Below are positions 1 through 64,000 of a stretch of DNA of 64,000 bases, in pieces. Source of the DNA: an uncultured bacterium (lineage in GTDB: Bacteria > Patescibacteriota > Minisyncoccia > Minisyncoccales > RBG-13-42-11). Numbering within the stretch: position 1 is the first letter of the stretch; every line of letters begins with the position of its first letter. The notes beneath the pieces were generated by a model. That model made no database searches. It was not told the origin of the DNA and saw only the letters and a program-made list of their open reading frames with translations. The stretch is taken from contig CAWBPO010000001.1 of NCBI GenBank assembly GCA_963790795.1, positions 38,675 through 102,674 on the forward strand, given 5' to 3'. The position numbers and the translations under genes are program-made.

Positions 1-286
1 AAAACTAAAGCCAGGCATCTCAAATCTTTTAACTATCTATTCTTTATTTTCCGGGAAAACGATCAAAGAAACGGAAAAGAAATTCAAAGGGAAAGGATAC
101 GCAGATTTTAAAAAAGCTTTATCAGAGCTTCTGATTAATTCTTTGGAGCCTTTCCGCAAAAAAAGAAAAGAACTCCTCCAAAGAGAAGTTTATGTCAGAG
201 AGATTCTGGAACAAGGCAGGAAAAAAGCTGAATCCATTGCCCAATCCACTATTCAGGAAGCAAAGAAAAAAATGGGCCTGATTTAA
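1..286 (+). CDS. trpS: tryptophan--tRNA ligase, C-terminal fragment (5' end outside window)
   Basis: Frame-2 translation ...GKGYADFKKALSELLINSLEPFRKKRKELLQREVYVREILEQGRKKAESIAQSTIQEAKKKMGLI* matches the conserved TrpRS C-terminus (G..DLKKA.AE.V...LEP.QER......D..YL..V.R.GAEKA...A..TL..V....G); stop TAA 284-286. Confidence 0.65.
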   Translation, partial: KLKPGISNLLTIYSLFSGKTIKETEKKFKGKGYADFKKALSELLINSLEPFRKKRKELLQREVYVREILEQGRKKAESIAQSTIQEAKKKMGLI

Positions 287-1704
287 AGACCCATTTCCTG
301 ATAGGTTTTTTTAGTTACCGGAATCCCAACCTTCTCAAAAAGCTTCAAGCTTTCTTTTTCTATATCAATTAAATGTTCCTTGGTGTCGCCTTCAAAGCGG
401 CATTTTATAATCGGAGTGGTGTTGGCTGCCCGTGCCAAAGCCCAGCCATGAGCAAAATTAATTCTGGCACCGTCAATATCAATAAAATCGTAATTGTTTT
501 CTTTAAGATGTTTTTGCAGGTTTCCAATAATCTTGAACTTTTTCTCGTCGGTGGTATCAATGAATATCTCGGAACTGGCAAAATATCGAGGCAGGCTGTC
601 AATATATTCGGCTAAATCTTCCTTTTCAGAAGCGATTTCAGCCAATTTCAAGGAAGCGAAAAGAGCATCATCACAAAGATAATAATCAAGAGGGAAAAAG
701 AAATGTAAAGTAATTTCTCCGCCGAAAACAGCACCTGTTTCAATAATTTTATTGATAACAGCGTTATGATGGGATACTGAGAAATAAGTTTTCGCTCCCT
801 GTTTTGCCATATCATTCAAAAAAGCTTTGGAAACTCTCATATCATGAACAACAGGCCCTTTTTTCTTTTTCAGAGATTGACGAGCCAATATTAAAAGGCA
901 GTGGTCTCCAGAAACTAATCTGCCTTTATTATCAATCAAAGCCACTCTGTCGCCGTCGCCGTCAAAAGCAAAGCCCAAATCAGCTTTTTCTTTCAAAATC
1001 AGCTTTTCTAAATCCTGAATATTTTCTTCCTCGTAAGGGTCTGGCAAATGATGAGGGAAATTTCCGTCAAATTCGCCGTAAATCGTTTTTACCTGACAGC
1101 CCAATTTTTTAAAAACTTCTTCTGGCAAAAAACCCATTGCTCCGTTTCCAGAATCAATAATGATTTTTAATGGCCGTTTTAAGCTGATTCGTCCTGTGAC
1201 ATAATTAATGTAATCTTTGACAGGACTAAAAGAAACCTCCTTTCCTTTTTTGCTGTCTTGTTTCGAAGCATTTTTTAAAACTAGCTCTTTTATCTTTATT
1301 AAATCCTCTCCGATAACATCTTCTGAAATTTCCTTGTTTTGCCTGCGAATGTGAAGCGTCAACCCATTGTATTCTTTGGGGTTGTGGGAACCGCTAACCA
1401 TTATTCCCCCGTCAAAGTGGTAATGAAAAATTGAAAAATAAAACAAAGAGTCAGGAGCTGTCCCGATATTAATTACTTCTTTGCCTTTATCAACCAGTTC
1501 GTCCATAATCGCTTCAGCTAAAGAAGGAGAACTTAACCTGGTATCGCAGGCTACTGCTATTTTTTGGGCCCAGGGATACAATTCAGTATAGGCTGAAGCA
1601 ATTTTTTTAGCTGCTTCCTCATTCAAATCGTCAGGATAAATTCCTCGGATGTCGTAAGCGCGAAAAATATTTGGATTGATACTTCGAAATGGATTGATTT
1701 TCAT
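283..1704 (-). CDS. alpha-D-phosphohexomutase (phosphomannomutase/phosphoglucomutase/GlmM family)
   Basis: 473 aa; N-term FRAYDIRG, active-site GIMVSGSHNP (T/SASHNP motif), metal-binding FDGDGDR. Confidence 0.8.
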   Translation of the reverse strand: MKINPFRSINPNIFRAYDIRGIYPDDLNEEAAKKIASAYTELYPWAQKIAVACDTRLSSPSLAEAIMDELVDKGKEVINIGTAPDSLFYFSIFHYHFDGGIMVSGSHNPKEYNGLTLHIRRQNKEISEDVIGEDLIKIKELVLKNASKQDSKKGKEVSFSPVKDYINYVTGRISLKRPLKIIIDSGNGAMGFLPEEVFKKLGCQVKTIYGEFDGNFPHHLPDPYEEENIQDLEKLILKEKADLGFAFDGDGDRVALIDNKGRLVSGDHCLLILARQSLKKKKGPVVHDMRVSKAFLNDMAKQGAKTYFSVSHHNAVINKIIETGAVFGGEITLHFFFPLDYYLCDDALFASLKLAEIASEKEDLAEYIDSLPRYFASSEIFIDTTDEKKFKIIGNLQKHLKENNYDFIDIDGARINFAHGWALARAANTTPIIKCRFEGDTKEHLIDIEKESLKLFEKVGIPVTKKTYQEMGL

Positions 1705-1728
1705 AATATTTTATTATATCATATTAGT

Positions 1729-2760
1729 ATGTCTTTTTCAGTGGGTATAATCGGACTTCCCAATGTCGGGAAATCCACCTTGTTTAAAGCGCTTACTAAA
1801 ATTCCGGTTGACATAGCTGCTTATCCTTTTACGACAATTCATCCAAATGTCGGAGTGGTTCAGGTACCGGACAAAAGACTGGAAGAAATCGCCAAGGTTA
1901 TCAAACCGGAAAAAAGTACTCCAACCATAATTGAGTTTGTCGATATTGCCGGTTTGGTGAAAGGAGCTCATAAGGGCGAGGGGCTGGGCAATCAATTTTT
2001 AACTCACATCAGGAACTGCGATGCCATAGTTGAAGTGGTCAGGGAGTTTGAAGACGCTAACGTTGAACATGTTGACGGAGCTGTTGATCCGGAAAAAGAT
2101 ATTGGAACGGTACAGGTTGAGCTTTTAATGAAGGATTTGGAAACTTTAGAAGGACTGATCTTAAAAGTTGAAAAAGAAGAAAAAGATAAAAAATCATTGA
2201 AAAGAATAGAACTTCTCCGAAAGATTAAAGACTGGGTTTCCCAGGGCAATTTGATTTCAGAATTGAATTTAACTGAAGAAGAAAAATCAGAGATTAAAGA
2301 ATACCAGTTTCTAACCCAAAAACCACTGCTTTATGTTTTAAATACCGACGGAAAAGCTGAAGCACTCCCTGCCAAAATAAAATACCTGGCAATGAACCTG
2401 AAAGACGAAGAAGGATTCTCAGAACTATCAGACAAAGAACAACAAGAGCTCGGCCTTAAATCAAAACTTGACCAATTAATCGTTGACTGCTACAATATTC
2501 TTGATTTAATTACTTTTTTCACAATAGCCGGCTTAAAAGAAACTCGGGCCTGGACATTGAAAAAAGGATTAACAGCGCCCTTGGCCGGAGGAATCGTTCA
2601 TTCTGATTTCCAGGAAAAGTTTATAAAGGCAGAAACGATCAACTGGCAAAAATTGGTTGAAAGCGGAAACTGGCATAAAGCGCGGGAATTGGGATGGCTG
2701 AAAACCGCTGGCAAAGATTATCTTGTTCAAGACGGCGACGTAATAGAATTTAAAATATAA
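1729..2760 (+). CDS. ychF: ribosome-binding ATPase YchF (Obg-family GTPase, TGS C-terminal domain)
   Basis: GLPNVGKST P-loop, AAYPFTTIHPNVGVV, C-terminal TGS-like region. Confidence 0.9.
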   Translation: MSFSVGIIGLPNVGKSTLFKALTKIPVDIAAYPFTTIHPNVGVVQVPDKRLEEIAKVIKPEKSTPTIIEFVDIAGLVKGAHKGEGLGNQFLTHIRNCDAIVEVVREFEDANVEHVDGAVDPEKDIGTVQVELLMKDLETLEGLILKVEKEEKDKKSLKRIELLRKIKDWVSQGNLISELNLTEEEKSEIKEYQFLTQKPLLYVLNTDGKAEALPAKIKYLAMNLKDEEGFSELSDKEQQELGLKSKLDQLIVDCYNILDLITFFTIAGLKETRAWTLKKGLTAPLAGGIVHSDFQEKFIKAETINWQKLVESGNWHKARELGWLKTAGKDYLVQDGDVIEFKI

Positions 2761-2764
2761 TCTT

Positions 2765-3169
2765 ATGAAAAACTACGAACTAACTTGTTTAATATCATCT
2801 GAAATTTCTGAAACAGAAGCCCAGCAATTGCAGAACCAGATTGCTACTTTGATACAAAGCGAAGCTGGCATTTTGCTTGAAGAAAAACTGCCTTTCAGAA
2901 AAAAATTAGCTTATCCTGTCAAAAAACAATCTCAGGCCTATTTGAGTGTTCTGGTTTTTCAGCTTGAGCCTGAAAAATTGAAAAACCTAGAGAAAAAATT
3001 AAAAGAAATAAGCCAGATTCTCCGTTATTTGATTCTGATAAAACATCCTGTCAAAGAAGATAAAATTACTTCTTTTGCAAGAAAAACAAAATCTAAAAAG
3101 CCGGAGAAAGAAAAAAAGGTCGACTTAAAAGACATTGAGAAAAAATTAGAAGAAATACTTGAAAAATGA
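2765..3169 (+). CDS. rpsF: 30S ribosomal protein S6 with K/E-rich C-terminal tail
   Basis: YEL..L......E...........I...G......E..G.R.LAYP pattern; conserved rpsF-ssb-rpsR order. Confidence 0.75.
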   Translation: MKNYELTCLISSEISETEAQQLQNQIATLIQSEAGILLEEKLPFRKKLAYPVKKQSQAYLSVLVFQLEPEKLKNLEKKLKEISQILRYLILIKHPVKEDKITSFARKTKSKKPEKEKKVDLKDIEKKLEEILEK

Positions 3170-3591
3170 ACCTTAATAAAGTTTTTTTAATCGGCCGATT
3201 AACCAGAGACCCCGAAAAAAGAGCTCTCCCCTCAGGACAATCGGTAACTTCTTTCGGAATGGCAACTGATCGCTTTTTCAACGACAAAAACGGCCAAAGA
3301 CAACAGCAAACAGAGTTTCACAACATTGTAATGTTCGGAAAACTGGCTGACATTGCCAGCCAATATTTGAACAAAGGGTCTTTAGTTTTAATCGAAGGCA
3401 GGACGCAAACAAGAACCTGGCAGGATTCCTCCGGCAATCAAAGATCGCGGACAGAAATCGTAGCTGAAAGACTGCAAATGGGCCCCAAGTCAGCCAACAG
3501 AACAGTCAGCCAGGAACCGGAAAAAACGTCAGAAGATATTCCAGTTATTGAAGAAGAACAGGAAATTGATATAAAAGACGTCCCATTTTAG
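3166..3591 (+). CDS. ssb: single-stranded DNA-binding protein
   Basis: N-terminal OB fold (MNLNKVFLIGRLTRDPE...), acidic C-terminal tail ending DIKDVPF. Confidence 0.85.
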   Translation: MNLNKVFLIGRLTRDPEKRALPSGQSVTSFGMATDRFFNDKNGQRQQQTEFHNIVMFGKLADIASQYLNKGSLVLIEGRTQTRTWQDSSGNQRSRTEIVAERLQMGPKSANRTVSQEPEKTSEDIPVIEEEQEIDIKDVPF

Positions 3592-3617
3592 AAATTAGTC
3601 ATTAGAAATTTTCACTT

Positions 3618-3815
3618 ATGGAATGCTACTTTTGCCAAAGAAACATCAAGAGTATTGATTTTAAAAATACGCAAATTTTGTGGAGATTTATCTCAGCTTC
3701 GGGAAAAATAAAACCAAAAAAAAGAACCGGAGTCTGTTCCGGTCATCAGCGAAAATTGACTCGGGCGATAAAAAGAGCAAGGTATTTAGCCCTTCTCTCT
3801 CCAACTTCTAAATAA
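3618..3815 (+). CDS. rpsR: 30S ribosomal protein S18
   Basis: CYFC...IDFKN...L.RFIS..GKI.P.R.TG.C...QR.L..AIKRAR.LAL; 3' end overlaps recA 3' end by 30 nt (convergent). Confidence 0.8.
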
Positions 3816-4793
3816 CAAATCTTTAATCTTTTCGGTAATTTCAGGATTTTGCCTTAGGAATTCTTTGCTTGCCTCCGTCCCCTGTCCGAGTTTGTTATCT
3901 TCAAATTGAAGCCAAGAACCGGCTTTTTTTATTATTTCCGCTTTTACGCCGGCCGCCAAAACGTCCCCGTAATATGAAATTCCTTCATTGTAGAAAATGT
4001 CAAATTCTGCGATTTTGAAAGGCGGAGCAACCTTATTTTTGACTATCTTCGCTTTGATTCTTGAACCGATAATTTCTTCTTTTTGCTTGATTTGAGCAAT
4101 CCTCCTCAAATCGATTCTGACTGAAGCGTAAAATTTCAAAGCAAGACCGCCAGGCGTTGTTTCCGGATTGCCGAACATGATCCCTATTTTCATTCTTGTC
4201 TGGTTGATAAAAATCAAAACTGTTTTCGATTTGGCAAGTATGCCAGACAATTTTCTTAATGCCTGGCTCATCAATCTCGCTTGCAGGCCTATTTGGAATT
4301 CGCCCATTTCTCCGGCAATTTCTGCCTGGGGAACCAAAGCAGCAACAGAATCAACGACAATCACGTCAATCCCTCCTGATTTGACCAAAGTTTCAACTAT
4401 CTGCAAAGCTTGTTCTCCTGAATCTGGCTGGGAAATCAAAAGGTCGTCAATATTAACGCCGATTTTTCTGGAATAATCAGGGTCTAAAGCATGTTCAGCG
4501 TCAATAAAAGCGCCTATCCCTCCTTTTTTTTGAGCTTCAGCTAAAATATGTAGCGCTAAAGTGCTTTTGCCGGAACTCTCAGGTCCGAAAATCTCAATCA
4601 CTCTTCCCCGCGGCACTCCTCCCACTCCCAAAGCCAAATCCAAAGAAAGGGAACCCGTAGGAATTACATCAACATCAACTGCTCTTGCATCTTTCAGTTT
4701 CATAATCGCTCCCTCTCCGAAGCGCTGTTTTATCTCGTCAACTGCTTCCTGCAAATCTTTTGATTCTGATTGTTGTATTTTTTTCTTTGCCAT
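3786..4793 (-). CDS. recA: recombinase RecA
   Basis: [36 protein letters not shown] Walker A, L1/L2 loops. Confidence 0.95.
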
Positions 4794-4827
4794 AATGTTA
4801 TTTTAGCAATAAAAAATATATTTTCAA

Positions 4828-6978
4828 CTAAATTTTTTCCCAGCCCTCATCGTTTTCTTCGTTTTGCGTTTCTTGTTTTAAGAACACTTCTCTCGGTTTT
4901 GCTCCTTCGCCGGGCCCGATAATGCCCTTTTCCTCAAGAATATCCAGCAATCTGGCAGCTCTGGCATAGCCGATTCTCAGTCTTCTCTGTAAAAAAGAAG
5001 CAGAAGCTTTTTTTGTTTCAATGACTATTTTCTTCGCTTCCTCATACAAAGGGTCTTCTCCTCCGACATAGCCGTCAAAACTTTCGCCGTTCTTCATTTC
5101 CAAGGTCTTTTCCAAATCCTCTGCCAGATGGTTTTCAATTAAATCAGGTTCTTCAAGAGCTTCTTCTCTTTGGCTTTTAACATAATCTATCACTTTTCTC
5201 ACTTCTTTTTCAGAAGTATATGAGCCCTGGATTCTTTTCGGCTTTGACACTTCTGCTGAAATGAAAAGCAAATCACCAGCGCCCAATAGCTTCTCAGCGC
5301 CTGCCATATCCAGGACAGTTCTACTATCAACTTGCGAGGCGACCTGGAAAGTGACCCTGGAAGTAATATTTGCTTTTATTAAGCCGGTAATCACTTCAAC
5401 TGACGGCCTTTGAGTGGCAACGACCAAATGAATGCCCACCGCTCTTGCCATCTGAGCTAATCTTACTATTCCTGCTTCCATATCCCTTCCTTTTGCTGCC
5501 ATTAAATCTGCCAATTCGTCAATAATCAAAACAATGTAAGGCAAAGGATTTCCTCCTTCTTTTGTGATTTTGGCATTATAGCTGTCTATATTTCTTGAGC
5601 CGTTTCCGGACAGACTATCAAACCTTTTTTCCATTTCCATAATCAGCCACTTCAAAGCATTGATTGTCCTTTGCGGGTCAAAGATAACAGGAGTCAAAAG
5701 GTGAGGAAGGTCTTTGTAAGCTGAAAATTCAACTCTTTTGGGGTCAACCAGAATAAACCTCAAAGTTTCAGGAGAATTCTGGTAAAGCAGGCTTAAAATC
5801 AAACAATTCAAGAAAATGGTTTTACCTGTGCCAGTTGCTCCAGCTACTAAAAGATGGGGCATTCTTGCCAGATCCGCATAGCAAGAATTGCCTGAAACAT
5901 CCTTGCCCAAAACAATATTCAAGCCAGAAGCAGTGTTTTGGAACTGAGGATTAGCAACCAAATCTCTCAACCTTATCTGGCATCTTGTTTTATTGGGCAC
6001 CTCAATGCCAACCAGAGATTTGCCGGGAATCGGCGCTTCAATTCTGATCGGATGGCTGGCCAGAGCCAAAGAAAGATTGTTGGAAAGAGCGGTAATTTTG
6101 GAAAGCATTATGCCTTCAGCCGGCTTTAAGCTGTATTGGGTTACTGTCGGGCCGATATTTATTTCTGACATTTCCACTGGCAGGCCGAAGTTTTCCAAAG
6201 TTTTTTTAATAATTGCCGAATTAGTCACTGTGTCGCCGGCTGTCGGCTTTCCTTTGTCTGTTTCCAATAATTCCAAAGGCGGTCTTTTATACTGTTCTCC
6301 AGCCAGGACTTTGGCTGTTTTTTTGCTTTCAAGTTCCAAAACCGGCTCTTCTGCTTTTGAGTAAGTTTCTTTTACTCTCGGCTCAACTTCCCTGACTTTG
6401 AATTGGGGCAGGAATATTCTCTTTATTAAAGAAGGTTCTTTTTCTATTTCCAGCTTGTCAGTTTTCGGAGCTTCTTTAATGTCCGGCCTTTTGATTAAAT
6501 ACCAGAAAATCAAAAGCCCGATAACAATTACTCCGCTGAAAACTATTTTGGTCACTAAAAGCCCGAATAATTGCAAAAAAGGCCAGTTAAGAACAAATCC
6601 CAGCCAGCCACCTTGTTTTGGCTCTGAAGAAAAACTCTCAATAATCCCGGCTGTTCCGATAATCAAGATAAAAATAGCCAGGATTGTCGGACCGAAAAAC
6701 TTCTTGTATTTTGTATTGAAAAAGACGATTCCGGCCAAAACTAAAATCAAAGGAATGAAAAAAATGGCTCTGCCGATTAAAAAAGTGAGTCCCTTAATCA
6801 AAGCTGAACCAGCCCCTCCTGCCTTGTCAAAAAAACTCAAACCGACAATTATCGCCAAAATAAAAATTACTACGCCGGAAATCCACTTTTTAACCTCTTC
6901 GGGCAAGGAAAAAATACCGGGTTTTTTCTCTTTTGCCAGGAATTTTTTATTGTTTTTGTATTTTTTCTTCTTTGACAC
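4828..6978 (-). CDS. ftsK: DNA translocase FtsK/SpoIIIE
   Basis: N-terminal TM helices, LVAGATGTGKT motor domain, C-terminal gamma wHTH (LYEEAKKIV...FLQRRLRIGYARAARLLDILEEKGIIGP). Confidence 0.9.
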   Translation of the reverse strand: MSKKKKYKNNKKFLAKEKKPGIFSLPEEVKKWISGVVIFILAIIVGLSFFDKAGGAGSALIKGLTFLIGRAIFFIPLILVLAGIVFFNTKYKKFFGPTILAIFILIIGTAGIIESFSSEPKQGGWLGFVLNWPFLQLFGLLVTKIVFSGVIVIGLLIFWYLIKRPDIKEAPKTDKLEIEKEPSLIKRIFLPQFKVREVEPRVKETYSKAEEPVLELESKKTAKVLAGEQYKRPPLELLETDKGKPTAGDTVTNSAIIKKTLENFGLPVEMSEINIGPTVTQYSLKPAEGIMLSKITALSNNLSLALASHPIRIEAPIPGKSLVGIEVPNKTRCQIRLRDLVANPQFQNTASGLNIVLGKDVSGNSCYADLARMPHLLVAGATGTGKTIFLNCLILSLLYQNSPETLRFILVDPKRVEFSAYKDLPHLLTPVIFDPQRTINALKWLIMEMEKRFDSLSGNGSRNIDSYNAKITKEGGNPLPYIVLIIDELADLMAAKGRDMEAGIVRLAQMARAVGIHLVVATQRPSVEVITGLIKANITSRVTFQVASQVDSRTVLDMAGAEKLLGAGDLLFISAEVSKPKRIQGSYTSEKEVRKVIDYVKSQREEALEEPDLIENHLAEDLEKTLEMKNGESFDGYVGGEDPLYEEAKKIVIETKKASASFLQRRLRIGYARAARLLDILEEKGIIGPGEGAKPREVFLKQETQNEENDEGWEKI

Positions 6979-7092
6979 AGATAAAAATTTAACTTGCTAA
7001 TGCCTTTTCATTATATCACTTCTCCGCCCAATTAAAAATCCCTGCAACTTTTTTACATTTAACATTATGAGATGATGATAAAGCAAATAAAT

Positions 7093-10000
7093 TTACTTTT
7101 TCTTAAAACCCGTGCCAGCCGGAATCAGCTTGCCGATAATCACGTTTTCCTTCAATCCCCTTAACTTGTCTTCTTTCCCTTCCAGAGAAGCTTTAATCAA
7201 AACCCTGGAAGTTTCCTGAAATGAAGCTGCCGAAAGGAAACTGTCCGTGGTCAGGGCAACCCTGGAAATCCCCAATAGAATGGAAACGCCTTTGGCCGGT
7301 TTCTTCTTTGCTTTTTTGAGCTGGTTGTTTTCTTCCAAGAATTTTGTTTTTTCAATGATTTCGCCGGAAGAAAAAGAAGAATCCTCAGGGTCTTTTATCC
7401 GTATTCTTGAAAACATCTGACGACAAATTATCTCAATGTGCTTGTCATGAATCAAAGCTCCCTGGGAAACGTAAATCTTCTGGATTTCCTTAATAATGTA
7501 TCTTTGAGTATCTTCTTCGCCTGTCAACTTAAATAATTCTTTCAGTTCTAAACTTCCCTCGCAAAGCTGCTGCCCTTTTTTAATATCTTGTCCTGGTTCC
7601 ACCCAAACAGCTGATTTTGCCGGAATATTGTATTCAACTACTTCTGATTTTTGGGATTTTGACTTCGGAGTTTGGACTTTAGATTTTATCTTTATTATCT
7701 TGTCCGGCGTTATTTCCAAAACCTTACCGTCAGCATGAGCGATTTCCGCTTTTCCGCCAGGCACTCTTGCCTCAAAAATCTCCTGGACTCGCGGCAAACC
7801 CATAGTGATGTCTCCGCCGCCTGCCACGCCTCCTGTATGAAAAGTTCTCATGGTTAACTGAGTTCCCGGCTCGCCGATTGACTGAGCAGCAACCACTCCC
7901 ACTGCTTCTCCTAATTGTATCAGCCGGTTTTTGCCGGCATCCCAACCATAGCATTTCTGGCAAACGCCCCTGATTGACTCGCAGCTTAAAGGCGTTCTTA
8001 CTCTTATCTCTTCAATGCCGGCTTTGACTATTTTCTCGGCTTTATCCCAGTCAATAATTTCTCCTTGCTTGCAGATTTTTTTAACGTTTTCAAGGCAAAC
8101 CCTGCCTAAAATTTTGAAAATAAAGTTCTGGCCGATTTCATCAGCATCTTTTTTCAAAATAACCACTCCTTCTTTATTACCGCAATCCTCTTCAGTAACT
8201 ATGGCTTCGTGGGCAACGTCAACCAGTCTTCTGGTCAGATAGCCGGCTGTGGAAGTTCTGAGAGCTGTATCAGCTGTTCCTTTTCTGGCGCCGTGAGTGG
8301 AAATAAAATATTCCAAAACATCAAACCCCTCTTTAAAAGAGCTTTTGACGGGCAATTCAATGATTTGGCCTGCTGGATTAATCACCAGCCCTTTCATTCC
8401 TGCCATCTGAACCGGCTGGCCCCAAGAACCTTTTGCTCCAGAATCAATTATTTGGAAAACAGAACCGTCCTCTGGCAAAGATTTTGGCACCAGTTCCTCA
8501 ATTTTTGTTTTCACCCTGCTCCAAACTTCAATCACTTTAAAGCTTTTTTCCTCTTTTGAAAGCAGTCCTTTTTTGAAGTGCGTTTCAATCCCCTCAATCT
8601 CTTTTTCCGCTTCAGCAATAATTTTCCCTTTTTCAGGAGGAACGACCAAATCATCCATGCCCCAAGAAACTCCAGACCAAGTTGAATATTCAAAGCCCAG
8701 TTCTTTTATCTTGTCCAAAACCTCTTCTGTTTTTTTAGAATCATATTTTTCAATAACATCTCTGACTATTGTTTCCAAATCTTTGATCCTTATCAAAGAG
8801 TTCTGAAAAGGAAAATTCTCAGGCAAAGCTTCATTGAAAATAATTCTGCCGACTGTAGTTTCAATCAATGGAGAGCTCTGGGAAAATCTGACTTTTATTT
8901 TAGCTTGTATGTCAACTTCGCCGAACTCAAAAGCAAGAATGGCTTCTTCTTTATTGCTGAATACTTTCCCTTCTCCTTTTGCTCCTTCCTTCAACCGTGT
9001 CATCCAGCTGCAACCCAGAACAATATCCTGATTAAGACTGACAACCGGAGTGCCGGTAGCTGGCTTTAACAGATTAAGAGTGAAAAGCATGATTTCCCTG
9101 GCTTCTTTCTGAGCTTTATCAGATAAGGGCAAATGAACTGCCATTTGATCGCCGTCAAAGTCAGCGTTAAATGATTTGCAGACCATGGGATGAATTCTAA
9201 TTGATTCGCCTTCAATTAATATGGGATAAAAAGCCTGTATTCCCAATCTGTGAAGAGTGGGAGCACGATTGAGCAAAACAAGCTTGTCTTTAACCACTTC
9301 TTCCAAACTGGCCCAAACTTCGTCTGTTTCCTGCTCAATTAACCTGGCCGCTCCCCTGACATTGTAGGTTAATTCTTTATCCAGCAGTTTTTTAATTATA
9401 AAAGGCTTGAAAAGCTCTAAAGCCATTTGCTTTGGAATGCCCACCTGATTAAGCTTCAAATCAGGACCGACAACAATTACCGACCTTCCCGAATAATCCA
9501 CTCTTTTCCCCAAGAGATTCTGTCTGAAGCGTCCTTGTTTTCCTTTAAGTATGTCAGCTAAAGACTTCAATAATCTCTTGCCTCCGGTAGTGGCTGTGGT
9601 CATTGTTCCTTTTCTCATTCCATTGTCAATCAAAGCGTCAACCGCTTCCTGAAGCATTCTTTTTTCATTTCTGACAATGACTTCCGGAGCGCCTATTTCC
9701 AAGAGGTATTTTAACCGGTTGTTGCGGTTAATAACTCTTCTGTAGAGGTCGTTCAAATCAGAAGAAGCGTAGCGGCCGCCGTCCAACTGGACCATTGGCC
9801 TTAAATCAGGAGGCAGTACCGGCAGCAAGGTCATAAACATCCATTCCGGCCTGATGCCGGCCTTAATCATTCCTTGAAAAAGTTTCAACCTGGCCAAAAT
9901 CTTTTTTCTGGAAACAGGTTGAGCGGTTTCCATTTCTTTTTTCAGCTCTGCAATTTTTTTCTTCAAATCAATCTTTTCAAATATTTTTCTCAAGATTTCA

Positions 10001-10677
10001 GCTCCTGTGCCAGCTTCAAAAATTTCTCCATATTTCAAAGAAAGGCGATGGAAATCAACTTCCGGCAAAATCTTAAACGGCTTTAAATTCAAAACTTCTT
10101 CTCTGGCTGCGTCCCTGGCTGCTTTTAATTCCGCTGGTTTAATTTTTTCAGATTTTGGTTTTTTGTTTTTAATTTTAATTTTGAGTTTTGAACTTTGAGC
10201 TTTAAATTTTACCTTGTATTCTTTTTCAATCTCGTCCAAAACCTTTTTTTTGGCGTCTTCGTTTATACTAATAACAATGTATGAAGAGAAATAAATCACT
10301 TTCTCAATCTGCTGCATCGGAAGATCAAAAACCATGCCCATTCTGGAGGGCACGCCTCTTAAAAACCAGATGTGAGAGCAGGGGCTGGCCAACTTAATGT
10401 GACCCATTCTCTCCCTTCTTGCCTGGGCTTTGGTTACTTCCACCCCGCATCTGTCGCAAACCATGGCTTTATACCTGATTCCTTTGTATTTGCCGCAATA
10501 GCATTCGTAATCTTTAACAGGCCCGAAAATCTTCTCGCAAAAAAGACCGTCTTTTTCAGCGCGTTGGGTCCTGTAATTAATAGTTTCAGGCTTTGTCACT
10601 TCGCCTTTAGACCAAACTAAAATCTCCTCAGGCGAGGCAATCTTTATTCTGATTGATTCTAAATCTTGGACTCTCAT
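7093..10677 (-). CDS. rpoC: DNA-directed RNA polymerase subunit beta'
   Basis: 1194 aa; Zn-finger CYCGKYKG...CDRCGVEV, NADFDGDQMAVH catalytic motif. Confidence 0.95.
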   Translation of the reverse strand: MRVQDLESIRIKIASPEEILVWSKGEVTKPETINYRTQRAEKDGLFCEKIFGPVKDYECYCGKYKGIRYKAMVCDRCGVEVTKAQARRERMGHIKLASPCSHIWFLRGVPSRMGMVFDLPMQQIEKVIYFSSYIVISINEDAKKKVLDEIEKEYKVKFKAQSSKLKIKIKNKKPKSEKIKPAELKAARDAAREEVLNLKPFKILPEVDFHRLSLKYGEIFEAGTGAEILRKIFEKIDLKKKIAELKKEMETAQPVSRKKILARLKLFQGMIKAGIRPEWMFMTLLPVLPPDLRPMVQLDGGRYASSDLNDLYRRVINRNNRLKYLLEIGAPEVIVRNEKRMLQEAVDALIDNGMRKGTMTTATTGGKRLLKSLADILKGKQGRFRQNLLGKRVDYSGRSVIVVGPDLKLNQVGIPKQMALELFKPFIIKKLLDKELTYNVRGAARLIEQETDEVWASLEEVVKDKLVLLNRAPTLHRLGIQAFYPILIEGESIRIHPMVCKSFNADFDGDQMAVHLPLSDKAQKEAREIMLFTLNLLKPATGTPVVSLNQDIVLGCSWMTRLKEGAKGEGKVFSNKEEAILAFEFGEVDIQAKIKVRFSQSSPLIETTVGRIIFNEALPENFPFQNSLIRIKDLETIVRDVIEKYDSKKTEEVLDKIKELGFEYSTWSGVSWGMDDLVVPPEKGKIIAEAEKEIEGIETHFKKGLLSKEEKSFKVIEVWSRVKTKIEELVPKSLPEDGSVFQIIDSGAKGSWGQPVQMAGMKGLVINPAGQIIELPVKSSFKEGFDVLEYFISTHGARKGTADTALRTSTAGYLTRRLVDVAHEAIVTEEDCGNKEGVVILKKDADEIGQNFIFKILGRVCLENVKKICKQGEIIDWDKAEKIVKAGIEEIRVRTPLSCESIRGVCQKCYGWDAGKNRLIQLGEAVGVVAAQSIGEPGTQLTMRTFHTGGVAGGGDITMGLPRVQEIFEARVPGGKAEIAHADGKVLEITPDKIIKIKSKVQTPKSKSQKSEVVEYNIPAKSAVWVEPGQDIKKGQQLCEGSLELKELFKLTGEEDTQRYIIKEIQKIYVSQGALIHDKHIEIICRQMFSRIRIKDPEDSSFSSGEIIEKTKFLEENNQLKKAKKKPAKGVSILLGISRVALTTDSFLSAASFQETSRVLIKASLEGKEDKLRGLKENVIIGKLIPAGTGFKKK

Positions 10678-10720
10678 AATTTGAACGTTAGTGAAAAATA
10701 TATTCCGCAGATCATATTTC

Positions 10721-13700
10721 TTAAAAAATTTCTTTTGGTTTTTCTTTTACTTCAATGCTAAGGCCTAACGACTTTAACTCAGCCACCAGAAGATTGAAGG
10801 AAGCGGGAATGCTCGGAGCTTTTATTTCCTCTCCCTTTAATATTGCTTCGTAAGTGGCTGCTCTTCCCGACATATCGTCAGATTTTATAGTCAGCATTTC
10901 CTGAAGAGTATTGGCTGCGCCGTATCCTTCAAGCGCCCAGACTTCCATTTCCCCGAATCTTTGTCCGCCAAACTGAGCTTTTCCTCCAAGCGGCTGCTGG
11001 GTAATCAGAGAATACGGCCCTATTGAACGCATATGGATCTTATCTTCAACCATATGAATCAGCTTCATCATATATATGTATCCGACAGTAATGCTCTTTG
11101 GAAAAACTAACCCTGTTCTGCCGTCATACAAAATAATTTTTCCGTCTTCAGGAAGGTTAGCTATTTTTAACTCTTTCTTAATGTCTGATTCTGTTGCTCC
11201 GGCCAAGGACGGCGTAATAGCCTGGATTCCTAAAGTCTTGGCAGCCCAACCCAAATGCGTTTCCAAAATCTGTCCTAAATTCATTCTGGAAGCCACGCTC
11301 ATCGGATTCAAAATAATATCAACTGGCGTGCCGTCTGCCATAAAAGGCATTTCTTCAACCGGCAAAACTTTTGAAATTACTCCTTTGTTTCCGTGGCGGC
11401 CTGCCAATTTGTCGCCAGCTTTGATTTCTCTTAATTGGGCCACTTCCACTTCAATCTTTTTTATCACTCCTGGCTCCAATTTATGTCCGAACTCCCTGGA
11501 AAAAACTTTAACGCCAACCACTCTTCCTCTTTTTCCGTGTTCCATTAGAAGGGAACTGTCTTTTATTTCCCTGGCCTTTTCCCCGAAAATAGCCCTTAAC
11601 AACCTTTCTTCAGCAGTTAAATCAGCTTCGCCTTTAGGTGAAATTTTGCCGACTAAAATATCATTCGGACCGACCTCGGCTCCGACTCTAATAATTCCCT
11701 CTTCGTCCAAATCCTTCAGCTTTTCCTCAGAAACGTTGGGAATATCAGAAGTTGTCAGCTCCGGCCCGAGTTTCGTTTCCCTGACATCGCAGGCAAAGCT
11801 TTCAATATGAATTGAAGTGTAAGCATCGTCTTTTGCCAATTTCTCGGAAATGATAATTGAATCTTCAAAGTTGCCTCCTCTCCAAGGCATAAAAGCAACC
11901 AAAATGTTCCGGCCCAAAGCCAAAGACCCTTGAGCAATTGAACCGCCGTCAGTTAAAATGTCTCCTTTTCTGACTTTCTGATTTTTTTTGACAATGGTCT
12001 TTTGGTGAAAACAAGTGTATTGGTTTGTTCTAATGAAAGTTTTTAAATTGTAGGTCCTTAATTTTGCTGTTTTTCCTTTTGTCCTGATAACAATATGGTT
12101 TGCATCAGCTTCACAAACAGTGCCGTCGTCTTGGGCTACTATTACCTGGCCTGAATCTTGAGCCACTTTCTCTTCAACGCCAGTAGCAACCAAAGGAGGT
12201 TCAGGATTGAACAAAGGAACTGACTGTCTTTGCATATTAGAACCCATCAAAGCCCTGTTTGCATCGTCATTTTGCAAGGAAAGGAATACAGGAAGTGGCA
12301 ATAGAAATTGATTGTTCTGAAGAAACGTCAATAAAATCAATTTTATCCTTATCCATAACCCCAGGCTCTCCTTTTATTCTGGCTTCCACTTTTTCCGGAA
12401 TAATATATCCTTTATTGTCAATTAATACGGCGCCGGAAGCAATATTGTATTTTTCTTCCTCGTAAGCATTAAGGTAATGGATTTCCGAAGTTACCCTTCT
12501 TTTATCAACTTTGAAATATGGGGTTTCCAAAAACCCATACTGGTTTATTCTGGCAAAAGAAGCCATGTGTCCGACCAATCCAATGTTCGGACCTTCAGGA
12601 GTTTGAATGGGGCATATTCTGCCGTAATGAGAAGGCTGGACATCCCTGACTTCAAAACCAGCTCTTTCTCGGGTTAAACCGCCAGGCCCTGTGGAAGATA
12701 ATCTTCTTTTGTGCTCTAACTCAGCTAAAGGATTTTCATTATCCATGAATTGGGACAGCTGGGAAGAAGTGAAGAATTCTTTGACCACTGCCATAAAAGG
12801 CCTTGGGTTTATCAGTTGGGCAGGAGTAAGCGTACTAACGTCAAGTGTGGACATTCTGTCCTTAATAATTCTTTCCATTCTCATTAATCCCACTCTTAAT
12901 CTGTTTTGTATGAGTTCGTTTAAGGTTCTGACCCTTCTATTGCCCAAGTGGTCAATCTGATCCGGTTTTGCATCTGGAGTGTTGTTCAATCTGATAATCT
13001 CTTTTATTACGGCGACCACATCCTCTAAGGCAAGAATCCTCTCTTTCACCTTTATTTCTCCCTCTTTTGAATTTTTACTTTTCAATTTTGCATTTTGCAT
13101 TTTGCTCTCGCTTGCGAGGAACTTGTTCATTTTTGCATTCAGCGACGGTAGTCGCTGTAGCATTCTCCACCTCCCTACTTTAGACAAATCATATCTTTCA
13201 AAATTAAAAAACATGTTCTCAATCAATTCTCTGGCAGTGTCCGGGGTCGCCAAATCGCCCGGCCTTAATCTCTGGTAAATCTCCACAAAAGCCTCTGCCT
13301 GGTTATGGGTTGTGTCTCTTTTCAAGGTTTCTTCAATGTATTTTATCTCTCCTCTGTCAACGTCTTGAAAGGCTTCTTTAATTGATTCGTCTTTTTCAAT
13401 GCCAAAAGCCCTTAGCAAAGTTGTGGCCATTATTTTCCTTCTTCTGTCTATTTTCAATCCGATTGCTCCTGATGTTTCTGTGTCAAATTCAAGCCAGGCT
13501 CCCCGATTGGGAATAATTTTAGCTCCGAAAGTGTCTCTGCCTGAAACTTTTTGGCCTGTGAAAAAAGCGCCAGGAGAACGAATCAGCTGGGAAATAGTCA
13601 CTCTTTCCACGCCATTGACAATAAAAGTTCCCCTTTCTGTCATTAAGGGGAAATCAGTTAAAAAAACCTCCTGCTCTTTGATTTCTTTTGTTTTTAAATT

Positions 13701-13970
13701 GACCAGCTTTGTTTTGACTCTTAAAGAACCTTCGAAAGAATCGTTGTTTTGCTTTGCCTCTAGATCAGTTTTATATTTTGATTCTTCCAATTTAAAATTT
13801 AAAAACCAAAGTTCAAGCTCTTTGCCAGTATAATCTTTAATCGGAGAAATTTCCTGGAAAAGCTCTTTCAAGTCCCTGTCCCAAAACAGCTGCCAGTTGT
13901 CTTTTTGTATGGAGATCAAGTAAGGAAGAGAAAGGGAAACTTTTGCTTTTGTGAAGTTTTTAGTCTTCAT
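10721..13970 (-). CDS. rpoB: DNA-directed RNA polymerase subunit beta, split into two ORFs (12267..13970 and 10721..12340) by a 1-nt frameshift in a T4 run (A4 on - strand) at 12270-12273
   Basis: Upstream ORF ends ...SCIPFLAK*(TGA), downstream frame continues ...[16 protein letters not shown]; deleting one A from gcaAAAAtgac restores ...[15 protein letters not shown] (cf. conserved [15 protein letters not shown]). Confidence 0.9.
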
Positions 13971-14177
13971 ATGGGATTAAAACACCAAAAATACCCCAAA
14001 CAAACAAAATTCTGGGGCAAAAAATTATTTTGATTTTTTATAACAAGGAGGGAAACAAGATGATATTAAAAACTCTGTTTAATTTTATCTCAGAAAATCA
14101 CAGTAAATGGTAAATTTAATATTACTCTTTTTATGGAAACCTGTCAATAGCTTTGGATTTCTGGCGTAAAATAGCGG

Positions 14178-16514
14178 CTATTCTTCTGTTTGTGTCAGAT
14201 TGTTGATTTTTGATATGACGTCGGCATTGCCCGGGTTCAATTCAAGCACTCTTTCAAAGTAAGCTAAAGCTTTGTCTGTTTGCCCTTTTTTCTGATAAGC
14301 CAAACCCAAAGAATAAAGAGAATTGGAATGGGACGGAAAAAGCTGAACCGACTTTTCAAATTGAGCAATCGCTTTGTCTACTTGATTGTTGTTAAGATAA
14401 AGACGGCCTAATTGAAAAATAGCTTCAACATTTAAAGGAAAAGAAGTAACCAAAACTTCCATTTGTTTTATCGCTTCTTCTGCGTTGTTTTCTTGTTCAT
14501 AAACTAAAGCCAATTGTATTGAAGCGTCAATATAATCAGGTTTTAATTCTTTTGCTTTGCTGAAATTCTCTTTTGCTTTTTCAATGTCATTGGAAAACAA
14601 ATAAAGCTTGCCCACTTCTGTTCTTAAAACAGGATTTATCGGCTCCAAGCTAATCGCTTTTTCAAAATACTGTATTCCCCATTTTAAAACTTCCTGTCCT
14701 CCCATCATAACCCTGAAATCGCGGTAAATTATTCCCAAAGTTTCCTGAACAGCCACTCTGTTCGGACTTATTTTATCAACTCCTTTTATTGTGATTGTGC
14801 TGCTTGGGTTAGCGTTCGGATTCAAACATACTTCAAATACTTCTCCGCCTTTTGCATGGGCAAGCGCCAAAGAAGCGTTGCAAATCAACTGATTTTGGTC
14901 AAGTACTCCCTCTTCAATGAGAGAGTTAGCTTTTCCCAAATAATACCTTGCCAAAAAAATCTTATATTGCGGTTGATAAGGATTAAGTTTTGCCGCTTGT
15001 TCCAATGATTCAACGTTGTTTTCTTCCAGCCCTTTTCTGTAATTAACATCAGCTAAATAAAATTGCGCGGCAAAGAAATAAACTCCCAAAAAAAGCAGAA
15101 TAATAATTATGAGCAGGATAGAAAAAATCAAAGACATTTCCGGAAATTTCTTGAAAGAAATTGTTTTTTCTTCCTCTGATTCGCTCTTCGACGAATGCCA
15201 ACTTGCCGCAGATAATCCCAAAACCAGCCAAAAAGCAAAAGCTAATATTGTATTTTGATAGTAAAAAAACTGTCCGAAAAACAAAGCTAAAAAGAACACC
15301 AACAATGGTATGCTGTTCTTGTTTTTTTGCAAAAAAACATAGCTGATTAGCAAAAACAAGCTGATTAAAATAATGTAAGAAATTATGCCTAAAAATCCCA
15401 TTGTTCCCAACACTTCAGCAAAATAATTCCCCGGCCTATCAATCCTTATCTGCCAAAAAGCGCTCTGGTTAAAGCTTAAAGGCTTGAATTTTGAAAAGTC
15501 ATAATGAAAAGTGCCAATGCCAGACCCCAAAAACCCGGACTTTACGTTTTCAGTTGCCGATTTTAATCCGATAATCCAGGAATCTCCCTGACCTAAAAAT
15601 TGTTCCTGCAGAAGGTTATTTTTCAAAATCAATCCCTGCAAGCCGGAAGTGTTGATAAAAACAAGGGTAAAAGCTAAAATGGCAAAAAATATCGGCAGTA
15701 AAAGTTTGTTGACGTCTTCCTTAAACATTCTTTTCCATAAAACAAAGGGCAAAAACAGAATCAAGCTTAAAAATATTATCAGCCAGGCCACTTTAGAATC
15801 AATAATCAGCAGCAATATTGAAATTGCAACTAACAATAAATAATTAAATATCTGGCCGTTTGGTTTTTTCTTTTTGTCAGAAATCAAAATTCTGCCGATT
15901 AGAAACACCGAAATTATGCTTAAAAATACAGCCAGTCCGTCCATACTTGCCGTAACGGGATTAAAGCCTGATTGCAGCATTATTGCTGGCAAGGAAAACT
16001 TGCCTACAAACAAACTGTTTATTTTTTCGAAAACTCCGAAGATTGAAAAATAGCTGAACAAAACGACAAAAAAAGCAGACCAAAAGAACGTTTTCAGCAG
16101 CGATTGAACGGTTAATAAAGAATGAACTGCTCCTTCTTTTGTTTCTTTTTCAATTCCAACGTTATTGGTTATCAAGAAATAAAACAAACAAAAACTGAAC
16201 AGTCCTATCAAGCTGTCTGAGAATCTTCCGTAAAATCCGAATAAGCTTGAAAGCTTATCAACTGAAAATATCGCGCTAAAAACAGCAATAAAGAAAAACG
16301 CCAAAACAAAAATATTCAGAGGCGACTTCTTAAATTTAATTTCTTTATCAAATAGAATCATCTTTGCCAACCAGGTCAAAAACGCCAGAGAAACTAAAAA
16401 GAACAAAAGATACTGTTTGTTTAATTCAAACTTTTCAAAAGAAAAAGGCAGAAAAAACAAAGGCAGTAAAAAGACCAACAAATGGATACTCCAAGTTATA
16501 ATTTTGTTATACAT
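14178..16514 (-). CDS. polytopic membrane protein, O-antigen ligase (Wzy_C)-like core with C-terminal TPR repeats
   Basis: 778 aa; >10 predicted TM helices, C-terminal TPR array; paralog of 52520..54850 (similar N-termini). Confidence 0.55.
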   Translation of the reverse strand: MYNKIITWSIHLLVFLLPLFFLPFSFEKFELNKQYLLFFLVSLAFLTWLAKMILFDKEIKFKKSPLNIFVLAFFFIAVFSAIFSVDKLSSLFGFYGRFSDSLIGLFSFCLFYFLITNNVGIEKETKEGAVHSLLTVQSLLKTFFWSAFFVVLFSYFSIFGVFEKINSLFVGKFSLPAIMLQSGFNPVTASMDGLAVFLSIISVFLIGRILISDKKKKPNGQIFNYLLLVAISILLLIIDSKVAWLIIFLSLILFLPFVLWKRMFKEDVNKLLLPIFFAILAFTLVFINTSGLQGLILKNNLLQEQFLGQGDSWIIGLKSATENVKSGFLGSGIGTFHYDFSKFKPLSFNQSAFWQIRIDRPGNYFAEVLGTMGFLGIISYIILISLFLLISYVFLQKNKNSIPLLVFFLALFFGQFFYYQNTILAFAFWLVLGLSAASWHSSKSESEEEKTISFKKFPEMSLIFSILLIIIILLFLGVYFFAAQFYLADVNYRKGLEENNVESLEQAAKLNPYQPQYKIFLARYYLGKANSLIEEGVLDQNQLICNASLALAHAKGGEVFEVCLNPNANPSSTITIKGVDKISPNRVAVQETLGIIYRDFRVMMGGQEVLKWGIQYFEKAISLEPINPVLRTEVGKLYLFSNDIEKAKENFSKAKELKPDYIDASIQLALVYEQENNAEEAIKQMEVLVTSFPLNVEAIFQLGRLYLNNNQVDKAIAQFEKSVQLFPSHSNSLYSLGLAYQKKGQTDKALAYFERVLELNPGNADVISKINNLTQTEE

Positions 16515-16560
16515 AGTATAATTCTGTTAATATATTTATTATACAACTTTTTTGTGAGTT

Positions 16561-16583
16561 TATTGAGGACTCTCCTCAACAGC
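16561..16583. repeat. REP-like hairpin, family A (tTGAGGA-ctc-TCCTCAAcag)
   Basis: inverted repeat ttgagga/tcctcaa in intergenic region upstream of 14178..16514. Confidence 0.6.
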
Positions 16584-16595
16584 TTTATAATAGCT

Positions 16596-16985
16596 TTAAA
16601 TTATGTTTTCGTAATGGTTTAAACGTTCCATAGTATTATTATACCTTAAAACTACGCATACTGCATCCACTCGATAAGGTCCTTGCCATTTCTTCCACGT
16701 CGCATAAGCCCTCGCATTACCCCAAAGCTTTCTCAATTTTTTGTTATTAATAGTGTCTTCCGGCGTGCCGAAATTCTCTCCCTTCTTCGTCCTCACCTCC
16801 ACAAAGACCATTTCATTTCCTTTTTTAGCGACTAAATCAATTTCCGCATATTTTGTTTTGTAATTTTGCTCAATTATTTTATATCCTTTTTTCTCCAAAT
16901 ACTCCTTTGCAATTTCTTCTCCTATTTTCCCTGTCTCCAAATGTGCCTGTTGAGGTTCGTCCTCAACAGGCCTAAATTGATTCAT
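16596..16985 (-). CDS. yraN: YraN/UPF0102 family endonuclease
   Basis: GEEIAKEYLEKKGYKIIEQNYKTKYAEIDLVAKKGNEMVFVEVRTKK (PD-(D/E)xK-like UPF0102 pattern); N-terminal 20 codons read through a REP-like hairpin. Confidence 0.7.
   Translation of the reverse strand: MNQFRPVEDEPQQAHLETGKIGEEIAKEYLEKKGYKIIEQNYKTKYAEIDLVAKKGNEMVFVEVRTKKGENFGTPEDTINNKKLRKLWGNARAYATWKKWQGPYRVDAVCVVLRYNNTMERLNHYENII
16947..16969. repeat. REP-like hairpin, family A (CTGTTGAGG-ttcgt-CCTCAACAG)
   Basis: perfect 9-bp stem; at comM/yraN junction. Confidence 0.65.
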
Positions 16986-18507
16986 ATATTTTTGGCCGGT
17001 ACTGCAAGGTTTCGGCCATATGGGAAACAGTTATTTCCGATGCTCCCTCCAAATCAGCGATAGTGCGGGCGACTTTAATCATTTTCATATAAGACCTTGC
17101 GGATAATTGAAATTTCATACTCGCTTGCTTTAAAAGTTGCTCCACTTCCTTTATCAGTTTGCAGTATTTTTTAATGTGGCTGTTTTTCATCTGGGCGTTT
17201 GATTGGATAGGTTCTTCCTTAAAACGCTTTTCCTGTCTTTCCCTTGCTAAGATTACTCTTTTTCTGATTGTCTCCGACGATTCCAAGAATTCCGAGGCTT
17301 TTTGATTTTCTGAAAATTCTTCCACATCGACCGGCTGAACGGTAATATGCAAGTCAATTCTGTCCAAGATGGGACCAGAAATCCGCTTTTGATATTTTCT
17401 TATTTGGCGGGGAGTACAAACGCAATTTTTCTTCGGATGATTCAAATAACCGCAAGGACAGGGATTGGCAGAAGCCACAAGCATAAAATCCGCAGGATAT
17501 CTTACTATTTCTTTACTTCTTGAAATAGTAAGATAGCCTTCCTCCAGGGGCTGACGCATTGCCTCCATGACTTGCCTTGGAAACTCATTAAATTCATCGA
17601 GAAAGAGAACTCCTCTGTGAGCCAAACTTATTTCGCCGGGGTGCGGTCTTGTACCACCGCCGATTAGTCCTACTGGAGAAGCTGTGTGGTGCGGCACTCT
17701 GAATTGTCGATAAGTTATTACAGAGCCTCCTGGAGGAATATTGCCTGCTACAGAATATATTTTAGTTACTTCTAACGATTCTTCTTCGGTTAAAGGAGAC
17801 ATAATCCCCGGTAAAGCTCTGGCCAACATTGTTTTCCCGGAACCAGGACTTCCCACCATAATAATGTTATGGCCGCCGGCTGCAGCTATCTCTACTGCTC
17901 TCTTTGCTTGTTCTTGCCCTAAAATTTCTTTCATATCAAACTCTGCTGGAATAGGTAATCTGTCTTCAGGTTCTTTATAAACAGCAGGTTCAATCAATTT
18001 CCTTCCTAAAAAGTGCGAAATAAGTTGAAAAAGGTTTTCTACGGGGTATACTTTTATTCCTTTAATCACCGCTGCTTCGTTTGCTGAATCCTTGGGAACA
18101 AATAAATTTTTAAATCCTTTCTCTTTGGTAAAAAGCGCCAGTAGAAACGCTCCTTTTGTGTGCCTCAAAGAACCATCAAGTGATAATTCCCCGAAAAACA
18201 GAGATTCTTCAGGTATGTCAAATTGCAAAATGCTTCTCAAAATTCCCAAAGCAATCGGCAAATCGTAAAACGAACCTTCTTTTGGGATGTCGGCTGGAGC
18301 CAAATTGACGGTAATTTTCTTTGCCGGGAACTCAATACCCGAACTTAAAATTGCAGCCCTGACTCTCTCTTTGCTTTCATCCACCGCTTTGTCCGGTAAA
18401 CCGACAATCTCAAATCCAGGCAGGCCTCTGTTTGCCAAATTCACTTCAACATCCACTTTAATTGTTTCCAATCCCGAATTAGCGGCTGATGAAACCTTAA
18501 TTAACAT
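16972..18507 (-). CDS. comM: YifB/ComM family Mg-chelatase-like AAA+ ATPase
   Basis: N-terminal Lon-like domain, Walker A GSPGSGKT, C-terminal Mg_chelatase_C region. Confidence 0.85.
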   Translation of the reverse strand: MLIKVSSAANSGLETIKVDVEVNLANRGLPGFEIVGLPDKAVDESKERVRAAILSSGIEFPAKKITVNLAPADIPKEGSFYDLPIALGILRSILQFDIPEESLFFGELSLDGSLRHTKGAFLLALFTKEKGFKNLFVPKDSANEAAVIKGIKVYPVENLFQLISHFLGRKLIEPAVYKEPEDRLPIPAEFDMKEILGQEQAKRAVEIAAAGGHNIIMVGSPGSGKTMLARALPGIMSPLTEEESLEVTKIYSVAGNIPPGGSVITYRQFRVPHHTASPVGLIGGGTRPHPGEISLAHRGVLFLDEFNEFPRQVMEAMRQPLEEGYLTISRSKEIVRYPADFMLVASANPCPCGYLNHPKKNCVCTPRQIRKYQKRISGPILDRIDLHITVQPVDVEEFSENQKASEFLESSETIRKRVILARERQEKRFKEEPIQSNAQMKNSHIKKYCKLIKEVEQLLKQASMKFQLSARSYMKMIKVARTIADLEGASEITVSHMAETLQYRPKIYESI

Positions 18508-19417
18508 AATATTTATTGTCCTCTTGTTGGATAAAACCTTTCAATTGCATTAAAGACAGAGTGGTTCCAACTTTTGAAACTGAAATACCTAATATTCTGG
18601 CTAAAATATCTGCTTCTAATGGTTCTTTTTTTAAATGCTCAATAATTCTTCTTTCAATATCATCTTTTAACTGCCCATTAATCTGTTGAGGTCTAATCTG
18701 TTGAGGTCTAACCTCAACAGATTCTTTACTTGGTATAATTTTGTAAAAATTCAGAATATCCCTGGCTCCGGTCGCTACCTCAGCTCCTTCTTTAATAAGC
18801 TGTAACGTTCCTTTTGACACTTCGCTTGTGATAGGACCCGGCACGGCGAATATTTTCCTTCCGAATTTTTTGGCGAATTCTGCCGTAATCAGTGTTCCGC
18901 TGTTTAACCCCGCTTCTACAATTAAAACCGCTTTTGATAGCCCTGCCACTATCCTGTTTCTTTTGGGGTAAGTCCAGGTCGCTGGCGGAAATTTTCCCTC
19001 AAACTCGGAAATAATCAATCCTTTATTTTCCAGAATTTTATTGTAAAGCTCTTCTTGCTCTTCAGGATGTATTATATTTATTCCGCAAGGCATTACAGCT
19101 ATTGTCCTGCCACCTGCTTCTACTGTGGCCTTGTGAGCGGCTTCGTCTCCGCCATACATAAATCCGGAAACTATAGTCACGCCAGCCGCCGCGATTTCCG
19201 TTACCAATTGCTCTGTTATTTTCCTTCCGTAACTGGTCAAACGCCTTGAGCCGACCACTGATAAACAATTATCAAAAATCTTCCCATCCCAATCGCCCTT
19301 ATAATAAAGTTTTTCCGGCGCCTCCTTGCCGATTTTTCTTAACAATTCCGGATATCTTTTATCTTGTATATTTATTATATTTTCTTCTTTCATAGATTTG
19401 TTGAAGACCCTCCTCAA
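18497..19417 (-). CDS. dprA: DNA processing protein DprA (Rossmann + C-terminal wHTH), with an in-frame REP-hairpin insertion encoding VRPQQIRPQQINGQ
   Basis: GVTIVSGFMYGGDEAAHKATVEAGGRTIAVMPCGIN...; tandem hairpin element at 18683-18722 lies inside the linker. Confidence 0.85.
   Translation of the reverse strand: MRRVFNKSMKEENIINIQDKRYPELLRKIGKEAPEKLYYKGDWDGKIFDNCLSVVGSRRLTSYGRKITEQLVTEIAAAGVTIVSGFMYGGDEAAHKATVEAGGRTIAVMPCGINIIHPEEQEELYNKILENKGLIISEFEGKFPPATWTYPKRNRIVAGLSKAVLIVEAGLNSGTLITAEFAKKFGRKIFAVPGPITSEVSKGTLQLIKEGAEVATGARDILNFYKIIPSKESVEVRPQQIRPQQINGQLKDDIERRIIEHLKKEPLEADILARILGISVSKVGTTLSLMQLKGFIQQEDNKYYVN
18683..18722. repeat. REP-like hairpin, family A, 1.5 tandem copies (ctgttgaggtcta + atctgttgaggtctaacctcaacagat) inside dprA coding sequence
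   Basis: 10-bp stem ctgttgaggt/acctcaacag; in-frame with dprA. Confidence 0.65.
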
Positions 19418-19420
19418 CAG
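19398..19420. repeat. REP-like hairpin, family A (ttGTTGAAGA-ccc-TCCTCAACag), one mismatch
   Basis: between comF and dprA, overlapping dprA start. Confidence 0.55.
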
Positions 19421-19424
19421 TCAA

Positions 19425-20090
19425 TTAAACGGTGCGGGCGAGAGTAAAACCCCAAACTTTTTTTACTCCCGACCTTTTTAATACTCTGCAACATTCTTGC
19501 ATCGTCGCTCCGCTTGTCCAGACATCGTCTACTAACAAAACATTATTATGGCAATTTATTCCCTTTTTTCTATGGAAAGAATCTTTAACGTTAACCATTC
19601 TCTCTTCTTTGTTTAATTCGGTTTGAGATGGCGTATCTTTTATTTTTTCAAGCAAGGCTAATACTTCTCTACCAGTTATTTCCCCCACCTTTTTGGCAAT
19701 CAACTCCGCCTGATTAAATCCTCTTCGTTTTTCTTTTTTCTTGAACATCGGCACAAAAGTTATTGTCGTGTTTTCCGGAATATACGGCTCTCTTATCTCA
19801 AAAGCCATTTCAACAAGTTCATTTATCGCATCAAACATACTTTCGTATTTAATTTTAAAAATAATATTTTTAATCAATCCTTCATACTCCCACGCGCTAA
19901 CAACTTCTTCCAAGCCGCCCGCCATAAAAACAGTCGGGGCTTCGGAAAGAAATAAACCGCACTTTTCACAGATATATTTTCCCTCTTTTCCGCACGCTAC
20001 ACACATCCTGGGCGATAAAATATCTATTATTCCTTCTTTTATTTTATTTAATACCTCCTTCATCCCTTGTCGGTTGATCTTAGACTTCAA
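19425..20090 (-). CDS. comF: ComF-family protein (ComFC-like phosphoribosyltransferase with N-terminal Zn ribbon)
   Basis: CVACGKEGKYICEKCG Zn ribbon; C-terminal PRTase motif LLVDDVWTSGATM. Confidence 0.75.
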   Translation of the reverse strand: MKSKINRQGMKEVLNKIKEGIIDILSPRMCVACGKEGKYICEKCGLFLSEAPTVFMAGGLEEVVSAWEYEGLIKNIIFKIKYESMFDAINELVEMAFEIREPYIPENTTITFVPMFKKKEKRRGFNQAELIAKKVGEITGREVLALLEKIKDTPSQTELNKEERMVNVKDSFHRKKGINCHNNVLLVDDVWTSGATMQECCRVLKRSGVKKVWGFTLARTV

Positions 20091-20095
20091 CCGAT

Positions 20096-20848
20096 TTAAT
20101 TCTCCAGAGTTAATGTTCCTAATTTATCATCAAGATTCATTCTTACAAGGCATTGCTTAGCAAATTCTTTATATTCTTCCGGGCCGAAAAATAATTCTCC
20201 CAAAACATCTTTTTCAATAATTTGCGAATTTCTTTTTCCGGCATAATCAGCCAAACTGCAATATGGATATTGTACTGCCCATTCGTACGCTTTATCAAAA
20301 TTTTCTAACGCTTTTTGCAGCCCTTCCGGATACATTTCAAAAACATTTTTTACCTGAATATATACGCTTAAATATTTGAGATATATCTCTTCGTTTATTA
20401 TTTTTATTTTATAAGAACCCTGAAATAAACTTCCGACTTCCTGATATTTTGTATTAAAATAATTAGCCATTCCCGTACCCAATCTTCTCATAAATTTTGT
20501 TACGCCGCCTTCTTGAATTTCTTTCAAAAAAAGATGAAAGTGATTTTCTAAAAGGGTAAATGCTAAAATTTTTACCAGCGATTTGCGCTCAGGCCAATCT
20601 AACGGCCAATTGAACGATCGGTTGAAGTCTAAGATCAACCGACGATTAAGGTCGCGAAAAGGATTTATTGCTGTAAATTCGTCATTAAAGTAATACAGCA
20701 TTTCAAGGAAGTGCCATTTGTCTTTTTGATCTAGAACTATCGGCTGTTTCCTGTTGCCCCTGTTGTAAACGTGCGCAAATGAACCTGGTATAATTTTGTC
20801 TCTTTTCATCTTTAAGCTGTTTAAGTTTGTGTTGAGGAGAGTCCTCAA
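20096..20848 (-). CDS. tnpA: IS200/IS605-family Y1 (HUH) transposase-like protein / REP-associated tyrosine transposase-like
   Basis: FAHVYNRGNRKQPIV (YHV..RGN motif) and HUH motif ENHFHLFL; likely true start MKRDKIIPG (ATG ~20809); flanked by REP-like hairpins. Confidence 0.6.
   Translation of the reverse strand: MRTLLNTNLNSLKMKRDKIIPGSFAHVYNRGNRKQPIVLDQKDKWHFLEMLYYFNDEFTAINPFRDLNRRLILDFNRSFNWPLDWPERKSLVKILAFTLLENHFHLFLKEIQEGGVTKFMRRLGTGMANYFNTKYQEVGSLFQGSYKIKIINEEIYLKYLSVYIQVKNVFEMYPEGLQKALENFDKAYEWAVQYPYCSLADYAGKRNSQIIEKDVLGELFFGPEEYKEFAKQCLVRMNLDDKLGTLTLEN
20616..20654. repeat. family-B hairpin element, inverted copy inside tnpA coding sequence (atcggttgaagtctaagatcaaccgacg)
   Basis: reverse complement of the 20060-20097 element; stem tcggttga/tcaaccga. 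Confidence 0.6.
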
Positions 20849-20850
20849 CG
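20828..20850. repeat. REP-like hairpin, family A (gtGTTGAGGA-gag-TCCTCAACgg) in tnpA 5' leader
   Basis: 8-bp stem. Confidence 0.6.
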
Positions 20851-20865
20851 GATTCTCTCAGTCCT

Positions 20866-21504
20866 TCATATTTTTATTTTTTTGATTTCTTCTGTAAAAA
20901 AGGTTTCTATTTCTTTTTTAGTCACGCTTTCTTTCAAAAATTCAATTTCTACTTCTTCAATATCTTCAAGATAAACGAGTTGTTCCAAAAAAAGACGGGC
21001 ATTAAACTCATTGCCGTATTTTTTCCCAGAAATCTCTATTATTTCTTCAAGGGTAGCGTGTTTTTTTGAAACAATAAAAAAAAGGTCCGCGTAGTCCTTG
21101 AGTGAACCTCTTCTATTTATGGTGTAAGTCTTGGTCGCAGCAATTTCTTTAACGCTTAATAATCCGATCCCTTCGTAATCAACCAAATCAAATGTCAACG
21201 GAAAGGGATATTTTAAGAAAGTGGTTTTCAACCCATCAATAAAAACAGTAAGCTCATCTGGATTATTTACAGAAAGCGCTATTTTGTTGCCGTAAAAGAT
21301 CTTTTTGACTTTCGGAAATAAGTTCTTATCTATCTCTTCTCCTGAAAATAAATCAAAATCGACAGAAATGCGGTGGCCAATTTGCAAAGCCAAAGCGGTC
21401 CCGCCGGCAAGATAAAAATTATTAAAGTTTCTTAAAGCTGGTAATATCTCTCTAGCTTTTTCAGTTAGTACTTCTTGATGCATAATTGAATCTATTGATA
21501 TCAA
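20866..21504 (-). CDS. nucleotidyltransferase, AbiEii/AbiGii toxin-like (type IV TA / abortive-infection family)
   Basis: YLAGGTALALQIGHRISVDFDLF (GGTAL...R.S.D.D motif of DUF1814/AbiEii NTases). Confidence 0.5.
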   Translation of the reverse strand: MISIDSIMHQEVLTEKAREILPALRNFNNFYLAGGTALALQIGHRISVDFDLFSGEEIDKNLFPKVKKIFYGNKIALSVNNPDELTVFIDGLKTTFLKYPFPLTFDLVDYEGIGLLSVKEIAATKTYTINRRGSLKDYADLFFIVSKKHATLEEIIEISGKKYGNEFNARLFLEQLVYLEDIEEVEIEFLKESVTKKEIETFFTEEIKKIKI

Positions 21505-21757
21505 AAATAATTGAGGCCAAGCGGCGAGCCCCCGGTCTCATTTCGCTTGCTCTGGTTTTTGCCAAAACTTCGCGGACTGCTTCTTTGCCATAGTTTTGCT
21601 TAAGCCAACGCCAGTGTTTAAGGTCTCCGTAATTGATTACATTAATAATAACAGTTTTTTTGTTTTTCTCCGGATTTAACTTATCTAAATCGTATGACCA
21701 TAAAATTGGCTTAAAATAATCTGGCAATTTTTTATTCATATGTTTATATTTTACCAT
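21461..21757 (-). CDS. small basic protein, putative cognate partner/antitoxin of the AbiEii-like NTase
   Basis: 98 aa, overlaps downstream NTase gene by 44 nt (translational coupling); no family recognised. Confidence 0.3.
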   Translation of the reverse strand: MVKYKHMNKKLPDYFKPILWSYDLDKLNPEKNKKTVIINVINYGDLKHWRWLKQNYGKEAVREVLAKTRASEMRPGARRLASIIFDINRFNYASRSTN

Positions 21758-21837
21758 AAAATTACGGTATTTTCCACGCTGTTCATGTCTCTTTCATCCC
21801 TTGTCGGTTGAAGTTAGACTTCAACCGATTTCAACTA

Positions 21838-22938
21838 TTATTGTTCGAGTGGCTGGCATTCGCCAATGATTTCGCAGCCATTAGACATATCGCTGTCGCA
21901 ATCGGAAAAGCCATCAGCGCAAGTGAAATTGCAACTTCCCTCCTGGCAAGCGCCTGTGGCATTTTGAGCTGAACAAAGATTTCCTGTAGCGTCTTGTGAT
22001 TCTATTGGTTTTTCTTCGTCGGTACCGCAATTGTTTGAGTCAGTGCAGGTTCTAGTCTGGGTGAAATTCCCGCCACAGGCAACGGTTTCGGGTAAAGGCT
22101 CCCATCCAGTGTAAGACCAATCAGGGACGCAAGCTGGTGCTTCTGGCTCAGCATTACAACTTTCGTTGTACCAAAAACCTGCAGCAGTTTCACATTCAGC
22201 TTGGCTCGTACATAGATTCAAATGAGTTGCATCACAAACATCCTCGGCTGGTGGTGACGCTGTTTCACAAACACCACCTTCGTCTATTTGGCCATCGCAA
22301 TTATTGTCTATTCCATCGCAGATTTCATCGGCAGGAGTACAAGCTAAAGTTTCTGGTTCGGCATTACAGGTTTCGTTGTACCAATATCCGCTATTACTTT
22401 CACAATCAGTTTGAGTTAAACAAAGATTTAAATTATTGGCGTCGCATGATGGTTCTGGTGCTGGTGCTATTTCACATTCCCCTTTTGCCTTCACCCATTC
22501 ACCGTTTTCAATCCAGGTGCAATAGATTTCACCAGTGGCTTGATCACGCATCTCTAATTTATCAAGTTGAGCCACTTCGGCAATTAGTTTCTTCACTCCA
22601 ACAATTCCGTTTTCAATAAATAATCCCAACTTCTTCAAACTATTTTTAATTGTCAAGGTAAATTGGTCAAGAATTGTCGGTTGCTCATCTTCGGTAGAAA
22701 TAGCTTCTCCCTCGGTTGTGGTAAGCGAGCCGTCCTCGGCTAATGAGCCAAGGGACCAGTGAGGATTGATAAAGACTAAAATTTTACCGGTTTCGTTTTC
22801 AATGGGCTGGCAAGTTTCAATTTCTTCAGTTTCACCCGTCTCCTCGTTTTTAACAGACTCTGTTTCGCATTGAGTCTTGGTATTGTTAAACGACTCCAAA
22901 GCAATTCCAATTACTCTTCCTGCTTCTGTCGATTTCAT
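21838..22938 (-). CDS. C-terminal segment of giant fibre/adhesin protein: end of tail-fibre-type C-terminal domain plus Cys-rich repeats with CDGIDNNCDG metal-binding-like motif
   Basis: Begins mid-domain (SQPGVAMKSTEAGRVIGIALESF); upstream parts of same domain lie in two other frames (22945-23373); repeated LNLC.SQ.EC...G.WYNE.CNAEPE modules. Confidence 0.55.
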   Translation of the reverse strand: MKSTEAGRVIGIALESFNNTKTQCETESVKNEETGETEEIETCQPIENETGKILVFINPHWSLGSLAEDGSLTTTEGEAISTEDEQPTILDQFTLTIKNSLKKLGLFIENGIVGVKKLIAEVAQLDKLEMRDQATGEIYCTWIENGEWVKAKGECEIAPAPEPSCDANNLNLCLTQTDCESNSGYWYNETCNAEPETLACTPADEICDGIDNNCDGQIDEGGVCETASPPAEDVCDATHLNLCTSQAECETAAGFWYNESCNAEPEAPACVPDWSYTGWEPLPETVACGGNFTQTRTCTDSNNCGTDEEKPIESQDATGNLCSAQNATGACQEGSCNFTCADGFSDCDSDMSNGCEIIGECQPLEQ

Positions 22939-23130
22939 TGCCACTCCTGGTTGAGAAAAGTTAAAACATCGCCAACCTGAATTGGCCCATTTTCGGTTGA
23001 CACTTTAACTGGTACCCGACCGCTTAAAGTAACTGGTACCTGAATTTCATTTAAAAATTGAGATTTATCCGTTTTAAATCCTCCCAGAAGAACGGCTGGC
23101 TCGGTGGAAATAACACGAGAAGTTTTGAAT

Positions 23131-23660
23131 CTAAGACGAAGAAGATCGTTTAATAAATATAGGATTCTCTTCGTCTAAGGCGACCACCTCGCCGGCCCCC
23201 AATGTTGTGTCTTTGGTTGGATAATTTTCAGCCACATCATAGATAGACATAGCTACTGCGTGAGAATAAACGTATCCTTCTATGTTATTGTCTATGTTGC
23301 AGTTGTCATCGCTTCCAACACATAATCCGCCGCCTGTAACTTGAAAGTCTCGCTTCTGGCGCCGTAGTCCCAATTCCTACGTTGTCGCCAGACGGTCACC
23401 TCCTTGAACACTGAGGCTGAATAGAGACGAAAACTCATCGGCAACGGCAAATTTAAGAGTTCCGTAGTTATAATAAGTGAACTAATCCTGGCAAAGCCAT
23501 CATAACCTATAGCGAGGGAGGTGTAAAGTCCTACATTACCTGATGAATCAACGGTGGTGATATTCTTGGCTGAGCAGTCACCGTTGGCACACTTGAAACT
23601 TGAGGTTAGCGATTTCGTCCTCATCCCAATAAGCGTAACTAATCCTCGCAAAGCCATCAT
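23131..23660 (-). CDS. fragments (ORFs 23131..23373, 23292..23660) of fibre protein: last FVQCTNDDCST-type repeats and start of tail-fibre C-terminal domain (GEVVALDEENP), frameshifted
   Basis: Overlapping ORFs in different frames; domain continues in a third frame (TSRVISTEPAVLLGGFKTDKSQFLNEIQVPVTLSGRVPVKVSTENGPIQVGDVLTF) then into 21838..22938. Confidence 0.45.
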
Positions 23661-23663
23661 CAG

Positions 23664-24239
23664 CTATAGCGAGGGAGGTGTAAGATCCACCTGCTGAGTC
23701 AACGGTGGTGATGTTTTTGGTTGAACAGTCATCATTGGTGCACTGGACGAATTTGAGGACGTAGTTTTCCTCGTCGCATTATAATAAGTGTAACTAATCC
23801 TGGCAAAGCCGTCAGAACCCAGAGCTAAGTATCCCCTTACATCACCCGCTGAGTCAACAGTGGTGATGTTCTTTGTTGAGCAGTCATCATTGGTGCACTG
23901 GACGAATTTGAGTTCGTTGGTTTCATTATCATAATAACTAATCCTGGCAAAGCCATCATCAGGGCTGATGGCGAGAGAGGTGTATTGACCTACATCACTT
24001 GTTGAGTCAACGGTGGTAGCGTTGTTGGTTGAACAGTCATCATTGGTGCACTGGACGAATTTGAGGTCGTTGGTTTCATCTTCAAAGTCAAGATAAGTGT
24101 AACTAATCCTGGCAAAGCCATCATAAGCTATGGCGAGAGAGGAGTTAAACACCCAACCTGAGTCAACAGTGGTAGCGTTGTTGGTTGAACAGTCATCGTT
24201 GGTGCACTGGACGAACTTGAGGTTATAGACGTCCTCCAC
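23664..24239 (-). CDS. fragment of fibre protein with four ~40-aa FVQCTNDDCST.N.TTVDS repeats; C-terminal 30 aa are out-of-frame read-through
   Basis: Repeat unit ...LKFVQCTNDDCSTNNATTVDS..DVGQYTSLAISPDDGFARISYYD; tail SSAPMMTVQPKTSPPLTQQ is the characteristic wrong-frame reading of the next module. Confidence 0.5.
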   Translation of the reverse strand: MEDVYNLKFVQCTNDDCSTNNATTVDSGWVFNSSLAIAYDGFARISYTYLDFEDETNDLKFVQCTNDDCSTNNATTVDSTSDVGQYTSLAISPDDGFARISYYDNETNELKFVQCTNDDCSTKNITTVDSAGDVRGYLALGSDGFARISYTYYNATRKTTSSNSSSAPMMTVQPKTSPPLTQQVDLTPPSL

Positions 24240-24283
24240 CTCATCCCAATAAATGTAACTAATCCTGGCAAAGCCATCATTAG

Positions 24284-26419
24284 CTATGGCGAGAGAGGTG
24301 CATTCACCAAATACACCACCTGTTGAGTCAACGGTGGTAGTGCTGTTGGTTGAGCAGTCAGCATTGGTGCACTGGACAATTTGAGGTCTTCGTTGGTACC
24401 ATCATAATAACTAATCCTGGCAAAACCATCATCAGCTATGGCGAGAGAGTTGTAGTACCCCACATCACCTGATGAGTCAACAGTGGTTTTCTGCCAAGAA
24501 GAAGTGAAGGTAGTGAGGATGTTTGAAGAATCTTCTCCGATTAAGACGCTGTTTCCAAATTTGGCGCTTTGGTTAACGAGAAGTGAGCCATCAGTAATAA
24601 TGTTACCTTCAACCCCAAGAGAACCGGCTACAAATAAGTCATTGCCATCGGGGTTGAAGGAAATATCATTAGTAAATCGGGCAAATTTGAGGTTGGCGTT
24701 TTGTTCCACATAATCATATTCAAAATAACTAATCCTGGCAAAGCCATCTGAACCTATAGCGAGAGAGGTGTATTCACCAAATACACCACCTGTTGAGTCA
24801 ACGGTGGTAGTGCTGTTGGTTGAGCAGTCATCATTGGTGCACTGGACCAATTTGAGTTCGCCGTTGGTATCATCATAGTAACTAATCCTGGCAAAGCCAT
24901 CATCAGCTATGGCGAGAGAGGAGCCATTCCCACCCGTTGAGTCAACAGTGGTAGCGTTCTTGGTTGAGCAGTCATCGTTGGTGCACTGGACGAATTGGAG
25001 GTTTCCGTTGTCATAATCATAATAACTAATCCTGGCAAAGCCATCATCAGCTATAGCGAGAGAGTTGTAGTACCCCACATCACCTGCTGAGTCAACAGTG
25101 GTAGTGCTGTTGGTTGAGCAGTCATCGTTGGTGCACTGGACGAACTTGAGGTTAGAGATTTCCTCCACCTCATCCCAATAAGCGTAACTAATCCTGGCAA
25201 AGCCATCATCAGCTATAGCGAGAGAGTTGTAGTACCCCACATCACCTGCTGAGTCAACAGTGGTAGTGCTGTTGGTTGAGCAGTCATCATTGGTGCACTG
25301 GACGAATTGGAGGTTTCCGTTGTCATAATCATAATAACTAATCCTGGCAAAGCCATCATCAGCTATAGCGAGAGAGATATCTTCTACCCAATTACCTGTT
25401 GGGTCAACAATGGTAGCGTTCTTGGTTGAGCAGTCATCATTGGTGCATTGGACGAATTGGAGGGAGCTGTTGTAAGTATTATAATAACTAATCCTGGCAA
25501 AACCATCTGAACCCATAGCGAGGGAGGTGTAAGGTCCTACATTACCTGATGAATCAACGGTGGTGATACTTTTGGTTGAGCAGTCATCATTGGTGCACTG
25601 GACGAATTGGAGGTTTTCGTTGGTATCATCATAGTAACTAATCCTGGCAAAGCCATCATCAGCTATGGCGAGAGAGGGAGGGATGTCTGCCGTACTATCT
25701 ACTGAGTCAACAGTGGTAATAAAAATTGACGAGACAGAACTGGTAACTGTATTAATATTTCCGCCAATGAAGACATTGCCGGAGGTATCCAAAACCAGGA
25801 CTTTTTCATTGGACCCAATTTGAAACTGAATTGGTCTTATTTCCCCAGTGCCACTGGCTGAAGTAGAAATGGTTAAAGCATCTCCTCCAGAAGAATCATA
25901 GTTAATAGTTATTTGACTAAGAGAAGGACTGCTGCTCGTGGAAGTAGTCTTTAGTCCGCCAGTAAAATCTAAAGTATCAACCGAAATTGACCAGCCGCCA
26001 GTCGCTTCCCAATTGACATCGGAAATATTGTTAAAGTTAGCTCCTGACATTAGATTAGCTGAAATCCCGAAAGCCTGGTCTAAAGCTCTCTCTTGGGAAT
26101 TGACTGAGGCGGCGGTCCAGGTTTCTTGAGAATAGGTCGCATTGGAGTTGTATTTCCAAGTTCCAGAATCATTTTTGGCTATGCTTCTCCACTGGGATTG
26201 ACCTAAACCAAAGACCTTCCAGATAGTTCTATCATCAAAAGAAACGGCATAATAAATGGTTTGAGAATTTAAAGTTTCGGTAATGGCTCCTGAAATTATA
26301 TTTAGCCAGCTGGAAGTATCGATTTGATTACTGTCAGTAGTTGAGAGAATATAATATTCATCGGAAGGATAAATTTCAGTGCCCGTGATTCCCAGACCAC
26401 GGCATTGCTGTAATCCCAA
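24284..26419 (-). CDS. fragment of fibre protein: beta-rich N-part, GIGTT-type linker, ~12 FVQCTNDDCST 40-aa repeats
   Basis: 711 aa; same frame as upstream ORF 26438..27472, separated only by TAG at 26438-26440. Confidence 0.55.
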   Translation of the reverse strand: MGLQQCRGLGITGTEIYPSDEYYILSTTDSNQIDTSSWLNIISGAITETLNSQTIYYAVSFDDRTIWKVFGLGQSQWRSIAKNDSGTWKYNSNATYSQETWTAASVNSQERALDQAFGISANLMSGANFNNISDVNWEATGGWSISVDTLDFTGGLKTTSTSSSPSLSQITINYDSSGGDALTISTSASGTGEIRPIQFQIGSNEKVLVLDTSGNVFIGGNINTVTSSVSSIFITTVDSVDSTADIPPSLAIADDGFARISYYDDTNENLQFVQCTNDDCSTKSITTVDSSGNVGPYTSLAMGSDGFARISYYNTYNSSLQFVQCTNDDCSTKNATIVDPTGNWVEDISLAIADDGFARISYYDYDNGNLQFVQCTNDDCSTNSTTTVDSAGDVGYYNSLAIADDGFARISYAYWDEVEEISNLKFVQCTNDDCSTNSTTTVDSAGDVGYYNSLAIADDGFARISYYDYDNGNLQFVQCTNDDCSTKNATTVDSTGGNGSSLAIADDGFARISYYDDTNGELKLVQCTNDDCSTNSTTTVDSTGGVFGEYTSLAIGSDGFARISYFEYDYVEQNANLKFARFTNDISFNPDGNDLFVAGSLGVEGNIITDGSLLVNQSAKFGNSVLIGEDSSNILTTFTSSWQKTTVDSSGDVGYYNSLAIADDGFARISYYDGTNEDLKLSSAPMLTAQPTALPPLTQQVVYLVNAPLSP

Positions 26420-26437
26420 CCAGCCGCTACGTATTTG

Positions 26438-27472
26438 CTATGGTTGAGTCGTAGATGATGGAATAGATCGATTGGTTACGACTCCGGTGTCAACGTTTCG
26501 CTGGGTCCAGGAGGTTAAATCGGTTGATTCCCAGACCACGGCATAGTTGCCATCATTATACGAATCATAATGACTACCAGCAACTACATATTTGCTATTG
26601 GTTGAGTCGTAGACGATAGAAATCCAACCATCGGTATAAGCTTCGATATCAACGTCTCTTTGGATCCAGGAGGTTAAATCAGTTGATTCCCAGACTACGA
26701 CACCCCAATTATCAATGCCAGCAGCTACATATTTGCCATTGGTTGAGTCATAGATGATGGAATCAATACATTGGTCATCAACAACTTCGGTATCAACGTT
26801 TCTCTGGGTCCAGGAGATTAAATCATCAATTGATTCCCAGACTACGGCATAATAGCTAGTAGCATTCTCATCAATGCCAGCCGCTACATATTTGCTATGA
26901 GTTGAGTCATAGATGATGGAATTAATCCATTGCTCATCAACTCCGGTATCAACGTTTCTTTGGATCCAGGAGATTAAATCAGTTGATTCCCAAACTACGG
27001 CATCACAAAAGCTTCCCGCTTCAACATAATGATCATGCCCTCCGGCTACATATTTTCCATTAGTTGAGTCATAGATGATGGAATTAATCCATTGGTTATC
27101 AGCTCCGGTATCAACATTTCTTTGGATCCAGGAAATTAAATCAGTTGATTCCCAGACTACGGCGTCAGAGCCAGTACCATAATCAGCACCAGCCGCTACA
27201 TATTTGCTATGGGTTGAGTCATAGATGATAGAATTAATCCATTGGTCATTAGCTCCGGTATCAACGTCTCTCCGGATCCAGGTTTGGAGGTCGGCTGATT
27301 CCCAGACTTCGGCATCGTAGTCAGTAGTATCCTCAGCACCAGCAGCTACATATTTGCTATGAGTTGAGTCATAGATGATAGAATTAATCCATTGGTCACC
27401 AGCTCCGGTATCAACGTTTCTCTGGGTCCAGGAGGTTAAGTCACTAGAAGAATAACTATTTAATTCAACCAC
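26438..27472 (-). CDS. fragment of fibre protein: ~8 copies of a 40-aa repeat (VVWESTDLISWIQRNVDTG..QWINSIIYDSTNGKYVAAG)
   Basis: Tandem degenerate repeats; ends at in-frame TAG aligned with the conserved Tyr of the repeat (..NSKYVV.. vs ..TQP*QI..). Confidence 0.5.
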   Translation of the reverse strand: MVELNSYSSSDLTSWTQRNVDTGAGDQWINSIIYDSTHSKYVAAGAEDTTDYDAEVWESADLQTWIRRDVDTGANDQWINSIIYDSTHSKYVAAGADYGTGSDAVVWESTDLISWIQRNVDTGADNQWINSIIYDSTNGKYVAGGHDHYVEAGSFCDAVVWESTDLISWIQRNVDTGVDEQWINSIIYDSTHSKYVAAGIDENATSYYAVVWESIDDLISWTQRNVDTEVVDDQCIDSIIYDSTNGKYVAAGIDNWGVVVWESTDLTSWIQRDVDIEAYTDGWISIVYDSTNSKYVVAGSHYDSYNDGNYAVVWESTDLTSWTQRNVDTGVVTNRSIPSSTTQP

Positions 27473-27538
27473 TCCGCTGTTGAATTTAGTGCAATAAATA
27501 TTATTAATACTGCCAGAAGCAGAAGGAGTGCCAGAAAC

Positions 27539-28504
27539 CTAAAAGTGAGTAGTATCAGCAACCGAGCTGATATCGTAAAAAGTGCCAGCTAATTTGGCTC
27601 GGCAGCCAACTTTTACTTTTAAAGACATGGCAGCATTTAAAGTAACTGCTGAACCTGAGGCAGTGTAGGTAGTGGCTGAACCCTTTAATTCTTCTTGTTG
27701 GAAATTGGATTCATCAGCTTCATCAAAGTCAAGTGAGTTATTAGAATTAAGAAGTGGATAGGGATTAAGAGTAAATTGACTCAATTCATAATTTGAGGGG
27801 TCAGTATATGAACCATACATTTTGATTGAGGCTGACCCTAAGTAAAGATCTCTCCAGAGGTTAGTGGCTGAACCTAAATCATAAGTATTGTCAGTCATCG
27901 GTAGAAAATTACCTTCTAAACTCAAATCACCATTATTAGCTAAGTTTAAAACAGTGCCAGTGGCATTTTTAAACTCAGCAATATTGCCTGATCCGTCCTG
28001 TCTGGCAGAAAGAACAGTATCGCTTGTGGTGGCATAAACATCCAAGATTGCCGTCGGCTCTGTCGTCCCGATGCCGACGTTGCCAGCAGGGTTTAAAATA
28101 ATATTACCAGCAACAGTAGAAAGTGTCGTTGATGTTGAACCTGAAATGGTGTCTTTATTTATAGTTATGGTTTCTCCAATTGTTGCTGTGGCAGCATATA
28201 TATTTGCCCATTTATATTCTGAAGAACCTAAATTATAAACAGTTGTCGTAGAAGGCAACAGATTTCCTGTCAGAATCGTATTGCCGGCATTATTTACGGT
28301 AAAAACAGTACTAGTGGCGTTTTTGAATTCAACAACACTGCCTGTGCTTGCCTGGGTGACGGTTAGAGCTGAGGTGTTTGTGGCAGAGGTGGAGGAAGCG
28401 TAAACGCTGACCAATCCTTCTGAATATATTCCTCCTACACCTGCATTGATTCCGTTTTGGACGTAAAGATTGTTGTTGATTATGGCGTTGTCATTGACCA
28501 TCAT
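27539..28504 (-). CDS. fragment of fibre protein: Thr/Ser/Asn-rich beta-fibre segment with GNVGIGTTEP tail-fibre motif
   Basis: 321 aa, low-complexity T/S/N/G beta-strand-like sequence; abuts 28501..29583. Confidence 0.45.
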   Translation of the reverse strand: MMVNDNAIINNNLYVQNGINAGVGGIYSEGLVSVYASSTSATNTSALTVTQASTGSVVEFKNATSTVFTVNNAGNTILTGNLLPSTTTVYNLGSSEYKWANIYAATATIGETITINKDTISGSTSTTLSTVAGNIILNPAGNVGIGTTEPTAILDVYATTSDTVLSARQDGSGNIAEFKNATGTVLNLANNGDLSLEGNFLPMTDNTYDLGSATNLWRDLYLGSASIKMYGSYTDPSNYELSQFTLNPYPLLNSNNSLDFDEADESNFQQEELKGSATTYTASGSAVTLNAAMSLKVKVGCRAKLAGTFYDISSVADTTHF

Positions 28505-29583
28505 GGTGTCTGGTTGAGAGACCCGGCAAAGAGATTGGGGGTTTCAATACCGCCGATGTCCACGATGGCAAGGTTACTAGACAACTCTCCCGCCACATAG
28601 ACGTACTTGCCGAAGACATAAACTGAAGGAGCACCATTCATCACGTTTGTATCGTTAGGATCCCAGTTGCCAACAAGAGTAGGGCTGGCAGGGCTGCTGA
28701 TATCAACGATAGCAAGGTTGCTGGAGTCACGTCCCGCTACATAAGCATATTTACCAGAGACATAGACAGAAAAAGCGTTATTCATCACGTTTGCATCATT
28801 GGGATCCCAGTTGCCTGTGGTGGTGGGGGTAGCAGGATTGCTAATATCCACAATCGCAAGGTTGTCAGATCCAGCTCCTGTCACATAAGCGTACTTGCCG
28901 GAGACATAGACTGATACGGCTTCATTCATCACGTTTGCATCATTGGGATCCCAGTTGCCAATAGTTGTGGGGTTGGCAGGATTGCTGATGTCCACAATTG
29001 CAAGGTTGCTAGAAAAATCTCCCGCCACATAGGCGTACTTGCCTGAAACATAAACTGAAGAAGCACCATTCATCACGTTCGTATCATTGGGATCCCAGTT
29101 GCCAATAGTTGTGGGGCTGGCAGGATTGCTGATATCCACAATTGCAAGGTTGTCGGAATCTTCTCCTGCCACATAGGCGTACTTGCCTGAAACGTAGACT
29201 GAATAAGCGCCATACATCACGTTCGTATCATTGGGATCCCAGTTGCCAATAGTTGTGGGGCTGGCAGGATTGCTGATATCCACAATTGCAAGGTTGCTAG
29301 AGACATATCCCGCCACATAGGCGTATTTGCCGGAGATATAAACTGAATGAGCACCATTCATCACGTTTGTATCGTTAGGATCCCAATTGCCCGTGGTGGT
29401 AGGGCTGGCAGGATTGCTGATATCCACAATCGCAAGGTTGTCGGAGCCATCTCCCGCCACATAGGCGTACTTGCCAGAGACATAAACAGAAACGGCGTAT
29501 TGCATCACATTCGTATCATCGGGGTACCAGTTACCCTTTAGAACAAGTTGAACCGCCGTCAACCCGAAGATCACCAACCACAT
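28501..29583 (-). CDS. fragment of fibre protein: 8 tandem ~40-aa LVIVD-like repeats (GNWDPNDTNVMNGA.SVYVSGKYAYVAG..S.NLAIVDISNPASPTT)
   Basis: Near-perfect 120-bp periodicity; NLAIVDISNP core resembles LVIVD beta-propeller repeats. Confidence 0.55.
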   Translation of the reverse strand: MWLVIFGLTAVQLVLKGNWYPDDTNVMQYAVSVYVSGKYAYVAGDGSDNLAIVDISNPASPTTTGNWDPNDTNVMNGAHSVYISGKYAYVAGYVSSNLAIVDISNPASPTTIGNWDPNDTNVMYGAYSVYVSGKYAYVAGEDSDNLAIVDISNPASPTTIGNWDPNDTNVMNGASSVYVSGKYAYVAGDFSSNLAIVDISNPANPTTIGNWDPNDANVMNEAVSVYVSGKYAYVTGAGSDNLAIVDISNPATPTTTGNWDPNDANVMNNAFSVYVSGKYAYVAGRDSSNLAIVDISSPASPTLVGNWDPNDTNVMNGAPSVYVFGKYVYVAGELSSNLAIVDIGGIETPNLFAGSLNQTP

Positions 29584-30293
29584 CCAGCTTTTTGCCAGGA
29601 CTGGTCGTCCCGATGCCGACGTTGCCTGAAGGAGTAATGGTTAGTCTTTCTACACCAGCGGTTAGAATTGAAAGATTTTGAAATAGTGGGATTAGCTATC
29701 TGAAGGGTATTTATAGTTTGGAAGGGAACTGAATATGACCTGGGGTTTGCCATCCAGCCGCCCAACTGGGAGCCTCCGGTTAAGGCAGTGCCGGTAGCAC
29801 CTACACAGGAAGAATCAGCACATTTGGTAATCATTAGGTCGGTGTCACTCTGATTGCGATAAGCGATAATCGGCAGACCGTGGGCACCGATGGCAAGGGA
29901 AGTAAACCTGCCAATCGTATCACCATCGCTAATCTGGGTAGTGGTATTGCCTGAAGAACAAGCAGTATTGCCGCATTTTGTAATCATCAGGTCGCCATCG
30001 GTGGAATTGTAATGAGAAATAACCGGCAGACCGTCAGTGCCAATGGCAATGGAATTATCATCGCCAACATTATCACCATCGCTAATCTGGATGGTGGTAT
30101 TTCCTGAAGAACAGGCAGAGTTTCCGCATTTGGTAATCATCAGGTCGTCGTCGGTGGAATTTCCATAAGAGATAATTGGCAGGCCGTCGTTTCCTATGGC
30201 AATGGAAGTACCATAGCCAATAATATCAGTATCAGTAATCTGGGTGGTGGTATTTCCTGAAGAACAGGCAGAGTTTCCGCATTTGGTAATCAT
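29571..30293 (-). CDS. fragment of fibre protein: 50-aa Cys repeats (MITKCGNSACSSGNTTTQISDGD.VG...SIAIG.DGLPIISY.NSTDGDL); last 40 aa out of frame
   Basis: Continuation of repeats from 30293..32896 in a different frame; C-terminal garbage overlies a GNVGIGTTSPGK motif readable in another frame (29590-29640). Confidence 0.5.
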   Translation of the reverse strand: MITKCGNSACSSGNTTTQITDTDIIGYGTSIAIGNDGLPIISYGNSTDDDLMITKCGNSACSSGNTTIQISDGDNVGDDNSIAIGTDGLPVISHYNSTDGDLMITKCGNTACSSGNTTTQISDGDTIGRFTSLAIGAHGLPIIAYRNQSDTDLMITKCADSSCVGATGTALTGGSQLGGWMANPRSYSVPFQTINTLQIANPTISKSFNSNRWCRKTNHYSFRQRRHRDDQSWQKAGCGW

Positions 30294-30800
30294 CAGGTCG
30301 CCGTCACTCTGATTGTAATAAGAGATAATTGGCAGGCCGTCAGTGCCAATGGCAATGGAAGTGAACCACCGACGTTATCACCATCGCTAATCTGGGTGGT
30401 GGTATTTCCTGAAGAACAGGCAGAGTTTCCGCATTTGGTAATCATCAGGTCGCCGTCGGTGGAATTTCCATAAGAGATAATTGGCAGGCCGTCGTTTCCT
30501 ATGGCAATGGAAGTATCATAGCCAATAATATCAGTATCAGTAATCTGGGTGGTGGTATTTCCTGAAGAACAGGCAGAGTTTCCGCATTTGGTAATCATCA
30601 GGTCGGTGTCGTCATCATTTCCATAAGAGATAATTGGCAGGCCGTCGTTTCCTATGGCAATGGAATTATCATCGCCAACACTATCATCATCGCTAATCTG
30701 GGTGGTGGTATTTCCTGAAGAACAGGCAGAGTTTCCGCATTTGGTAATCATCAGGTCACCGTCGGTGAAATTGTAATGAGAAATAATCGGCAGGCTGTCA
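29600..30800. repeat. ~8 near-identical 150-bp tandem DNA repeats (coding 50-aa Cys repeats)
   Basis: repeated ...ggcagagtttccgcatttggtaatcatcaggtcgccgtc...; one unit is 1 nt short (~30361-30382) causing the ORF break. Confidence 0.7.
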
Positions 30801-32896
30801 GTGCCAATGGCAATGGAAGTACCAGAGCCAACACTATCAGTATCGCTAATCTGGGTGTTTGTTCGGGTAGTTGCGGTAATGGACGGAGCAAAAGTTGGAA
30901 GAATATTTCCTGAAACAATATCGCCTGAAACCGTTAATTTGGCAATCGGGTTGGTCGTCCCGATGCCAACGTTGCCAAGGGGTATATAAGAATCGGCTGA
31001 TGAGATGTAAATATAGTTGCCATCTGTAACCGCTGTCTGGATTTTGCCGTCGCTGGACATTGCAACGCCAAGCCAGGAGCTTGTCGCGCCTTTGGCTGTC
31101 CAGGTGTTACCGTAGTCAGTGGACAGATAAATCTGGCCTCCTGATACAGCTGCTGTCTGGATTTTGCCGTCAGAGGACATGGCCACGCCAGTCCAGTTTC
31201 TCTCCTCGTCTTTGGCTGTCCAGGTATTGCCGTAGTCAGTGGAAAGGTAGATGTAGCCGTTGTTGAAGGGAACCGCTGTCTGGACTTTGCCATCGCTGGA
31301 CATGGCTATGCCAGCCCACCCATCTTCAGGATCCCCCTTGGCTGTCCAGGTATTGCCGTAGTCAGTGGAAACATAAATGTAAACCGGTGCTTCTATAAAT
31401 CCTCTACCTACTGTCTGGTATTTACCGTCCGAAGACATGGCAATTCCCCACCACCTCTGAATACTTCCTTTTGGTGTCCAGGTATTACCATAGTCAGTGG
31501 AAACATAAATGTAATCATCTTCACCACTATAAGCTGTTGCTGTCTGGTATTTACCGTCGCTGGACATAGCTACGTCATACCAGTTTCTCTCGGCGTCTTT
31601 GGCTGTCCAGGTATTGCCGTAGTCAGTGGAAACATAAACATAGTCGGCATCTGCAATCGCTGTCTGGATTTTGCCGTCAGAGGACATGGCCACGCCAGTC
31701 CAAGCTCTCATATCGTCTTTTGTCTCCCAGGTATTGCCGTAGTCAGTGGAAAGGTAAATATAGTCTCCATCTGCAACTGCTGTCTGGATTTTGCCGCCAG
31801 AGGACATGGCCACGCCAGTCCAGCCTCTTTCCTCGTCTTTGGCTGTCCAGGTATTGCCGTAATTAGATAATCCCCACTGGTTCTCTTCCACTCCTACCCT
31901 GCCAAAATACATCCCTCCTTCCAAACTTGACAGCAAAACATTGTCTGTTGAGAGATAGCCGGCATTCAGCGTTGAAGATAAATCGCCGGCAACAGTAAGT
32001 TTTTGGCCTGGCTCCGTTGTCCCGATGCCGACATTGCCATCAGAATCAATTGTTAAAAAGTCATTTGTTCCGAAAGCGCTAGAACCTGAAATTTTGAAGT
32101 TATGGTCATCGCTTTGACCAAGGGTCCAATTTGAACTACCAGAATAATAAACTTTTACTTGGAGAGAATCTACTATATCTACGAGTGCTCCAATAGTGCC
32201 ACTATCAAATCGGATTCTAAAGTTGGCGTTTGAAAACTCTTCCTGAGTCCAGCTTCTTCCCCAGGTATCAGTTGATCCGCCTAAAGTTACGGTATCCCAT
32301 TCTGGATCTTCCAATGTCGTTGAGGCTTGTTTCACATCAGTTTCGTAAGTATTCCCACCGTCATGGGAAAGGTCTACATAAATAGTATTATGACTTGGAG
32401 GTTGACTGGCTACATATTCCCGCGTATTATACTCTGTCTGATATGCATTGTGTTCTTCATCATCAGGATAATGTTCTAAAGACGTATCATACGGGTATTG
32501 TGACATGCCATGAAAGGGCAAAGGATCAATAGTATCGCCCACAAAGCCCTGAACACTGTATTTTATGCTATACATCACGTCTGCCAGTAAAAAGACATGT
32601 CTATCTTGGCCTTCATTTTTGGGGATGTCATTAAACTCTAAACTCAATTCATCCCCGTGGCGCATAATGGCATACTCATCATCTGTTTGGTCAAGAAGGG
32701 GCAGGACGTCGCCATATTTTGTAAAGTTTCCATACATAAGAAAGTTTTCTCTGTTGGGTAATTGTTCATCCGTAACATTAATATGTCTGTGGTCTACTGT
32801 TGCGTATTGATAATTTGTTGACCCGCCCCAGTGCAGGTCGGCATAAGAGGGGCTAACATAGGTTACATTGACTTCAACAGGTTCGGAATCATCCAA
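30293..32896 (-). CDS. fragment of fibre protein: N-terminal globular region, ~10 BNR/Asp-box-like repeats (YIYLSTDYGNTWTAKD...W.GVAMSSDGKIQTA), GIGTT motifs, then 50-aa Cys repeats
   Basis: 867 aa; S.DYGNTW repeats every ~40 aa; ORF terminates inside a 150-bp DNA repeat (frameshift ~30361-30382); likely true start further upstream (~33043, after a frameshift near the T8 run at 32962-32969). Confidence 0.55.
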   Translation of the reverse strand: MDDSEPVEVNVTYVSPSYADLHWGGSTNYQYATVDHRHINVTDEQLPNRENFLMYGNFTKYGDVLPLLDQTDDEYAIMRHGDELSLEFNDIPKNEGQDRHVFLLADVMYSIKYSVQGFVGDTIDPLPFHGMSQYPYDTSLEHYPDDEEHNAYQTEYNTREYVASQPPSHNTIYVDLSHDGGNTYETDVKQASTTLEDPEWDTVTLGGSTDTWGRSWTQEEFSNANFRIRFDSGTIGALVDIVDSLQVKVYYSGSSNWTLGQSDDHNFKISGSSAFGTNDFLTIDSDGNVGIGTTEPGQKLTVAGDLSSTLNAGYLSTDNVLLSSLEGGMYFGRVGVEENQWGLSNYGNTWTAKDEERGWTGVAMSSGGKIQTAVADGDYIYLSTDYGNTWETKDDMRAWTGVAMSSDGKIQTAIADADYVYVSTDYGNTWTAKDAERNWYDVAMSSDGKYQTATAYSGEDDYIYVSTDYGNTWTPKGSIQRWWGIAMSSDGKYQTVGRGFIEAPVYIYVSTDYGNTWTAKGDPEDGWAGIAMSSDGKVQTAVPFNNGYIYLSTDYGNTWTAKDEERNWTGVAMSSDGKIQTAAVSGGQIYLSTDYGNTWTAKGATSSWLGVAMSSDGKIQTAVTDGNYIYISSADSYIPLGNVGIGTTNPIAKLTVSGDIVSGNILPTFAPSITATTRTNTQISDTDSVGSGTSIAIGTDSLPIISHYNFTDGDLMITKCGNSACSSGNTTTQISDDDSVGDDNSIAIGNDGLPIISYGNDDDTDLMITKCGNSACSSGNTTTQITDTDIIGYDTSIAIGNDGLPIISYGNSTDGDLMITKCGNSACSSGNTTTQISDGDNVGGSLPLPLALTACQLSLITIRVTAT

Positions 32897-33284
32897 TAAT
32901 ATCTGGTCAATGATGTATTGTTGTTTGTGAATAAGGTGCTGTAACCCTCATCTTTGTATTATTTTTTTTCAGAATATCGGAAATATCAAAGACAAAAGTC
33001 TTGGAATCACCCGCAAAATTACCGAATTTTTCTGGCCCACCTGCCATGCTCATTTTCCTCTGTTTCTATAAGAAGATAATTATGGGTCGATAGTCCCGGG
33101 TTAAGCTCATAAGATGCCAGCCAGTAATTATCAATTTTGCATATTGCGGGTTGTCGATATTCCCAAAGTCAAATGTTATTGATTCATAGTTTCTTTAAGG
33201 GTATTCCATCTTTTTTAAAAACTTGTAATAACATTATTTCCATAACTATCTGTTGCTGCAATGGCACAATTGGATTCTTTATTG

Positions 33285-34064
33285 TCATAAACTCCTTGGA
33301 CGGCGCTGCTTCAATGAGTAGGTGTAACTCCATGGGTTCAAGACACCATATCCTTCAGGAACATCAACCAAAACTAACTTTGCCTCGTCAAAAAAGTCTG
33401 ATTCTGGGATGACTTCTCTTACTTTTAGATTATAAACCCCATCTATAGCTTCGAAATCTCCAAATTCATATATTCCAGCTTCATATATATGTGGTTCAAA
33501 CCAGGAGCCGCCAAACGATTCACCGGCAAAATCTGTATAATAATTATAACTAGGTTCCATCCTAAATATAAATAAGGACAAGACCCAATGTCCGGCTCTG
33601 CACATCACTAATTTTGCTTCTATACCATCGATGCTTGCTCCAGAGGGAAAATTAAACGAGAAATCGTAAAAATCTTGCTGATCGTCGTTAAAGGGAGAAA
33701 AGGCAGAATCCATCTTCAGTATAAACATATCGGGGTAAGACCAATTATTATAGTAATCCCCAACTGCTGTTGAAGATTTAAAGCCAGTTGTATAAATTGC
33801 AGATGTCTCAAGTAGAATAGCTACGTCATTTGTTCTATAAAGGTGTAAAGCTTGGTCCGGCTTCGTCGTCCCAATGCCGACGTTGTCACCAAAGTAGGCA
33901 CCTCCTTGAACAGAGAGTTTGGCATCGCTATCAATTACCGCCAAGTTATTAAAACCATCTGAAGTGAAATAAAATTGAGGAGCAGTCAAGATGCCGCTCT
34001 TTAGTTCAAGCGAATCACCTATAGTCAGACTGCCGTCGGTGAAAATATTGTTTTTTACTCCCAA
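33285..34064 (-). CDS. C-terminal segment of upstream giant protein (34217..38413): linker module GSLGVKNNIFTDGSLTIG plus GIGTT motif and C-terminal globular domain
   Basis: N-terminus matches the internal linker module of 34217..38413 (FVAGFLGIEGDIITDGSLLVNQSAKFGNSVLIG); joined to it by frameshift at ~34290-34296. Confidence 0.5.
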   Translation of the reverse strand: MGVKNNIFTDGSLTIGDSLELKSGILTAPQFYFTSDGFNNLAVIDSDAKLSVQGGAYFGDNVGIGTTKPDQALHLYRTNDVAILLETSAIYTTGFKSSTAVGDYYNNWSYPDMFILKMDSAFSPFNDDQQDFYDFSFNFPSGASIDGIEAKLVMCRAGHWVLSLFIFRMEPSYNYYTDFAGESFGGSWFEPHIYEAGIYEFGDFEAIDGVYNLKVREVIPESDFFDEAKLVLVDVPEGYGVLNPWSYTYSLKQRRPRSL

Positions 34065-34216
34065 ACTTCCATTAAGAAAAAGTGAGGACTGGCTGAGGTT
34101 AAATGATGACGAGAACTCACCGCCAACGGCGAACTTGAGGTCGCCGTTGGTACCATCATAATAACTAATCCTGGCAAAGCCATCATCAGGGCTGATGGCG
34201 AGAGAGGTGTCATATC

Positions 34217-37200
34217 CTACATCGCCTGCTGAGTCAACGGTGGTGATGTTCTTGGTTGAGCAGTCATCATTGGTGCACTGAACGAATTTGAGCTAGCGAT
34301 TTCGTCCTCATCATAATAAGTGTAACTAATCCTGGCGTAGCCATCATCAGGGCTGATAGCGAGAGAGGTGAATTCGCCTACATAACCTGCTGAATCAACA
34401 GTGGTGATGTTCTTGGTTGAGCAGTCATCATTGGTGCACTGAACGAATTTGAGGTCTTCGTTGTTTTCATCAAAGTAACTAATCCTGGCAAAGCCGTCAG
34501 AGCCAAGAGCCAAGGAGGTGTAGAGCCCTACATTACCTGAGTCAACAATGGTAATGTTCTTGGTTGAACAATCATCATTGGTGCACTGAACGAATTTGAG
34601 GTCGCCACCGGAATGATCAAAATAACTAATCCTAGCAAAACCGTCGTCAGGGTTGATGGCGAGAGAGGTTTGTGTACCTACATTACCTGTGTCAACAGTG
34701 GTAATGTTCTTGGTTGAGCAGTCATCATTGGTGCACTGAACGAATTTGAGGTTTTCGTTGGTACCATCATAATAACTAATCCTGGCAAAGCCGTCGTCAG
34801 GGTTGATGGCGAGAGAGGTGTATTCGCCTACATAACCTGCTGAGTCAACGGTGGTGATGTTCTTGGTTGAGCAGTCATCATTGGTGCACTGAACGAATTT
34901 GAGGTAGCCGTTGTCACCCTCATAATAACTAATCCTGGCAAAGCCGTCGTCAGGGTTGATGGCGAGAGAGGTGTATTCGCCTACATAACCTGCTGAATCA
35001 ACAGTGGTGATGTTCTTGGTTGAGCAGTCATCATTGGTGCACTGGACGAATTTGAGGTCGCCGTTGGTGTCATCCTGATAACTAATCCTGGCGTAGCCAT
35101 CATCGGGGCTGATAGCGAGAGAGGTATAGTAACCTACCTCACCTGTTGAGTCAACAGTGGTTCTCTGCCAGGAAGAAGTGAGGGTAGTGAGGATGTTTGA
35201 ATAATCTCCCCCGATTAAAACGCTGTTTCCAAATTTGGCGCTTTGATTAACAAGAAGTGAACCATCAGTAATAATATCTCCTTCAATCCCAAGAAAACCG
35301 GCTACAAATAAGTCATTGTTATCGGGGTTGAAGGAAATATCACTAAGTCGGGCGAATTTAAGGTCGTAGTTACTATTATTATAGTAACTAATCCTAGCGT
35401 AACCATCATCAGGGCTGATGGCGAGAGAGGTGTCATGTCCTACATCACCTGCTGAGTCAACGGTGGTGATGCTCTTGGTTGAGCAGTCATCATTGGTGCA
35501 CTGGACGAATTTGAGGTCGCCGTTGCCATCATCATAATAACTAATCCTAGCATAGCCATCATCAGGGCTGATGGCGAGAGAGGTGAATTCGCCTACATAA
35601 CCTGCTGAATCAACAGTGGTGATGTTCTTGGTTGAGCAGTCATTATTGGTGCACTGGACGAATTTGAGGTCGTAGTTGTCATAATCACAATAACTAATCC
35701 TGGCAAATCCGTCAGAACCAAGAGCCAAGGAGGGAAAGGGCCCTACAAAACCTGCTGAATCAACAGTGGTGATGTTATTTTCTGAGCAGTCAGCATTGGT
35801 ACATTGGACGAATTTAAGGTCATTACTACTACTATCATAATAACTAATCCTGGCAAGGTTTTCAGAATCTAAAGCTAAGGAGGTGCCCCCTAGAGAAACA
35901 GAATCAACGGTGGTGATGTTCTTGGTTGAGCAGTCATCATTGGTGCACTGGACGAATTTAAGGTCGTAGTTACTATTATCATAGTAACTAATCCTGGCAA
36001 AGCCGTCAGAACCCAGAGCTATTGAGGTATAGCTTCCTACTAAACCAGCTGAGTCAACGGTGGTGATGCTCTTGGTTGAGCAGTCATCGTTGGTGCACTG
36101 GACGAATTTGAGGGCACTATTGCTAAGATCATAGTAACTAATCCTGGCATAGCCGTCGTCAGGGCTGATGGCGAGAGAGGTGTATTCGCCTACATCACCT
36201 GCTGAGTCAACGGTGGTGATGTTCTTGGTTGAGCAGTCATCATTGGTGCACTGGACGAATTTGAGGTCTTCGTTGTCATAATCACAATAACTAATCCTGG
36301 CAAATCCGTCAGAACCTAAAGCTAAGGAGGTGTCTCTCCCTACATCACCTGCTGAATCAACAGTGGTGGTAAAAATTGGCGAAGCGGAACTGGTAATTGT
36401 ATTGCTGTTCCCGCCGAGAAAAGTATTACCTATAACTGTAAGTTTCTCCGCCGGCTCCGTCGTCCCGATGCCGATATTTGTTCCTAATTGGTAGATAGTT
36501 GATGTGCCAAGGGCGGTGTCAGAAGTCCAGAGAGGAAGATAATTTGTTTGTCCTCCAGAAATTGTTGGAGCTGTAGTTGTTCCCCAGACGCCCGCATCAA
36601 TATACGGAACACCTGTCCAGGAGATAGTGCTTGTTCCTGTGCCGCCGTAGGCTGAGCCAATTGCCGTACCTTTCCAAACGCCCGTGGTGATGTCGCCGTT
36701 GTTGGCAATGGTGAAGATGCTGCTTGTGGCGTTGCTGAAATTGGCAATTGTTCCTGTTTCAGACTGGATAACGGTTAGGGCTGTGTTAGCGGAAGCGGCT
36801 TTAATGTTGAAAATATATTCTTCGGTGGCGCCGGCACCGGTTCTGTTGCCGTAAATAACCGTCCCTGTCCCCGAATTATTGAAAGAACCCGTGCCGAAGT
36901 CGTCGTCATAAATGTCATTATTGACAACCAAATTTCCGTCAGACGCGGCATCAGAAATATTAATCCCGTAGCGCGGCACGTTAGCCAACGCCCCGGCCCG
37001 ACAGGTGTTACCCTGAATGTTATTGTGGTCCGATTCAGATAGGTAAATATCATCATAAGTATTATCAGTGTCTTGTGAATTTTCGGTTAAGGTATTGTCA
37101 GAGATAGTGTTGTTATCGCTAGTGTAAAGGTAAATTCCGTATGAGCCATTCTCCTGACATGTGTTGCCTAAGATGGTGTTGTTGTTGGAGGTGTCCTCAA

Positions 37201-38413
37201 TGTCAATGCAAATATCGCCATTCCCCTGGCTGGTGTTGCCTGAGATGGTGTTGTTGTTGGAGGTGTGAAGTTCAATACCAGCACTACTGTTCCCCTGGCT
37301 GGTGTTGCCTGAGATGGTATTGTTGTCGGAGGCATAAATTGTAATGCCATTTTCATTCCCCTGGCAAGTATTGCCTGAGATGATGTTGTTGTCGGAGGTG
37401 TCAAGTGCAATGCCGTCGCCATTCCCCTGGCTGGTGTTGCCTATTAACGTGTTGTTGTTGGAGGCGTTAAGATTAATACCACTACCATTTTCCTGGCAGG
37501 TATTACCTATTAGCGTATTAAAATCTGAAAGTTCAAGATAGATACCATCCCAGTAGCCGTCAGATGGTGCCTGGTTTCTTCTTGAATGCACATTCTGGAT
37601 AAAACTGTAGTCTACATATGAAAATAATATACTGGCGTCGCTTAAATAAGAGGTGCCGCCGTCTAATTGAAGGTCGGTTATGATTATCCCTGTTTTTTCC
37701 GTACCGGCTCCGCCTACAGCGCTTAAAAATATAAGACCATCGGTTGAGGTAGTGAGGATGGTATTTCTGCCGTCTCCTCTGAGAGTTTGGTTAGAATCTA
37801 AATTAATAGTGGCTTCAACGTTGTAAGTTCCATCAAGGAGGCGGACTTCTCCGCCAGTAGCCGGCAAAGCGTCAATCGCCGCTTGTATCTGTACATGGTC
37901 GTCTACGCCATCACAGACATAATCTGCTTTTTCTTTGTTCTGAGAATCATTAGCTGCTACAATCTTTGTCACCACCGTTCTGTCTGCCTGCCATTTACTG
38001 CTATCAAAAATATAAAGCTGGTGAGTACTGGTGCTGAAAAACATCTGGCCTTCAGCAGCAGTAGAGGTAGCTGGTAAGGTTCCAGCGCCAGTTAATCTAA
38101 GCCATTTGTCAGCCGCTAAAGTAACATTGCCTACGATACTGACATTTCCTCCATCTGCAATAGTAAAGACTGGGGTTCCAGCATCTTTGAATTCTACAAT
38201 GTTGCCATTTCCTGATTGATTGACGGTTAGGGCGGCAGCAGTTGAAGAAATTGAAATTTCTTTCTTTTCTTCTAATTTTACTGTGGCAGTATCTAATTCA
38301 TAATAAAAATTGGCGGCAAAAACCAAACCAGCCACGACTATTCCTGGCAAAATAGCTAAAACAACCCTTTTCCAGGTTTTTTCCCTGTTTAGTTTTAACC
38401 TCCAATTAAACAT
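34217..38413 (-). CDS. giant signal-anchored surface fibre protein: N-terminal TM anchor (FAANFYY), right-handed parallel beta-helix (PbH1) repeats, GIGTTEP motif, >25 FVQCTNDDCST 40-aa repeats
   Basis: 1398 aa; PbH1-like NNTISGNTSQGNG.GI repeats; last 25 aa (SSNSFSAPMMTAQPRTSPPLTQQAM) are an out-of-frame reading. Confidence 0.65.
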   Translation of the reverse strand: MFNWRLKLNREKTWKRVVLAILPGIVVAGLVFAANFYYELDTATVKLEEKKEISISSTAAALTVNQSGNGNIVEFKDAGTPVFTIADGGNVSIVGNVTLAADKWLRLTGAGTLPATSTAAEGQMFFSTSTHQLYIFDSSKWQADRTVVTKIVAANDSQNKEKADYVCDGVDDHVQIQAAIDALPATGGEVRLLDGTYNVEATINLDSNQTLRGDGRNTILTTSTDGLIFLSAVGGAGTEKTGIIITDLQLDGGTSYLSDASILFSYVDYSFIQNVHSRRNQAPSDGYWDGIYLELSDFNTLIGNTCQENGSGINLNASNNNTLIGNTSQGNGDGIALDTSDNNIISGNTCQGNENGITIYASDNNTISGNTSQGNSSAGIELHTSNNNTISGNTSQGNGDICIDIEDTSNNNTILGNTCQENGSYGIYLYTSDNNTISDNTLTENSQDTDNTYDDIYLSESDHNNIQGNTCRAGALANVPRYGINISDAASDGNLVVNNDIYDDDFGTGSFNNSGTGTVIYGNRTGAGATEEYIFNIKAASANTALTVIQSETGTIANFSNATSSIFTIANNGDITTGVWKGTAIGSAYGGTGTSTISWTGVPYIDAGVWGTTTAPTISGGQTNYLPLWTSDTALGTSTIYQLGTNIGIGTTEPAEKLTVIGNTFLGGNSNTITSSASPIFTTTVDSAGDVGRDTSLALGSDGFARISYCDYDNEDLKFVQCTNDDCSTKNITTVDSAGDVGEYTSLAISPDDGYARISYYDLSNSALKFVQCTNDDCSTKSITTVDSAGLVGSYTSIALGSDGFARISYYDNSNYDLKFVQCTNDDCSTKNITTVDSVSLGGTSLALDSENLARISYYDSSSNDLKFVQCTNADCSENNITTVDSAGFVGPFPSLALGSDGFARISYCDYDNYDLKFVQCTNNDCSTKNITTVDSAGYVGEFTSLAISPDDGYARISYYDDGNGDLKFVQCTNDDCSTKSITTVDSAGDVGHDTSLAISPDDGYARISYYNNSNYDLKFARLSDISFNPDNNDLFVAGFLGIEGDIITDGSLLVNQSAKFGNSVLIGGDYSNILTTLTSSWQRTTVDSTGEVGYYTSLAISPDDGYARISYQDDTNGDLKFVQCTNDDCSTKNITTVDSAGYVGEYTSLAINPDDGFARISYYEGDNGYLKFVQCTNDDCSTKNITTVDSAGYVGEYTSLAINPDDGFARISYYDGTNENLKFVQCTNDDCSTKNITTVDTGNVGTQTSLAINPDDGFARISYFDHSGGDLKFVQCTNDDCSTKNITIVDSGNVGLYTSLALGSDGFARISYFDENNEDLKFVQCTNDDCSTKNITTVDSAGYVGEFTSLAISPDDGYARISYTYYDEDEIASSNSFSAPMMTAQPRTSPPLTQQAM

Positions 38414-38552
38414 GCTTATATACTATATATGTATACCGTAAGGGTATAAGGGCGTACTACAATCAAAAAACCACAAGAACTAACACATAAGCCTTGTTAA
38501 ACACGAGTATCGCCGTTTAACTAATCTCTTCTTATACCTCATGCGTTATAAT

Positions 38553-40436
38553 TTAGTTGATTCTATCGTAGGCAGCCAAAAAGATCTGGAAAACTTTGAT
38601 CTTATTATCATCGTAATTGGGTTGAGATTTGACCTCTAACCACCAATCTGTCCCATCGGTAGGAATAGCAACTGTGCCAGTGGTTGTAGCTATTCCTGAA
38701 TCCAAAGCCGAGTTGTCGCAACCGCCTAAAGTGAAGGTGCTGTAAGCAGCGCCGGTAGTTGTGGCTACTCGCCAATCAGTAGTAGAAGCAAGAAGGAGAT
38801 TATCAGTATATCTGATGACGAATTTATGAATTCTGGTTGTTCCTGTCGTAGTTGCAATGAAGGGATAGTCTTGGATAGTCCGAGAAATCTTAACATAACT
38901 GGTAGTAGCGGTCTGGGCGGGCAAATCAAATCCGAAAATCGGAATCATTTCTCGCAAAATCTCGGTATTCTGTTTCCCAATTTCATATCCTGAGGCAGTT
39001 TGAATATAATCACCGCTTCCAAGAGTTATCTTTCCTGAGGCCGGGTCTAAAATAATATCATTGCTTCCGACTGAAGAAATGGTTGTCGTGGCGCCAGAAG
39101 TATACGTAACCGCACCTGTTCCTGTATATAAGGCTGAACTTACTCCTCCACTTCCACTTACTACCAAATTATAGGCAATGGTTGTGGTCCCGGCAGAATC
39201 GATAGTTAAAGCTGTCCCAGTGTAGTTGTCCACGATTGAGGAATCTTCCAATTCTGTAGAGTCTTTCCATCTGGAAACTTTTCCTGCCGTACCCGAACCA
39301 ATAACTGCGCCCGTACCCGTCGCAGCCTTCCAAGTCAAAACACCTGTTCCATCAGTGGTTAAAACATAATTATTGCTGCCAGTATTTGGGGGCAAATAAT
39401 AAGTGGTATTTGCCACCATTGTTGAAGTAGGATTAAAAATGACTTCATAATCAGTTCCGCCTTGTTCTGAGTAAATTCTGAGTTGACCGCTTGTCCCTGC
39501 TATTCCGGTTCTGATTGCGCCCTTCACCTCGAGAGGATAAGTTAAACTATTGGTTCCTATTCCTAATCGATTAGTGCTGTCATCCCAGAAAAAATTGGCA
39601 TTATCTTCGCTAAGAACACCGCCTGCCCCGGCGAAAATAACCCCGCCAGTAGTAGGATTAAACCAGGTTGGAATTCCAGTGCCTCCAGAAACTAATGCCT
39701 GACCAGAAGTACCAGCAGCAGAGATTCCGTAGGTTGAACCTGTCCCATAAACCATTCCTCCAGCAGTGGGAGAAGTGGATGTTCCAGTTCCACCATAAGT
39801 CGTAGCCAAAGGGCTAGTTAATCCAATTACTCCTGCTGCTGATAAGGTAATAGGGGCTGTAGATGAAACTGCCACTGTTCCTGAAGTATCAGGAAGGGTG
39901 TAAGTTCTCGCTCCGGTTAAATTAGCAATAGTTAATTGTCCTCTGCCTTCAGCATCGTAAAACCATAAACTCGTTCCCTGGGTTCCGCCAGAGGTAAAAG
40001 CATCTCCTGAGGTAACATTGCCAACTGCAGTGATATCTCCCACTCCGCCTGTACTCGTGGCTAACTTCCAAGTAAGTTGGTCCCCTGCTTGCCAAGTCAA
40101 AACATAGTCGGCACTTGGAGGATTCACATCGTGCGCAGGAAGATAATAAGTTTTACTTGTAGATATTGTTGTCGTTGCTTCCAGTCCAACATAATAACTT
40201 GTGCCTCCGGTAAATTTCAAGGCTTGGTTTGCTCCAGAAATAATAATATCTTTAGTCACGTTTTGAACTTCCTCCATTACTATTTGTCCTGTGTCAATGT
40301 TGTAGTACATATTGGCCGCAAAAAGAACTCCGGCAGCAATCAACACTGAAGAACCGATAAACAGAAAAGAGGCAAATCTTGTTCCTTTAGCCAGTTTTAA
40401 TTTCGATTCAAAGAATTTTCTAAATGGATTTTTCAT
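38553..40436 (-). CDS. signal-anchored Gly/Thr-rich tail-fibre-like surface protein with conserved C-terminal domain
   Basis: 627 aa; N-term anchor ...VLFAANMYYNIDTG (same motif as 34217..38413), GIGTNS/GIGTT motifs, C-terminal domain paralogous to that of 40542..42761 (IPIFGFDLPAQTATTSYVKISR / IKVFQIFLAAYDRI). Confidence 0.6.
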   Translation of the reverse strand: MKNPFRKFFESKLKLAKGTRFASFLFIGSSVLIAAGVLFAANMYYNIDTGQIVMEEVQNVTKDIIISGANQALKFTGGTSYYVGLEATTTISTSKTYYLPAHDVNPPSADYVLTWQAGDQLTWKLATSTGGVGDITAVGNVTSGDAFTSGGTQGTSLWFYDAEGRGQLTIANLTGARTYTLPDTSGTVAVSSTAPITLSAAGVIGLTSPLATTYGGTGTSTSPTAGGMVYGTGSTYGISAAGTSGQALVSGGTGIPTWFNPTTGGVIFAGAGGVLSEDNANFFWDDSTNRLGIGTNSLTYPLEVKGAIRTGIAGTSGQLRIYSEQGGTDYEVIFNPTSTMVANTTYYLPPNTGSNNYVLTTDGTGVLTWKAATGTGAVIGSGTAGKVSRWKDSTELEDSSIVDNYTGTALTIDSAGTTTIAYNLVVSGSGGVSSALYTGTGAVTYTSGATTTISSVGSNDIILDPASGKITLGSGDYIQTASGYEIGKQNTEILREMIPIFGFDLPAQTATTSYVKISRTIQDYPFIATTTGTTRIHKFVIRYTDNLLLASTTDWRVATTTGAAYSTFTLGGCDNSALDSGIATTTGTVAIPTDGTDWWLEVKSQPNYDDNKIKVFQIFLAAYDRIN

Positions 40437-40504
40437 AGTTATTTAATTATATTAGTTAATTATTTTTTCGACCTTTATAATTTTTTATATTTTTTTCGAC
40501 CTTT

Positions 40505-40533
40505 CCGAGTACATAACTTAGTTATGTGCTCGG
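40505..40533. repeat. perfect-type palindrome CCGAGTACATAA-cttag-TTATGTGCTCGG (empty-site homolog of the inverted repeats flanking the GIY-YIG gene)
   Basis: 12-bp arms 11/12 complementary; intergenic between the two tail-fibre-like genes. Confidence 0.7.
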
Positions 40534-40541
40534 TGAATTTA

Positions 40542-42761
40542 TTAAATTTGGTCATAAATTAAAAGAAAAATGCTGAAAATTCGAATGGTATTTCCCGAAG
40601 GAACTTTCACTTTTAGCTGCCAATTGTTTTCTGGGGGTTGGATAAAAATACTCAAATTAGGGATACCTTCATCAAGAGAAGAGAGATTCTGGCCAGCAAA
40701 ATAAAATTCGATATCAGTTCCGCCAGTCAAATCAACCAGCCAAGTAGAACTAGCTGAAGTCGAGATACCGTCAGCAAAATTTGTTAAAAAAGAAAATTTT
40801 CTGGTTGCCCCCGGAAGGATATCGGGTAAAGTAGCATTCAAAGTAGAGGTGGAAATTTCTCTTGAAACGGCGACAAATTCGGTGGAAGTGGTTTGGGCTG
40901 GAACCGAATAGATAAAAATTGGGATGCTGGCTTGAAAAACCTTCTCGCCAGATTTTCTTACTGTCGAGTCGGAAGCTCCTGAAATAAAAGTCGCTCCTTT
41001 TACGGTAGCTGAAGAGGCGTCAAAAAGATTAACGCCACCAGCCAACCTAATTTCACCAGTTAAAGAATTTATTACCATTGTTTTTGAGGATAAAAGTTCA
41101 GACGAGGTTGAGTTAATTAAAAACCTTAAATAATTATTATTGTCGTATTCCAAAGTTAATTGAGGAAAAGTGGAAGTAGCTATAGTAAGAGGACCTTCAA
41201 AGCGCCCATCTCCGGCAACGGTGAGAGTAGCCAAGGTGGAGGTAGTGCCAATTCCTATTGCGGAGCCAGTATTATAAAGAAAATAGTCGGCCAGCCAATT
41301 TGTGCCATTATGTCTTAAAGTTTGACCAGCTGTTCCGGAAGGAAGAACGCCTGAAGGTGCGGATTGCCAAGTTCCAAAACCGAAAGCATCTGAGGTTAAA
41401 ATATAACCTGAAGTGGCATTAGTCGGAAATTGAAAACCAAGCATCTTTATTGTTCCAGCCACATCTAACTTTTGAGATGGAGTGGTGGTGCCTATCCCGA
41501 TATTTCCACCACTTTGAGAAACAATAGAATTTCCTAAAGCGGTTTCCCCGGTCCAGACCGAAAAATAATTGGAAGAGCCCGAACCGCTAATACCAGCAAA
41601 ACCTCCTCCTCCCCCTCCTCCTCCCACCGGCAAAGTGCTTAAACATCTGCCGCCTGCCAAATTAGTACAAATATCACCGGTCGCCTGAATTCTTCCGTTA
41701 ACATCGAGAGCATAAACCGGATCTTTTTTCCCTATACCAACATTCCCTGTCGAAGCGATGGTAATTGAAATTCCCTGATAAAGGTCAACTATAGAAGAAT
41801 CATCAATTCTTTGAGGACTAACAAATTTGGCTAATCTATTGAGAGTACCGCCAGGAGTAAGAACTTCTTCACCTAAACCAACGCAATTACCAGTAGAAAG
41901 ACAAACTATGCCTGATTGATTGGGGAAAGTATAAATCCTGTCAGTAGTGAGAGTAGTCAAAGTAAGAAGCCCTTTAAAACCTCCTTTGGTTATAATAAAA
42001 GCAGGAGAGCTTACGGATTCTTTCACATTTAAAGAACCATTAATAGCCGTTTCGGCATTGATAGTAAGATAAGGTTCAATAGGAGGGGTAACAAGAATTT
42101 CTTCTTGGGGAGGAGAAGGTGACAATTGGGTTAATTTTCTAACTTCGCTGCCTATGCTAGCTAAGAAATAGGAAATTGAATCTACAAAATTAATTTTTGC
42201 GTTTATGTTTATAAAGAAAACAATTAAACCAAAAATTAAAACCATAAATATCGGTTTGAGAAAAGAGGATAATCTGAAATGTGGTTTCAGTTTTTTCTCG
42301 GGTTGAACTTCTTCCTTGATCCCAGAAGGTAAACGAGAAGGTGTGTCATATACATGTATAGGCAAAGACGGAGCAAAAGGCGTTTCAAATAACCTTTCTT
42401 CTAAACTTTCTTTCTTTTTCTCTTCTTTTTCTTTCTCTTCTTTTATTTCTCTTTTTATTGTTTGAATGCTTTTTCCAGCTTTTATTTTCCTATTAATTTC
42501 AATTAAAAGCGCTACCGCATCTTCTGGATAAGCTCCTTCTGGATGATTATTATTAAAAGATTTTCTTTGGGCGTGAGGTAAAAGTCCGATTTTTGTATAA
42601 TAACGCAAGCGGTTCCGAGGATCTCCATTCCCAAAAACAACTCCTAATTTTTGAGCCCGGTTAATAATTTCATCAATACTTATTAAATTTTCATCTTCTC
42701 TCCCCATATACTTATTGAACGTGGAGGCTTGACAAATCTTTTGGTTTCTTTTAAACTTCAA
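40542..42761 (-). CDS. membrane protein: N-terminal cytoplasmic MerR-like HTH, single TM helix, extracellular Gly-rich tail-fibre-like domain with shared C-terminal domain
   Basis: N-term ...ISIDEIINRAQKLGVV...RNRLRYYTKIGLLPHAQR...GAYPEDAVALLIEINRKIKAGKSIQTIKREI (MerR-type pattern LRYY..IGLL.P.R...G.Y.EDAV.LL), TM LKPIFMVLIFGLIVFFININ, Gly9 tract, GIGTTTP motifs; track start is TTG, ATG start likely at MGREDEN (~42707). Confidence 0.55.
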   Translation of the reverse strand: MKFKRNQKICQASTFNKYMGREDENLISIDEIINRAQKLGVVFGNGDPRNRLRYYTKIGLLPHAQRKSFNNNHPEGAYPEDAVALLIEINRKIKAGKSIQTIKREIKEEKEKEEKKKESLEERLFETPFAPSLPIHVYDTPSRLPSGIKEEVQPEKKLKPHFRLSSFLKPIFMVLIFGLIVFFININAKINFVDSISYFLASIGSEVRKLTQLSPSPPQEEILVTPPIEPYLTINAETAINGSLNVKESVSSPAFIITKGGFKGLLTLTTLTTDRIYTFPNQSGIVCLSTGNCVGLGEEVLTPGGTLNRLAKFVSPQRIDDSSIVDLYQGISITIASTGNVGIGKKDPVYALDVNGRIQATGDICTNLAGGRCLSTLPVGGGGGGGGFAGISGSGSSNYFSVWTGETALGNSIVSQSGGNIGIGTTTPSQKLDVAGTIKMLGFQFPTNATSGYILTSDAFGFGTWQSAPSGVLPSGTAGQTLRHNGTNWLADYFLYNTGSAIGIGTTSTLATLTVAGDGRFEGPLTIATSTFPQLTLEYDNNNYLRFLINSTSSELLSSKTMVINSLTGEIRLAGGVNLFDASSATVKGATFISGASDSTVRKSGEKVFQASIPIFIYSVPAQTTSTEFVAVSREISTSTLNATLPDILPGATRKFSFLTNFADGISTSASSTWLVDLTGGTDIEFYFAGQNLSSLDEGIPNLSIFIQPPENNWQLKVKVPSGNTIRIFSIFLLIYDQI
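42728..42756 (+). promoter_or_regulatory. consensus sigma70-like promoter (TTGACA - 17 bp - TAAACT) on + strand inside the 5' end of the - strand gene
   Basis: exact -35 hexamer, 17-bp spacer; would fire into the 650-bp AT-rich intergenic region. Confidence 0.3.
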
Positions 42762-42909
42762 ATTAGAAGGCCCGCCATCCCGCCATACAAATTATGGTGA
42801 GACAAAAAAGCGACTAAAAAACTTTTTTCCAACATTTGGCCGTTTTGTGCGGACCTTCTTTTTTTTATACAATTAAATATAGATTCTATATAAATCCTTC
42901 TGAGAAATT

Positions 42910-42930
42910 TTTCCCGTCACGGGAAATTTT
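42910..42930 (+). terminator. hairpin TTTCCCG-tca-CGGGAAA followed by TTTT (intrinsic-terminator-like, + strand)
   Basis: 7-bp perfect stem + U tract; no annotated + strand gene upstream. Confidence 0.35.
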
Positions 42931-43415
42931 GAGATTAGTTCATAATATAAATACCAAAAGGCTCTGTCAAGGGTAAAATTGTGGAAAACTCTAACAACTA
43001 AACAGTGCAAGAATCCCTATATTCTATATTCCAGATTCCCATTCATAATTCTTCATTCTTGATTCATTATTTATTCTCAATTCTCATTTATTTTTTTAAA
43101 AAACATAAAAACATAGAATTATATACAAAGTTTGAAAATTGAACCATATCTAACTTTGCACGTTCTTATATATAAAGTTTGAAAACTGAACCAGAGATAT
43201 ATTATTATCTTTAAACAATTTAAACAACCTCGGGCTTTGTTCAAAACATACTTTAATAGTTCAATTTTTAAACTTTTTTAAAATATACCAAATTTTAGCG
43301 TGCAGGTTTATCAAAAAGATTGGTTTAAAAATTATACACATAGTTTGAAAAACGAACTAAATATGTTATAATTTTAAATGAGACGCTTTTAGCTTTTAAA
43401 CATATAAAATTATCT

Positions 43416-44141
43416 ATGCCTAACGAAATAAAATGCCCAAAATGTTTTAAATCAATTTTTTGGAAAACCAATGATGATCGTTTGAAATGCAAAAACTGCC
43501 ATTATATTTTTACCTTAAGACCCAATCCCCTTAATATTCCAGACAAAATATTAAGCGAGGTTATTTCCGAATTCCTTTTAGAACATTCAACAAATATTAT
43601 TCTAGAAAGAGTAAATATTTCCAAATATAAACTTTTAAAAGTGTTATTTTTTTTAAGAATATTAATAACTAAAGACATTCCCGACAATCTCCGTGAAATA
43701 ATAAAGTTTGATTCGGAAAATTTTACATTAGATAATAAAATCAAAAATCCAATTATCGGCATTCTTTACAAAGAAGAAAAAGTTTATGCTAAAGTTTTAT
43801 CAAATATTAAGCCCGAAGATTTAAAGCTTTTCCTTGGGGCTCAAGAAAAAAAGGAAGTAATTAACTATTCCGAAAATTGGCAAAAATATATCGGCTTGGC
43901 GTTTAGGGGCCGTCTTTATAAAATAACTCCCTCGCAAAATAAAAATCATATTGATGCCCTTGAAACATTCTGGGGATATTTAAAAATGAAGCTATCCTCA
44001 AAAGGAGGAATTCGTAAAGAAAGATTACCTCTTTACCTCGGAGAATATATCTGGAGATACAATCACAGAAAACTAATCTTAAAAGAACAAGGAAAATGCT
44101 TATTAAATCTTGTTTTTCAATATTTTAGGTCCGAAAATTAA
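43416..44141 (+). CDS. compact IS1595-family (ISXO2-like) transposase-like protein with N-terminal Zn ribbon
   Basis: CPKC...KCKNC Zn-ribbon; C-terminal HIDALETFWGYLKMKLSSKGGIRKERLPLYLGEYIWRYNHRKL matches IS1595 DDE C-terminal signature (TNtiEgfWs.lKr...G.yh.vs.khL..Yl.Ef.fRyN.R); only 241 aa, central DDE region divergent (YSENW for YTDEW). Confidence 0.55.
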   Translation: MPNEIKCPKCFKSIFWKTNDDRLKCKNCHYIFTLRPNPLNIPDKILSEVISEFLLEHSTNIILERVNISKYKLLKVLFFLRILITKDIPDNLREIIKFDSENFTLDNKIKNPIIGILYKEEKVYAKVLSNIKPEDLKLFLGAQEKKEVINYSENWQKYIGLAFRGRLYKITPSQNKNHIDALETFWGYLKMKLSSKGGIRKERLPLYLGEYIWRYNHRKLILKEQGKCLLNLVFQYFRSEN

Positions 44142-44157
44142 AAAAGAGAGTGCCTAA

Positions 44158-44241
44158 TAGCGAATCGAAGATTCGATATATCAAACTCCGGTTTGCTATA
44201 GCGAATCTAAGACTAGATATATCAAACTCCGGTTTGCTATA
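44158..44241. repeat. two tandem copies of a ~43-bp element (gcgaa-hairpin-atatatcaaactccggtttgctata)
   Basis: copy 1 hairpin cgaatc-gaa-gattcg; copy 2 partially degenerate; immediately downstream of the IS1595-like gene. Confidence 0.65.
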
Positions 44242-44299
44242 AGGTTAAAGGTTAAAAAGATTTGGTTGTTTTTTCCATTTTTTTATATATAATAAATAA

Positions 44300-45710
<1,411 letters not shown>

Positions 45711-45711
45711 A

Positions 45712-45979
45712 CCGAGCACATAATGTACTATGTTTATCTCATAAGAAATTTAAAAACTGGCAATACCTACATAGGCTCAACTAATGATTTAAAAAGGAGA
45801 CTCCAAGAACATAGAAATAAAAAGCCAGATTTAATTTATTATGAGGCCTACAAAGATGAAATAGATACAAGAGAAAGAGAAAAGAAATTAAAAAAACGCG
45901 ACCAAACAGTCCGAAGATTAAAAGAGAGATTAAAGTATAGCCTTAGAAAACCGAGATATTAAAACTTATGTACTCGGTA
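45712..45979. mobile_element. GIY-YIG gene bounded by 12-bp inverted repeats CCGAGCACATAA (45712-45723) and TTATGTACTCGG (45968-45979): putative miniature GIY-YIG insertion element in the atp operon
   Basis: arms match the 40505-40533 palindrome; ORF start ATG lies within/just after the left arm (cataATGtac). Confidence 0.45.
45723..45962 (+). CDS. small GIY-YIG nuclease-superfamily protein (YhbQ/UPF0213-like)
   Basis: MYYVYLIRNLKTGNTYIGSTNDLKRRLQEH (GIY-...-YIG, R and E catalytic residues); gene sits inside the loop of a 12-bp inverted repeat. Confidence 0.75.
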   Translation: MYYVYLIRNLKTGNTYIGSTNDLKRRLQEHRNKKPDLIYYEAYKDEIDTREREKKLKKRDQTVRRLKERLKYSLRKPRY

Positions 45980-45986
45980 AAAATCA

Positions 45987-46481
45987 ATGAAGGAAATTTT
46001 TGAAAACTTGGTTAAAAAAATAATCACTAAAGATGATTTTTTACTTTTTATTGAGGAAATAAACCTACTTGAGCAGATTGTTTTTAAAAACATAGAGGTA
46101 CCTCTTTGGAAAAGAGTAAAAGGAAAGGTAGGGGAAAAATTTAGAAATGAACTTCAAAAATTAGAAGAAGAGGGCATAATCTCGGCATCTCCTAATCAAC
46201 AATTTTCTTTTTTTGATGAACTCAAAAATTATCTCCAAAAAATACCTCAGGTTAAATTAGAAATCGCCTTCGAACCTTCTGAAGATTTTCTTTTGAGAAT
46301 TAAGAAATGGTTTAAAGAAGAAAATCATCAAGAGGTAATTTTGGACATAACCATAAATCCAAAAATTGTTGGTGGAGCAATAATAGAATATCAAGGAAAT
46401 TGGCGCGATTTTTCATTAGCAAAAGAAATAGATAAATTAACCCCCCACCAAAATTTGGTGGGGGGCAAGTATTATGAGTGA
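45987..46481 (+). CDS. atpH: F-type ATP synthase subunit delta (OSCP)
   Basis: C-terminal ILDITINPKIVGGAIIEYQGNWRDFSLAKEIDKL typical of delta C-terminus. Confidence 0.65.
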   Translation: MKEIFENLVKKIITKDDFLLFIEEINLLEQIVFKNIEVPLWKRVKGKVGEKFRNELQKLEEEGIISASPNQQFSFFDELKNYLQKIPQVKLEIAFEPSEDFLLRIKKWFKEENHQEVILDITINPKIVGGAIIEYQGNWRDFSLAKEIDKLTPHQNLVGGKYYE

Positions 46482-47949
46482 TTTTAAGAGCTTTCTGGAA
46501 AAAACAGGAGAAATAGGTCATATCGTCGGCCTCAGTTACTCCATTGTTTATATCTCTGGCCTTCCTAGCCTGAAAACAGGGGAAATGGTAATCACCGAGA
46601 ATGGAGAAAAAGGCATGGTCCATGAATTAGATAAAGAGATAGCTGAAGTTTTAATGTTTGATACCGGAAAATTAAAAGTTGGGGAAAGGGTAGTTAGAAC
46701 CGACAAGCCCTTTCAAATTCCAGTCTCTCAAGGATTTTTAGGACGAATAATTGACCCCCTTTGCCAGCCAATTGATGGTTTGGGTCCTGTATTTGGAGAA
46801 AAAAAATATTTAAGCATTCAAAGAGAAGCTCCCGGTATCACCCAGAGAGTAAGAGTAAACAAACCCCTGGAGACCGGAGTGATGGTAGTGGATTTATTAG
46901 TCCCTATTGGATATGGTCAAAGAGAATTGGTTATTGGCGACGCAAAAACTGGCAAAACTACTTTTCTTTTGCAAACCGTGGTCAATCAAGCAAAAGAAGG
47001 AATAATCTGTATTTATGTTGGGATTGGAAAAGAAACCTCGGCAGTAAAGATTATTGAAGATTATTTAAAAGAAATGAATGTTTTTGATAAAACAGTGATG
47101 GTAATTGCTACCTCCGAAAATCCCTCTACCATAAATTACCTATCCCCTTTTTCTGGAATGACTATTGCTGAATACTTCCGTGATAGAGGCGAGAAGGTAT
47201 TAATTATTTTTGATGATCTTACTAGCCACGCTAAATTTTATCGGGAAATCTCTCTATTGGTAAAAAGGGTTCCTGGTAGAGCCTCCTATCCTGGGGATAT
47301 CTTTCATATCCAGGCAGCAGTAGTTGAACGAGCCGGAAATATCAAAACTCCAGATAATAAAGAGGTAAGCATTACTGCTTTACCGGTAGCCGAAACTTTA
47401 GAAAATGATATCTCAGGTTATATTCAAACTAATCTGATGGCGATGACCGATGGCCATATTTTTTTTGACATTAATTATTTTAGAGAAAGTAAAAGACCGG
47501 CTATTAATGCTTTTCTTTCGGTCTCAAGGGTAGGGAATCAAACAAAAGAACCTTTAGATAGAGCTTTAGCCGGCTGGATAAAAAGAAATTTAGTTGAATA
47601 TCAAAGAGTAATGGAGCTTTCCCAGTTTGGAGTAGAATTATCTTTGGAAACTCAAAAACTTCTCGACCTGGGAAAGAAATTAGAGATTCTCTTTAATCAG
47701 GGTCCAAAAACAATAATTCCTCGTTCCCTCCAATTATTTCTTTTTGGCTTACTATTTTTCGGTTTTTGGGAAGATAAACCGCAAAATGTAATGAAAGTAG
47801 AAATTGATGAAATATTGAAAAAATATAAAGAAGGAGTTTTCTTTGAGGTAGAAAGTGAAATTAAAAAAATAAAAAATCTAGAGGAACTTAAAAGTTTTAT
47901 TGGAGAAATTATTCCAAAAGTAAAAGAAATTTTATATCTTCCTCTTTAA
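46474..47949 (+). CDS. atpA: F-type ATP synthase subunit alpha
   Basis: Walker A GDAKTGKT (alpha-type GD..TGKT), RELVIGD, N-terminal beta-barrel; 491 aa. Confidence 0.85.
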   Translation: MSDFKSFLEKTGEIGHIVGLSYSIVYISGLPSLKTGEMVITENGEKGMVHELDKEIAEVLMFDTGKLKVGERVVRTDKPFQIPVSQGFLGRIIDPLCQPIDGLGPVFGEKKYLSIQREAPGITQRVRVNKPLETGVMVVDLLVPIGYGQRELVIGDAKTGKTTFLLQTVVNQAKEGIICIYVGIGKETSAVKIIEDYLKEMNVFDKTVMVIATSENPSTINYLSPFSGMTIAEYFRDRGEKVLIIFDDLTSHAKFYREISLLVKRVPGRASYPGDIFHIQAAVVERAGNIKTPDNKEVSITALPVAETLENDISGYIQTNLMAMTDGHIFFDINYFRESKRPAINAFLSVSRVGNQTKEPLDRALAGWIKRNLVEYQRVMELSQFGVELSLETQKLLDLGKKLEILFNQGPKTIIPRSLQLFLFGLLFFGFWEDKPQNVMKVEIDEILKKYKEGVFFEVESEIKKIKNLEELKSFIGEIIPKVKEILYLPL

Positions 47950-47951
47950 AT

Positions 47952-50194
<2,243 letters not shown>

Positions 50195-50196
50195 TT

Positions 50197-50460
50197 ATGG
50201 AAAAAAAATCCCTTCTTGAGGTAAAAGTATTTTGCTCACCGGTTATTGAAAAAGAACCCTTCAGAGGAACAGCCGAAGCAGTTTCTTCTCAAAATAAATT
50301 GGGTAAATTTGATATACTCCCCAGACACACCAATTTTATTACTCTTATTTTTGGAACCTTAACCATTTATACTCCTGATAAAAAAAATTTCGCCTACCAA
50401 TTTGAAAGAGGAGTATTAGAGGTAAGTGAAAATAAAGTAAATGTTTTTTTGGGATTATGA
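50197..50460 (+). CDS. atpC: F-type ATP synthase subunit epsilon (N-terminal beta-sandwich only)
   Basis: 87 aa; LEVKVFCSPVIEKEPFRGTAEAVSSQNKLGKFDILPRHTNFIT pattern. Confidence 0.65.
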   Translation: MEKKSLLEVKVFCSPVIEKEPFRGTAEAVSSQNKLGKFDILPRHTNFITLIFGTLTIYTPDKKNFAYQFERGVLEVSENKVNVFLGL

Positions 50461-50487
50461 AGAAACTTTGCTAAAATAATTAAAAGG

Positions 50488-50880
50488 ATGAAGCCGAAAA
50501 TTCTTATAATTGAAGACGATAAACCGACTATTAATCTTTTTGAAGAAGTTTTCTCAATGGCTGGATTTGAAATTGAAGTTTTGGACTTAGGCCAAAAAGC
50601 AATTGAGAGACTGAAAGAAATTAGGGAAGGAAAAAAAGAAAAGCCGGATTTAATTTTATTAGATTTAATTTTGCCGGATATGAATGGTATTTCAGTTTTA
50701 AAAGAAGCTAGAAAATATCCCGAAACGAAAAACCTTAAAATCTATGCCTTAACTAACTATAGCAACCCCGAATCCAATCAAGAACTTACCAACGAAGGAA
50801 TTGATAAAATTTTAATTAAAGTTCAATATTCCCTCAATGAGTTAATTAAAATAATTAAAGAAGGCCTGAAATCAAAATAA
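50488..50880 (+). CDS. single-domain response regulator (CheY-like receiver)
   Basis: ILIIEDD, phospho-acceptor region DLILLDLILPDMNG, KIYALT. Confidence 0.8.
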   Translation: MKPKILIIEDDKPTINLFEEVFSMAGFEIEVLDLGQKAIERLKEIREGKKEKPDLILLDLILPDMNGISVLKEARKYPETKNLKIYALTNYSNPESNQELTNEGIDKILIKVQYSLNELIKIIKEGLKSK

Positions 50881-50899
50881 TCAAAATTCTTTACTTTTT

Positions 50900-52477
50900 A
50901 TGCAAAAAGAATATTTAATTCTATTTTCTATTTTAATAAGTTTTATAATAGGATTATCTGTATTTGTATATTTAAAAGAGAGAAACAGACAAACTGGGTC
51001 TCATTTTCTAATTTTTGCTATTATTATAACCCTATGGTCTATCTCTTTATATTTTTATAATAATCCTATTTTACTGAGCGCATTTGAATGGTTGAAAATA
51101 ACCTTATCTCTGACGATTGTTGGTATTTTTGAACTTTTTTGTTTTATTATTGTTATTTCCAATATTTCCTTTAAAAAATTTAAGATTTCTTTAATTATAT
51201 CTTTCATTTTAAGTGTAGCTATAATTTTAGCGCTTTTTATAAGTGGTTTGATGATTGAGGAAAAAAGCTATTTGATGATGCTTCATCCCCGATCTGCAAT
51301 CTTTTTTTTATTACTTTTTATCTACGGAGCTTTTGGAGCAGCGATTTTATTTGAAAGGTCCCTTAAAAGTTCAAGTGTCAAACATTTACAGGCTATGTAT
51401 ATATTGGTTGGGTTTGGGTTCTTTTTAATCTCTATTACCGTTTTAAATGTTTTTATTCCTTTAGTTACCGGGTCAAGAGAGTATCTTTGGCTGGGTCCTA
51501 TTTTTGCTCTTTTTTTAGTTGGTTTTTTAGCTTTTGCTATTATTCGTTATTATCTTTTTGAAACCAGGGTCATTTTGATGAAGTTGTTTGTGGGGGCGAT
51601 AGGAACAACTTTGCTAATCTTGCCTTTTTTAATACCGAGTTTTAACTTAAAAATTCTTACTACTATTATTTTTCTTTTATTCTGCATTTTGGGGTATTAC
51701 TTAATTAAAGTAACTCATAAAGAATCTAAAAGAAGAGAAGAAGCGGAAAGATTAGCAAGAGAATGGGAAAAATTGGCTCAAACAAAAGATCAATTTTTAT
51801 TATCGCTTCAACACCACCTCAGAACCCCCGTTGCTCCAATTAAAGGATATTTAGAGATGATTTTAGAAGGAACTTATGGCCGAGAGGAAAACCCTGTCAT
51901 TAGAGAAAAACTCATTGAAATGAAAAAATTAGTTGATACTTTGTATTTTCTAATAGAAAGTTTATTAGATATCCAAGAGTTGAGAATGGGGGGAAAAACT
52001 TTGAATTTAGAAAATTGTCAAATTGAAAATTTAATCGAAAGTATCGTTGAGGAATTAAAACCGCAGGCAGAACAAAAAGGTCTTTACTTAAAGTTTGAAA
52101 AAGTCTCTTTACCAACGATAAAGTTAGACAAAAAGAGAATCAGAGAGGCAATCTGGAACTTAGTTGATAATGCCATTAAATACACAAATCGAGGAGGGGT
52201 TACTATCACATCAAAAATTGAAGATGGAAAATTAAAGATTGCTATTTCTGATACCGGTATTGGTATGGAAAAAGAAGAGATTGAATATTTTTTAAAAGGA
52301 AAGCTTTTTGAAAGAGGAATAGAAGCTAAAAAACTTTACGGTCCTGGTAGAGGAATAGGATTAAGTATCTCTACTGAATTTGTTAAAGCTCACGGCGGTA
52401 AAATCTGGGCGGAATCGGAGGGCTGGGGTAAGGGAACAACTTTTTGGATTGGATTACCAATTTCCTTTTTGCTATAG
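50900..52477 (+). CDS. sensor histidine kinase with 6-7 TM N-terminal sensor domain
   Basis: HisKA H-box LSLQHHLRTP, N box NLVDNAIKYT, G1 DTGIGM, G2 GPGRGIGL. Confidence 0.85.
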   Translation: MQKEYLILFSILISFIIGLSVFVYLKERNRQTGSHFLIFAIIITLWSISLYFYNNPILLSAFEWLKITLSLTIVGIFELFCFIIVISNISFKKFKISLIISFILSVAIILALFISGLMIEEKSYLMMLHPRSAIFFLLLFIYGAFGAAILFERSLKSSSVKHLQAMYILVGFGFFLISITVLNVFIPLVTGSREYLWLGPIFALFLVGFLAFAIIRYYLFETRVILMKLFVGAIGTTLLILPFLIPSFNLKILTTIIFLLFCILGYYLIKVTHKESKRREEAERLAREWEKLAQTKDQFLLSLQHHLRTPVAPIKGYLEMILEGTYGREENPVIREKLIEMKKLVDTLYFLIESLLDIQELRMGGKTLNLENCQIENLIESIVEELKPQAEQKGLYLKFEKVSLPTIKLDKKRIREAIWNLVDNAIKYTNRGGVTITSKIEDGKLKIAISDTGIGMEKEEIEYFLKGKLFERGIEAKKLYGPGRGIGLSISTEFVKAHGGKIWAESEGWGKGTTFWIGLPISFLL

Positions 52478-52516
52478 CGAACTTCGTTCGATATATCAAA
52501 CTGCGGTTTGCTATAG
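52467..52516. repeat. third copy of the tttgctatagcgaa...tatatcaaact.cggtttgctatag element with compensatory hairpin cgaac-ttc-gttcg; overlaps histidine-kinase stop codon
   Basis: flanks conserved, stem differs from 44158 copy by paired changes that preserve complementarity. Confidence 0.65.
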
Positions 52517-52519
52517 GGT

Positions 52520-54850
52520 TTATTTTTGAATCTCAATTTCGGGTGGAGTTTCTTGGATGGGAGGTTGGGAAAGAGTTATCCCTTCTAAAGCTGGTAAACC
52601 TTTTTCAAGATTTTCCAAAATTTTCTTTATCTCTTGGTTTTGGGGATTCAATTGGGCCAATGTCTCAAATTCCTTTTTGGCTTTTTCTTTCTTCCCCATT
52701 TTATCGTAAACTAAGCCCAACATATATCTAGCATTAGAATAATCGGAATTTAAATTTACCGCCCTCTCAAATTCTTCTTGAGCTTTTTCGAATTGCTGCG
52801 ATCTCCAATAAAGCGACCCCAGTTGAAAAGCTACTCCCGGATCTTGAGGGGTAATTGTTTTTGTTTCCTCCAATTTCGAAATCGCCTGGTCGCTTTCTCC
52901 TTGTTGGTCATAAACCACTGCCAAAAGATAATGAGCGGGGGCATAATCCGGTTTTAATTCAATGGCAGCTTCTAGATTTTCAACTGCCAGGTCAAGATTT
53001 TCTCGGCGAAGTTCTTCTTGTCCTTTTTGAGAAAGTCCTTGAGCTATTAAAATATAAACTCTTCCTCTTTCCCCGAAAGCGAAAGGAGAGGCAGGTTCCA
53101 ATTGGATTGCTTTTTGATATGAACCCAGGGCTAATTCTCCTCCTCCTTCAATTCCAATTAAGTTCCGGTAAAAAAATCCTCTCACATTCCAATTGGCGAC
53201 ATTCATTGGGGCGGCATTTATCGCTTGGTTTATGGCTCCAGCTCCATCGACAATTGCCAGATTGGCTAACCTTCTCTTTTCTTCAAGAGATAAATTAGGG
53301 TCTTGGGAAATTAAATTAGTTTTAGCCAGATAAAGTTGAGAGAGATCTCGCCAATAAGTATCGATAGAGGGATTTAACTCTCCTGCTCTCTTTATATGAT
53401 CAATCGCTTGAGTAAGGTTTCCAGCCTGAGAAGCTTCAACCCCTTTTAAATATTTCATTTCGGCAAAATATTTCTGTCCCTGAAGAAAAAATAAACTCAA
53501 ACTGAAAATAATAACTATTATCAAAATTGAGTTTGCAAAAATCATTTTAGAAGGAGAAGAAAGATTTATCTGGGTTAATTTCGGGCTAAAATAGAACAGA
53601 AATCCACCGACAAAAAACCAGAAAATGAAATAAAGGACAAAATTAAATGGATAAAAGAAGCTGGCAACAATTAAACTTAGAATTCCAGCCACCAATCCAA
53701 GTTTTATTTCAAAAAAATCTTCTTTACCCTCAATTTTTCTTAAATATTTTAAAAGCGAGCGGATTATTAAAAGATAAAGAAAGAGCAAACTGATTCCCCC
53801 CAAGACCCCTTTAGTTAAAATCCAATCTAAAAATGTTGAATTTCCTTTCAAAAATCTCGTTCCCCAAAATATCGTCTGATTAAGTAAGGGAGAATGATAT
53901 TGAGAATAGTCAAAAACGAAAGTTCCGGGCCCTGTTCCTAAAATTATATTTTTCACTCCTTCGCTGAAGGCGCCTTTTAAAATATAAATTTCCGAGCTAG
54001 GATTAAGAGAAACTTCAAGGGGCAAAATAGGAAATCCCGGCAAGGGAATTGGAAAGAAGTAGAAAAAGATAGAAAGAATTAACCCAGCCATTAGAAAGGA
54101 AACTAAACTTAGCTTGATTTTCTCTTTTTGATTTCCAAAGCTAAAGATAAATAAAACTAAAATACCAACTATTAAACTAATCCAAGCAGTTTTAAAATTT
54201 ACTAAAATAACATTTCCAAAGAGAACAAAAGTAATTACTCCTAAAATTATTTTTAAAAAACTTTTTGCTCTAAAGGTTAGAAGTAAAGATAATGGTAAAA
54301 GAGCGACTGCAAAAATAGCAAAACTGTTTGTGGTTCCAATGGTATTAAAAGAAGAGATTCTTGTAAAATCAAACGGAAATGGGAAGATTTTATAAAGTTG
54401 GAAAATATTAATGATTCCACAAATTCCTCCCGATAAAAGGAGGGGGAATAATAAAGAAAGGAATTCATTTTTTGTCTCAAGGGAGTTGATGATGAGAAAA
54501 GCTAAAATTAAAAAGGAAAAGAAAAAGAGAAAACTATCGGCAATATCTAAAGGAAGACCCCAAAAAGAGGCTTCTGGCCAAAAAGAAAAGAGACAAGAAA
54601 ATAAAAGAGAGAGAAAAATTAGAAAGAAAGAAAAATAAAAAATTTTATTCTCTCTTAAGACTAATTTCCCTTCGAATATCTTTTTCCCCAGCCAGCCAAT
54701 TAAACTCAGAAAAATCAAGATTAAAGCTAAAGATTGTTTTGGAAAATCCAAAACATCTTGAGTAAAGGGTAAGAAGAAAATGGGAATTAAAAATAAAAGT
54801 AAGTAAAGGGGAATTTTATTTAATTTATTAAAAAAGGAAACCAAGTTCAT
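52520..54850 (-). CDS. polytopic membrane protein, O-antigen ligase-like core with C-terminal TPR repeats (paralog of 14178..16514)
   Basis: 776 aa; N-terminus and overall architecture parallel 14178..16514; 5+ TPR units at C-terminus. Confidence 0.55.
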   Translation of the reverse strand: MNLVSFFNKLNKIPLYLLLFLIPIFFLPFTQDVLDFPKQSLALILIFLSLIGWLGKKIFEGKLVLRENKIFYFSFFLIFLSLLFSCLFSFWPEASFWGLPLDIADSFLFFFSFLILAFLIINSLETKNEFLSLLFPLLLSGGICGIINIFQLYKIFPFPFDFTRISSFNTIGTTNSFAIFAVALLPLSLLLTFRAKSFLKIILGVITFVLFGNVILVNFKTAWISLIVGILVLFIFSFGNQKEKIKLSLVSFLMAGLILSIFFYFFPIPLPGFPILPLEVSLNPSSEIYILKGAFSEGVKNIILGTGPGTFVFDYSQYHSPLLNQTIFWGTRFLKGNSTFLDWILTKGVLGGISLLFLYLLIIRSLLKYLRKIEGKEDFFEIKLGLVAGILSLIVASFFYPFNFVLYFIFWFFVGGFLFYFSPKLTQINLSSPSKMIFANSILIIVIIFSLSLFFLQGQKYFAEMKYLKGVEASQAGNLTQAIDHIKRAGELNPSIDTYWRDLSQLYLAKTNLISQDPNLSLEEKRRLANLAIVDGAGAINQAINAAPMNVANWNVRGFFYRNLIGIEGGGELALGSYQKAIQLEPASPFAFGERGRVYILIAQGLSQKGQEELRRENLDLAVENLEAAIELKPDYAPAHYLLAVVYDQQGESDQAISKLEETKTITPQDPGVAFQLGSLYWRSQQFEKAQEEFERAVNLNSDYSNARYMLGLVYDKMGKKEKAKKEFETLAQLNPQNQEIKKILENLEKGLPALEGITLSQPPIQETPPEIEIQK

Positions 54851-54918
54851 ATTACATCTATATTATATCATACTTTAATTTTAATGCCTTGCAAATAAAA
54901 TGTCAATCTGCCAACTGA

Positions 54919-55998
54919 TCAGTGAGTTTTAATACTTTGGAGAATTCCAATAGCGCAAAGATTGGCAATTAAGCCCGAACCACCATAACTTACTAATGGT
55001 AGAGAGATGCCTATTATGGGAAAAATACCTAAATTCATACCGATATGGATAAAAATCTGAGAAATTAAAAGGACGGAAAGACCGATAGCAAAAAGCCGGG
55101 GAAAATTTGTCTGGCTGGATAGAGCAATTTTTATAATCCTCCATATTAAAATTAAAAATAAAAAAAGGAGAACCGATACGCCTATTAAGCCAAATTCTTC
55201 GGCAATTGCCGAGAAAATAAAGTCGTTTTGAGGTTCGGGTAAAAAGCCATATTGGGTCTGAGAGCCCTTTCCAAAACCCTGGCCCAAAATTCCGCCAGAA
55301 CCAATGGCAATTTCCGCCTGGTTCTGGCTCCAGCCAGCTCCCAAAGGATCAAAAGGAGTAATAAAGCTGATGATTCTTTGTTTTTGATAATCCTTTATTA
55401 AAAAAGACCAACACAAAGTTAAAATCAAAATACCACAAAGAAGCAAAATTAAAAAATGGCGGAGCTTTATTCCGGAAGCAATCAACACTCCTATCCATAA
55501 AGCAACCAAAATTATTACTGAACCCAAATCTGGCTGGAAAAAAGCTAAACAAACCGGCAATAAAATATAGAAACCGGAAAGGAGAATATGTTTGACCCTG
55601 TACATCTCAATGTGTCGCATTGAAAAATATTTTGCCAATAAAATGATTAAAATAATTTTCATGAACTCTATCGGGTCAATAGAAAGGGACCCGACTTTGT
55701 ACCACTTCTGCACTCCTCTGATTTCCGGCGCAAGAAAAAACAAACCGATCAAACCCAAAATGCAAACAAAATACAGAATCAAAATCAAATAGCTGTTTTC
55801 CCTGAAAATTCTCCAATCAAAAAAACAAAAAAAGAACATCAGAAAAATTCCTATACCAAAAAAGATAAGCTGCTTTCCAAAATTCAAAAAATCCTCTTTG
55901 CCGATAGACGAACTATAGAGAGACAAAAGCCCGAAACCGACCAGTAAAAAAGTGACAACGATTAATATCCAATCTAATTGTTTTAAACTTCTCCACAT
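54919..55998 (-). CDS. FtsW/RodA/SpoVE-family peptidoglycan glycosyltransferase (SEDS)
   Basis: 10 TM helices; C-terminal GISLPLVSYGGSGLIANLCAIGILQSI (SYGGSS SEDS motif). Confidence 0.8.
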   Translation of the reverse strand: MWRSLKQLDWILIVVTFLLVGFGLLSLYSSSIGKEDFLNFGKQLIFFGIGIFLMFFFCFFDWRIFRENSYLILILYFVCILGLIGLFFLAPEIRGVQKWYKVGSLSIDPIEFMKIILIILLAKYFSMRHIEMYRVKHILLSGFYILLPVCLAFFQPDLGSVIILVALWIGVLIASGIKLRHFLILLLCGILILTLCWSFLIKDYQKQRIISFITPFDPLGAGWSQNQAEIAIGSGGILGQGFGKGSQTQYGFLPEPQNDFIFSAIAEEFGLIGVSVLLFLFLILIWRIIKIALSSQTNFPRLFAIGLSVLLISQIFIHIGMNLGIFPIIGISLPLVSYGGSGLIANLCAIGILQSIKTH

Positions 55999-56045
55999 AT
56001 AACTAAGCTTCGCAGAGGCCCGTCCTCTGTTTGCTAAAAATTAAG

Positions 56046-56486
<441 letters not shown>

Positions 56487-58127
56487 TCAATTTGCCAAAT
56501 CATTGGCTGTCTCTTCTCCAATATGACGAATTCCCAAAGAAAAGACAAATTTTGGAAAAGAAATATCTTTGCTTTTTTGAATGGCCTCTATCAGGTTTTT
56601 AGCTGACTTTTCGGCAAACCGTTCCAAAGAAACTAAATCTCCTTCCTTCAACTGAAAAATATCATTTGCTTGGGAAATTATTTTTTCATCGATAAGTTTG
56701 TCAATAATTTTAGGCCCTAACCCGTCAATGTCAAAAGCTTTTTTTGAAACAAAATGATAAAGATTTTCTCTTTTTCTGGCAGGACAATTTACATTCGGAC
56801 ATTTCCACAACGCTTCTCCCGAAAATTTCTTTAATTTGATTGAACAGCTCGGACAAACTTTTGGAAAATGAAAATTCTTTTCTCGACCAGTTCTAAGTTC
56901 AAACAAAACTTTGGCCACATCTGGTATGACATCGCCAGCCCTCTCAATAATCACTGTATCTCCAATTTTTATTCCTAATCTTTTTATTTCGTCTTCATTG
57001 TGCAAAGTAGCCCTGGTTATAGTCACTCCGCTGACTTTTACCGGCTCTAAAACAGCCACAGGAGTTACTGCTCCTGTCCTGCCTATTTGAAGCTTTATAT
57101 CCAAAACCTTGGTTGTCGCTTGTTTTGGCGAGAATTTAAAAGCTCTGGCTCCTCTGGGACTTTTGCCAACAACTCCTAGTTTGTCAAAAAGAGCGTTATT
57201 ATTAACGTTTATTACCACTCCGTCTATTTGATAGGGCAAAATTTCTCTTTTTTTAGCAGCATTTCGCCAAAAATCCTTTATATCGGATAAATTGCTGCAA
57301 ACCTTTCCTTTGTCTGTTTTAAATCCCAATGAAGCTAAAATTTGGTGCTCTTCAGAATGTTTTGTCTGTTTCGTATCAGTTACCATATCGTATGCTAAAA
57401 ACTTTAAAGGCCTGGAAGCTGTCAACTTAGAATTTAGCTGTCTAATCGAGCCCGCAGCCAAATTTCTAGGATTAGAAAATGTTTTTTCTCCTTTTTTTGC
57501 TAATTCGTTATTTAGCTTCTCAAAATCATCTTTTCCCATAAAAACCTCTCCTCTTACTTCAATTTTGCCTCGTTTTATCGCTTTTTTCAGGCTTTCTTCA
57601 ATGTTCTTGTCTAATATACTCTTCTTCAATTCCAGTTTTAAAGGAATGCTTTCTATGGTTTTTAAGTTCTGAGTAACATCTTCTCCTGTTTTTCCGTCTC
57701 CTCTGGTAGCTCCTGTTTTGAAAATGCCGTTTTCGTAAACTAAAGCAATGGCAAATCCATCAATCTTTAATTCAGCAAAATATTCAAATCCCCCGCCTTT
57801 TTCAAAAAGATGGGGGGCCAATCTTTTTAAATAATCTTCCCAATCTTGCAGTTCTTTCTCTGAAAAAATATCTTCCAGAGAAAGCATCGGAACTTTATGT
57901 TCTACTTTTTTAAATTGTTTTTGCGGTTCTCCGGCAACTCTTTGAGTGGGAGAATCCGCAGTAACAAATTCCGGAAATTGCTGTTCTAATTTATAAAGCT
58001 CGTGTTTCAAAGAATCTAAAGCAGACTCGGAAATTTCCTGCTTGTCTAAAACATGATACAAATAGCGGTGGTGGTTAATCACTTTTTTCAGTTTCTCTAT
58101 TCTCTTTTTCGCCTCGTTTTTCGTCAT
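56487..58127 (-). CDS. ligA: NAD-dependent DNA ligase LigA (adenylation, OB, Zn-finger, HhH); ends at in-frame TGA before BRCT
   Basis: KxDG adenylation motif ELKIDGFAIALVYENG, CPSCSIKLKKFSGEALWKCPNVNCPARK Zn finger; start taken at MTKNEAKKRIEKLK (ATG 58125-58127). Confidence 0.9.
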   Translation of the reverse strand: MTKNEAKKRIEKLKKVINHHRYLYHVLDKQEISESALDSLKHELYKLEQQFPEFVTADSPTQRVAGEPQKQFKKVEHKVPMLSLEDIFSEKELQDWEDYLKRLAPHLFEKGGGFEYFAELKIDGFAIALVYENGIFKTGATRGDGKTGEDVTQNLKTIESIPLKLELKKSILDKNIEESLKKAIKRGKIEVRGEVFMGKDDFEKLNNELAKKGEKTFSNPRNLAAGSIRQLNSKLTASRPLKFLAYDMVTDTKQTKHSEEHQILASLGFKTDKGKVCSNLSDIKDFWRNAAKKREILPYQIDGVVINVNNNALFDKLGVVGKSPRGARAFKFSPKQATTKVLDIKLQIGRTGAVTPVAVLEPVKVSGVTITRATLHNEDEIKRLGIKIGDTVIIERAGDVIPDVAKVLFELRTGREKNFHFPKVCPSCSIKLKKFSGEALWKCPNVNCPARKRENLYHFVSKKAFDIDGLGPKIIDKLIDEKIISQANDIFQLKEGDLVSLERFAEKSAKNLIEAIQKSKDISFPKFVFSLGIRHIGEETANDLAN

Positions 58128-58194
58128 AATATATGTCATATATATTATATAATAAAAAAGGCCCATTTCGGAGAGGGGTCGGGAGAACCTACCA

Positions 58195-58617
58195 CTAGTA
58201 TTCCACTTCAATTGCTCTTTTGGCTGTCTGAAAAGCACCGACTGACTTTATACAGAAATTTAAAGTAGGGCACTCTTCTGCTGTGGCAGCAACCGGTATT
58301 ACATTGTAAAGTTCTCCTCCTGGCTGGCAGTCAGCATTGCTTTCGCTGCATTTTACTGAAACACTGTAAGACGCGCTATTGGTCATGACATCGCTATAGG
58401 CAGAGTTGTGACTTTCTAGTTTATACAAGTCGTAAATCTGCTGTTCAACCCCAGAATCAGCTGCATAGAAAGAAACAACTGAATCTCCTATGTTTTCCGA
58501 TATTTTGATTTGCTGGATTAAAATCCCGCTAATTCCCAAACCAATTGCTAAAATCACGCTCATAATCAAAACTACCAAAAACAATGCTACTCCTTTTTCT
58601 TGTGTTGCGTTTTTCAT
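58195..58617 (-). CDS. PilX-N-like minor pilin / pseudopilin
   Basis: N-terminal QEKGVALFLVVLIMSVILAIGLGISGILIQQ hydrophobic segment typical of PilX_N. Confidence 0.5.
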   Translation of the reverse strand: MKNATQEKGVALFLVVLIMSVILAIGLGISGILIQQIKISENIGDSVVSFYAADSGVEQQIYDLYKLESHNSAYSDVMTNSASYSVSVKCSESNADCQPGGELYNVIPVAATAEECPTLNFCIKSVGAFQTAKRAIEVEY

Positions 58618-58621
58618 AATT

Positions 58622-59174
58622 TTAATATCTAATGTCTAAGTTTCTCTGGGAAACGGAAGTTTGTATTTTCATTGTCGGCTGAAGCTCAGGCAATGTTCCT
58701 CTTTTTCCTTTTATTTTCAAAAATAGCGTTACTTTGGGCTGATAAGCGTCGTCTTGACTCCAAGTGTCCTCCCCGCCAAGAACAAAGGAAACCACTTCTA
58801 TACTGCTGGCAGTCAAAGGAATGCCAGTGCCTTTTCCGCTTGTTTCTTTTAGACGATTATCAATAGTGTCCCAATAAAATTCCTGGCATTCTCCCTCATA
58901 ATTTTTAAAGGCTATGCCTTTTCCAGTCTCTTGTGGTCTCATAATTCATATTGGCAGTAATACAAGAACCGGTTAAATCCTTTTTAGCCATTCTCAAAGC
59001 CCGGCTGATGTATTCCAAAGTATAGGAAACATTGTCATAAAGCTCTTGAGAAGCCAAAGCTTTCTGCTGCCCTTTCAAAGCACTGACAAAAAATCCGGTA
59101 GGAGCGGCAATAACCACCGTGAAAACCGCCAAAGCCACCAAAAGTTCTATTAATGTGTAACCGTTTTTCCTCAT
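58622..59174 (-). CDS. type IV pilin-like protein (prepilin N-terminus NGYTLIELLVALAV), split into ORFs 58905..59174 and 58622..58942 by a +1 frameshift in a T4/A4 run (58919-58922)
   Basis: Removing one A from gactggAAAAggcatagcc fuses ...TTRDW|KGIAFKNYEGE... into one ~190-aa ORF. Confidence 0.6.
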
Positions 59175-59178
59175 AATG

Positions 59179-59616
59179 TTATTCGCCGTACCAGTTATAT
59201 AAATAATTTATCACTTCTACGCTATAGTCTTTTCCCCGTTCATTCCATCCAACTTCAACTTTAACCTCTATTGTGGACGTAGACATTGCTGTAATAGAAG
59301 TTGTTCTTTCAAATCTACTCTGCGTTGAGTCCAAGAAATTTACATACTCGTTATTCGAAGATATGCCTGTATCCCAAGCGCTGCCGTTGATCCAGTTTGT
59401 ATCTCTGATATTTCTGACATTTTCAACGCCTTCCTGAGTAAGATAAGAAGCTATTAATTTTGACTGAGTTAATGAAACAGCAATAAGGGTTTGCTGGATT
59501 AAGATATAGCTTGCGCCAACAGCTATGGTCAAAACAAAAATAGCCATCATTACCTCTAAAATGGTGAAACTTTTTTCTCCAGAAGATCTAAATTTTTTAC
59601 TGTTAAAACAAAACAT
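59179..59616 (-). CDS. pilin-like protein with atypical N-terminal motif (KSFTILEVMMAIFVLTIAVGAS)
   Basis: Hydrophobic N-terminal helix with E at +5-like position; 145 aa. Confidence 0.5.
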   Translation of the reverse strand: MFCFNSKKFRSSGEKSFTILEVMMAIFVLTIAVGASYILIQQTLIAVSLTQSKLIASYLTQEGVENVRNIRDTNWINGSAWDTGISSNNEYVNFLDSTQSRFERTTSITAMSTSTIEVKVEVGWNERGKDYSVEVINYLYNWYGE

Positions 59617-60188
59617 TATTCAATTTCAATTAAACAGGCTTTATTGACAAAAACTGTTTTCCCGGAACCGCCTTCAAAATTCAATGTAATTGAAACTGAC
59701 GCGCCATCAGGGTCAAAAACAACTGTCGGCTCCGGAGGAGTAAAAGTAATACAAAGAGTGTTTCCTATAGAAGAAGGAGTTAAATTATCTATTTTAATCC
59801 TTGTTTCAAGAGAAAAATCTTCAATTCTTTCGGAAGAAGAAGCAGTACAAGAACCGCCTCGGCAGTCATCACAAACCAAATCGTCACCATCAAACTTATT
59901 ATCATTATCGCAGTCAACAAACAAAGTATAAACGCCTGTTTCTTCGCCTCCAGGAGTTTCGCTGAAATAAATTCCGTATCCTCCCTGATAAGCGCCCATA
60001 AATTCCTGGCTTGACAATGCCATTCCCTGGGCTTTTCTCAAGCTTTGCGCCAATTGATGAGCTGACCTTTTTAAAGCGAATTGCTTCTCTCCTTCACGAT
60101 AGTTGGCAATAAAAATAATTGAAAGCAAACTGATAACCACTAAAACCACTGTCACTTCCAATAATGTGAAACCTTTACTGTTCCTCAT
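59616..60188 (-). CDS. type IV pilin / pseudopilin (class III signal peptide, G|FTLLEV)
   Basis: MRNSKGFTLLEVTVVLVVISLLSIIFIA canonical prepilin N-terminus. Confidence 0.8.
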   Translation of the reverse strand: MRNSKGFTLLEVTVVLVVISLLSIIFIANYREGEKQFALKRSAHQLAQSLRKAQGMALSSQEFMGAYQGGYGIYFSETPGGEETGVYTLFVDCDNDNKFDGDDLVCDDCRGGSCTASSSERIEDFSLETRIKIDNLTPSSIGNTLCITFTPPEPTVVFDPDGASVSITLNFEGGSGKTVFVNKACLIEIE

Positions 60189-60192
60189 AATT

Positions 60193-62109
60193 TTAAAAAG
60201 GCGCTGTTTCTTTCCACTCAGGCAAAGGAGGAAAAACGCTTATTTCTTCGGTTGACGTGCAAGTTCCCAAATCATCGGTTATTTTCAAACTTATTGTCTT
60301 ACCGCCCATTGTGCTGTAACTGGTTGTCGCATTGCCCCGGCACGGCGAATCCGGCACTACGCCGCTGTCGCAATCAATAACTGCATCCTCATGAGCGTTG
60401 AAATTCCATTGGTAACGAATGTTAGAATTCGTTTTACAATCATACTCTACCAAAGAATCGTTATAACATTTGGAATTATCCAAAAAAGTTACTTCAGCGT
60501 TTAAATTCGGGTTTGAAGGAGAAGGAGTAAAATCAGGATATGGATAAGGACGCAAGATAGTGGTAAATCCTTGGTCTGGCACATATTCAGCAGTGGTAAA
60601 AGAAGCAGTGCTATCTGCCCAGTCAGAACCAGCTGAGTTAGAAGCATAACAACGATAATAATAGGGAGTGGAAGGATTCAATCCTGAAATATCTTTGTAA
60701 AAAGTTACTAATCCCTTTTCGCCCAGATTTTCATTGTGATCCCAGTTTGCGGAAACAGTCCCAGCATCATTATCACCCCAATATATATGAACTGTGGGAT
60801 CTTCTCCTCCGGTATAAGTGACTTCGCCGTTCAATCTGGCTGAATTATGCGTGATATTTGAAGCGCCTGTTGAGTTAGTAACAACAGGATTAGTCACACC
60901 AGAAGTAACATTTACACTAATTGTATCGTATTCGCTCCATTGTTCTGCCGTATCTTGAGATATTCCCCAAAAAGTCCAATCACTAGTACCATCTGGTATT
61001 TCATCCGCCCAATCTAAAGTAATATTCCAAGTATGAGAGCAGAAAGTTGTCCCACTACAAACATAAACTTCTTCCCAACGATCATTTGGTTGTTCTCCAT
61101 TTGTATAAAGCCAAAGCTGATTAACTCCATAGTCATCTGTAGCTGAAACTGTTACTGAAATAACTTCGTTTAAATTTTTTTCACAAACTGGCTTACATTC
61201 TGAAGGCCCAACAGTGGTAATAGGAGGATTATCTGTGATACAAGCGGGACAGGAACCGCCGCAATCAGTGCCAGTTTCATCGCAATCCTGAGAACCATTT
61301 GCGCAGTGGTTAGTCCAACTCCCACTTTGGCATTTGTATTGTCCGGAGCAACTCCCGGAGCTGGAACAACTTCCGTCATGCGCGCATTGATCGCTATTGC
61401 AACACCAAGAACCACTACCATCATAATCATATTTACAAACATACGGTGAAAGACAACTCGGGCAGTTTTGAGCATTACAAATTCCCTGAAAGCCACTTGT
61501 ATTTTCTGTACCTGATAAATAAATATCATAAATTTCAAGCGTTGCGTTTCCAGCGCAATTACCTCCAAAATACAAATAAAAATTGGTGGAACCTGCGGGT
61601 AAAGTAACTAATGTTGTTTCTATTGTAGTTTTTGAAGAGCAACGAAGTTGCTCATATATTTTGTTATCTCCAACCCATATTGACCACTCTGAATCCCAAG
61701 ACCTGTGTTTTATGTTTAGGGTGGTGGTTGTTTTGCCATCACAATAATAATATCTTACATATGCAAGACAAGGACCAGGCATACCGCCACACGACCACCC
61801 AGGGTTTGTACCCCGTATTGTTGCAAAAGTGCTTGTGTCGCCATATGAACCATCTAAAGAATTACTTGTATTTAAAATCTCTGCATTAGTAGATACAGTC
61901 TCAGTAAAAGAAGTTGGCCTCCAATTATCTGCCTCTGCCGATTCTACTTTTAAAAATAAAAATCCCGCGCTTATTAAAAGAGTTAGAGTAAAAACGAATT
62001 TTAGCTTTTTCATTTTCATATCAACTAAATTATTTTTACCAACTGTAATTGTTTTGAACGAAGGTTTGAAAGTAAAAAGTTTTAAGAAACGAGAAATAAA
62101 CTTTTTCAT
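60193..62109 (-). CDS. large secreted Cys-rich protein encoded immediately upstream of the pilin genes (putative pilus-associated adhesin)
   Basis: Signal peptide MKMKKLKFVFTLTLLISAGFLFLKVESAEA (likely start at 62019); >40 Cys; no family recognised. Confidence 0.5.
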   Translation of the reverse strand: MKKFISRFLKLFTFKPSFKTITVGKNNLVDMKMKKLKFVFTLTLLISAGFLFLKVESAEADNWRPTSFTETVSTNAEILNTSNSLDGSYGDTSTFATIRGTNPGWSCGGMPGPCLAYVRYYYCDGKTTTTLNIKHRSWDSEWSIWVGDNKIYEQLRCSSKTTIETTLVTLPAGSTNFYLYFGGNCAGNATLEIYDIYLSGTENTSGFQGICNAQNCPSCLSPYVCKYDYDGSGSWCCNSDQCAHDGSCSSSGSCSGQYKCQSGSWTNHCANGSQDCDETGTDCGGSCPACITDNPPITTVGPSECKPVCEKNLNEVISVTVSATDDYGVNQLWLYTNGEQPNDRWEEVYVCSGTTFCSHTWNITLDWADEIPDGTSDWTFWGISQDTAEQWSEYDTISVNVTSGVTNPVVTNSTGASNITHNSARLNGEVTYTGGEDPTVHIYWGDNDAGTVSANWDHNENLGEKGLVTFYKDISGLNPSTPYYYRCYASNSAGSDWADSTASFTTAEYVPDQGFTTILRPYPYPDFTPSPSNPNLNAEVTFLDNSKCYNDSLVEYDCKTNSNIRYQWNFNAHEDAVIDCDSGVVPDSPCRGNATTSYSTMGGKTISLKITDDLGTCTSTEEISVFPPLPEWKETAPF

Positions 62110-62118
62110 TTTAATAAA

Positions 62119-64000
62119 TTACTCACCTGGCCCTTGGACCCAGCCAGAATTATTTCCCTGGTTGTCCCAAACTCTCACCCACCAGTAATATGTATAATTA
62201 TAGCTTAATTCATTCACTCCTGGATTAATAGAAACAGAAACTGTTTGTGTTTGCGTGGTATTGTTTGGTATACCAGTAGTATAATCAGAGTCAACTTTTG
62301 GATTTGGAGCATCAACATTGTTGACATCGTTAATTCTAAATTGAAATCTTGAGCCTGGATTTCCATCAGGATCATAGTAAGTCCAGCTAAAAGATATTGT
62401 CATATGTCCTTGAAAGGAAGTGCAATAGTTTTTATTACTGATTGTTGGGTTAAGAACTTGCGGCGGTTGATCAGGCGTAGTCACTGTTATCTGGATAGTG
62501 CAAGTCCCTCCCGGACAGCTGCCGGTATTTGTGCTCCAAGCGCCTAAATTGTCCTGAACTCTTAATTTGACGCAATAAGTGGCTGCTGAAGCATAAATAT
62601 ATCCTATGAAGTTATCAGTAGTTGTTGTGTCCCAGGTTCCGTCTCCGTTAAAATCCAATTGATAAGCAGAAATTGAACCGCCTGGATCAGAGCCTGCTCC
62701 TGTAAAAATTATATCCAAAGGCACGTCTCCTGAAGTTGGAGAAGCAAAAACGTTAGTACAAGTAGGGGGATTGTTGCTAAAAGTAGCCGTAACATTCTTT
62801 GCCGAACTCATGGTTACATAGCAATAAACTCCGCTAGAGCTGTCGCAACCTGACCAGCTGGAAAAACTATAGCCTGTTGCCGGGGAAGCGGTTAAAGTAA
62901 CATACGTTCCTCCGCTGAAAGATGCTGAACAGGTAGAATAGCCGTTCCCGCAGTTAATTCCGGATGGACTGCTTTGCACGTTCCCTGCTGAATTGCTTGG
63001 CAAAATAGTGACATTTAGGGCGTAGTTATTGATAGTAAAAGTAGCCGTAACATTCTTTGCCGAACTCATGGTTACATAGCAATAAACTCCGCTAGAGCTG
63101 TCGCAACCTGACCAGCTGGAAAAACTATAGCCTGTTGCCGGGGAAGCGGTTAAAGTAACATACGTTCCTCCGCTGAAAGATGCTGAACAGGTAGAATAGC
63201 CGTTCCCGCAGTTAATTCCGGATGGACTGCTTTGCACGTTCCCTGCTGAATTGCTTGGCAAAATAGTGACATTTAGGGCGTAGTTAATCAAAGTAGTAAA
63301 TTGCTGCTGACCGCCATCGCGAAGATAAATAGCCACTCTTTTTTCGTTGGTACTAGCTAAATCTGACCAGCCAGCTGAGTTATATGCCTGGGCTTTGTAA
63401 TAATATATATTTGTATTGCCGGGAGTAATTCCGGTTAGAGTGAAATCACATGAAAATGCGCCGGTAAATGTACCTGAACTGCTGCAGGCGGTATTTGTAT
63501 AAGGACCTCCGGAGGTGTTTGACCACATAAATCTTATTTGAGTAACGGTTGCTCCACCAGTATTCGTTATGGTTCCCTTTAAAGTAGTCTGGTTGTTTTG
63601 AAGCTGGGTAGGAACACTAATGGTAGCAATGTCAGTAGTAACTGTCGAAGGTGAAACACCAGAGGCTACATTCACATTAACGCTTGTCCCATTAGTGGTA
63701 TTACCAGCCGCATCAGAACATCTGGCATACATTGTATGGGTACCGGTGGTAGTGAAGGTGTGGGAACGGGAAGCAGTACAACTGGTGCAGGGCGGGCCAG
63801 ACATTGCACCCTGGCTTACTCCGTCAGCATAAAGATTACAAGAAGACACGCTTACATTGTCTGATACCGAAGCGGAAAAAGTTGTTGCTACATTGACTGT
63901 GGCTGAAGTAGGTGAGGTTTGACCAACAGTGGGGGGGGTGGTATCAGCTGGTGGGTTCTCAATAATGGTTACATCTTCTAAAAGTAAATCTACACCGGAG
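62119..64000 (-). CDS. large secreted protein with tandem divergent InlB-B-repeat-like modules; 5' end lies beyond the window
   Basis: Two identical 86-aa repeats (YALNVTILPSNSAGNVQSSPSGINCGNGYSTCSASFSGGTYVTLTASPATGYSFSSWSGCDSSSGVYCYVTMSSAKNVTATF); reading frame open to position 64000. Confidence 0.6.
   Translation of the reverse strand, partial: SGVDLLLEDVTIIENPPADTTPPTVGQTSPTSATVNVATTFSASVSDNVSVSSCNLYADGVSQGAMSGPPCTSCTASRSHTFTTTGTHTMYARCSDAAGNTTNGTSVNVNVASGVSPSTVTTDIATISVPTQLQNNQTTLKGTITNTGGATVTQIRFMWSNTSGGPYTNTACSSSGTFTGAFSCDFTLTGITPGNTNIYYYKAQAYNSAGWSDLASTNEKRVAIYLRDGGQQQFTTLINYALNVTILPSNSAGNVQSSPSGINCGNGYSTCSASFSGGTYVTLTASPATGYSFSSWSGCDSSSGVYCYVTMSSAKNVTATFTINNYALNVTILPSNSAGNVQSSPSGINCGNGYSTCSASFSGGTYVTLTASPATGYSFSSWSGCDSSSGVYCYVTMSSAKNVTATFSNNPPTCTNVFASPTSGDVPLDIIFTGAGSDPGGSISAYQLDFNGDGTWDTTTTDNFIGYIYASAATYCVKLRVQDNLGAWSTNTGSCPGGTCTIQITVTTPDQPPQVLNPTISNKNYCTSFQGHMTISFSWTYYDPDGNPGSRFQFRINDVNNVDAPNPKVDSDYTTGIPNNTTQTQTVSVSINPGVNELSYNYTYYWWVRVWDNQGNNSGWVQGPGE
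62783..63298. repeat. two identical 258-bp tandem repeats (coding InlB-B-repeat-like module)
   Basis: 62783-63040 and 63041-63298 essentially 100% identical. Confidence 0.8.

Follow-up and report, generated by a model that had tools for sequence, protein, structure and literature searches.

The Y1/HUH gene and the palindromes of the window

A RAYT-like gene for a Y1/HUH protein (tnpA, 20096..20809, minus strand) is followed on the same strand by comF (19425..20063), dprA (18497..19393), comM (16972..18507) and yraN (UPF0102, 16596..16985), and upstream of it lie an AbiEii-family nucleotidyltransferase gene and a small DUF6922 gene. The window, by which we mean the whole 64-kb stretch of DNA that was analysed, holds a single copy of the Y1 gene. 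A reading made from the letters of the DNA (the sequence-only reading) had called it a HUH/Y1 transposase-like gene of 250 aa; the class was confirmed, as Y1_Tnp (PF01797; cut-off 23) scores 31.4 bits on the 250-aa ORF (20096-20848, minus strand) over residues 90–165 alone, but the true start is the ATG at 20809, which gives 237 aa. Homologues of the protein number 418. In an alignment of 22 Y1 sequences, H92 of the HUH motif NHFH and tyrosines Y146 and Y150 in YLSVYIQVKN are invariant and H90 is nearly so, and the family consensus of the Y motif is YLSVYIQVKNVFE, with N at +5 and no P. The catalytic Tyr is presumably one of the conserved tyrosines. For the AF2 model (pLDDT 81.6, pTM 0.83) the best Foldseek match in the PDB was 4er8_A (‘REP associated tyrosine transposase bound to a REP hairpin’, E 3.4e-4), the structure of E. 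coli YafM, a TnpA-REP/RAYT with flanking REP hairpins, followed by the IS608 and ISDra2 TnpA structures, with 4er8, 2a6m and 2xqc all at a probability of 1.00. Model and alignment together give the 237-aa protein a predicted Y1/HUH fold in which the HUH and Tyr residues are conserved, and Pfam Y1_Tnp, fold and alignment identify it as RAYT-like. The NCBIfam RAYT equivalog NF047646 scored below threshold (15.7 bits, cut-off 80) and searching the PDB sequences with the family profile returned no significant match and no Y1 protein, suggesting that the kinship to characterised RAYTs is remote. The link to TnpA-REP came from comparing folds alone.

Downstream, the identity of ComF, already proposed for the gene with its stop at 19425, was confirmed by TIGR00201/Pribosyltran and synteny; the match is assigned to ORF 19425-20090 (minus strand), with 212 aa from the ATG at 20063. 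ComM, a Mg-chelatase-like AAA+ helicase, was assigned from its ORF and the Pfam families of its orthologues, and is 69–97% identical in syntenic loci.

A direct repeat in one orientation had been noted around tnpA and the AbiEii pair, and a pattern match found it on the plus strand at 20060-20097 and 21794-21831 (36 of 38 nt identical, where shuffles expect 0), with the second copy ending at 21831 and not 21834, and with similarity reaching 50 nt at 88% (20048-20097 / 21782-21831). The inverted copy reported inside tnpA is also present, since 20617-20643 is complementary to 20069-20095 at 27 of 27 positions and translates as RRLILDFNR in the frame of the Y1 gene. In ssDNA folding every copy forms a hairpin, at −7.5 to −11.4 kcal/mol for the two direct repeats and the inverted copy. 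A search for further copies brought the number of related palindromes in the window to eight (16563, 16945, 18695, 19400, 20070, 20618, 20831 and 21804). GTTGA-N9-TCAAC occurs seven times with one additional variant, all within 16.5–21.9 kb, and palindromes of this type are absent from the remaining 58.6 kb of the window, leaving all eight copies inside 5.4 kb; the better-paired subset was observed four times against 0.1 expected from shuffles. Exact matching of the 31-nt repeat core against 185,579 species genomes gave no hits, which marks the repeat element as lineage-specific.

Hairpin A (GTTGAGGACTCTCCTCAAC in gene sense, 20831..20849, minus strand) lies at −40..−22 from the tnpA ATG and is a variant distinct from the two direct repeats. 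Hairpin I (20618..20642, minus strand) is in frame within the Y1 gene at nt +167..+191 and reproduces hairpin D exactly, in inverted orientation; it spans residues about 57–64 (RLILDFNR) and maps to residues 58–62, the lowest-confidence loop of the AF2 model. Hairpin D with its flank (20055..20098, minus strand; palindrome 20070-20094) fills the tnpA-comF spacer and runs on into the comF RBS and ATG (20063). The hairpins at the Y1 gene are of differing types, with the upstream one of type A and the internal and downstream ones of type B. Hairpin B itself with its flank (21787..21831, minus strand; palindrome 21804-21828, 11-bp stem) is directly 3′ of the stop of an upstream Cys-rich protein gene and copies the tnpA-comF junction, with the ribosome-binding site of comF and its first three codons (MKE) followed by a stop. 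The gene ending at 21838 had been described as giant, but its ORF is 368 aa and so not evidently giant. Further into the operon, an imperfect hairpin (GTTGAGGAGGGTCTTCAAC in gene sense, 19400..19418, minus strand) occupies the comF-dprA spacer, and dprA has an in-frame hairpin (18695-18723, 13-bp stem) that encodes VEVRPQQ, behind which RPQQI is duplicated in tandem; this hairpin falls in the linker that precedes the C-terminal winged-helix domain. Five other loci (L004, L006, L010, L011 and L099) have a dprA hairpin at the matching relative position. In yraN the in-frame hairpin (16945-16971, 11-bp stem) encodes RPVEDEPQQ close to the N-terminus of a 129-aa protein, as opposed to 119 aa in orthologues, and TTGAGGAGAGTCCTCAA (16563..16579, minus strand), 17 nt 3′ of the yraN stop, is the last of the cluster.

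Hairpins in related loci and near-identical strains

The Y1 gene is conserved in many ultra-small bacteria, where it heads the comF-dprA-comM operon, with tnpA-(comF)-dprA-comM synteny kept from 89% down to 55% identity, Omnitrophota MAGs included. In about 40 related loci (43–89% identity) a genome-specific palindrome of 19–27 nt lies upstream of the Y1 gene (−20..−130, about 40 nt upstream), in frame inside it (~+160..+190) and directly after its stop, and hairpin A occupies the canonical upstream (U) position of the family. All three places are occupied in 32 of 43 loci; the upstream hairpin is found in 42 of 44 and the downstream one in 40 of 43, a few being unrelated hairpins. Cognate hairpins number 8.2/kb within the 150-nt flanks, and with growing distance their density drops to 0.18, 0.067, 0.022 and 0/kb (43 loci). 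The repeats had been taken for the hairpin ends of an element; they do prove to be cognate partners of the Y1 gene, but as two of eight palindromes they form no unique pair, and the hairpin does not fit the description of a widespread REP unrelated to tnpA.

Hairpin copies are alike inside one genome, and between genomes their stems differ by compensatory substitutions. Although L018 and L019 remain collinear, with 82% identical DNA, every orthologous hairpin has switched together. In a sequence-based alignment of the internal region from 31 genomes, 84% of cells pair, compared with 69.5% in shuffles and 30–44% in slid controls, and double-sided changes are found at 11 of 11 pairs of the internal hairpin, suggesting that its stem pairing is under selection. 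The feet are mostly GTTG, with GTAG in L035, L038 and L050, GTGG in L031, and ATTG, GTCG or GCTG in others. A distant CPR clade (L051, L053, L054 and L059) has the internal copy at +380, between HuH and Y.

Strains nearly identical to the window have tnpA deleted or truncated (L096 and L099), so the gene is dispensable in this population. These variants are internal deletions with the hairpins left in place; in L096 the deletion takes the tnpA ORF alone and both hairpins remain. In L099 hairpin D is a recombination break point, identity to the window falling there from 97% to 88%, and the 45-nt stretch at hairpin B matches the D junction of this strain at 100% identity. The flank common to copies B and D of the window is the duplicated comF start. 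The upstream repeat copy is an exact 44–45-nt duplicate of the tnpA-comF junction, and in a distant relative (L097) a solo hairpin separates a surface-protein gene from comF, tnpA and the toxin pair being absent; these two observations lend some support to a rearrangement bounded by the two repeats. Some recombination at the hairpins is likely.

The DUF6922-AbiEii cassette

The two genes between hairpins A and B had been read as an AbiEii-like pair. This holds for the nucleotidyltransferase (20866..21483, minus strand, 205 aa), which matches AbiEii PF08843 at 48.2 bits (cut-off 22.5) and the PADLOC AbiEii models at E 1e-8; its ORF is 20866-21504 (minus strand), with a likely start at 21483. 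The partner gene, however, gave no match to AbiEi/COG5340: Pfam finds DUF6922 alone (PF21956, 55.8 bits) and PADLOC has no hit. The DUF6922 gene (21461..21739, minus strand; ORF 21461-21757) encodes 92 aa from the ATG at 21739 and overlaps the AbiEii start. AbiEii is the toxin of a type IV TA/abortive-infection pair that forms an exchangeable cassette outside the Y1 unit, and the DUF6922 protein is its presumed antitoxin. A promoter-like site for the cassette (TGGAAA-17-TGgTAAAAT, 21748..21776, minus strand) is conserved in L006, L089 and L091. More than 4600 AbiEii homologues were found, typically of 205 aa, and this short form is very common in Patescibacteria. We also observed an AbiEii fragment (P0128) that is 99% identical to the AbiEii of the window.

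DUF6922 copies 85–88% identical pair with AbiEii in L088–L092, and the cassette is found elsewhere (88–89% aa identity) beside a retroelement or TPR gene, without a Y1 gene. Homology among cassettes is limited to the stretch from the −10 box through the stop codon and excludes the hairpins. The closest relative (L093, 89%) has a fibre gene, two hairpins, tnpA, a hairpin and comF, and the toxin pair is absent. In the relatives the NTase pair was not found at the syntenic position without tnpA, whereas the converse, tnpA without the NTase pair, was. A conserved partnership of the TA pair with tnpA was ruled out, as a DUF6922 gene lies within 10 kb of the Y1 gene in just 1 of 78 genomic loci. Our search of the literature on DUF6922 found nothing describing this arrangement.

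Comparison with known systems and interpretation

We consider it likely that the locus is a REPtron-like system, in which a RAYT-type Y1/HUH ssDNA nuclease, probably domesticated, goes with its own short hairpins, and that the TA cassette was acquired separately. The association of protein and hairpin is drawn from their co-occurrence and co-variation in sequence. REPtrons, reportedly described by Nunvar in 2010 and by Ton-Hoang and Messing in 2012, are said to combine a TnpA-REP/RAYT gene with flanking REP hairpins. The locus resembles them in its Y1/HUH protein with a predicted fold nearest to 4er8, in low copy number and vertical retention (one copy in the window, dprA-comM synteny from 89% to 55%, and no relatives of the Y1 gene in a scan of IMG/VR), and in short palindromes of its own that flank the gene, each paralogue having its own palindrome family and protein and hairpin co-varying. 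It differs in falling short of the NCBIfam RAYT model, in its Y motif (YIQVKN, compared with Y-x-x-x-N-P in class-2 RAYTs), in a hairpin foot that is mostly GTTG...CAAC, the 5′ GT[AG]G of REPs being present at some loci, and in the conserved position of the gene at the operon head. Its hairpins are few and lie within about 5 kb of the gene in the 64-kb window, while classical REPs are dispersed genome-wide in tens to hundreds of copies.

In-frame REP insertions within tnpA-REP genes are reported alongside REPtrons in Quentin et al. 2018 (PMC6006769). By the description given there, TnpA-Y1 subclass 2.4 (Bertels group 4) shares with our locus ‘double-foot’ palindromes, with a tetranucleotide and its complement at both palindrome ends, and REP copies that sit in frame within the tnpA-REP gene as well as in genes unrelated to it. 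Set against that description, our family has one fixed insertion site upstream of HuH (residues about 57–64), kept across 43–89% identity, and a 237-aa protein with FQ and YIQVKN. IS200/IS605 elements (IS200, IS608, ISDra2) have in common with the locus the predicted Y1/HUH chemistry, their structures being second-tier Foldseek matches, and hairpins close to both gene ends. However, their Y1 proteins are about 130–150 aa as opposed to 237 aa, in our protein none of Y143, Y146 and Y150 forms a Y-x-x-x-Q motif, tnpB is missing at the locus, there is a single copy in the window instead of multiple identical copies, and deeply diverged relatives keep the gene in synteny. No conserved cleavage or guide sequences adjoin the hairpins, the sequence beside hairpin copies being unrelated in L004, L013, L018 and L019. 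AbiE (AbiEi-AbiEii) resembles the cassette in its AbiEii-family nucleotidyltransferase and a small, overlapping upstream partner gene with its own promoter-like site, but here the partner is DUF6922 and not AbiEi/COG5340 and the AbiEii is the short form; position is the sole connection of the AbiE-like pair with the hairpin system.

If it behaves as E. coli TnpA-REP and IS608 TnpA do, the Y1 protein would bind its hairpins in single-stranded DNA and nick and rejoin beside them, an activity that could seed and homogenise the local copies. These copies may then be the sites at which deletions, duplications and exchanges of cassettes break the sequence, and the DUF6922-AbiEii cassette would have arrived separately between two upstream hairpins, with the upstream repeat marking its outer edge.

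An unlikely alternative is that the palindromes act mainly as RNA- or operon-level signals for mRNA stability, processing or translation, with the Y1 protein inactive on them or no more than a regulator. Most copies do lie where one cistron meets the next, on the coding strand of a single operon, the comF RBS adjoins hairpin D, and hairpins recur at tnpA-dprA, at dprA-comM and after comM/yraN, even in Omnitrophota. Loop orientation flips freely from genome to genome, as would be expected if the stem alone matters, and the REPs of E. coli have known effects on mRNA stability. However, an Rfam search (E<=1) across 18–23 kb matched nothing, and the in-frame copies in three coding regions resemble insertions into permissive loops. 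Intrinsic termination was rejected because the coding strand has no T-run behind any hairpin, the sole terminator-like call being antisense. The hairpins also go with the Y1 gene where com genes are absent, and each paralogue has a hairpin sequence of its own, which an operon-specific RNA signal does not account for. RNA-level and protein-linked roles are not mutually exclusive and can coexist.

We find it improbable that the 1.77-kb segment between the repeats is one mobile element, of IS200/IS605 type as in the sequence-only reading or Campbell-integrated, with the hairpins as ends and the AbiEii pair as cargo in place of TnpB. The direct repeats bracket precisely the TA pair and tnpA, a single-crossover integration would yield the exact junction duplicate, L097 has one hairpin and neither gene set, and the Y1 family is found in several genomic contexts and as paralogues. 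On the other hand, tnpA sits at the same position without the TA pair in L093, L002 (82%), L004 (78%) and L010–L012, the cassette occurs without tnpA, and its homology stops short of the hairpins. Hairpin A, a third one, separates the TA pair from tnpA at the canonical upstream position, the unit has no second copy in the window and no relatives in IMG/VR, the protein lacks the length and Y-x-x-x-Q motif of such elements as well as tnpB, and the L096 deletion spares both hairpins. The synteny of the Y1 gene at 55–89%, the missing TA pair in L093 and the separable cassette leave the reading as an IS200/IS605 element with cargo unsupported. Repeats as att sites of an integrated island were likewise rejected, given the lack of an integrase and a repeat that is one of eight family members.

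DNA-uptake sequences are enriched in competence genes of Neisseria and Haemophilus and often form inverted pairs near genome-maintenance genes. It is very improbable that the palindromes are inverted pairs of such a signal, with the Y1 protein incidental: they cluster in the comF-dprA-comM operon and the single arm GGTTGAAG is mildly over-represented outside it (8 observed, 1.5 expected), but their distribution speaks against this, as the other 58.6 kb has no palindromic copy, TGTTGAGG occurs eight times inside the operon and never outside it in the 64-kb window, the sequence changes between close relatives, and Y1 paralogues far from com genes have equal architecture.

Returning to the probable REPtron-like system, a RAYT-like gene with local cognate hairpins is found in Patescibacteria and Omnitrophota. 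Work on RAYT-REP systems has centred on Proteobacteria and Cyanobacteria. Literature searches on RAYT or tyrosine transposases in candidate phyla and on IS200 with dprA found nothing describing such an arrangement. The locus would be a compact version for tiny-genome bacteria, with a handful of hairpins that all adjoin the gene. The fixed in-frame copy, dozens of natural protein-hairpin co-variation pairs and the recurrent link to ssDNA-handling competence genes make it a small, tractable system for asking how Y1 proteins read hairpins and why hosts retain them. A more speculative thought, to which we give little credence, is that protein and hairpins work within the natural-transformation module of ultra-small bacteria (Patescibacteria, Omnitrophota) and are no selfish passenger. 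It is prompted by the gene's place at the operon head, by palindromes at a fixed in-frame site, at cistron junctions and in the dprA/yraN linkers, and by their concerted change. If true, the enzyme might recognise hairpins on incoming ssDNA or on the replicating strand, and this recognition could autoregulate the operon, or process or mark transforming DNA.

Short palindromes in candidate-phyla genomes can provide the break points through which recombination shuffles defence cassettes, and ‘transposase’ labels in these genomes should not count as evidence of a mobile element. As for labels given to the family so far, JGI names one 63%-identical homologue (P0089) ‘RayT’, which is an annotation only.

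The palindrome family and the Y1 protein

What our analysis best supports is a RAYT-like Y1 nuclease whose cognate hairpins form a small local set, the whole lying within and beside the competence operon, and a DUF6922-AbiEii cassette that was acquired separately and lodged between two hairpins. Every gene between 16.5 and 22 kb of the window is carried on the minus strand, including tnpA, the Y1 gene (20096-20809, 237 aa), which heads the comF-dprA-comM-yraN operon. The sequence-only reading had taken two 40-bp direct repeats as the ends of an IS200/IS605-like unit with AbiEii-like cargo. The repeats were recovered at slightly corrected coordinates, with exact matches at 20060-20097 and 21794-21831 (0 expected) and a likeness reaching 50 nt at 88%. 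The inverted copy (20617-20643) was also recovered; it is complementary to 20069-20095 at 27/27 positions and codes for RRLILDFNR within the tnpA ORF. Pfam identified the tnpA product as Y1_Tnp (31.4 bits, cut-off 23), the adjacent gene as ComF and the proposed cargo as AbiEii (48 bits), with PADLOC concurring on the last, and these gene calls and the exact repeat matches therefore confirm what had been observed in the sequence. The small overlapping partner of AbiEii is a DUF6922 protein (Pfam, 56 bits) and not AbiEi.

The two repeats are members of a larger palindrome family. Scanning the window for perfect hairpins and for GTTGA-N9-TCAAC gave seven 19-nt GTTGA-N9-TCAAC cores and one variant. 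They are found past the stop of the upstream gene and ahead of the toxin cassette (21804, hairpin B), at −40 from the tnpA ATG (20831, hairpin A), within tnpA (20618), in the tnpA-comF spacer (20070, hairpin D), in the comF-dprA spacer (19400), in frame in dprA (18695) and in yraN (16945), and 3′ of yraN (16563), with no member in the remaining 58.6 kb of the window. The 8-mer TGTTGAGG occurs eight times within the operon and nowhere else in the window, and the better-paired subset of palindromes numbers 4 against 0.1 expected from shuffles. As ssDNA, each of the eight folds into a hairpin, with energies from −4.5 to −13.5 kcal/mol. No T-run accompanies any of them on the coding strand, and none has a match in Rfam. 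The hairpins may have an RNA-level role, perhaps alongside a DNA-level one.

The dprA copy (18695-18723) is an in-frame insert coding for VEVRPQQ, along with a tandem duplication of RPQQI, and is located in the linker ahead of the winged-helix domain, and a hairpin is found at the equivalent position in relatives L004, L006, L010, L011 and L099. The yraN copy (16945-16971) is likewise an in-frame insert; it codes for RPVEDEPQQ and lengthens YraN to 129 aa from 119. The upstream gene, described as a giant fibre gene (21838-22944), appears in the six-frame list as an ORF of 368 aa with Cys-rich repeats of ~70 aa (210 nt), and the gene at its position in relatives encodes a Laminin_G_3 protein of 1300-1600 aa.

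The AF2 model of the Y1 protein (pLDDT 81.6, pTM 0.83) had as its top PDB fold match 4er8_A (E 3.4e-4), in which the REP-associated tyrosine transposase of E. coli is complexed with a REP hairpin; the IS608, ISDra2 and IS200 transposases ranked next. The family conserves the HUH motif (NHFH) and the tyrosines of YLSVYIQVKN. By sequence it is remote from known RAYTs; the NCBIfam RAYT model scored 15.7 bits, below its cut-off of 80, and a PDB sequence search gave no match. Judging from the fold, the co-occurrence and the co-variation, the Y1 protein would act on the hairpins as ssDNA.

Hairpins and synteny in relatives

Relatives keep the Y1 gene, and in a syntenic position. There are 418 protein homologues (E ≤ 1e-3), the best 120 of which are 56-100% identical, nearly all 225-260 aa long, and come from Patescibacteria and Omnitrophota metagenomes; the gene order around homologues is tnpA-like, comF, dprA, comM, yraN. 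Among 78 loci of species-representative genomes, the order tnpA, (comF-)dprA-comM is kept from 78% down to 55% identity, including in MAGs labelled Omnitrophota. MAGs labelled Omnitrophota or 'Planctomycetia' (L017-L020, L024) have the tnpA-dprA-comM block in common with Patescibacteria; compared with the window, ComM is ~70% and DprA ~55% identical. Either the entire block may have passed from one phylum to another, or the bins may carry wrong labels.

The hairpins belong to the Y1 gene. In ~40 loci (43-89% identity), perfect palindromes with stems of 7-14 bp and loops of 3-5 nt are found at three sites: −20 to −130 from the ATG, +160 to +190 in the gene, and 0-90 nt past the stop, with all three occupied in 32/43 loci. 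One sequence is common to all three copies within a genome and varies among genomes, for example GTTGAGG/CCTCAAC, GTTTAGG/CCTAAAC, GGAGAGG/CCTCTCC, GTAGAAG/CTTCTAC and GTTGGTAT/ATACCAAC. Divergent paralogues at the same locus have their own palindromes, likewise upstream, internal and downstream (L010, L036, L041, L043, L091). The density of cognate hairpins is 8.2/kb over the flanking 150 nt and 0.8/kb within the gene itself, dropping with growing distance from it to 0.18, 0.067, 0.022 and 0/kb. Between L018 and L019, which are collinear with 82% DNA identity, all orthologous hairpins have changed from CGGTTGAGGCTTAGCCTCAACCG to CGGTTTAGGATTCGCCTAAACCG, a switch that is concerted evolution. 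The Omnitrophota-like loci L018-L020, L024 and L027 also have recurring copies of another palindrome family, TTGAAGTCACAAATTGTGACTTCAA, unrelated to the first; they lie 3′ of comM (e.g. L018 13900-13924) and, in L027, 5′ of the Y1 gene.

When the internal coding regions of 31 genomes were aligned with MAFFT, the internal 11-bp helix was paired at 84%, compared to 69.5% when shuffled and 30-44% in slid controls, and 11/11 pairs had double-sided changes. The internal copy is always in one frame (TTG-ARG-nnn-GAC-YTC-AAY, giving L-K/R-x-D-F/L-N), and therefore the nucleic-acid element dictates the peptide, which falls in the lowest-confidence loop of the AF2 model (residues 58-62).

This arrangement shares its architecture with the REPtrons described by Quentin et al. 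2018 (PMC6006769), where class-2 TnpA-Y1 proteins have a Y-x-x-x-NP motif, REPs have a GT[AG]G foot or are 'double-foot', and subclass 2.4 has REPs inserted in frame within the tnpA-REP gene between HuH and Y. The family studied here differs in its FQ and YIQVKN motifs, a hairpin foot that is mainly GTTG, hairpins that are few and local, and linkage to com genes, and, unlike in subclass 2.4, the internal site is fixed and upstream of HuH. By contrast, a CPR clade at greater distance has a hairpin copy between HuH and Y, with TCAACCCnnGGGGTTGA at −55, +380 and +585. The Y1 genes concerned, in Microgenomates/Levybacteria-type MAGs (L051, L053, L054, L059, L060), are shorter and 32-37% identical, and carry TCAACCC(n2-3)GGGGTTGA at these three positions, +380 falling between HuH and the Tyr motif, an arrangement that resembles the published subclass 2.4. 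Our searches of the paper library did not find this system described in candidate phyla.

Strain variants and hairpin boundaries

In other genomes the hairpin copies have nothing but the palindrome in common. Window copies B and D additionally share CAAGGGATGAA(A/G)GAG, which is the comF ribosome-binding site and first three comF codons. A metagenome scan gave three informative strains. From comM up to and including hairpin D, the DNA of L099 matches the window at 97.3% (99.5% aa for ComF), and its D junction is identical to window copy B at 45/45 positions; therefore, B duplicates the tnpA-comF junction, possibly via tandem duplication then loss or via a junction crossover. Hairpin D looks like a recombination break point, since identity in L099 falls to 88% upstream of it (2311-2574; window 20055-20789). 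A 463-nt deletion (window 20108-20570) takes out the Y1 catalytic core in this strain, with the HUH and Tyr motifs.

L096, a closely related strain (83-94% DNA identity to the window), reads B, DUF6922, AbiEii without ~80 aa of its core, hairpin A, 'ATG TAA' and hairpin D. The Y1 ORF is missing precisely from start to stop codon (1000-1049; compare window 20096-20809), leaving '...TTAAAG ATG TAA ATCGGTTGAAG...' with both flanking hairpins retained and no microhomology that would account for the junction. L097, a more distant organism, has a solo hairpin identical to the window's at 25/25 positions between a surface-protein gene and comF (1391-2541), with neither tnpA nor the toxin cassette. 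Its comF is therefore a mosaic, with a product only 54% identical overall but a first ~70 nt that match the window at ~90%. Deletion, duplication and allele exchange thus repeatedly have the hairpins as their boundaries.

The DUF6922-AbiEii cassette

The toxin cassette is separate from the Y1 unit. A composite IS in which tnpA and the toxin pair share hairpin ends is largely excluded, and the proposal of tnpA and the AbiEii pair as one unit is not supported: tnpA occurs without the pair in L093, the closest relative with context (89%), L002 (82%) and L004 (78%), and the homology that cassettes share begins at the −10 box (ATTTTATGGTAAAAT) and ends with the stop codon, leaving the hairpins outside. 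The order in L093 is upstream gene, hairpin, hairpin, tnpA with its internal hairpin, hairpin, comF, dprA. There and in L004 the counterparts of hairpins 21804 and 20831 lie close to each other upstream of tnpA; the window cassette is placed exactly between these two hairpins.

AbiEii has >4600 homologues, usually of 205 aa, and just 1/78 genomic loci has a DUF6922 gene no farther than 10 kb from the Y1 gene. Cassettes 88-89% identical to the window's adjoin a reverse transcriptase/bAvd retroelement in L088-L090, on the same contig as their own genome's tnpA and ~16 kb apart from it, and a further such cassette adjoins a TPR gene (L091, L092). In L088-L090 (2601-5618) the cassette is directly 3′ of the diversity-generating-retroelement-like pair (bAvd and reverse transcriptase) and is bracketed by the sole two GTTGAGG-class hairpins of that 10.6-kb locus. 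An operator/promoter-like stretch, TGGAAAATAYCGYAATTTTATGGTAAAAT, is conserved in the window (21748-21790), L006 (5418-5448) and L091 (3440-3475), 5′ of DUF6922 genes whose proteins are merely ~30% identical. The window joins this upstream region to the coding region of another cassette type, suggesting that cassettes were swapped at the promoter.

Follow-up and report, generated by a model that had tools for sequence, protein, structure and literature searches.

A predicted ~5,530-residue fibre gene of a CPR bacterium, probably split by consensus errors of its assembly

The minus strand between 38413 and 21838 of the 64,000-nt stretch of DNA analysed here (the window) very likely carries a single gene for a membrane-anchored fibre/adhesin of ~5,530 residues, broken up by consensus errors of the deposited assembly. 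The single open frame obtained after repair, the non-overlap of lesions between two assemblies and the broken essential genes of the window were observed directly. All features of the gene described below lie on the minus strand.

One open frame across 16.6 kb

ORFs of at least 60 aa between 38413 and 21838 number 12-13, are spread over all three frames, and some are annotated in the public record as genes of their own (P0241, P0363, P0365, P0366, P0373). Window 38152..19423 was aligned to another public assembly, independent of the first and from a close relative (ENA ERZ25039515 contig_56475, loci L007/L008; here the second assembly). The source contig of the giant gene measures 538,786 bp and belongs to a tiny, Paceibacterota-like member of the CPR (Patescibacteria). 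The two assemblies were merged into one reading in which the window state was preferred and a choice was allowed solely where they differ. This gave a frame of 5,443 codons free of stops (5,530 aa when counted from the ATG at 38413), at a cost to the window of 22 indel events and a single substitution (27541, TAG to GAG) taken from the second assembly. In 100 controls that placed as many indel differences at random, even the best reading retained 9-34 stops. The repaired frame, open over 16.6 kb without a stop between any two modules, is not due to chance. It runs from ATG 38413-38411 to TAA 21840-21838 (~5,530 codons). The first-pass annotation had read the region as one giant mosaic fibre/adhesin gene seen as at least 12 ORFs through frameshifts, and had proposed that the indels be corrected and the ORFs called again; the frame described here bears that reading out.

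From its sequence context, 38413 appears to be the sole real gene start: the gene has a single membrane anchor, and only here is the upstream region AT-rich. The AT content of the 22 nt upstream of 38413 is 0.82, like that of real starts, whereas coding-like sequence precedes the fragment 'starts' (AT 0.54; real starts, 0.74; p = 0.002). Only one hydrophobic anchor segment was found in the 16.6 kb gene, at 38309..38371 (WKRVVLAILPGIVVAGLVFAANFYY in translation). The FAAN.YY anchor also occurs in the neighbouring fibre gene 38553..40436.

The gene contains at least 22 indels and one nonsense codon, an in-frame TAG. The exact indel count is ~22-26, as the minimal-cost repair may read a few dozen codons out of frame, at about 29690-29626 and 33314-33032. 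Most lesions are single-base deletions, and they are clustered: the first 4.1 kb has none, and nine fall in the final 0.9 kb of the part with lesions. The ORFs had been said to end inside domains and repeats rather than between domains, and the fragment boundaries do cut through propeller blades and the chaperone domain. Breaks inside repeat units, as first described, account for about half of the lesions; the other half fall in sequence without a repeat copy inside the window, many of them at 33314-32916 and 23393-22957.

The first break is a missing base at 34292, at the EIA-NLKFVQC junction; as had been noticed, the tail of 34217..38413 (SSNSFSAPMM...) is the FVQCTNDDCS repeat read out of frame, and its continuation lies in frame 2. 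It is followed by a cluster at 32916..33314 (33314, -1; 33187, +1; 33116, -1; 33032, +1; 32916, -2), where the two assemblies diverge most (16% mismatch). At 30365 one G is missing within a TKCGN blade, in agreement with the earlier observation that a 150-nt unit is one base short there, so that 30293..32896 leaves the frame and 29571..30293 resumes the repeat. Lesions at 29547..29690 lie near a GIGTT motif. The minimal repair takes 29626 (+1) and 29547 (-2); since it is frame 1 that gives the canonical motif ERLTITPSGNVGIGTT, however, the real path could shift near 29690 instead. Further towards the C-terminus are a missing G at 28512, the TAG at 27539..27541 (GAG, Glu, in the second assembly), three single-base deletions in the last 'WES' blade (26480, 26442 and 26385) and a C missing at 24377 in AAATT[C]GTCCAG (DLKFVQC).

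Nine lesions are found at 22957..23772, among them 23772 (-1), 23596 (-2), 23479 (-1), 23393 (-1), 23344 (+1, in a T run), 23131 (-1), 23115 (-1) and 22957 (-4). Three-frame translation gives a frame path of 0, 1, 2 and again 0 through this stretch. Over 23344-22957 the path agrees with the second-assembly protein P0361, which is uninterrupted across 23131-22957, and the repaired C-terminus is covered 99-100% by more distant homologues. The C-terminal domain that had been recognised as spread over three frames contains the lesions at 23344, 23131, 23115 and 22957.

Modules of the repaired protein

Behind the anchor the repaired protein has a right-handed parallel beta-helix of PbH1 repeats (36734..37966; Pfam Beta_helix E 6.3e-39, NosD E 4.2e-34), whose homologues are chiefly stand-alone proteins of 400-600 aa. 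Eight seven-bladed propellers are predicted: four Cys-containing and lectin-like, and one each of the BNR, "TKCGN", LVIVD and "WES" types. Phage-tail-fibre-like GNVGIGTTxP stalk segments separate the modules.

Cys-containing propeller 1 (35354..36388; blade consensus LKFVQCTNDDCSTKNITTVDSAGDVG.YTSLAI..DGFARISYYD) matched no Pfam or NCBIfam model. Structure prediction, which had been suggested for this repeat, gave a seven-bladed propeller of 28 strands (AlphaFold2, pLDDT 95, pTM 0.91), and the best Foldseek match of the model was to the Photorhabdus PLL/PHL lectins (TM 0.75-0.80, E 1e-15). Propeller 2 (34125..35158), which holds the lesion at 34292, was placed with a tblastn blade map on the repaired protein. 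The blade map also located propellers 3 and 4 (23480..25720), paralogues of 36403-34093; contig and window paralogues share 77% DNA identity. The repeat had been counted at more than 35 copies of 40 aa; its period is in fact ~50 aa (150 nt), and the Cys blades number 28, seven in each of four groups, with 7-8 TKCGN blades besides. A C-x4-C pair is conserved in each blade of the Cys family, and the repeat units keep 70-90% identity to their own consensus.

Between propeller 2 and the BNR propeller, a stalk with GDNVGIGTTKP and then two globular domains occupy 32050..34125, a region that contains the 33314-32916 cluster and whose repaired 695 aa gave no Pfam match, leaving both globular domains without a family. 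The BNR/Asp-box (STDYGNTW) propeller at 30976..31879 has six to seven S.D.G.TW motifs, matches BNR_6 (42.8 bits) and Sortilin-Vps10 (35.5 bits) above the Pfam cut-offs, and has GNVGIGTT motifs on either side (about 32035 and about 30950). Next comes the TKCGNSACSSGN propeller (29760..30860), which holds the lesion at 30365 and whose 7-8 TKCGN blades, ~40-45% identical to the Cys-blade consensus, form a sister repeat family. SGNVGIGTTSPGKKL, at about 29625-29590, precedes the LVIVD propeller (28520..29540; Pfam LVIVD E 1.5e-71), which has seven LAIVDI motifs. The stalk at 27542..28504, with a GNVGIGTTEP motif, resembles phage tail spikes and tail fibres in PHROGs (tail spike phrog_1171, E 1.5e-9; tail fibre phrog_15695, E 5.8e-8) and reaches the Pfam End_tail_spike cut-off (26.2 bits, cut-off 25). 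The repaired translation of 26390..27470 gives the 6-7 blades of the 'WES' propeller (...VVWES.DL.SW.QRNVDTG...WINSIIYDS...KYVAAG), which matched no Pfam family, and a domain without family assignment (26390-25730) stands ahead of Cys-containing propellers 3 and 4.

The tail-fibre-type C-terminal domain of the first-pass annotation can be sharpened to an auto-chaperone fold of the phi29 gp12 (Peptidase_G2) type, at 22745..23238. The domain begins with DVAENYP, and the last stalk motif, GDNVGIGTTAP (about 23390-23350), immediately precedes it. Autocleavage would fall between Y and D, at about 23241/23238; the gp12 alignment and the homologue consensus have Ser where the window protein has Tyr before the putative cleavage Asp. 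About 300 more residues follow the domain, which is unusual for such domains; this extension (21841..22745) consists of an acidic linker, a helix, a small beta domain and a Cys-rich tail, and AlphaFold2 confidence drops low past residue 270 of P0361. Of the domain calls, Pfam verified Beta_helix, NosD, LVIVD, BNR_6 and Sortilin-Vps10, but the MopE-like CDGIDNNCDG at about 22332-22279 stayed under the cut-off (Cu-binding_MopE 25.6 bits, cut-off 27).

Consensus errors and other explanations of the breaks

The breaks in the giant gene are very probably assembly errors, because the independent contig_56475 has a frame-preserving base at each of them. The lesions were judged in this way against a related strain, with an overall identity of 93.5% and a first 5.6 kb that is 7-16% divergent. 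Contig_56475 itself needs 50 indel events and 9 substitutions taken from the window, and the 23 lesions of the window and the 59 of the contig have none in common. Near-identical stretches, 4,650 aligned bases in total, contain 18 indel columns against 19 mismatches. This ratio of ~1:1 is about ten times or more what natural divergence would lead one to expect. Errors of this kind extend to other genes. The window rpoB is frameshifted within a conserved motif, and its repaired junction aligns gap-free to solved RpoB structures; ligA is broken by a TGA and continues into HhH/BRCT domains that align to E. coli LigA 462-669. From these two genes the window assembly is demonstrably error-prone. 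In contig_56475, dprA and comM are split, and both are intact in the window; homologous loci in other 'contig_N' assemblies are likewise fragmented.

On this view the gene is split into ~12 ORFs by consensus errors, 22 small indels and one TAG, with the single-base indel signature of long-read assemblies. Truncation of giant genes by single-base indels in such assemblies has been reported (West-Roberts et al. 2023, bioRxiv 10.1101/2023.11.21.568195). Errors would concentrate where polishing is hardest, in repeats and at positions where co-occurring strains differ. The lesions are indeed enriched beside strain differences, with 3.05 against 1.45 mismatches within ±20 nt, a level reached by 0.25% of 2,000 random draws. 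The errors may therefore stem from long-read sequencing and from a mixture of strains.

The distribution of the lesions makes an extra assumption necessary. Their density is ~1.4 per kb in the giant gene, and the other 47 kb of the window yielded 2-3, ~25 times fewer, so that polishing must be supposed to have failed in repeats and strain-variable DNA. The same enrichment, the lesions in sequence unique within the window, and the reduced genomes and changing adhesin repertoires of CPR bacteria speak for real pseudogenisation, independent in both strains, with some or all of the 23 lesions as true mutations. We consider this unlikely in view of the lack of any shared lesion, the near parity of indels and mismatches in near-identical sequence, and the same kind of lesion in the essential rpoB and ligA. 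A single nonsense codon against 22 indels and repeat units still close to their consensus also speak against it, as does a lesion-free first 4.1 kb, which uniform neutral decay would not lead one to expect. Of the two earlier alternatives, an assembly-error hotspot hiding a protein of more than 5000 aa and a decaying or phase-variable gene, the former is favoured and the latter disfavoured.

Phase variation by slippage, or recoding (by programmed frameshifts, or with UGA decoded as an amino acid), has very little to recommend it, even though surface adhesins are a gene class that is often phase-variable and ligA has one in-frame TGA. The lesion sites have no long simple repeat (no homopolymer >~4-5 nt and no short tandem repeat), and 22 independent switches would never be ON simultaneously. 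The other housekeeping genes checked by Pfam are full length under the standard code (among them RpoC with 1,194 aa, FtsK, RecA and ATP synthase), which means that TGA does not code for an amino acid here, and the stops at fragment ends are out-of-frame TAG, TGA and TAA alike. It is just as improbable that the fragments are a row of separate modular genes, each translated independently as a surface protein. They are called as genes in the public record, and proteins homologous to the beta-helix, to the Cys propeller and to the C-terminal domain do occur on their own elsewhere (400-650 aa); yet the fragment boundaries run through domains, fragment tails are repeats read out of frame, signal peptides or anchors of their own are absent from the fragments, the sequence upstream of fragment 'starts' is coding-like, and no stop separates the modules once the frame is repaired. 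With the gene most likely single and its frameshifts resembling consensus errors, the public annotation as split genes is probably wrong.

Related fibres and a possible role in host attachment

Among the closest parallels are the MAT (mosaic adhesive trimer) fibres of Bdellovibrio bacteriovorus (for example Bd2133 and Bd3182; Caulton et al. 2024, PMC10769870), a bacterium living on other bacteria. With the window protein they have in common the stalk motif of the beta-helix (...I..SGNVGIGT..P..KL.V), a mosaic construction from exchangeable binding modules and, in many members, a phage-type C-terminal chaperone. A profile of the window C-terminal family matches Bd2133 8ond (E 6.5e-12) and four other MAT structures. 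MAT proteins have ~1,000 aa and one tip, whereas the window protein has ~5,530 aa and about nine globular modules along its shaft. Their conserved ~130-aa N-terminal domain behind a signal peptide differs from its N-terminus with the FAANFYY anchor, and their chaperone is of the S74 type (SDxxxK), while the window protein has a phi29 gp12/G2-type chaperone with a Cys-rich tail behind it.

The profile alignment to phi29 gp12 (pre-neck appendage/tailspike; MEROPS family G2, Pfam PF11962) begins at residue 1 of the released fragment, which starts with DFAEYFE in gp12 and DVAENYP in the window protein, and each protein has a right-handed beta-helix elsewhere. Gp12 is a virion protein of 854 aa, however, and the window protein differs in having Tyr rather than Ser ahead of the Asp and ~300 extra residues past the domain; the window protein itself misses the PF11962 threshold, which only 10 of 35 homologues reach. 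The likeness of the Cys propellers to the PLL/PHL lectins, soluble proteins of ~340 aa, is one of fold, at only ~15% sequence identity.

Surface proteins of very large size and rich in repeats are also encoded by other ultrasmall, host-dependent bacteria, in which they are presumed to serve attachment. One case is the giant membrane proteins of the CPR epibiont Vampirococcus lugosii, whose ten longest proteins have 1,392-4,163 aa, with WD40, TPR and PKD domains (Moreira et al. 2021, PMC8080830). The window protein is longer and has a phage-fibre scaffold. Omnitrophota giants of 10-85 thousand aa (West-Roberts et al. 2023, bioRxiv 10.1101/2023.11.21.568195) have other domain sets.

By similarity of fold and motif, the protein would be anchored in the membrane through its N-terminal hydrophobic segment, and the stalk motif ...RL.I...GNVGIGTT.P..KL.V, like that of phage tail fibres and MAT fibres, would form a trimeric beta-helical shaft. 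Globular modules would interrupt this shaft: the right-handed beta-helix, possibly a glycan-binding or glycan-cleaving module, and the eight propellers. Trimer folding may be nucleated by the gp12-type auto-chaperone, which could then be released together with the Cys-rich tail by self-cleavage between SIY and DVAENY, as in gp12. The PLL/PHL lectin fold of four propellers suggests multivalent glycan binding at the host cell surface. The fibre gene very probably encodes a giant CPR adhesin, a kind already known, at a locus that is neither decaying nor phase-variable, and its product may well act in attachment to the host.

Fragments of the giant gene and a second assembly

Between 38413 and 21838 on the minus strand, the giant fibre gene reads as 12-13 ORFs of 80-1,398 aa, spread over all three frames. 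In a stop-to-stop map of the three frames, every ORF runs at its end into a repeat read out of frame, as with the ...EIASSNSFSAPMMTAQPRTSPPLTQQAM that closes 34217..38413, and sensible protein sequence resumes a few bases away in a different frame. The three breaks put forward as examples in the first-pass annotation (~30365, ~34292 and 23373-22900) were all right by three-frame translation. The Cys repeat described there also exists, although its period is ~50 aa (150 nt) and not 40 aa; its 28 copies form four sets of seven, and a sister repeat (TKCGNSACSSGN) is present in 7-8 further copies. Fragment ORFs are matched exactly by public proteins (P0363, P0365, P0366, P0373 and P0241, which begins at an internal ATG; NCBI and ENA, one 538,786-bp contig), so that in the public record the fragments stand as genes of their own. 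ComM groups in a 90% identity cluster that bears the name Candidatus Pacebacteria/Paceibacterota, which makes the organism a CPR/Patescibacteria bacterium, one whose genome is very small.

The 90% cluster of P0241 includes a longer protein, P0361 (472 aa), from contig_56475 (21,488 bp) of ENA ERZ25039515, an assembly of a close relative. P0361 is uninterrupted across three frameshifts of the window (...SSSSYDSKLLGVISTEP...GDVLTSSSQPGVAMK...) and agrees with the frame path 0 > 1 > 2 > 0 derived from three-frame translation. The contig aligns to 38152..19423 with 93.5% identity and 131 gap openings, and to 19369..16594 with 86.7% identity. The two assemblies were merged by a dynamic programme over this alignment, in which the state of either assembly could be selected only where they differ, each departure from the window was charged and each in-frame stop was heavily penalized. 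The resulting path has no stops in 5,443 codons, and takes 22 indel events and a single substitution (27541, TAG to GAG) from the contig; together with 87 upstream codons it gives a repaired protein of 5,530 aa. When as many indel differences were placed at random positions (100 controls), the best path kept 9-34 stops (mean 19). Repair of the contig from the window took 50 indel events and 9 substitutions, none of which coincides with the lesions of the window (the 22 indels and the TAG), and dprA and comM are split in the contig and intact in the window.

The divergence between window and contig is mosaic. Mismatches amount to 0-2% across much of 32000-21841, with pockets of up to 12%, to 7-16% in 38150-32500 and to 13% in the dprA-comM housekeeping stretch, and they reach 23% around the AbiEii/DUF6922 genes. 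This pattern points either to related populations having recently exchanged the core of the fibre gene or to a consensus that is chimeric.

The repaired frame shows no stop between any two modules, and only one hydrophobic N-terminal anchor (38371-38309) was found. Shine-Dalgarno sites are almost absent from the gene starts of this genome, and since that criterion is uninformative here, AT-richness was used to judge the starts. In the 22 nt preceding 38413, A+T is 82% and a TATA-like box is present; upstream A+T averages 74% for real starts and 54% for the "starts" of fragments (Mann-Whitney p = 0.002). Gene starts in the window (e.g., 1704, 40436, 54850 and 38413) are very AT-rich upstream, often with TATAAT ~8-12 nt before the start codon, and such AT-rich, Shine-Dalgarno-poor starts would fit transcripts that are leaderless or have short leaders. 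The stop between 62119..63849 and 60193..62109 was considered as a lesion and rejected, the downstream gene having its own signal peptide.

Consensus errors or real mutations

The first-pass annotation had offered either a decaying or phase-variable gene or an assembly-error hotspot hiding a >5000-aa protein. The second assembly, the state of rpoB and ligA and the ratio of indels to substitutions favour the hotspot and not decay or phase variation. Judged by sequence comparison with the assembly of the related strain, the lesions of the giant gene are quite probably consensus errors, and its fragmentation is most likely an artefact and not biological. Real pseudogenisation of the giant gene, which we consider improbable, would require the 22 indels and the TAG to be true mutations of the organism; against this, no lesion is common to the window and contig_56475, and only one nonsense codon stands against 22 indels in a gene whose blades are still 70-90% identical to consensus. 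Natural divergence brings roughly ten or more substitutions per indel, whereas the 4,650 aligned bases lying in bins with less than ~1% mismatch hold 19 mismatches and 18 indel columns. Thus neither lesions shared with contig_56475 nor substitutions far outnumbering indels, the marks of a fixed or ancient pseudogene, were found. The reading as consensus errors nevertheless stops short of certainty, because the strain compared is related and not identical and because lesion density in the giant gene is ~25 times that of the rest of the window.

Two essential genes bear the same type of lesion, which also argues against pseudogenisation. The rpoB gene is split (12267..13970 and 10721..12340) by a single-base insertion inside an invariant motif, and removing that base yields a junction with a gap-free alignment to solved RpoB chains (e.g., residues 589-681 of 8x6f_C); the split almost certainly reflects an error of assembly in the public record. 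In ligA (56487..58238 and 56049..56486) an in-frame TGA lies at 56487-56489, past which the HhH and BRCT domains go on, aligned to residues 462-669 of E. coli LigA, and the canonical YFG motif was found in the neighbouring frame (56440-56560). This suggests two compensating indels within ~25 nt, in a locally garbled consensus. UGA as a sense codon was rejected, since other housekeeping ORFs in the window (RpoC, FtsK, RecA, SSB, S6, YchF, FtsW, ATP synthase subunits, ComM and DprA) are full length under the standard code.

The lesions are mostly single-base deletions in ordinary sequence, outside long homopolymers and microsatellites; the sequence contexts of all 22 indels contained no long homopolymer or short tandem repeat tract, and phase variation was rejected because such simple repeats are absent. 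Mis-joining of repeats from short reads was likewise rejected, since units of 150/153 nt would preserve the frame and rpoB would be left unexplained. The lesions are clustered, with runs spaced 16-200 nt and lesion-free gaps of 4,121, 2,551, 2,032 and 2,008 nt, and mismatches are more frequent within 20 nt on either side of them (3.05 versus 1.45; 0.25% of 2,000 random draws were as high). Lesions lying beside substitution differences are expected if the reads of co-occurring strains were merged into a single consensus. Homologous fibre loci elsewhere are also in pieces: ERZ25039512 contig_68800 (locus L010, 687-11356) carries same-strand pieces of 1,760, 1,210 and 451 aa, and in ERZ1286166 contig_3026 (locus L009) the fibre is broken up and transketolase is in four. 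The artefact thus looks systematic for this kind of data. Truncation of giant genes by single-base indels in long-read assemblies has been described (West-Roberts et al. 2023, bioRxiv 10.1101/2023.11.21.568195).

Modules, propellers and the C-terminal domain

From its N-terminus, the repaired protein reads as a membrane anchor, a right-handed beta-helix, a stalk motif and two Cys propellers, followed by a stalk with two unassigned domains and by three stalks carrying a BNR, a TKCGN and an LVIVD propeller, respectively. A tail-spike-like stalk, a "WES" propeller, a domain without assignment and two Cys propellers come after these, and the chain closes with a stalk and the C-terminal domain, then an acidic linker, a helix and a Cys-rich tail. 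The Beta_helix, BNR and LVIVD modules named in the first-pass annotation were borne out by the Pfam search: Beta_helix (PF13229; 133.6 bits, E 6e-39) and NosD (PF05048; 118.3 bits, E 4e-34) scored above cut-off, as did LVIVD (PF08309; E 1.5e-71, 235.9 bits, cut-off 20.2; seven LAIVDI motifs), BNR_6 (42.8 bits, cut-off 27) and Sortilin-Vps10 (35.5 bits, cut-off 33), and a MopE-like motif fell just under it. No Pfam or NCBIfam model matched the Cys repeat, the WES repeat, the domains at 34.1-32.0 kb or the C-terminal domain. Matches to Ogr_Delta, PyrI_C, zf-RING_5 and KCGN_DNA_rpt were rejected as repeat-driven noise with no significant single stretch.

For the Cys repeat, whose structure had been recommended for prediction, AlphaFold2 returned a seven-bladed propeller of 28 strands (pLDDT 95, pTM 0.91), and C-x4-C occurs in every blade (35324-36433). 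In Foldseek the nearest solved folds to this predicted model were the Photorhabdus PLL/PHL lectins (TM 0.75-0.80, E ~1e-15), a likeness in predicted fold with 14-16% identity in the structural alignments. At least 1,596 of the 8,000 candidates scored are relatives of the Cys propeller (P0121-P0240 among those listed); they are typically 400-650 aa and come from CPR, Gemmatimonadota, Acidimicrobiia, Altiarchaeota and Nitrosopumilus. Pilin-like N-termini occur in some of them. The Cys propeller, widespread in bacteria and archaea and without a family model, would merit a Pfam entry. Homologues of the beta-helix are mostly stand-alone proteins of 400-600 aa and so are uninformative on the giant architecture. 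Scanning genome contigs with the N-terminal 1,373 aa found no giant orthologue, only beta-helix relatives in Saccharibacteria, Omnitrophota and other metagenome-assembled genomes.

At least seven GNVGIGTT.P stalk motifs lie along the repaired protein. Through this motif the C-terminal family profile matches five solved fragments of Bdellovibrio MAT fibres (8ond, 8oml, 8ol4, 8ojn and 8on4), the best being Bd2133 8ond (E 6.5e-12). The first-pass annotation had recognized a tail-fibre-type C-terminal domain, and this can now be specified. No match to PF11962 (Peptidase_G2) at E <= 0.01 was obtained in the repaired C-terminus or in P0361, and 10 of 35 homologues match it (best E 2.6e-7); the homologue profile matches phi29 gp12 (6qz9, E 1.1e-5; 3gqh, E 1.1e-4). 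On the gp12 match and the PF11962 homologues together, the C-terminal domain is therefore most likely a gp12-type auto-chaperone. The AlphaFold2 model of P0361 has pLDDT above 90 over residues 1-170, and its C-terminal domain is predicted to have the fold of the gp12 C-terminal fragment, Foldseek alone not being decisive. Alignment to the released fragment 3gqh begins at its residue 1 (DFAEYFE in gp12, DVAENYP in the giant fibre); the residue before the putative cleavage Asp is Tyr in the giant fibre and Ser in both the gp12 alignment and the homologue consensus. By analogy with gp12 and MAT fibres, the fibre would be trimeric, with folding nucleated from the C-terminus, and self-cleavage at Y|D might occur. 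Unusually for such a domain, the auto-chaperone does not form the extreme C-terminus of the giant fibre, which has ~300 further residues past it, comprising the acidic linker, the helix and the Cys-rich, MopE-like tail.

The giant fibre resembles MAT fibres in its beta-helix fibre repeats with capping-loop motifs, as judged by sequence profile, and by analogy it may work like a MAT fibre or a phage tail spike. MAT fibres have a conserved ~130-aa beta-rich N-terminal domain directly after the signal peptide (Caulton et al. 2024, PMC10769870); the giant fibre begins with the hydrophobic anchor and a sequence in common with the neighbouring gene 38553..40436. MAT fibres end either in an S74 chaperone (SDxxxK) or in one other domain at the tip, whereas the chaperone of the giant fibre appears to be of the G2 type and its modules are multiple and internal; no Pfam match to Peptidase_S74 was found in the window ORFs or the repaired C-terminus. 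By the criteria of Caulton et al. (PMC10769870) the giant fibre falls outside the MAT family, as it lacks S74, apparently differs at the N-terminus and carries many modules internally in place of one tip. This architecture did not turn up in a literature search on Patescibacteria combined with tail fibre and intramolecular chaperone. The CPR predator Vampirococcus is known to have giant membrane proteins, of 1.4-4.2 thousand aa (Moreira et al. 2021, PMC8080830), and we therefore regard the giant fibre as a giant mosaic CPR adhesin assembled from phage-fibre parts, of a known kind.

The fibre locus and its meaning

Two intact smaller genes (minus strand, 38553-40436 and 40542-42761) lie directly upstream of the giant gene. 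Both have G(I/V)GT stalk motifs and a common C-terminal domain (28% identity over 308 aa), and 38553..40436 carries the same FAAN.YY N-terminal anchor as the giant gene. In PHROGs, the stalk at 27539..28504 and the gene 40542..42761 match tail spike/tail fibre families, in the case of the gene a family of phage tail fibres. The two smaller genes and the giant gene together make up a fibre locus of three genes. Directly downstream (20096-21757, minus) are a DUF6922 gene, an IS200-like Y1 transposase homologue and an AbiEii-like toxin gene, the ORF of which covers no more than positions 1-46 of the 238 in the profile; this is the most divergent region between the two assemblies. No part of the window is richer in GC than the fibre gene (0.40-0.47), compared with 0.30-0.35 in a low-GC block at 42000-52000, which contains an IS1595-like transposase fragment (43416..44141) and the ATP synthase operon.

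In the public record of this 539-kb CPR genome, one gene that makes up 3% of it is annotated as about a dozen, and rpoB and ligA are frameshifted. How many genes and pseudogenes are counted, and how large the adhesin repertoire seems, is thereby distorted exactly at the host-interaction genes. The distortion extends to similar long-read metagenome assemblies and is a warning for CPR annotation.

Taken jointly, the results allow a tentative and still rather doubtful reading, in which the locus would encode a trimeric "beads-on-a-fibre" host-attachment organelle, folded by its auto-chaperone and then cleaved, with a core that moved recently between CPR lineages. A beta-helix and eight propellers, of which four are lectin-like, would be strung along a phage-tail-fibre shaft, and a phi29-type auto-chaperone would fold the shaft and then be cleaved off. 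Between the two populations, most of the central and C-terminal 10 kb is 98-100% identical, with a few pockets of up to 12% mismatch, while their housekeeping genes are only ~87% identical; such a near-identical core would mean that a host-range determinant had moved recently between CPR lineages. If this is true, the intact 5,530-aa fibre is the CPR counterpart of the Bdellovibrio MAT fibres. The repaired gene is a testable candidate for host binding by a Paceibacterota cell: a very large fibre with phage tail-fibre parts and many lectin-like propellers, which among characterised systems comes closest to the fibres by which Bdellovibrio recognizes its prey.

Follow-up and report, generated by a model that had tools for sequence, protein, structure and literature searches.

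A membrane-anchored fibre protein of Patescibacteria with a divergent MerR-like domain and a candidate palindromic operator beside its gene

Can a fibre protein of the cell surface also be a regulator of transcription? This question is raised by gene A, in which a predicted DNA-binding domain, a membrane anchor and a fibre-like ectodomain are joined in one reading frame, and by gene B, which has the anchor and the fibre alone. Both lie in the 64-kb window (the whole stretch of DNA analysed here) of an ultra-small Patescibacteria (CPR) bacterium, and an earlier note on this DNA had proposed that gene A is a one-component transmembrane signalling device or a membrane-held regulator of the fibre locus.

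Two fibre genes and their anchors

Both claimed ORFs exist on the minus strand, with 627 aa and, counted from TTG, 739 aa. The features of the two genes and of the giant neighbour are as follows:

40542..42761, minus: gene A as mechanical ORF, 739 aa from TTG 42761
40542..42707, minus: gene A, likely real extent, 721 aa from ATG 42707
42441..42689, minus: predicted MerR-like winged HTH, cytoplasmic, residues 25-107 of the 739-aa ORF
42267..42440, minus: Lys/Glu-rich helix, then Pro-rich linker, residues 108-165
42210..42266, minus: single transmembrane helix of gene A, residues 166-184, hydropathy 2.47, N-in
40944..42209, minus: extracellular G/S/T-rich shaft with three (V/I)GIG motifs, two Cys pairs and Gly8
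40545..40943, minus: C-terminal knob, residues ~607-739, predicted TNF/C1q-like jelly-roll beta-sandwich
40505..40533, no strand: 13-bp hairpin directly past the gene A stop, T-run on the plus strand only
38553..40436, minus: gene B, 627 aa, paralogue of gene A without the HTH
40320-40376, minus: transmembrane helix of gene B, residues 21-39, K/R 6 before and 0 after
from about 38963 down to 38556, minus: knob of gene B
38309..38365, minus: transmembrane anchor of the 1398-aa gene (34217..38413), VFAANFYY right after

The public gene call, like the mechanical ORF, starts gene A at TTG 42761. ATG 42707 is probably the true start: the homologues begin there, and TTG 42761 follows the 3' arm of a conserved RNA stem at a distance of 4 nt.

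The Gly/Thr-rich fibrous middles ascribed to both proteins were borne out by composition (G 12%, S 11% and T 11% in residues 200-739 of gene A; T 17% and G 13% in residues 60-627 of gene B), and the GIGTT.P-type motifs were recovered as (V/I/L)GIG, three in gene A and one in gene B. The GIG motif is repeated at the DNA level in 9 genes of the island at 21.8-42.8 kb (family D13). The gene A shaft also has two conserved Cys pairs (CLSTGNC and CTNLAGGRC) and a glycine tract, which the earlier note gave as Gly9 at ~41603-41630 and which is actually Gly8 at 41601-41624 (three GGA codons, GGG, three GGA and GGT); this tract is in frame, so that its length can change and its phase cannot. The label "tail-fibre-like" is a fair one: the gene A shaft matches tail-fibre PHROG phrog_9942 (E 2.9e-9, residues 334-642; gene B had no PHROG match), the xGIGTxxP motif and the shaft-plus-knob layout are those of phage tail fibres, and this type of knob tops trimeric fibres. 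Unlike phage tail fibres, genes A and B are chromosomal and their proteins are anchored by an N-terminal transmembrane helix; ATP synthase, rpoBC, recA and ftsK flank them with synteny kept in other genomes, and there are no phage genes.

Structure prediction of the common C-terminal domain, which the earlier note had suggested, gave a TNF/C1q-like jelly-roll knob, confidently predicted for the ends of both genes. The AF2 model of the gene A knob has a pLDDT of 92.3, the top Foldseek matches in the PDB are the TNF-like lectins PLTL and BC2L-C-Nt, ExsF/BxpB and the Sf6 tail-needle knob, and the BFVD matches include collagen-repeat, tail-fibre and C1q-domain proteins. As in gene A, the jelly-roll of the BC2L-C N-terminal lectin, Photorhabdus PLTL, Bacillus exosporium ExsF/BxpB and the Sf6 knob (in gene A predicted, about 135 residues) is distal on a fibrous protein, whereas the likeness of gene A to TNF/C1q-like knobs is at the fold level only (TM 0.35-0.55, 10-16% identity). 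By sequence the knob belongs to a tiny family, and its database matches number 19. Related loci L017 and L024 have a different distal tip, an FGE/C-type-lectin-like domain of a kind diversified by DGRs, which likewise points to ligand binding at the fibre tip.

Paralogy of genes A and B and their common C-terminal domain were confirmed by BLASTP (E 8e-21): about 300 residues at the C-terminal end align with 28% identity, and this region takes in the IPIF...AQT...IFLxxYDxI domain. Gene B has a short K/R-rich N-tail, the transmembrane helix, an LFAANMYY anchor, a T/G-rich shaft and a knob as in gene A. Its more than 200 homologues, mostly in Parcubacteria, are all unnamed or "hypothetical", and in L003 its orthologue comes after that of gene A. 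The anchor motif said to be common to gene B and the 34217 gene is indeed present in both (LFAANMYY and VFAANFYY), each time right behind the transmembrane helix, and gene B is best read as a plain structural paralogue, alike in knob and type of shaft, on a generic K/R-transmembrane-LFAANxYY anchor also used by the neighbouring giant protein.

The N-terminus of gene A and its family

The N-terminus of gene A, described earlier as a MerR-type HTH, appears to be a divergent MerR/TnrA-like winged HTH, as supported by profile searches and a fold model. Pfam MerR and MerR_1 matches were found in 9/11 and 7/11 family members (best 1.9e-7), whereas the gene A protein, taken alone, does not reach the curated thresholds: it scores 16.9 vs 28.2 and 15.9 vs 21.6 over its whole length, and 20.7 vs 21.6 as an isolated domain. 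A profile search of the PDB placed MerR 4ua1 first (E 0.0014), with TnrA, GlnR and NmlR as the next matches; with the AF2 model (pLDDT 82), Foldseek returned NmlR, MerR-family 3gpv, SoxR, BmrR and CarH on top, with probabilities of 0.84-0.98, weak E-values (0.03-0.1) and TM about 0.5. The best sequence and fold matches thus lie in the MerR family, and like the minimal TnrA/GlnR and the sensor-less NmlR, gene A has the winged HTH, the RxRYY-x3-G-L-L-P signature, the wing and two further helices. It differs from them in the HTH turn, where about 6 residues that canonical MerR HTHs lack are inserted between helix 1 and the recognition helix, in the coiled-coil dimerisation helix, which is not conserved in the family, and in having no cytoplasmic effector domain. 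Conservation is highest in the core GV.FG.GDP.NRLRYYTKIG.LPH..RK, and the NRLRYYTKIG recognition helix is the most conserved protein segment in long and short forms alike: R33, R35, Y36, Y37, K39, R48 and K49 of the recognition helix and wing are invariant in an 11-sequence alignment, and the basic and aromatic residues there are 70-99% conserved across 75 proteins.

Simple topology rules place this segment in the cytoplasm rather than outside the cell. Gene A has no signal peptide and, as claimed, one transmembrane helix, and the predicted N-in topology of genes A and B follows from the enrichment of K/R ahead of the helix (in gene A 4, against 1 behind it). Of the ~90 cytoplasmic residues proposed earlier, the location held and the length did not, the cytoplasmic part being about 147 aa (the MerR-like domain and a flexible linker of some 60 aa). 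The linker segment shows no conservation within the family. A poly-purine tract at 42407-42454, which extends into the end of the MerR-like domain, encodes its Lys/Glu part (residues about 103-119), and in the L001 orthologue the corresponding tract contains a frameshift.

The family is restricted to Patescibacteria; GTDB species genomes contain 101 relatives. Full-length orthologues are present in L003, L008, L015, L021, L027 and L010, that of L003 (Cand. Nealsonbacteria) having 74.6% identity over 732 aa. Among 1.84 billion representatives the family profile retrieved 317 clusters (50% identity; 63 to 3068 aa) and did not draw in canonical MerR proteins. In these clusters the MerR-like domain is almost always N-terminal and one transmembrane helix nearly always comes next (of 74 parsed family members, nearly all have it 100-190 aa into the protein), while the ectodomains span about 100 to >2,700 aa and differ in their tips.

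Promoter, palindrome and leader RNA

A search of 42762-43415 for MerR-type operator palindromes, as proposed in the earlier note, located one, between a predicted promoter and a structured leader:

42942..42988, minus: predicted gene A promoter, consensus match
42980-42988, minus: TTTTCCACA box upstream of the -35
42965-42970, minus: -35 TTGACA, 17-nt spacer to the -10
42942-42947, minus: -10 TATTAT
42911..42925, no strand: perfect palindrome TTCCCGTGACGGGAA (TTCCCG-N3-CGGGAA), 16 nt downstream of the -10, candidate operator
42766..42858, minus: 5'-leader RNA, three-way junction, z-score -4.4

The promoter is the best match (11/12) in 20 kb, and its layout is the same in long-form loci. The TTTCCACA box occurs once in the window; its distance upstream of the -35 is 9-11 nt in 10 loci and 19 nt in an eleventh.

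A single exact copy of TTCCCG-N3-CGGGAA is present in the window. Related loci (996 kb) contained 27 exact palindromes against 0.06 expected, and none of the 27 was more than 850 nt away from the gene start; with at most 1 mismatch there were 62 near the gene and 4 far from it (2 of the 4 being bookkeeping artefacts). At this stringency the palindrome was found upstream of about 25/29 long or truncated-long genes, and in control 450-nt windows of background it was reached in 1/205. Most of the short forms (~47 genes) have it 7-55 nt past the stop with at most 2 mismatches (39/45 complete ones). Altogether the HTH-transmembrane design was found in more than 70 related Patescibacteria genomes, in almost all of which the palindrome adjoins the gene. 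In long-form loci, including the window, the palindrome lies at about +10 to +24 from the predicted gene A transcript start; in short-form loci it precedes the -35 box of the following gene by about 8 nt. Its half-sites are invariant, its 3-nt spacer is variable and its stem lacks covariation, so that it fits a protein-DNA site better than an RNA hairpin. We regard TTCCCG-N3-CGGGAA as the likely candidate for the cognate operator of the MerR-like domain on these sequence grounds; it could also belong to another, unlinked regulator. MerR-family operators are palindromic as well, but they lie in a 19-20-bp promoter spacer, whereas here the spacer is 17 bp and the candidate site is downstream of the -10 (long forms) or upstream of the -35 (short forms).

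The leader RNA consists of P1, with the arms GAAGGTCCGC and GCGGGCCTTC, of P2, which contains a conserved GCGCUUUUU strand, and of P3, a variable hairpin whose sequence is different in every locus. All twelve instances had z-scores of -3.7 to -7.95, with 0/200 shuffles as stable, P1 had 4 compensated pairs, and Rfam gave no match. Both this conserved three-way-junction leader and the palindrome accompanying the gene in related genomes were newly found here. If transcription starts as predicted, the palindrome would also form a 5'-terminal RNA hairpin.

Regulation from the membrane and its alternatives

We consider it reasonably probable that gene A encodes an autoregulating single-pass transmembrane transcription regulator that joins the cell surface to transcription. 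The HTH would bind TTCCCGTNACGGGAA as a dimer, and binding at +10 to +24 would repress or gate the transcription of gene A, possibly together with that of the downstream fibre genes (B, C and others). Since the MerR coiled-coil helix is not conserved in the family, we propose that the transmembrane helix and ectodomain supply dimerisation or clustering of the gene A protein. Fibre-tip assembly or ligand state may then set operator occupancy by the cytoplasmic domains in the manner of ToxR/CadC, and the lectin-like knob plausibly binds a host or surface glycan. The conserved architecture and the adjoining palindrome support the earlier proposal; that the fibre senses a signal and passes it on is what we infer. 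One point against this reading is that a TNF-like knob suggests a trimer and the palindrome a dimer.

Specific DNA binding without sensing, as a membrane tether of the fibre locus or nucleoid or as constitutive autoregulation, with a structural or adhesive ectodomain, seems unlikely to us. Such a tether might mark the co-translational insertion site of giant fibres or be a DNA anchor like B. subtilis RacA, in which MerR-like wHTH domains serve chromosome anchoring. A palindrome adjoining its own gene is what a cis-acting tether or simple feedback predicts, and ectodomains so different in length and tip are odd for one conserved signalling mechanism; however, just one or two sites occur per locus, and the short-form palindrome stands in a classical activator position, which points to transcription control beyond mere tethering. 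It is quite unlikely that regulated proteolysis in the linker or transmembrane helix releases the MerR-like domain to act in soluble form, in an anti-sigma/RIP-like way. The long, unconserved, Pro-rich and charged linker would suit such release, as would the stand-alone 110-114-aa versions of the domain in databases, but at least one of these, P0003, is a full-length gene broken in two by a frameshift in L001, an assembly in which further genes are split, and neither a site-2 protease nor a partner gene was found beside gene A in the window.

We think it very improbable that the palindrome is an RNA hairpin of a leader or 3'-UTR, or the site of another regulator, and that the domain has lost DNA binding and makes protein contacts like the HTH of RodZ. 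The long-form palindrome is predicted to be transcribed, a structured RNA comes after it, and the HTH turn is atypically long. Against this, the stem is invariant and shows no compensatory changes even between genomes whose proteins share only 40-78% identity, while the leader RNA beside it covaries freely; the short-form palindrome precedes the next promoter and is not part of the transcript made from it; and the seven recognition-helix and wing residues are conserved. An assembly or gene-calling artefact behind the HTH-fibre fusion, for which the short database entries might speak, has a negligible chance and was rejected: the fusion is one unbroken frame in the window, and dozens of independent assemblies show it again with identities of 40-78%, with full-length orthologues, that of L003 among them, and a transmembrane helix in nearly all parsed relatives.

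The transmembrane regulator that we favour for gene A resembles several known systems. RsgI-type anti-sigma factors and RodZ likewise cross the membrane once and combine a small regulatory or HTH domain in the cytoplasm with a large binding module outside the cell. RsgI, however, holds a sigma factor instead of binding DNA, the Xre-type HTH of RodZ binds MreB, and neither is known to have a linked palindrome, unlike gene A. The transmembrane transcription regulators (TTRs) ToxR, CadC and TcpP act on promoters from the membrane and are built in the same order as gene A, with a cytoplasmic DNA-binding domain at the N-terminus, then a disordered linker, one transmembrane helix and an extracytoplasmic C-terminal domain. 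Their DNA-binding domain is of OmpR type and their ectodomain a compact periplasmic sensor, in contrast to the MerR/TnrA-like domain of gene A and the knob-bearing fibres of its family, which can reach thousands of residues. A 2023 TTR census makes no mention of Patescibacteria in its text and in the supplementary files examined; among its 50,302 TTRs, single-pass forms were the commonest, and MerR (386) and MerR_1 (350) domains were present (PMC10269533).

Gene A, its paralogue and the N-terminal domain

Two neighbouring genes encode proteins with a fibrous shaft and a C-terminal knob:

38553-40436, minus strand: gene B, lacking a helix-turn-helix (HTH)
40542-42761, minus strand: gene A as publicly called, with a MerR-like domain, linker, transmembrane (TM) helix, fibre and knob

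The earlier note had taken A and B for paralogues, which was borne out by BLASTP (E 8e-21 across the last ~300 residues), and the C-terminal domain that it had them share indeed belongs to both; its sequence family is tiny, the 19 matches found in the database being unnamed or bearing only a 'hypothetical' or automatic label. Each protein has the single hydrophobic helix that had been described (residues 166-184 in A, 21-39 in B), and the anchor motif (L/V)FAANxYY directly after the TM helix is, as it had stated, common to B and a 1398-aa neighbour. Gene A read from TTG 42761, where the public gene call starts, encodes 739 aa, and gene B encodes 627 aa. We rejected this TTG in favour of ATG 42707, and A most likely comprises 721 aa, since its homologues begin at the position of ATG 42707 and the 3' arm of a conserved RNA stem is found 4 nt upstream of the TTG. 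The glycine tract reported as Gly9 exists at 41601-41624 and is a Gly8, encoded by an imperfect in-frame GGA repeat; phase variation through a (CCT)n tract was rejected, because the repeat is imperfect and in frame and its length merely differs among orthologues. A 13-bp hairpin follows the stop codon of A, with its T-run on the opposite strand.

The MerR-like HTH that had been proposed for A holds at the level of family and fold (Pfam in relatives, PDB profile, Foldseek). The gene A protein alone falls just under the Pfam cut-offs for MerR and MerR_1, an NCBIfam scan of it gave nothing beyond a faint TnrA match (E 0.038), and single-sequence phmmer of its N-terminal 210 aa against PDB returned a chance match only, so that a profile was needed. 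A search with the first 197 residues found 10 homologues, and in the resulting alignment of 11 sequences Pfam MerR was matched by nine and MerR_1 by seven (best 1.9e-7). The alignment profile matched Bacillus megaterium MerR best in PDB (4ua1, E 0.0014), followed by MerR-family 3gpv, TnrA, NmlR (HI_0186), and GlnR. The AlphaFold2 model of the domain (pLDDT 82) consists of a helix, a long turn, a helix, a two-stranded wing, and two further helices, and its best Foldseek matches in PDB, NmlR, 3gpv, SoxR, BmrR, and CarH, all belong to the MerR family (probability 0.84-0.98, with weak E-values and TM-scores of about 0.5). Therefore, the N-terminal domain of A is a divergent member of the MerR superfamily, nearest in size to the minimal TnrA/GlnR type.

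The domain departs from canonical MerR proteins in several respects. About six extra residues are found in the HTH turn of the A family (GVxFGxGDP), and MerR proteins have a C-terminal cytoplasmic effector-binding region, whereas in A what comes after the HTH is a linker, then a TM helix and the ectodomain. Over 75 proteins, conservation is 0.8-0.99 for GV.FG.GDP.NRLRYYTKIG.LPH..RK and 0.1-0.4 beyond about residue 85, and the long antiparallel coiled-coil helix (alpha5) through which MerR proteins dimerise does not appear to be conserved; the modelled helix at residues 81-106 is Lys/Glu-rich, with confidence down to 57-68.

Topology, ectodomain and the family of fusions

Hydropathy and the positive-inside rule predict an N-in, C-out topology for A and B, in both of which K/R are enriched before the helix. 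No signal peptide was found on A, and its 147-aa N-terminal part would not be exportable without one, which argues for a cytoplasmic DNA-binding domain. Transmembrane transcription regulators unite a DNA-binding domain with at least one TM segment in a single protein chain, as A does.

The shaft of A matched phrog_9942 'tail fiber protein' (E 2.9e-9) and phrog_3269 (2.1e-5) in PHROG, and the same search with B gave no match. The shaft is therefore related in sequence to phage tail fibres, but a phage or prophage context is absent around A. The shared C-terminal domain (residues 607-739 in A) is modelled as a jelly-roll beta-sandwich (pLDDT 92.3), with its best PDB matches to the TNF-like lectins PLTL and BC2L-C-Nt, exosporium ExsF/BxpB, and the Sf6 tail-needle knob, a likeness at fold level only (TM 0.35-0.55); in a viral structure set it matched collagen-repeat, tail-fibre, and C1q-domain proteins. 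The modelled knob would fit a trimeric fibre bearing a distal binding knob.

The fusion recurs throughout the family. A scan of one genome per species recovered 101 relatives, all in records titled as Patescibacteria lineages or in evidently mislabelled MAGs, and an exhaustive profile search of 1.84 billion representatives gave only 317 clusters (252 below 1e-10), with the domain at the N-terminus in almost all cases and proteins of up to 3068 aa. In the 74 loci in which the gene could be parsed, almost all proteins have a single TM helix, set 100-190 residues from the N-terminus. Short forms (214-246 aa, ectodomain ~100 aa) occur mainly in WWE3, and long forms range from 500 to >2,700 aa. Orthologues that match A over its full length, shaft motifs and knob included, are present in L003 (74.6% identity), L008, L010, L015, L021, and L027, while the long forms of L026 and L031 end in the short-form ectodomain and those of L017 and L024 in an FGE/C-type-lectin-like domain. 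Four database proteins (P0030, P0031, P0036, P0073) show two matched stretches or have the domain 90-200 residues from the N-terminus, which suggests tandem duplication of the putative MerR-like domain or an N-terminal extension.

A stand-alone 112-aa 'MerR regulator' (P0003) was rejected as evidence of a split system, being the product of a frameshift in a poly-purine Lys/Glu tract of the full-length L001 gene; ATP synthase beta and the B orthologue are split in the L001 assembly too. An artefactual HTH-fibre fusion was excluded.

FGE/C-type-lectin-like C-termini are typical of the variable proteins of diversity-generating retroelements (DGR). A DGR in the window was rejected, as the window ORFs scanned yielded no reverse transcriptase (RT) and no TR/VR-like pair involves A or B; the knob of A is predicted to have a TNF-like fold. 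In L017/L024, the C-terminus of a 2620-aa gene (~15000-15845) reads GNVWEWV...GGGW...LGFRCCR, and a bAvd gene lies at 13541-13903 in L001, three genes downstream of its MerR-fibre gene, so some family members may have DGR-diversified tips.

Promoter, palindrome and leader RNA

An operator-palindrome search of the intergenic region upstream of A, where the earlier note had proposed to look for MerR-type operators, found a perfect palindrome (TTCCCG-N3-CGGGAA), the sole exact copy in the 64-kb window. The elements ahead of A are:

42980-42988, minus strand: TTTTCCACA box
42970-42942: predicted promoter of A (TTGACA, 17 nt, TATTAT), the best sigma-70-like match in 20 kb
42911-42925: candidate operator palindrome TTCCCGTGACGGGAA, 16 nt downstream of the -10 box
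42766-42858, minus strand: structured leader element of 93 nt, between palindrome and start codon

In MerR promoters the operator dyad lies in an over-long -35/-10 spacer of 19-20 bp and activation proceeds by DNA distortion, whereas the predicted spacer at A is 17 bp, and a MerR-type operator within it was not found. The palindrome is linked to the gene in more than 50 loci. The 996 kb of related loci contain 27 exact palindromes against 0.06 expected, all within 850 nt of the gene start, and with at most one mismatch 62 copies are near the gene and 4 far from it, two of the latter being bookkeeping artefacts. Long forms share one predicted promoter layout: a TTTCCACA box, 9-11 nt, TTGACA, 17 nt, (G/T)ATAAT, 11-20 nt, and the palindrome, often with a second palindrome copy 520-685 nt upstream beside a divergent gene.

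The TTTTCCACA box occurs once in the 64-kb window, resembles the palindrome half-site (TTTCC...), and precedes the -35 box by 9-11 nt in 10 long-form loci and by 19 nt in one more; extra copies are found near the start codon in L001, L011, and L027.

In short forms, the palindrome follows the stop codon by 7-55 nt and lies ~8 nt upstream of the predicted -35 box of the next gene, for example:

L035, 6859-6917: short-form locus with the palindrome upstream of the next -35 box
L041, 8664-8731: the same arrangement
L053, 8700-8754: the same arrangement

The product of this next gene is a polytopic membrane/TPR protein of ~750 aa; the predicted -10 box of the gene nearly abuts the ATG (only ~6 nt before it), so its mRNA is probably leaderless; the window has a homologue of it at 52520-54850. 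A second exact palindrome occurs inside the ORF just after the TM helix, translated as SRDGK, in L026 (8552) and L030 (8522), and may be a relic of the fusion of a short-form gene with its downstream neighbour.

The leader element recurs in 14 related loci, in each case 50-150 nt ahead of a long-form gene, and is cleanly absent from the closest relative, L003. Instances of ~80-125 nt include, among others:

L001, 9843-9935
L002, 9585-9675
L010, 4678-4763
L017, 7826-7952
L027, 709-799

All 12 instances folded gave a three-way junction, their z-scores lying between -3.7 and -7.95. From a MAFFT alignment RNAalifold returned the outer stem only, the inner stems coming from single-sequence folds; this outer stem has 10 bp, 4 of them with compensated changes, and the 3' hairpin differs in sequence in every locus. 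Since the outer stem is flanked by an A-run on its 5' side and a U-rich tract on its 3' side, the element may be an attenuator, or it may be a new cis-regulatory motif. Neither the leader RNA nor the palindrome region matched any Rfam family, and two weak matches inside coding sequence (mir-451, Na+ riboswitch) were rejected as chance.

The palindrome could in principle act at the RNA level, as its position within the predicted transcript of A would allow. However, its half-sites are invariant, only the 3-nt spacer varies and no compensatory changes were seen, in contrast to the RNA stems a few dozen nucleotides away, which covary freely. Moreover, in short forms the downstream transcript does not include the site, and the recognition helix of the protein is invariant. 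Taken together, these patterns point to a DNA site that the adjacent protein would recognise, that is, a candidate operator.

Possible mode of action and genomic setting

The domain identities, the predicted topology, the conserved architecture and the linkage of palindrome and gene were established computationally, and they confirm the earlier observation of a DNA-binding domain joined to a membrane-anchored fibre; its interpretation as a transmembrane signalling device or membrane-sequestered regulator is supported. We lean towards regarding A as a membrane-tethered, site-specific DNA-binding regulator that acts at its own promoter. The MerR-like HTH would bind the palindrome as a dimer, and occupancy at +10 to +24 would repress or gate the transcript of A itself. 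The family appears to lack the MerR coiled coil, hence pairing of the cytoplasmic domains would depend on the TM helix and ectodomain. By analogy with ToxR/CadC, the state of the fibre or knob might then feed into transcription, whereas a non-sensing DNA tether or a simple autoregulator would use the same domain and promoter site without any such input. Less probably, the MerR-like domain might be released by proteolysis.

Transcription factors are very scarce in Patescibacteria, whose way of life is attachment to host cells. A bolder and rather doubtful extension of the tethered-regulator reading is that the family forms a direct contact sensor, in which binding or tension at the lectin-like tip would alter the clustering of the MerR-like domains, which would then switch fibre and envelope genes through TTCCCG-N3-CGGGAA, with the leader RNA as a second layer of control; if true, a single protein would connect the host surface with the promoter, in a manner peculiar to this radiation.

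Transmembrane transcription regulators form a well-known class that occurs widely, and A has in common with them a predicted cytoplasmic DNA-binding domain, a C-terminus predicted to lie outside and a candidate DNA site at the promoter. The ToxR/CadC subfamily proper has an OmpR/PhoB-type winged helix (Trans_reg_C), whereas A has no Trans_reg_C match and is MerR-like. We place A in this class as a member whose MerR-like domain is divergent and whose ectodomain is a fibre, its candidate operator and leader RNA being newly recognised; in our literature search neither the A family nor its palindrome or fibre fusion was found described. Among the 50,302 transmembrane transcription regulators of a 2023 census, MerR (386) and MerR_1 (350) domains are represented, and Patescibacteria go unmentioned in its text and the supplementary files consulted (PMC10269533).

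The family widens the range of these regulators to giant fibre ectodomains and gives the MerR superfamily a further branch, divergent and bound to the membrane. Host sensing and the regulation of large surface proteins are largely unknown in the ultra-small, host-attached CPR bacteria, most of which, to our knowledge, cannot be cultured. The locus offers a testable regulatory module (a DNA-binding domain of ~85 aa, a 15-bp site, the promoter layout and the leader RNA), the components of which are conserved in several CPR lineages (Nealsonbacteria, Wildermuthbacteria, Woykebacteria, WWE3, and others), and for the pair of domain and site, in vitro assays or E. coli reporters would suffice, so that the organism need not be cultured.

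The window derives from Patescibacteria (CPR), the nearest relative of gene A is in a Candidatus Nealsonbacteria genome, and the gene content is chromosomal, with rpoB/rpoC, ftsK, recA, ssb, rpsF, dprA, ftsW, pilin-like genes, an ATP synthase operon, and a histidine kinase/response regulator pair. L001, L002, and L003 keep the synteny with ATP synthase. Given these housekeeping neighbours, the chromosomal context and the conserved synteny, a prophage origin of A and B was rejected. Both genes stand at the head of a ~21-kb minus-strand run of surface-protein genes (21.8-42.8 kb; 21838-42761), with a G+C content of 0.43-0.47 against 0.30-0.40 in the flanks and an N(V/I)GIGTTxP module common to 9 island genes, even at the DNA level.

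The island holds ~13 same-strand genes, including BNR/sortilin-like, LVIVD propeller, and endosialidase-like ones. In its giant 1398-aa protein (34217-38413, minus strand), a NosD/right-handed beta-helix region is accompanied by 16 or more repeats of ~50 aa that each contain a Cys pair (FVQCTNDDCSTKNITTVDS...ARISYYD), and the same repeat fills the genes at 24284-26419 and 23664-24239 (minus strand). Ogr_Delta and PyrI_C Pfam matches of the repeat proteins were dismissed as spurious, their source being the CxxxxC motif.

Divergent from A lies a degenerate IS1595-like ORF (43416-44141, plus strand) with a Zn ribbon and a weak DDE_Tnp_IS1595 match, which is not a random insertion, because a 50%-identical gene has the same divergent position in L001. 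In L001 and L002, a second palindrome copy lies ~25-30 nt upstream of the -35 box of this divergent gene, and in its place the window carries a promoter-like repeat of 28 nt, TTATATACAAAGTTTGAAAATTGAACCA, three times at 43119-43359. Finally, rpoB consists of two overlapping ORFs, 12267-13970 and 10721-12340 (minus strand; region 10721-13970), reflecting either an assembly frameshift or a real split.

Follow-up and report, generated by a model that had tools for sequence, protein, structure and literature searches.

The window analysed in this work, a stretch of 64,000 nucleotides (64 kb), carries a short gene for a GIY-YIG protein between a gene resembling that of ATP synthase subunit b and atpH (Table 1). 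The ORF is bracketed by two 12-bp arms in inverted orientation; the left arm (L) begins 2 nt past the stop codon of the upstream gene, and atpH starts 9 nt beyond the right arm (R). The element is co-oriented with the operon, with spacers of 12 nt (from the upstream stop codon to the GIY-YIG ATG) and 24 nt (from the GIY-YIG stop codon to the atpH ATG). An earlier, sequence-only reading of this DNA had described the left arm overlapping the start codon, the 79-aa ORF and a tight hairpin of the same arms, with 5 nt between them, elsewhere in the window, and all three are confirmed here. The right arm, which it had put at 45968-45979, is present as well, 2 nt away from that position. The same reading had named the site as an atpF-atpH junction left unbroken: both neighbours are indeed intact and atpH is confirmed, whereas atpF can be assigned by position and architecture only. 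The upstream gene codes for an N-terminal hydrophobic segment with a long charged segment after it, shows no Pfam match to ATP-synt_B, and has an orthologue that directly adjoins atpH in relatives; we refer to it as the b-like gene.

Table 1. Features of the GIY-YIG locus and of the ORF-less hairpin in the window
Feature	Coordinates	Strand	Remarks
Upstream host gene, resembles ATP synthase subunit b	45045..45710	+	position and architecture only
Inserted unit, approximate extent	45711..45978	+	A + L + ORF + L' + R + T; missing at the orthologous junction of relatives
Left arm L, CCGAGCACATAA	45712..45723	+	last base is the A of the GIY-YIG ATG
GIY-YIG ORF, 79 aa, single domain	45723..45962	+	Pfam PF01541, E=3e-11
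Degenerate second left arm L', CCGAGATATTAA	45951..45962	+	at the 3' end of the ORF
Right arm R, TTATGTACTCGG	45966..45977	+	
Downstream host gene atpH (ATP synthase delta/OSCP)	45987..46481	+	Pfam OSCP, E=1e-8; NCBIfam delta subunit
Solo hairpin, CCGAGTACATAA-cttag-TTATGTGCTCGG	40505..40533	.	between two minus-strand genes

The pattern CCGAGYACATAA occurs four times in the 64-kb window, at the GIY-YIG site and at the solo hairpin only, with 0.27 occurrences expected, and none of 100 shuffles of the window reached four. The family consensus of the arms is CCGAGCAC/GTGCTCGG, from which each of the two sites differs by one transition, and because of this transition the arms at the GIY-YIG site pair at 11 of their 12 positions. 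The A at position 7 of R is a private G-to-A change, and the 97%-identical relative L083 has TTATGTGCTCGG. The degenerate arm L' codes for the C-terminal P-R-Y and the stop codon of the ORF, and its presence there indicates that R is also half of a local, decayed 3' hairpin; near-intact forms of this hairpin are kept in L084 (CCAAGCACATAA-aaag-TTATGTGCTCGG) and L087 (CCGAGCATATAA-taaga-TTATGTGCTCGG). For the window copy, folding as single-stranded DNA is predicted to pair R with L' and not with the distant left arm.

The solo hairpin sits 8 nt beyond the stop codon of the gene at 40542..42761 and, when read on the minus strand, both of its arms are letter for letter those of the GIY-YIG site. 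The fold of its single strand has 13 pairs and a loop of 3 nt (dG -11.1 kcal/mol, z = -5.8). It is terminator-like on the plus strand only, antisense to both flanking genes, and on the sense strand AAAGGTCGAAAAAAA comes after the hairpin; it thus does not have the form of an intrinsic terminator, a GC-rich stem with a U-run behind it on the transcribed strand. A tblastn search found no second GIY-YIG copy in the 64-kb window, and Rfam gave nothing relevant at E<=1, nor any intron, within 40000-46600. The window also has in-frame palindromes at 46441-46465 and 16945-16971.

The protein is reduced to a 75-aa catalytic core, in which the GIY-YIG core is the sole Pfam match above the curated cut-off and a DNA-binding domain is absent. 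Its AlphaFold model (pLDDT 84) has a beta-beta-alpha-beta-long alpha fold and nothing further; the nearest solved structures are BH0048, EF2693 and Slx1, and the catalytic domain of I-TevI is a structural neighbour. The NCBIfam model grpIintron_endo matches residues 4-33 only, below its cut-off, PHROG and PADLOC give weak homing-endonuclease matches to residues 1-33, and defence-system models give weak N-terminal matches only. The family-invariant positions are retained, including Y5, Y16, R25/R26, E29, H30 and E53. Two substitutions, A49T and G60D, are private to the window protein, also in comparison with the 97%-identical copy of L083, and both fall at positions that are at least 90% conserved; since one arm is mismatched in addition, the window copy may be inactive. 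Between homologous copies dN/dS is 0.04-0.14, and the protein has therefore been kept functional by purifying selection.

The association of the gene with its arms recurs in other Patescibacteria (CPR) genomes, where 64 of 87 homologous ORFs lie within an ungapped stem of 12 bp or more (median 16), against 2-3% in the controls (33 of 1500 random windows, Fisher p = 2e-69; 21 of 792 long ORFs, p = 8e-59). Across 36 loci, 93.6% of cells are paired (31-43% in slid controls) and Watson-Crick compensatory changes on both sides occur at 13 of the 21 stem pairs, values matched by none of 500 shuffles. The outer 16 stem pairs contain neither a G-U pair nor a one-sided change in 560 cells, and the variable innermost pairs, which often include the ATG and the last codon with the stop, are still complementary. 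Of the first 40 homologous loci, most have the same left arm in front of the start codon, and arm lengths across loci are 11-29 bp. Nearest-neighbour proteins have their arm type in common in 43 of 65 cases (14.8 expected) and distant GIY-YIG subfamilies have quite different arms, a co-divergence that could be mere physical linkage.

Comparison of the b-like gene/atpH junction among relatives, which the sequence-only reading had proposed, revealed empty junctions with no hairpin. In relatives with 91%, 84% and 76% identical AtpH the two genes are separated by 7, 4 and 0 nt (TAA-CCCAAAT-ATG in L089, TAA-TAAG-ATG in L093 and a stop/start overlap in L096), none with arms, and a relative with 69% identical AtpH has at this place an unrelated 120-nt spacer, again with no hairpin; in L083, a 97% nt-identical relative, the same junction is filled. 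L083 and the empty L089-L092 are from groundwater and sediment metagenomes. As the junction is empty in relatives, arms and gene arrived together, and the unit was gained whole. Gene and palindrome behave as one coupled unit and look mobile. The proposal that the gene had inserted into a palindrome, or was mobilised with one, thus stands in its second half only: co-mobilisation fits, and insertion into a palindrome does not, since the empty allele has none.

The relative with 84% identical AtpH has another GIY-YIG gene, of 102 aa and with its own inverted repeat, at the next junction upstream; copies of 83-87% identity have unrelated operons as their setting (following rplJ, preceding a pilin-like gene and close to recO); and at further orthologous intergenic sites the element is present in some genomes and absent in others. 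TAAA possibly stands on both sides of the window element, and no target-site duplication was consistent across loci. Copies within one genome or MAG are only 68-84% identical, and a recent intragenomic burst was rejected on these values, which together with the low dN/dS would fit genes long retained or domesticated just as they would active selfish genes. A viral origin was also rejected, with 0 matches to the solo or the gene-sized arm pattern in IMG/VR.

Hairpins with no ORF are abundant, identical arms with loops of 0-30 nt being found in at least 120 metagenome stretches. The loops are mostly of 4 nt and range from 1 to 24 nt, and this combination of conserved arms with variable spacing favours recognition as a folded stem over a duplex operator. 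The solos are found in either orientation, and their flanks have no conserved orienting sequence such as CGTCA. In 577 kb of solo-selected loci there are 89 solos and 5 GIY-YIG homologs. Some solos have long stems; a nested arrangement, with solos at the apex of host hairpins, was rejected as a general property of solos because its enrichment is only mild (10 of 89 solos have 7 bp or more of flank stem, against 2.6% in controls).

Judged by profile comparison, the nearest characterised relatives of the window protein are the Ssn proteins, site-specific ssDNA nucleases described in 2025 whose cognate hairpin repeats flank their own genes (Chenal et al., Nat Commun, PMC11893778). The alignment of the CPR family to that of Ssn by hhalign gave a probability of 97.3% and E=1.6e-11, over 59 columns only, and the profile score was 52 against the SsnA of Neisseria meningitidis alone and 39.5 against E. 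coli YhbQ; among plasmids, the best tblastn match was a 94-aa Shinella protein with flanking SRM hairpins. No solved Ssn structure for comparison was found by sequence or by fold. In both groups a single-domain GIY-YIG protein of less than 100 aa, lacking a DNA-binding domain, is bracketed by inverted hairpin-forming repeats that are also dispersed without an ORF. The CPR proteins differ in being of about 75 aa, without an internal insert of about 10 residues and without the invariant W/R/K/N/W/D/L C-terminal motif (W..R.WK...N..W.DL) of the Ssn clade (CDD cd10448), and in having a basic tail like that of YhbQ. The DNA differs too: CPR loci mostly have one stem split by the gene, with start and stop codons often inside the stem, and the published SRM consensus, HGTCWYN(0-2)YYVSBRHN(0-5)WNVSBRGN(0-2)RNCYNB, finds no match in the window and 4 across 1.04 Mb of CPR loci; the Neisseria and Shinella loci, taken as positive controls, have 9 and 4. 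Intermediate layouts exist. Most CPR loci have the half-gene-half arrangement; the window, L084 and L087 have half-hairpin-gene-hairpin; and hairpin-gene-hairpin is found in L030 and L028 among the CPR loci and in Neisseria and Shinella. This series links the CPR element to the published NTS-ssnA-NTS arrangement. Neither Patescibacteria nor CPR are mentioned in the main text of the Ssn study (PMC11893778), we found no earlier description of GIY-YIG genes with palindromes, hairpins or repeats in CPR, and one paper names GIY-YIG genes only in a list of genes that passed horizontally out of Patescibacteria.

With moderate confidence, and on sequence comparison, we propose that the minimal, Ssn-related 79-aa GIY-YIG protein and its arms form a module of about 270 bp, a reduced Ssn-like system of nuclease plus hairpin. 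The proposal builds on the anatomy of the locus, its recurrence, the covariation of the arms at the DNA level, the filled and empty alleles, the differing contexts, purifying selection and the homology with Ssn; we infer nuclease activity, hairpin recognition, specificity for single-stranded DNA and the making of copies. The module would have entered the b-like gene/atpH junction as a whole, not long ago in the ancestry of this genome, and there it would be read through together with the operon, and the hairpin at 40505-40533 would be an ORF-less copy of its repeat. Once the DNA becomes single-stranded, in replication, in the uptake of transforming DNA or in repair, the arms could pair, leaving the ORF as a large loop or, in solo copies, a tight one. 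The nuclease would bind the paired stem and nick beside it, as SsnA of N. meningitidis cleaves split hairpins that bear arbitrary extensions where the loop would be (PMC11893778); repair or copying by the host might then propagate or maintain both module and solos. Several points count against the Ssn-like module. The CPR proteins lack the insert and the C-terminal motif of Ssn, and their arms fall outside the SRM consensus. To our knowledge GIY-YIG nucleases only hydrolyse DNA, which does not by itself provide for integration, and no consistent target-site duplication was seen. The identities of same-genome copies and the possible linkage behind the co-divergence of arms and proteins have been given above. 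In the window copy, one arm is mismatched, the protein has its two private substitutions, and the long-range stem is outside the predicted minimum-energy fold of the single strand.

A further step would be that this unit of about 270 bp is an autonomous mobile element, moving by a ssDNA route through hairpin-guided nicking and host repair, with the solos as its non-autonomous derivatives. We put this forward tentatively, as a doubtful possibility. It would settle in operon junctions with no polar effect on its neighbours, because the start and stop codons of the element lie a few nt from the stop and start codons of the host genes. If such an autonomous element were real, we know of no smaller protein-coding mobile element in bacteria.

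Could the nuclease and its dispersed hairpins instead work for the host cell, limiting or shaping, say, the integration of incoming ssDNA in natural transformation, the enclosing arms being just the nearest recognition sites? We regard such a domestication as unlikely. It would agree with the low dN/dS, with the old age of the same-genome copies, with solos far outnumbering genes in the solo-selected loci and with the DprA-like and ComM-like competence genes encoded in the window, and Neisseria offers a precedent, SsnA/NTS having been proposed to restrict or shape the integration of incoming ssDNA during natural transformation (PMC11893778). However, the gene is present or absent at the same junction among relatives with 91-97% similarity, operons of other, unrelated kinds carry it too, and the same operon was entered independently by a second subfamily, so the behaviour is that of an invasive unit; neither would a host enzyme need the precise enclosure of its ORF by a stem.

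The reduced Ssn-like module also explains the data better than the classical homing endonuclease, in which the duplex would be cut at an ORF-less palindrome and break repair would copy the ORF into the empty loop, and the description of the gene as homing-endonuclease-like in the sequence-only reading is not supported. The protein ends with the catalytic core and lacks a DNA-binding domain; the searches above found neither an intron (Rfam, 40000-46600) nor viral copies (IMG/VR); the empty allele at the b-like gene/atpH junction has no palindrome to be targeted, while a solo with matching arms remains unfilled 5 kb away; and arms of 12 bp would offer very little homology for repair. That the stem often takes in the start and stop codons is likewise not expected of a cargo dropped into a host hairpin. 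Against these points, the GIY-YIG domain with its weak PHROG and PADLOC matches, the location of the ORF between the arms, the existence of empty hairpins with identical arms and the apex of some long-stem solos, which could serve as target, do not lift homing above a low probability.

The pairing of the arms could alternatively act in the mRNA, the palindrome in the DNA being a by-product. The gene would then be tolerated in an essential operon because the stem sequesters the start codon of a potentially toxic nuclease, or makes a processing or stability site, and in T4 the translation of homing endonucleases is under hairpin control. The co-orientation of the element with the operon, the tiny spacers, the frequent inclusion of the ATG and the stop region within stems, and neighbours that are co-oriented upstream in 47 of 74 cases and downstream likewise, by crude gene calls, all go in this direction. 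Nevertheless, we give an RNA-level stem little credence: the outer pairs show no G-U and no one-sided change, the arm sequence itself is conserved across distant lineages beyond its pairing, solos with no ORF occur in either orientation, the solo of the window is terminator-like only antisense to both of its neighbours, Rfam has no match (40000-46600), and for the window copy a long-range stem is missing from the fold predicted for single-stranded DNA. That a generic REP-like repeat and a small gene unrelated to it came to lie together by chance, the coincidence that the sequence-only reading had itself raised, is effectively refuted. The arms do belong to a repeat that is common and dispersed, and the window has two sites only, but the enclosure of most homologs, the covariation of the stem pairs and the gain of the unit as a whole speak against it.

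What do these elements add to the known nuclease and hairpin pairs? The Patescibacteria clade widens the Ssn-type association of gene and hairpin in two respects, the protein being smaller and the repeat invisible to the published search pattern. The published Ssn work has no counterpart to the clean contrast of filled and empty alleles that close relatives show at one operon junction; from these alleles it follows that the unit is bounded within a few bases and that mobility and cleavage are directly testable with short oligonucleotides. If the proteins are active, the many arm/protein pairs (503 clusters at 50% identity, E<=1e-10) would offer new specificities as candidates for tools that act on single-stranded DNA. 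Furthermore, palindromic elements have repeatedly invaded an essential operon in CPR genomes, streamlined to about 0.5 Mb, and are tolerated there.

Several known systems resemble the element in part. The arms are terminal inverted repeats, as in IS and MITEs, and an insertion sequence with a DDE, HUH, Ser or Tyr transposase was rejected, only a GIY-YIG hydrolase being encoded. As in RAYT/REPIN and IS200/IS605, a small nuclease gene lies between inverted copies of a dispersed palindromic repeat, with many ORF-less copies, and hairpins in single-stranded DNA are the presumed substrate; the analogy with RAYT/REPIN is one of layout only, because HUH/Y1 enzymes with a covalent intermediate act there and a hydrolytic GIY-YIG protein of unrelated fold is found here, in a far smaller unit in which the gene lies within one stem and not between complete REP units. 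With I-TevI, I-BmoI and Seg the element has in common the catalytic fold and motif, the presence/absence polymorphism and the sparing of host-gene function, and a stem with the ORF as its loop is known from group I introns as well; unlike the homing endonucleases, the element has no linker or DNA-binding domain, no intron or phage context, and an empty allele without recognition palindrome. The basic C-terminal helix is similar to that of UPF0213/YhbQ. The UPF0213/YhbQ and Slx1 GIY-YIG proteins are encoded by single-copy, housekeeping-type genes. Finally, Correia, ERIC and Rickettsia palindromic elements are also short dispersed palindromes, some of them in frame in coding sequence, but they carry no gene and their enzymes are encoded elsewhere or unknown, whereas here a candidate enzyme is encoded within the palindrome.

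Our analysis of the window shows the 79-aa GIY-YIG gene between two complementary arms ahead of atpH, and a tight hairpin with the same arms elsewhere in the window, both as the sequence-only reading had described; the left arm lies where it had been placed, the right arm 2 nt upstream of its earlier position. With up to one mismatch allowed, the window has four occurrences of the arm, all of them at the GIY site or in the hairpin that lacks the ORF (the solo); 0.27 were expected, and none of 100 shuffles reached four. No second GIY-YIG gene was found in the window. Gene content and protein relatives place the origin of this DNA (GC 39%) in the Patescibacteria (CPR). As for the proposed atpF-atpH junction, the downstream gene is confirmed as atpH (OSCP), whereas the upstream gene, here called b-like, matched no family, and the name atpF is one of position and architecture only. 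Neither it nor the ORF preceding it matched an ATP synthase family model, and no recognisable a or c subunit gene lies ahead of them in this stretch; the membrane-sector genes of the operon are either highly divergent or elsewhere. Upstream of the ATP synthase genes, an IS1595-like DDE transposase ORF, partial and below family cut-offs, is an old rather than a recent insertion, since an ORF of the same Pfam family occupies this position in two relatives (loci L096 and L097).

Coordinates of the GIY element and of neighbouring features in the window
Feature	Sequence	Position	Strand	Remarks
Left arm (L)	CCGAGCACATAA	45712-45723	+	Final A is the A of the GIY ORF's ATG
GIY-YIG ORF		45723-45962	+	79 aa; Pfam GIY-YIG E=3e-11
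Right arm (R)	TTATGTACTCGG	45966-45977	+	Complementary to L
Inserted unit		~45711-45978		From filled and empty junctions
Solo hairpin		40505-40533		Tight; minus-strand reading gives arms identical to GIY-site arms
b-like ORF ('atpF')		45045-45710
ORF preceding b-like		44300-45061
IS1595-like ORF		43416-44141		Partial
Palindrome in atpH 3' end	CCCCCCACCAAA-A-TTTGGTGGGGGG	46441-46465		Perfect; encodes tail ..TPHQNLVGGKYYE
Third palindrome family	CTGTTGAGG..CCTCAACAG	16563-16582, 16945-16971, 18695-18723
129-aa ORF		16596..16985	-	YraN-like by eye
DprA-like ORF		18497..19417	-	By eye

The b-like/atpH junction is filled as in the window in a relative of 97% nucleotide identity (L083), whose right arm is perfect, the G-to-A change in the window's right arm being private. 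The arms are absent in L089-L092 (AtpH 91%; TAA-CCCAAAT-ATG), L093-L095 (AtpH 84%; TAA-TAAG-ATG) and L096 (AtpH 76%; stop/start overlap), and L097 (AtpH 69%) carries an unrelated spacer of 120 nt. These junctions delimit the inserted unit; judged from them, arms and gene came together, and the insertion did not target a pre-existing hairpin. The earlier interpretation is thus supported in part: mobilisation of the gene together with its palindrome agrees with what this locus shows, but insertion into a palindrome does not, the empty junctions being armless. One junction further upstream, between a 254-aa gene and the b-like gene, L093 (1539-1847), L094 and L095 carry another, different GIY-YIG gene (102 aa), which has an inverted repeat of its own (CCCAGTAATACAACTTCCA / TGGAAGTTGATATACTGGG). 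GIY copies sharing 83-87% identity with that of the window follow rplJ, precede a pilin-like gene or lie close to recO, and several further orthologous intergenic sites hold the element in some genomes and none in others. Nothing indicates a recent burst, since same-genome copies are only 68-84% identical.

We somewhat favour the view that the element is an Ssn-type (site-specific ssDNA nuclease) module, a nuclease with its cognate hairpin, that behaves invasively. In this reading, pairing of the arms in ssDNA would offer a stem to the nuclease, and repair or copying would complete the remainder; we infer the enzyme's activity and substrate as well as the copying. A serious, if rather unlikely, alternative is a domesticated host role, for instance in the control of incoming ssDNA, for which the purifying selection on the GIY ORFs (dN/dS 0.04-0.14), the age of the copies and the DprA-like and ComM-like genes in the window speak.

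The arrangement of gene and palindrome is a family trait. Relatives of the protein number in the hundreds (~75 aa, 60-97% identity), nearly all in Patescibacteria, and a full HMMER scan gave 503 clusters (50% identity) at E<=1e-10. Across 80 fetched genomic loci, the majority have aCCGAGCACATAA 0-5 nt ahead of the ATG and TTATGTGCTCGGt 0-5 nt past the stop. Of 87 homologous ORFs, 64 lie within an ungapped stem of 12 bp or more (median 16, longest 28-29), compared with 33/1500 same-size random windows (Fisher p = 2e-69) and 21/792 long ORFs from the same DNA (p = 8e-59); a local coincidence, or chance juxtaposition of arms and gene, is excluded. When 36 loci were anchored on the outer base, 93.6% of cells were paired and 13 of 21 pairs had changed on both sides (for example CCGAGCACTCAA/TTGAGTGCTCGG, CCCAGCAC/GTGCTGGG and CCCCGCAC/GTGCGGGG); no shuffle reached these values, and slid registers pair 31-43%. 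The innermost pairs, which often take in the start codon as well as the final codon and stop, vary by locus but stay complementary, which speaks for pairing or templated copying and against two protein-binding sites independent of each other. Distant subfamilies (35-55% identity) have quite different enclosing arms (for example CCCGCACACCAA, CCCCACACCCAGC and ACCCCGTTAGAAACT), and a protein shares its arm type with its nearest neighbour in 43 of 65 cases (expected 14.8). In the 36 loci the outer 16 pairs are free of G-U and of one-sided changes, and this strict Watson-Crick pattern points to a constraint on DNA, not RNA. A stem acting in RNA, suggested by the close spacing to host genes and by the covering of the ATG, is therefore improbable as the main reading, given also the conserved arm sequence and the indifference of solos to orientation, and survives as a possible additional layer.

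A metagenome scan for CCGAGCACATAA-N(0-30)-TTATGTGCTCGG returned at least 120 stretches; 80 of those listed contain 89 solos, in both orientations and with unconserved flanks, their loops being mainly of 4 nt (range 1-24 nt). Only five GIY homologs occur in these 80 loci (577 kb), and shells lacking the ORF, either tightly looped or filled with 31-102 nt of unrelated sequence, occur in GIY-selected loci as well. Neither the solo pattern nor a gene-sized arm pattern was found in viral contigs. Conserved arms with variable spacing fit recognition as a folded stem, not as a duplex operator. Classical duplex homing, and with it the label homing-endonuclease-like, is disfavoured as improbable: the protein has no DNA-binding domain, the empty allele no target, and a solo close by stands unfilled.

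Other palindromes occur as well. The one in atpH is shared by the window and L089 and absent in L093, L096 and L097, whose AtpH proteins are shorter by 7-8 aa; the palindrome's arms are similar to those around more distant GIY subfamilies (L066, L071, L078), and it looks like a second, in-frame insertion into the same operon. Copies of a third family lie in-frame at the N-terminus of the 129-aa ORF (..RPVEDEPQQA..), immediately 3' of it, and in-frame in the C-terminal part of the DprA-like ORF (..VEVRPQQIRPQQ..), the in-frame copies being reminiscent of Rickettsia palindromic elements. In many Patescibacteria genomes (L005, L011, L015, L019, L020, L042, L043 and others) the palindrome CCGAGCAC is the middle one of three hairpins in a conserved intergenic mosaic (AAAGG..hairpin A..CCTTTA - palindrome - TGCTCAAT..hairpin C..AAATTT..ATTGGC-ATG), within ~90 nt each side of the GIY element, and found again between unrelated genes, much in the manner of a BIME. 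Relative to the TAAAGG flank, the GIY ORF is reversed in the window's sub-lineage.

Within the window's subfamily (window, L084, L087) a second left arm, L', forms the 3' end of the ORF, encodes the last residues and the stop (P-R-Y, P-S-T and P-S-I, respectively) and is followed by a 3-5-nt loop and R; in the resulting order, L - ORF - L' - loop - R, the gene stands between a half hairpin and a complete one. The solo looks like this 3' hairpin standing alone. In the window L' has decayed, matching at 8/12 positions, and in the predicted ssDNA fold R partners L', not L. Between the GIY genes of the window and L083, no synonymous and two nonsynonymous differences occur (A49T, G60D), both of which hit sites with 90% or higher conservation across the family; taken with the arm mismatch, they suggest that the window copy may be decaying. 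L084 also carries a Y1_Tnp (IS200/IS605-type) transposase gene (2188-2892) ~0.8 kb from its GIY element and a second, unrelated 90-aa GIY-YIG gene (5904-6176).

The AlphaFold model (pLDDT 84) shows nothing beyond the GIY-YIG core (beta-beta-alpha-beta and then a long basic helix); among solved structures, the UPF0213 proteins BH0048 and EF2693, the catalytic domain of I-TevI, and Slx1 come closest. The CPR family profile matched the Ssn alignment with 97.3% probability (E=1.6e-11), scoring 52 against N. meningitidis SsnA alone and 39.5 against E. coli YhbQ; two features of Ssn, the insert and the invariant C-terminal motif, are missing from the CPR proteins. According to Chenal et al. 2025 (PMC11893778), SsnA, a GIY-YIG enzyme of 94 aa with a single domain, binds its NTS hairpin in ssDNA and cuts upstream of it, leaving duplex DNA and RNA uncut; it does not need the loop, it also cuts split hairpins to which extensions were added, and ssnA homologues are typically bracketed by such repeats, an order (NTS-ssnA-NTS) called 'identical to' an insertion sequence. 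Their main text mentions neither Patescibacteria nor a gene inside a hairpin, and our other literature searches found no description of a GIY-YIG gene within a hairpin. The published consensus of the SRM repeats matched nowhere in the window and at only four places in the CPR loci (1.04 Mb), while it did recover the controls from Neisseria and Shinella. At an intergenic site holding the GIY element in other genomes, L016 (8567-8707) has a hairpin like canonical SRMs (CGTCATCCTGAG...CTCAGGATGAC), so classical-Ssn-like repeats are also present in CPR genomes. The top plasmid tblastn match was a 94-aa Shinella protein with flanking hairpins (CGTCATCCTCGGG-cttga-CCCGAGGATCC), and the same collection holds a Neisseria gonorrhoeae record with an SsnA orthologue among NTS repeats. 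The layout is hairpin-gene-hairpin in Neisseria, Shinella, L028 and L030, half-hairpin-gene-hairpin in the window's subfamily and half-gene-half in the majority of CPR loci. From this series and the comparison with Chenal et al., we read the element as a reduced Ssn layout on a related but distinct minimal protein.
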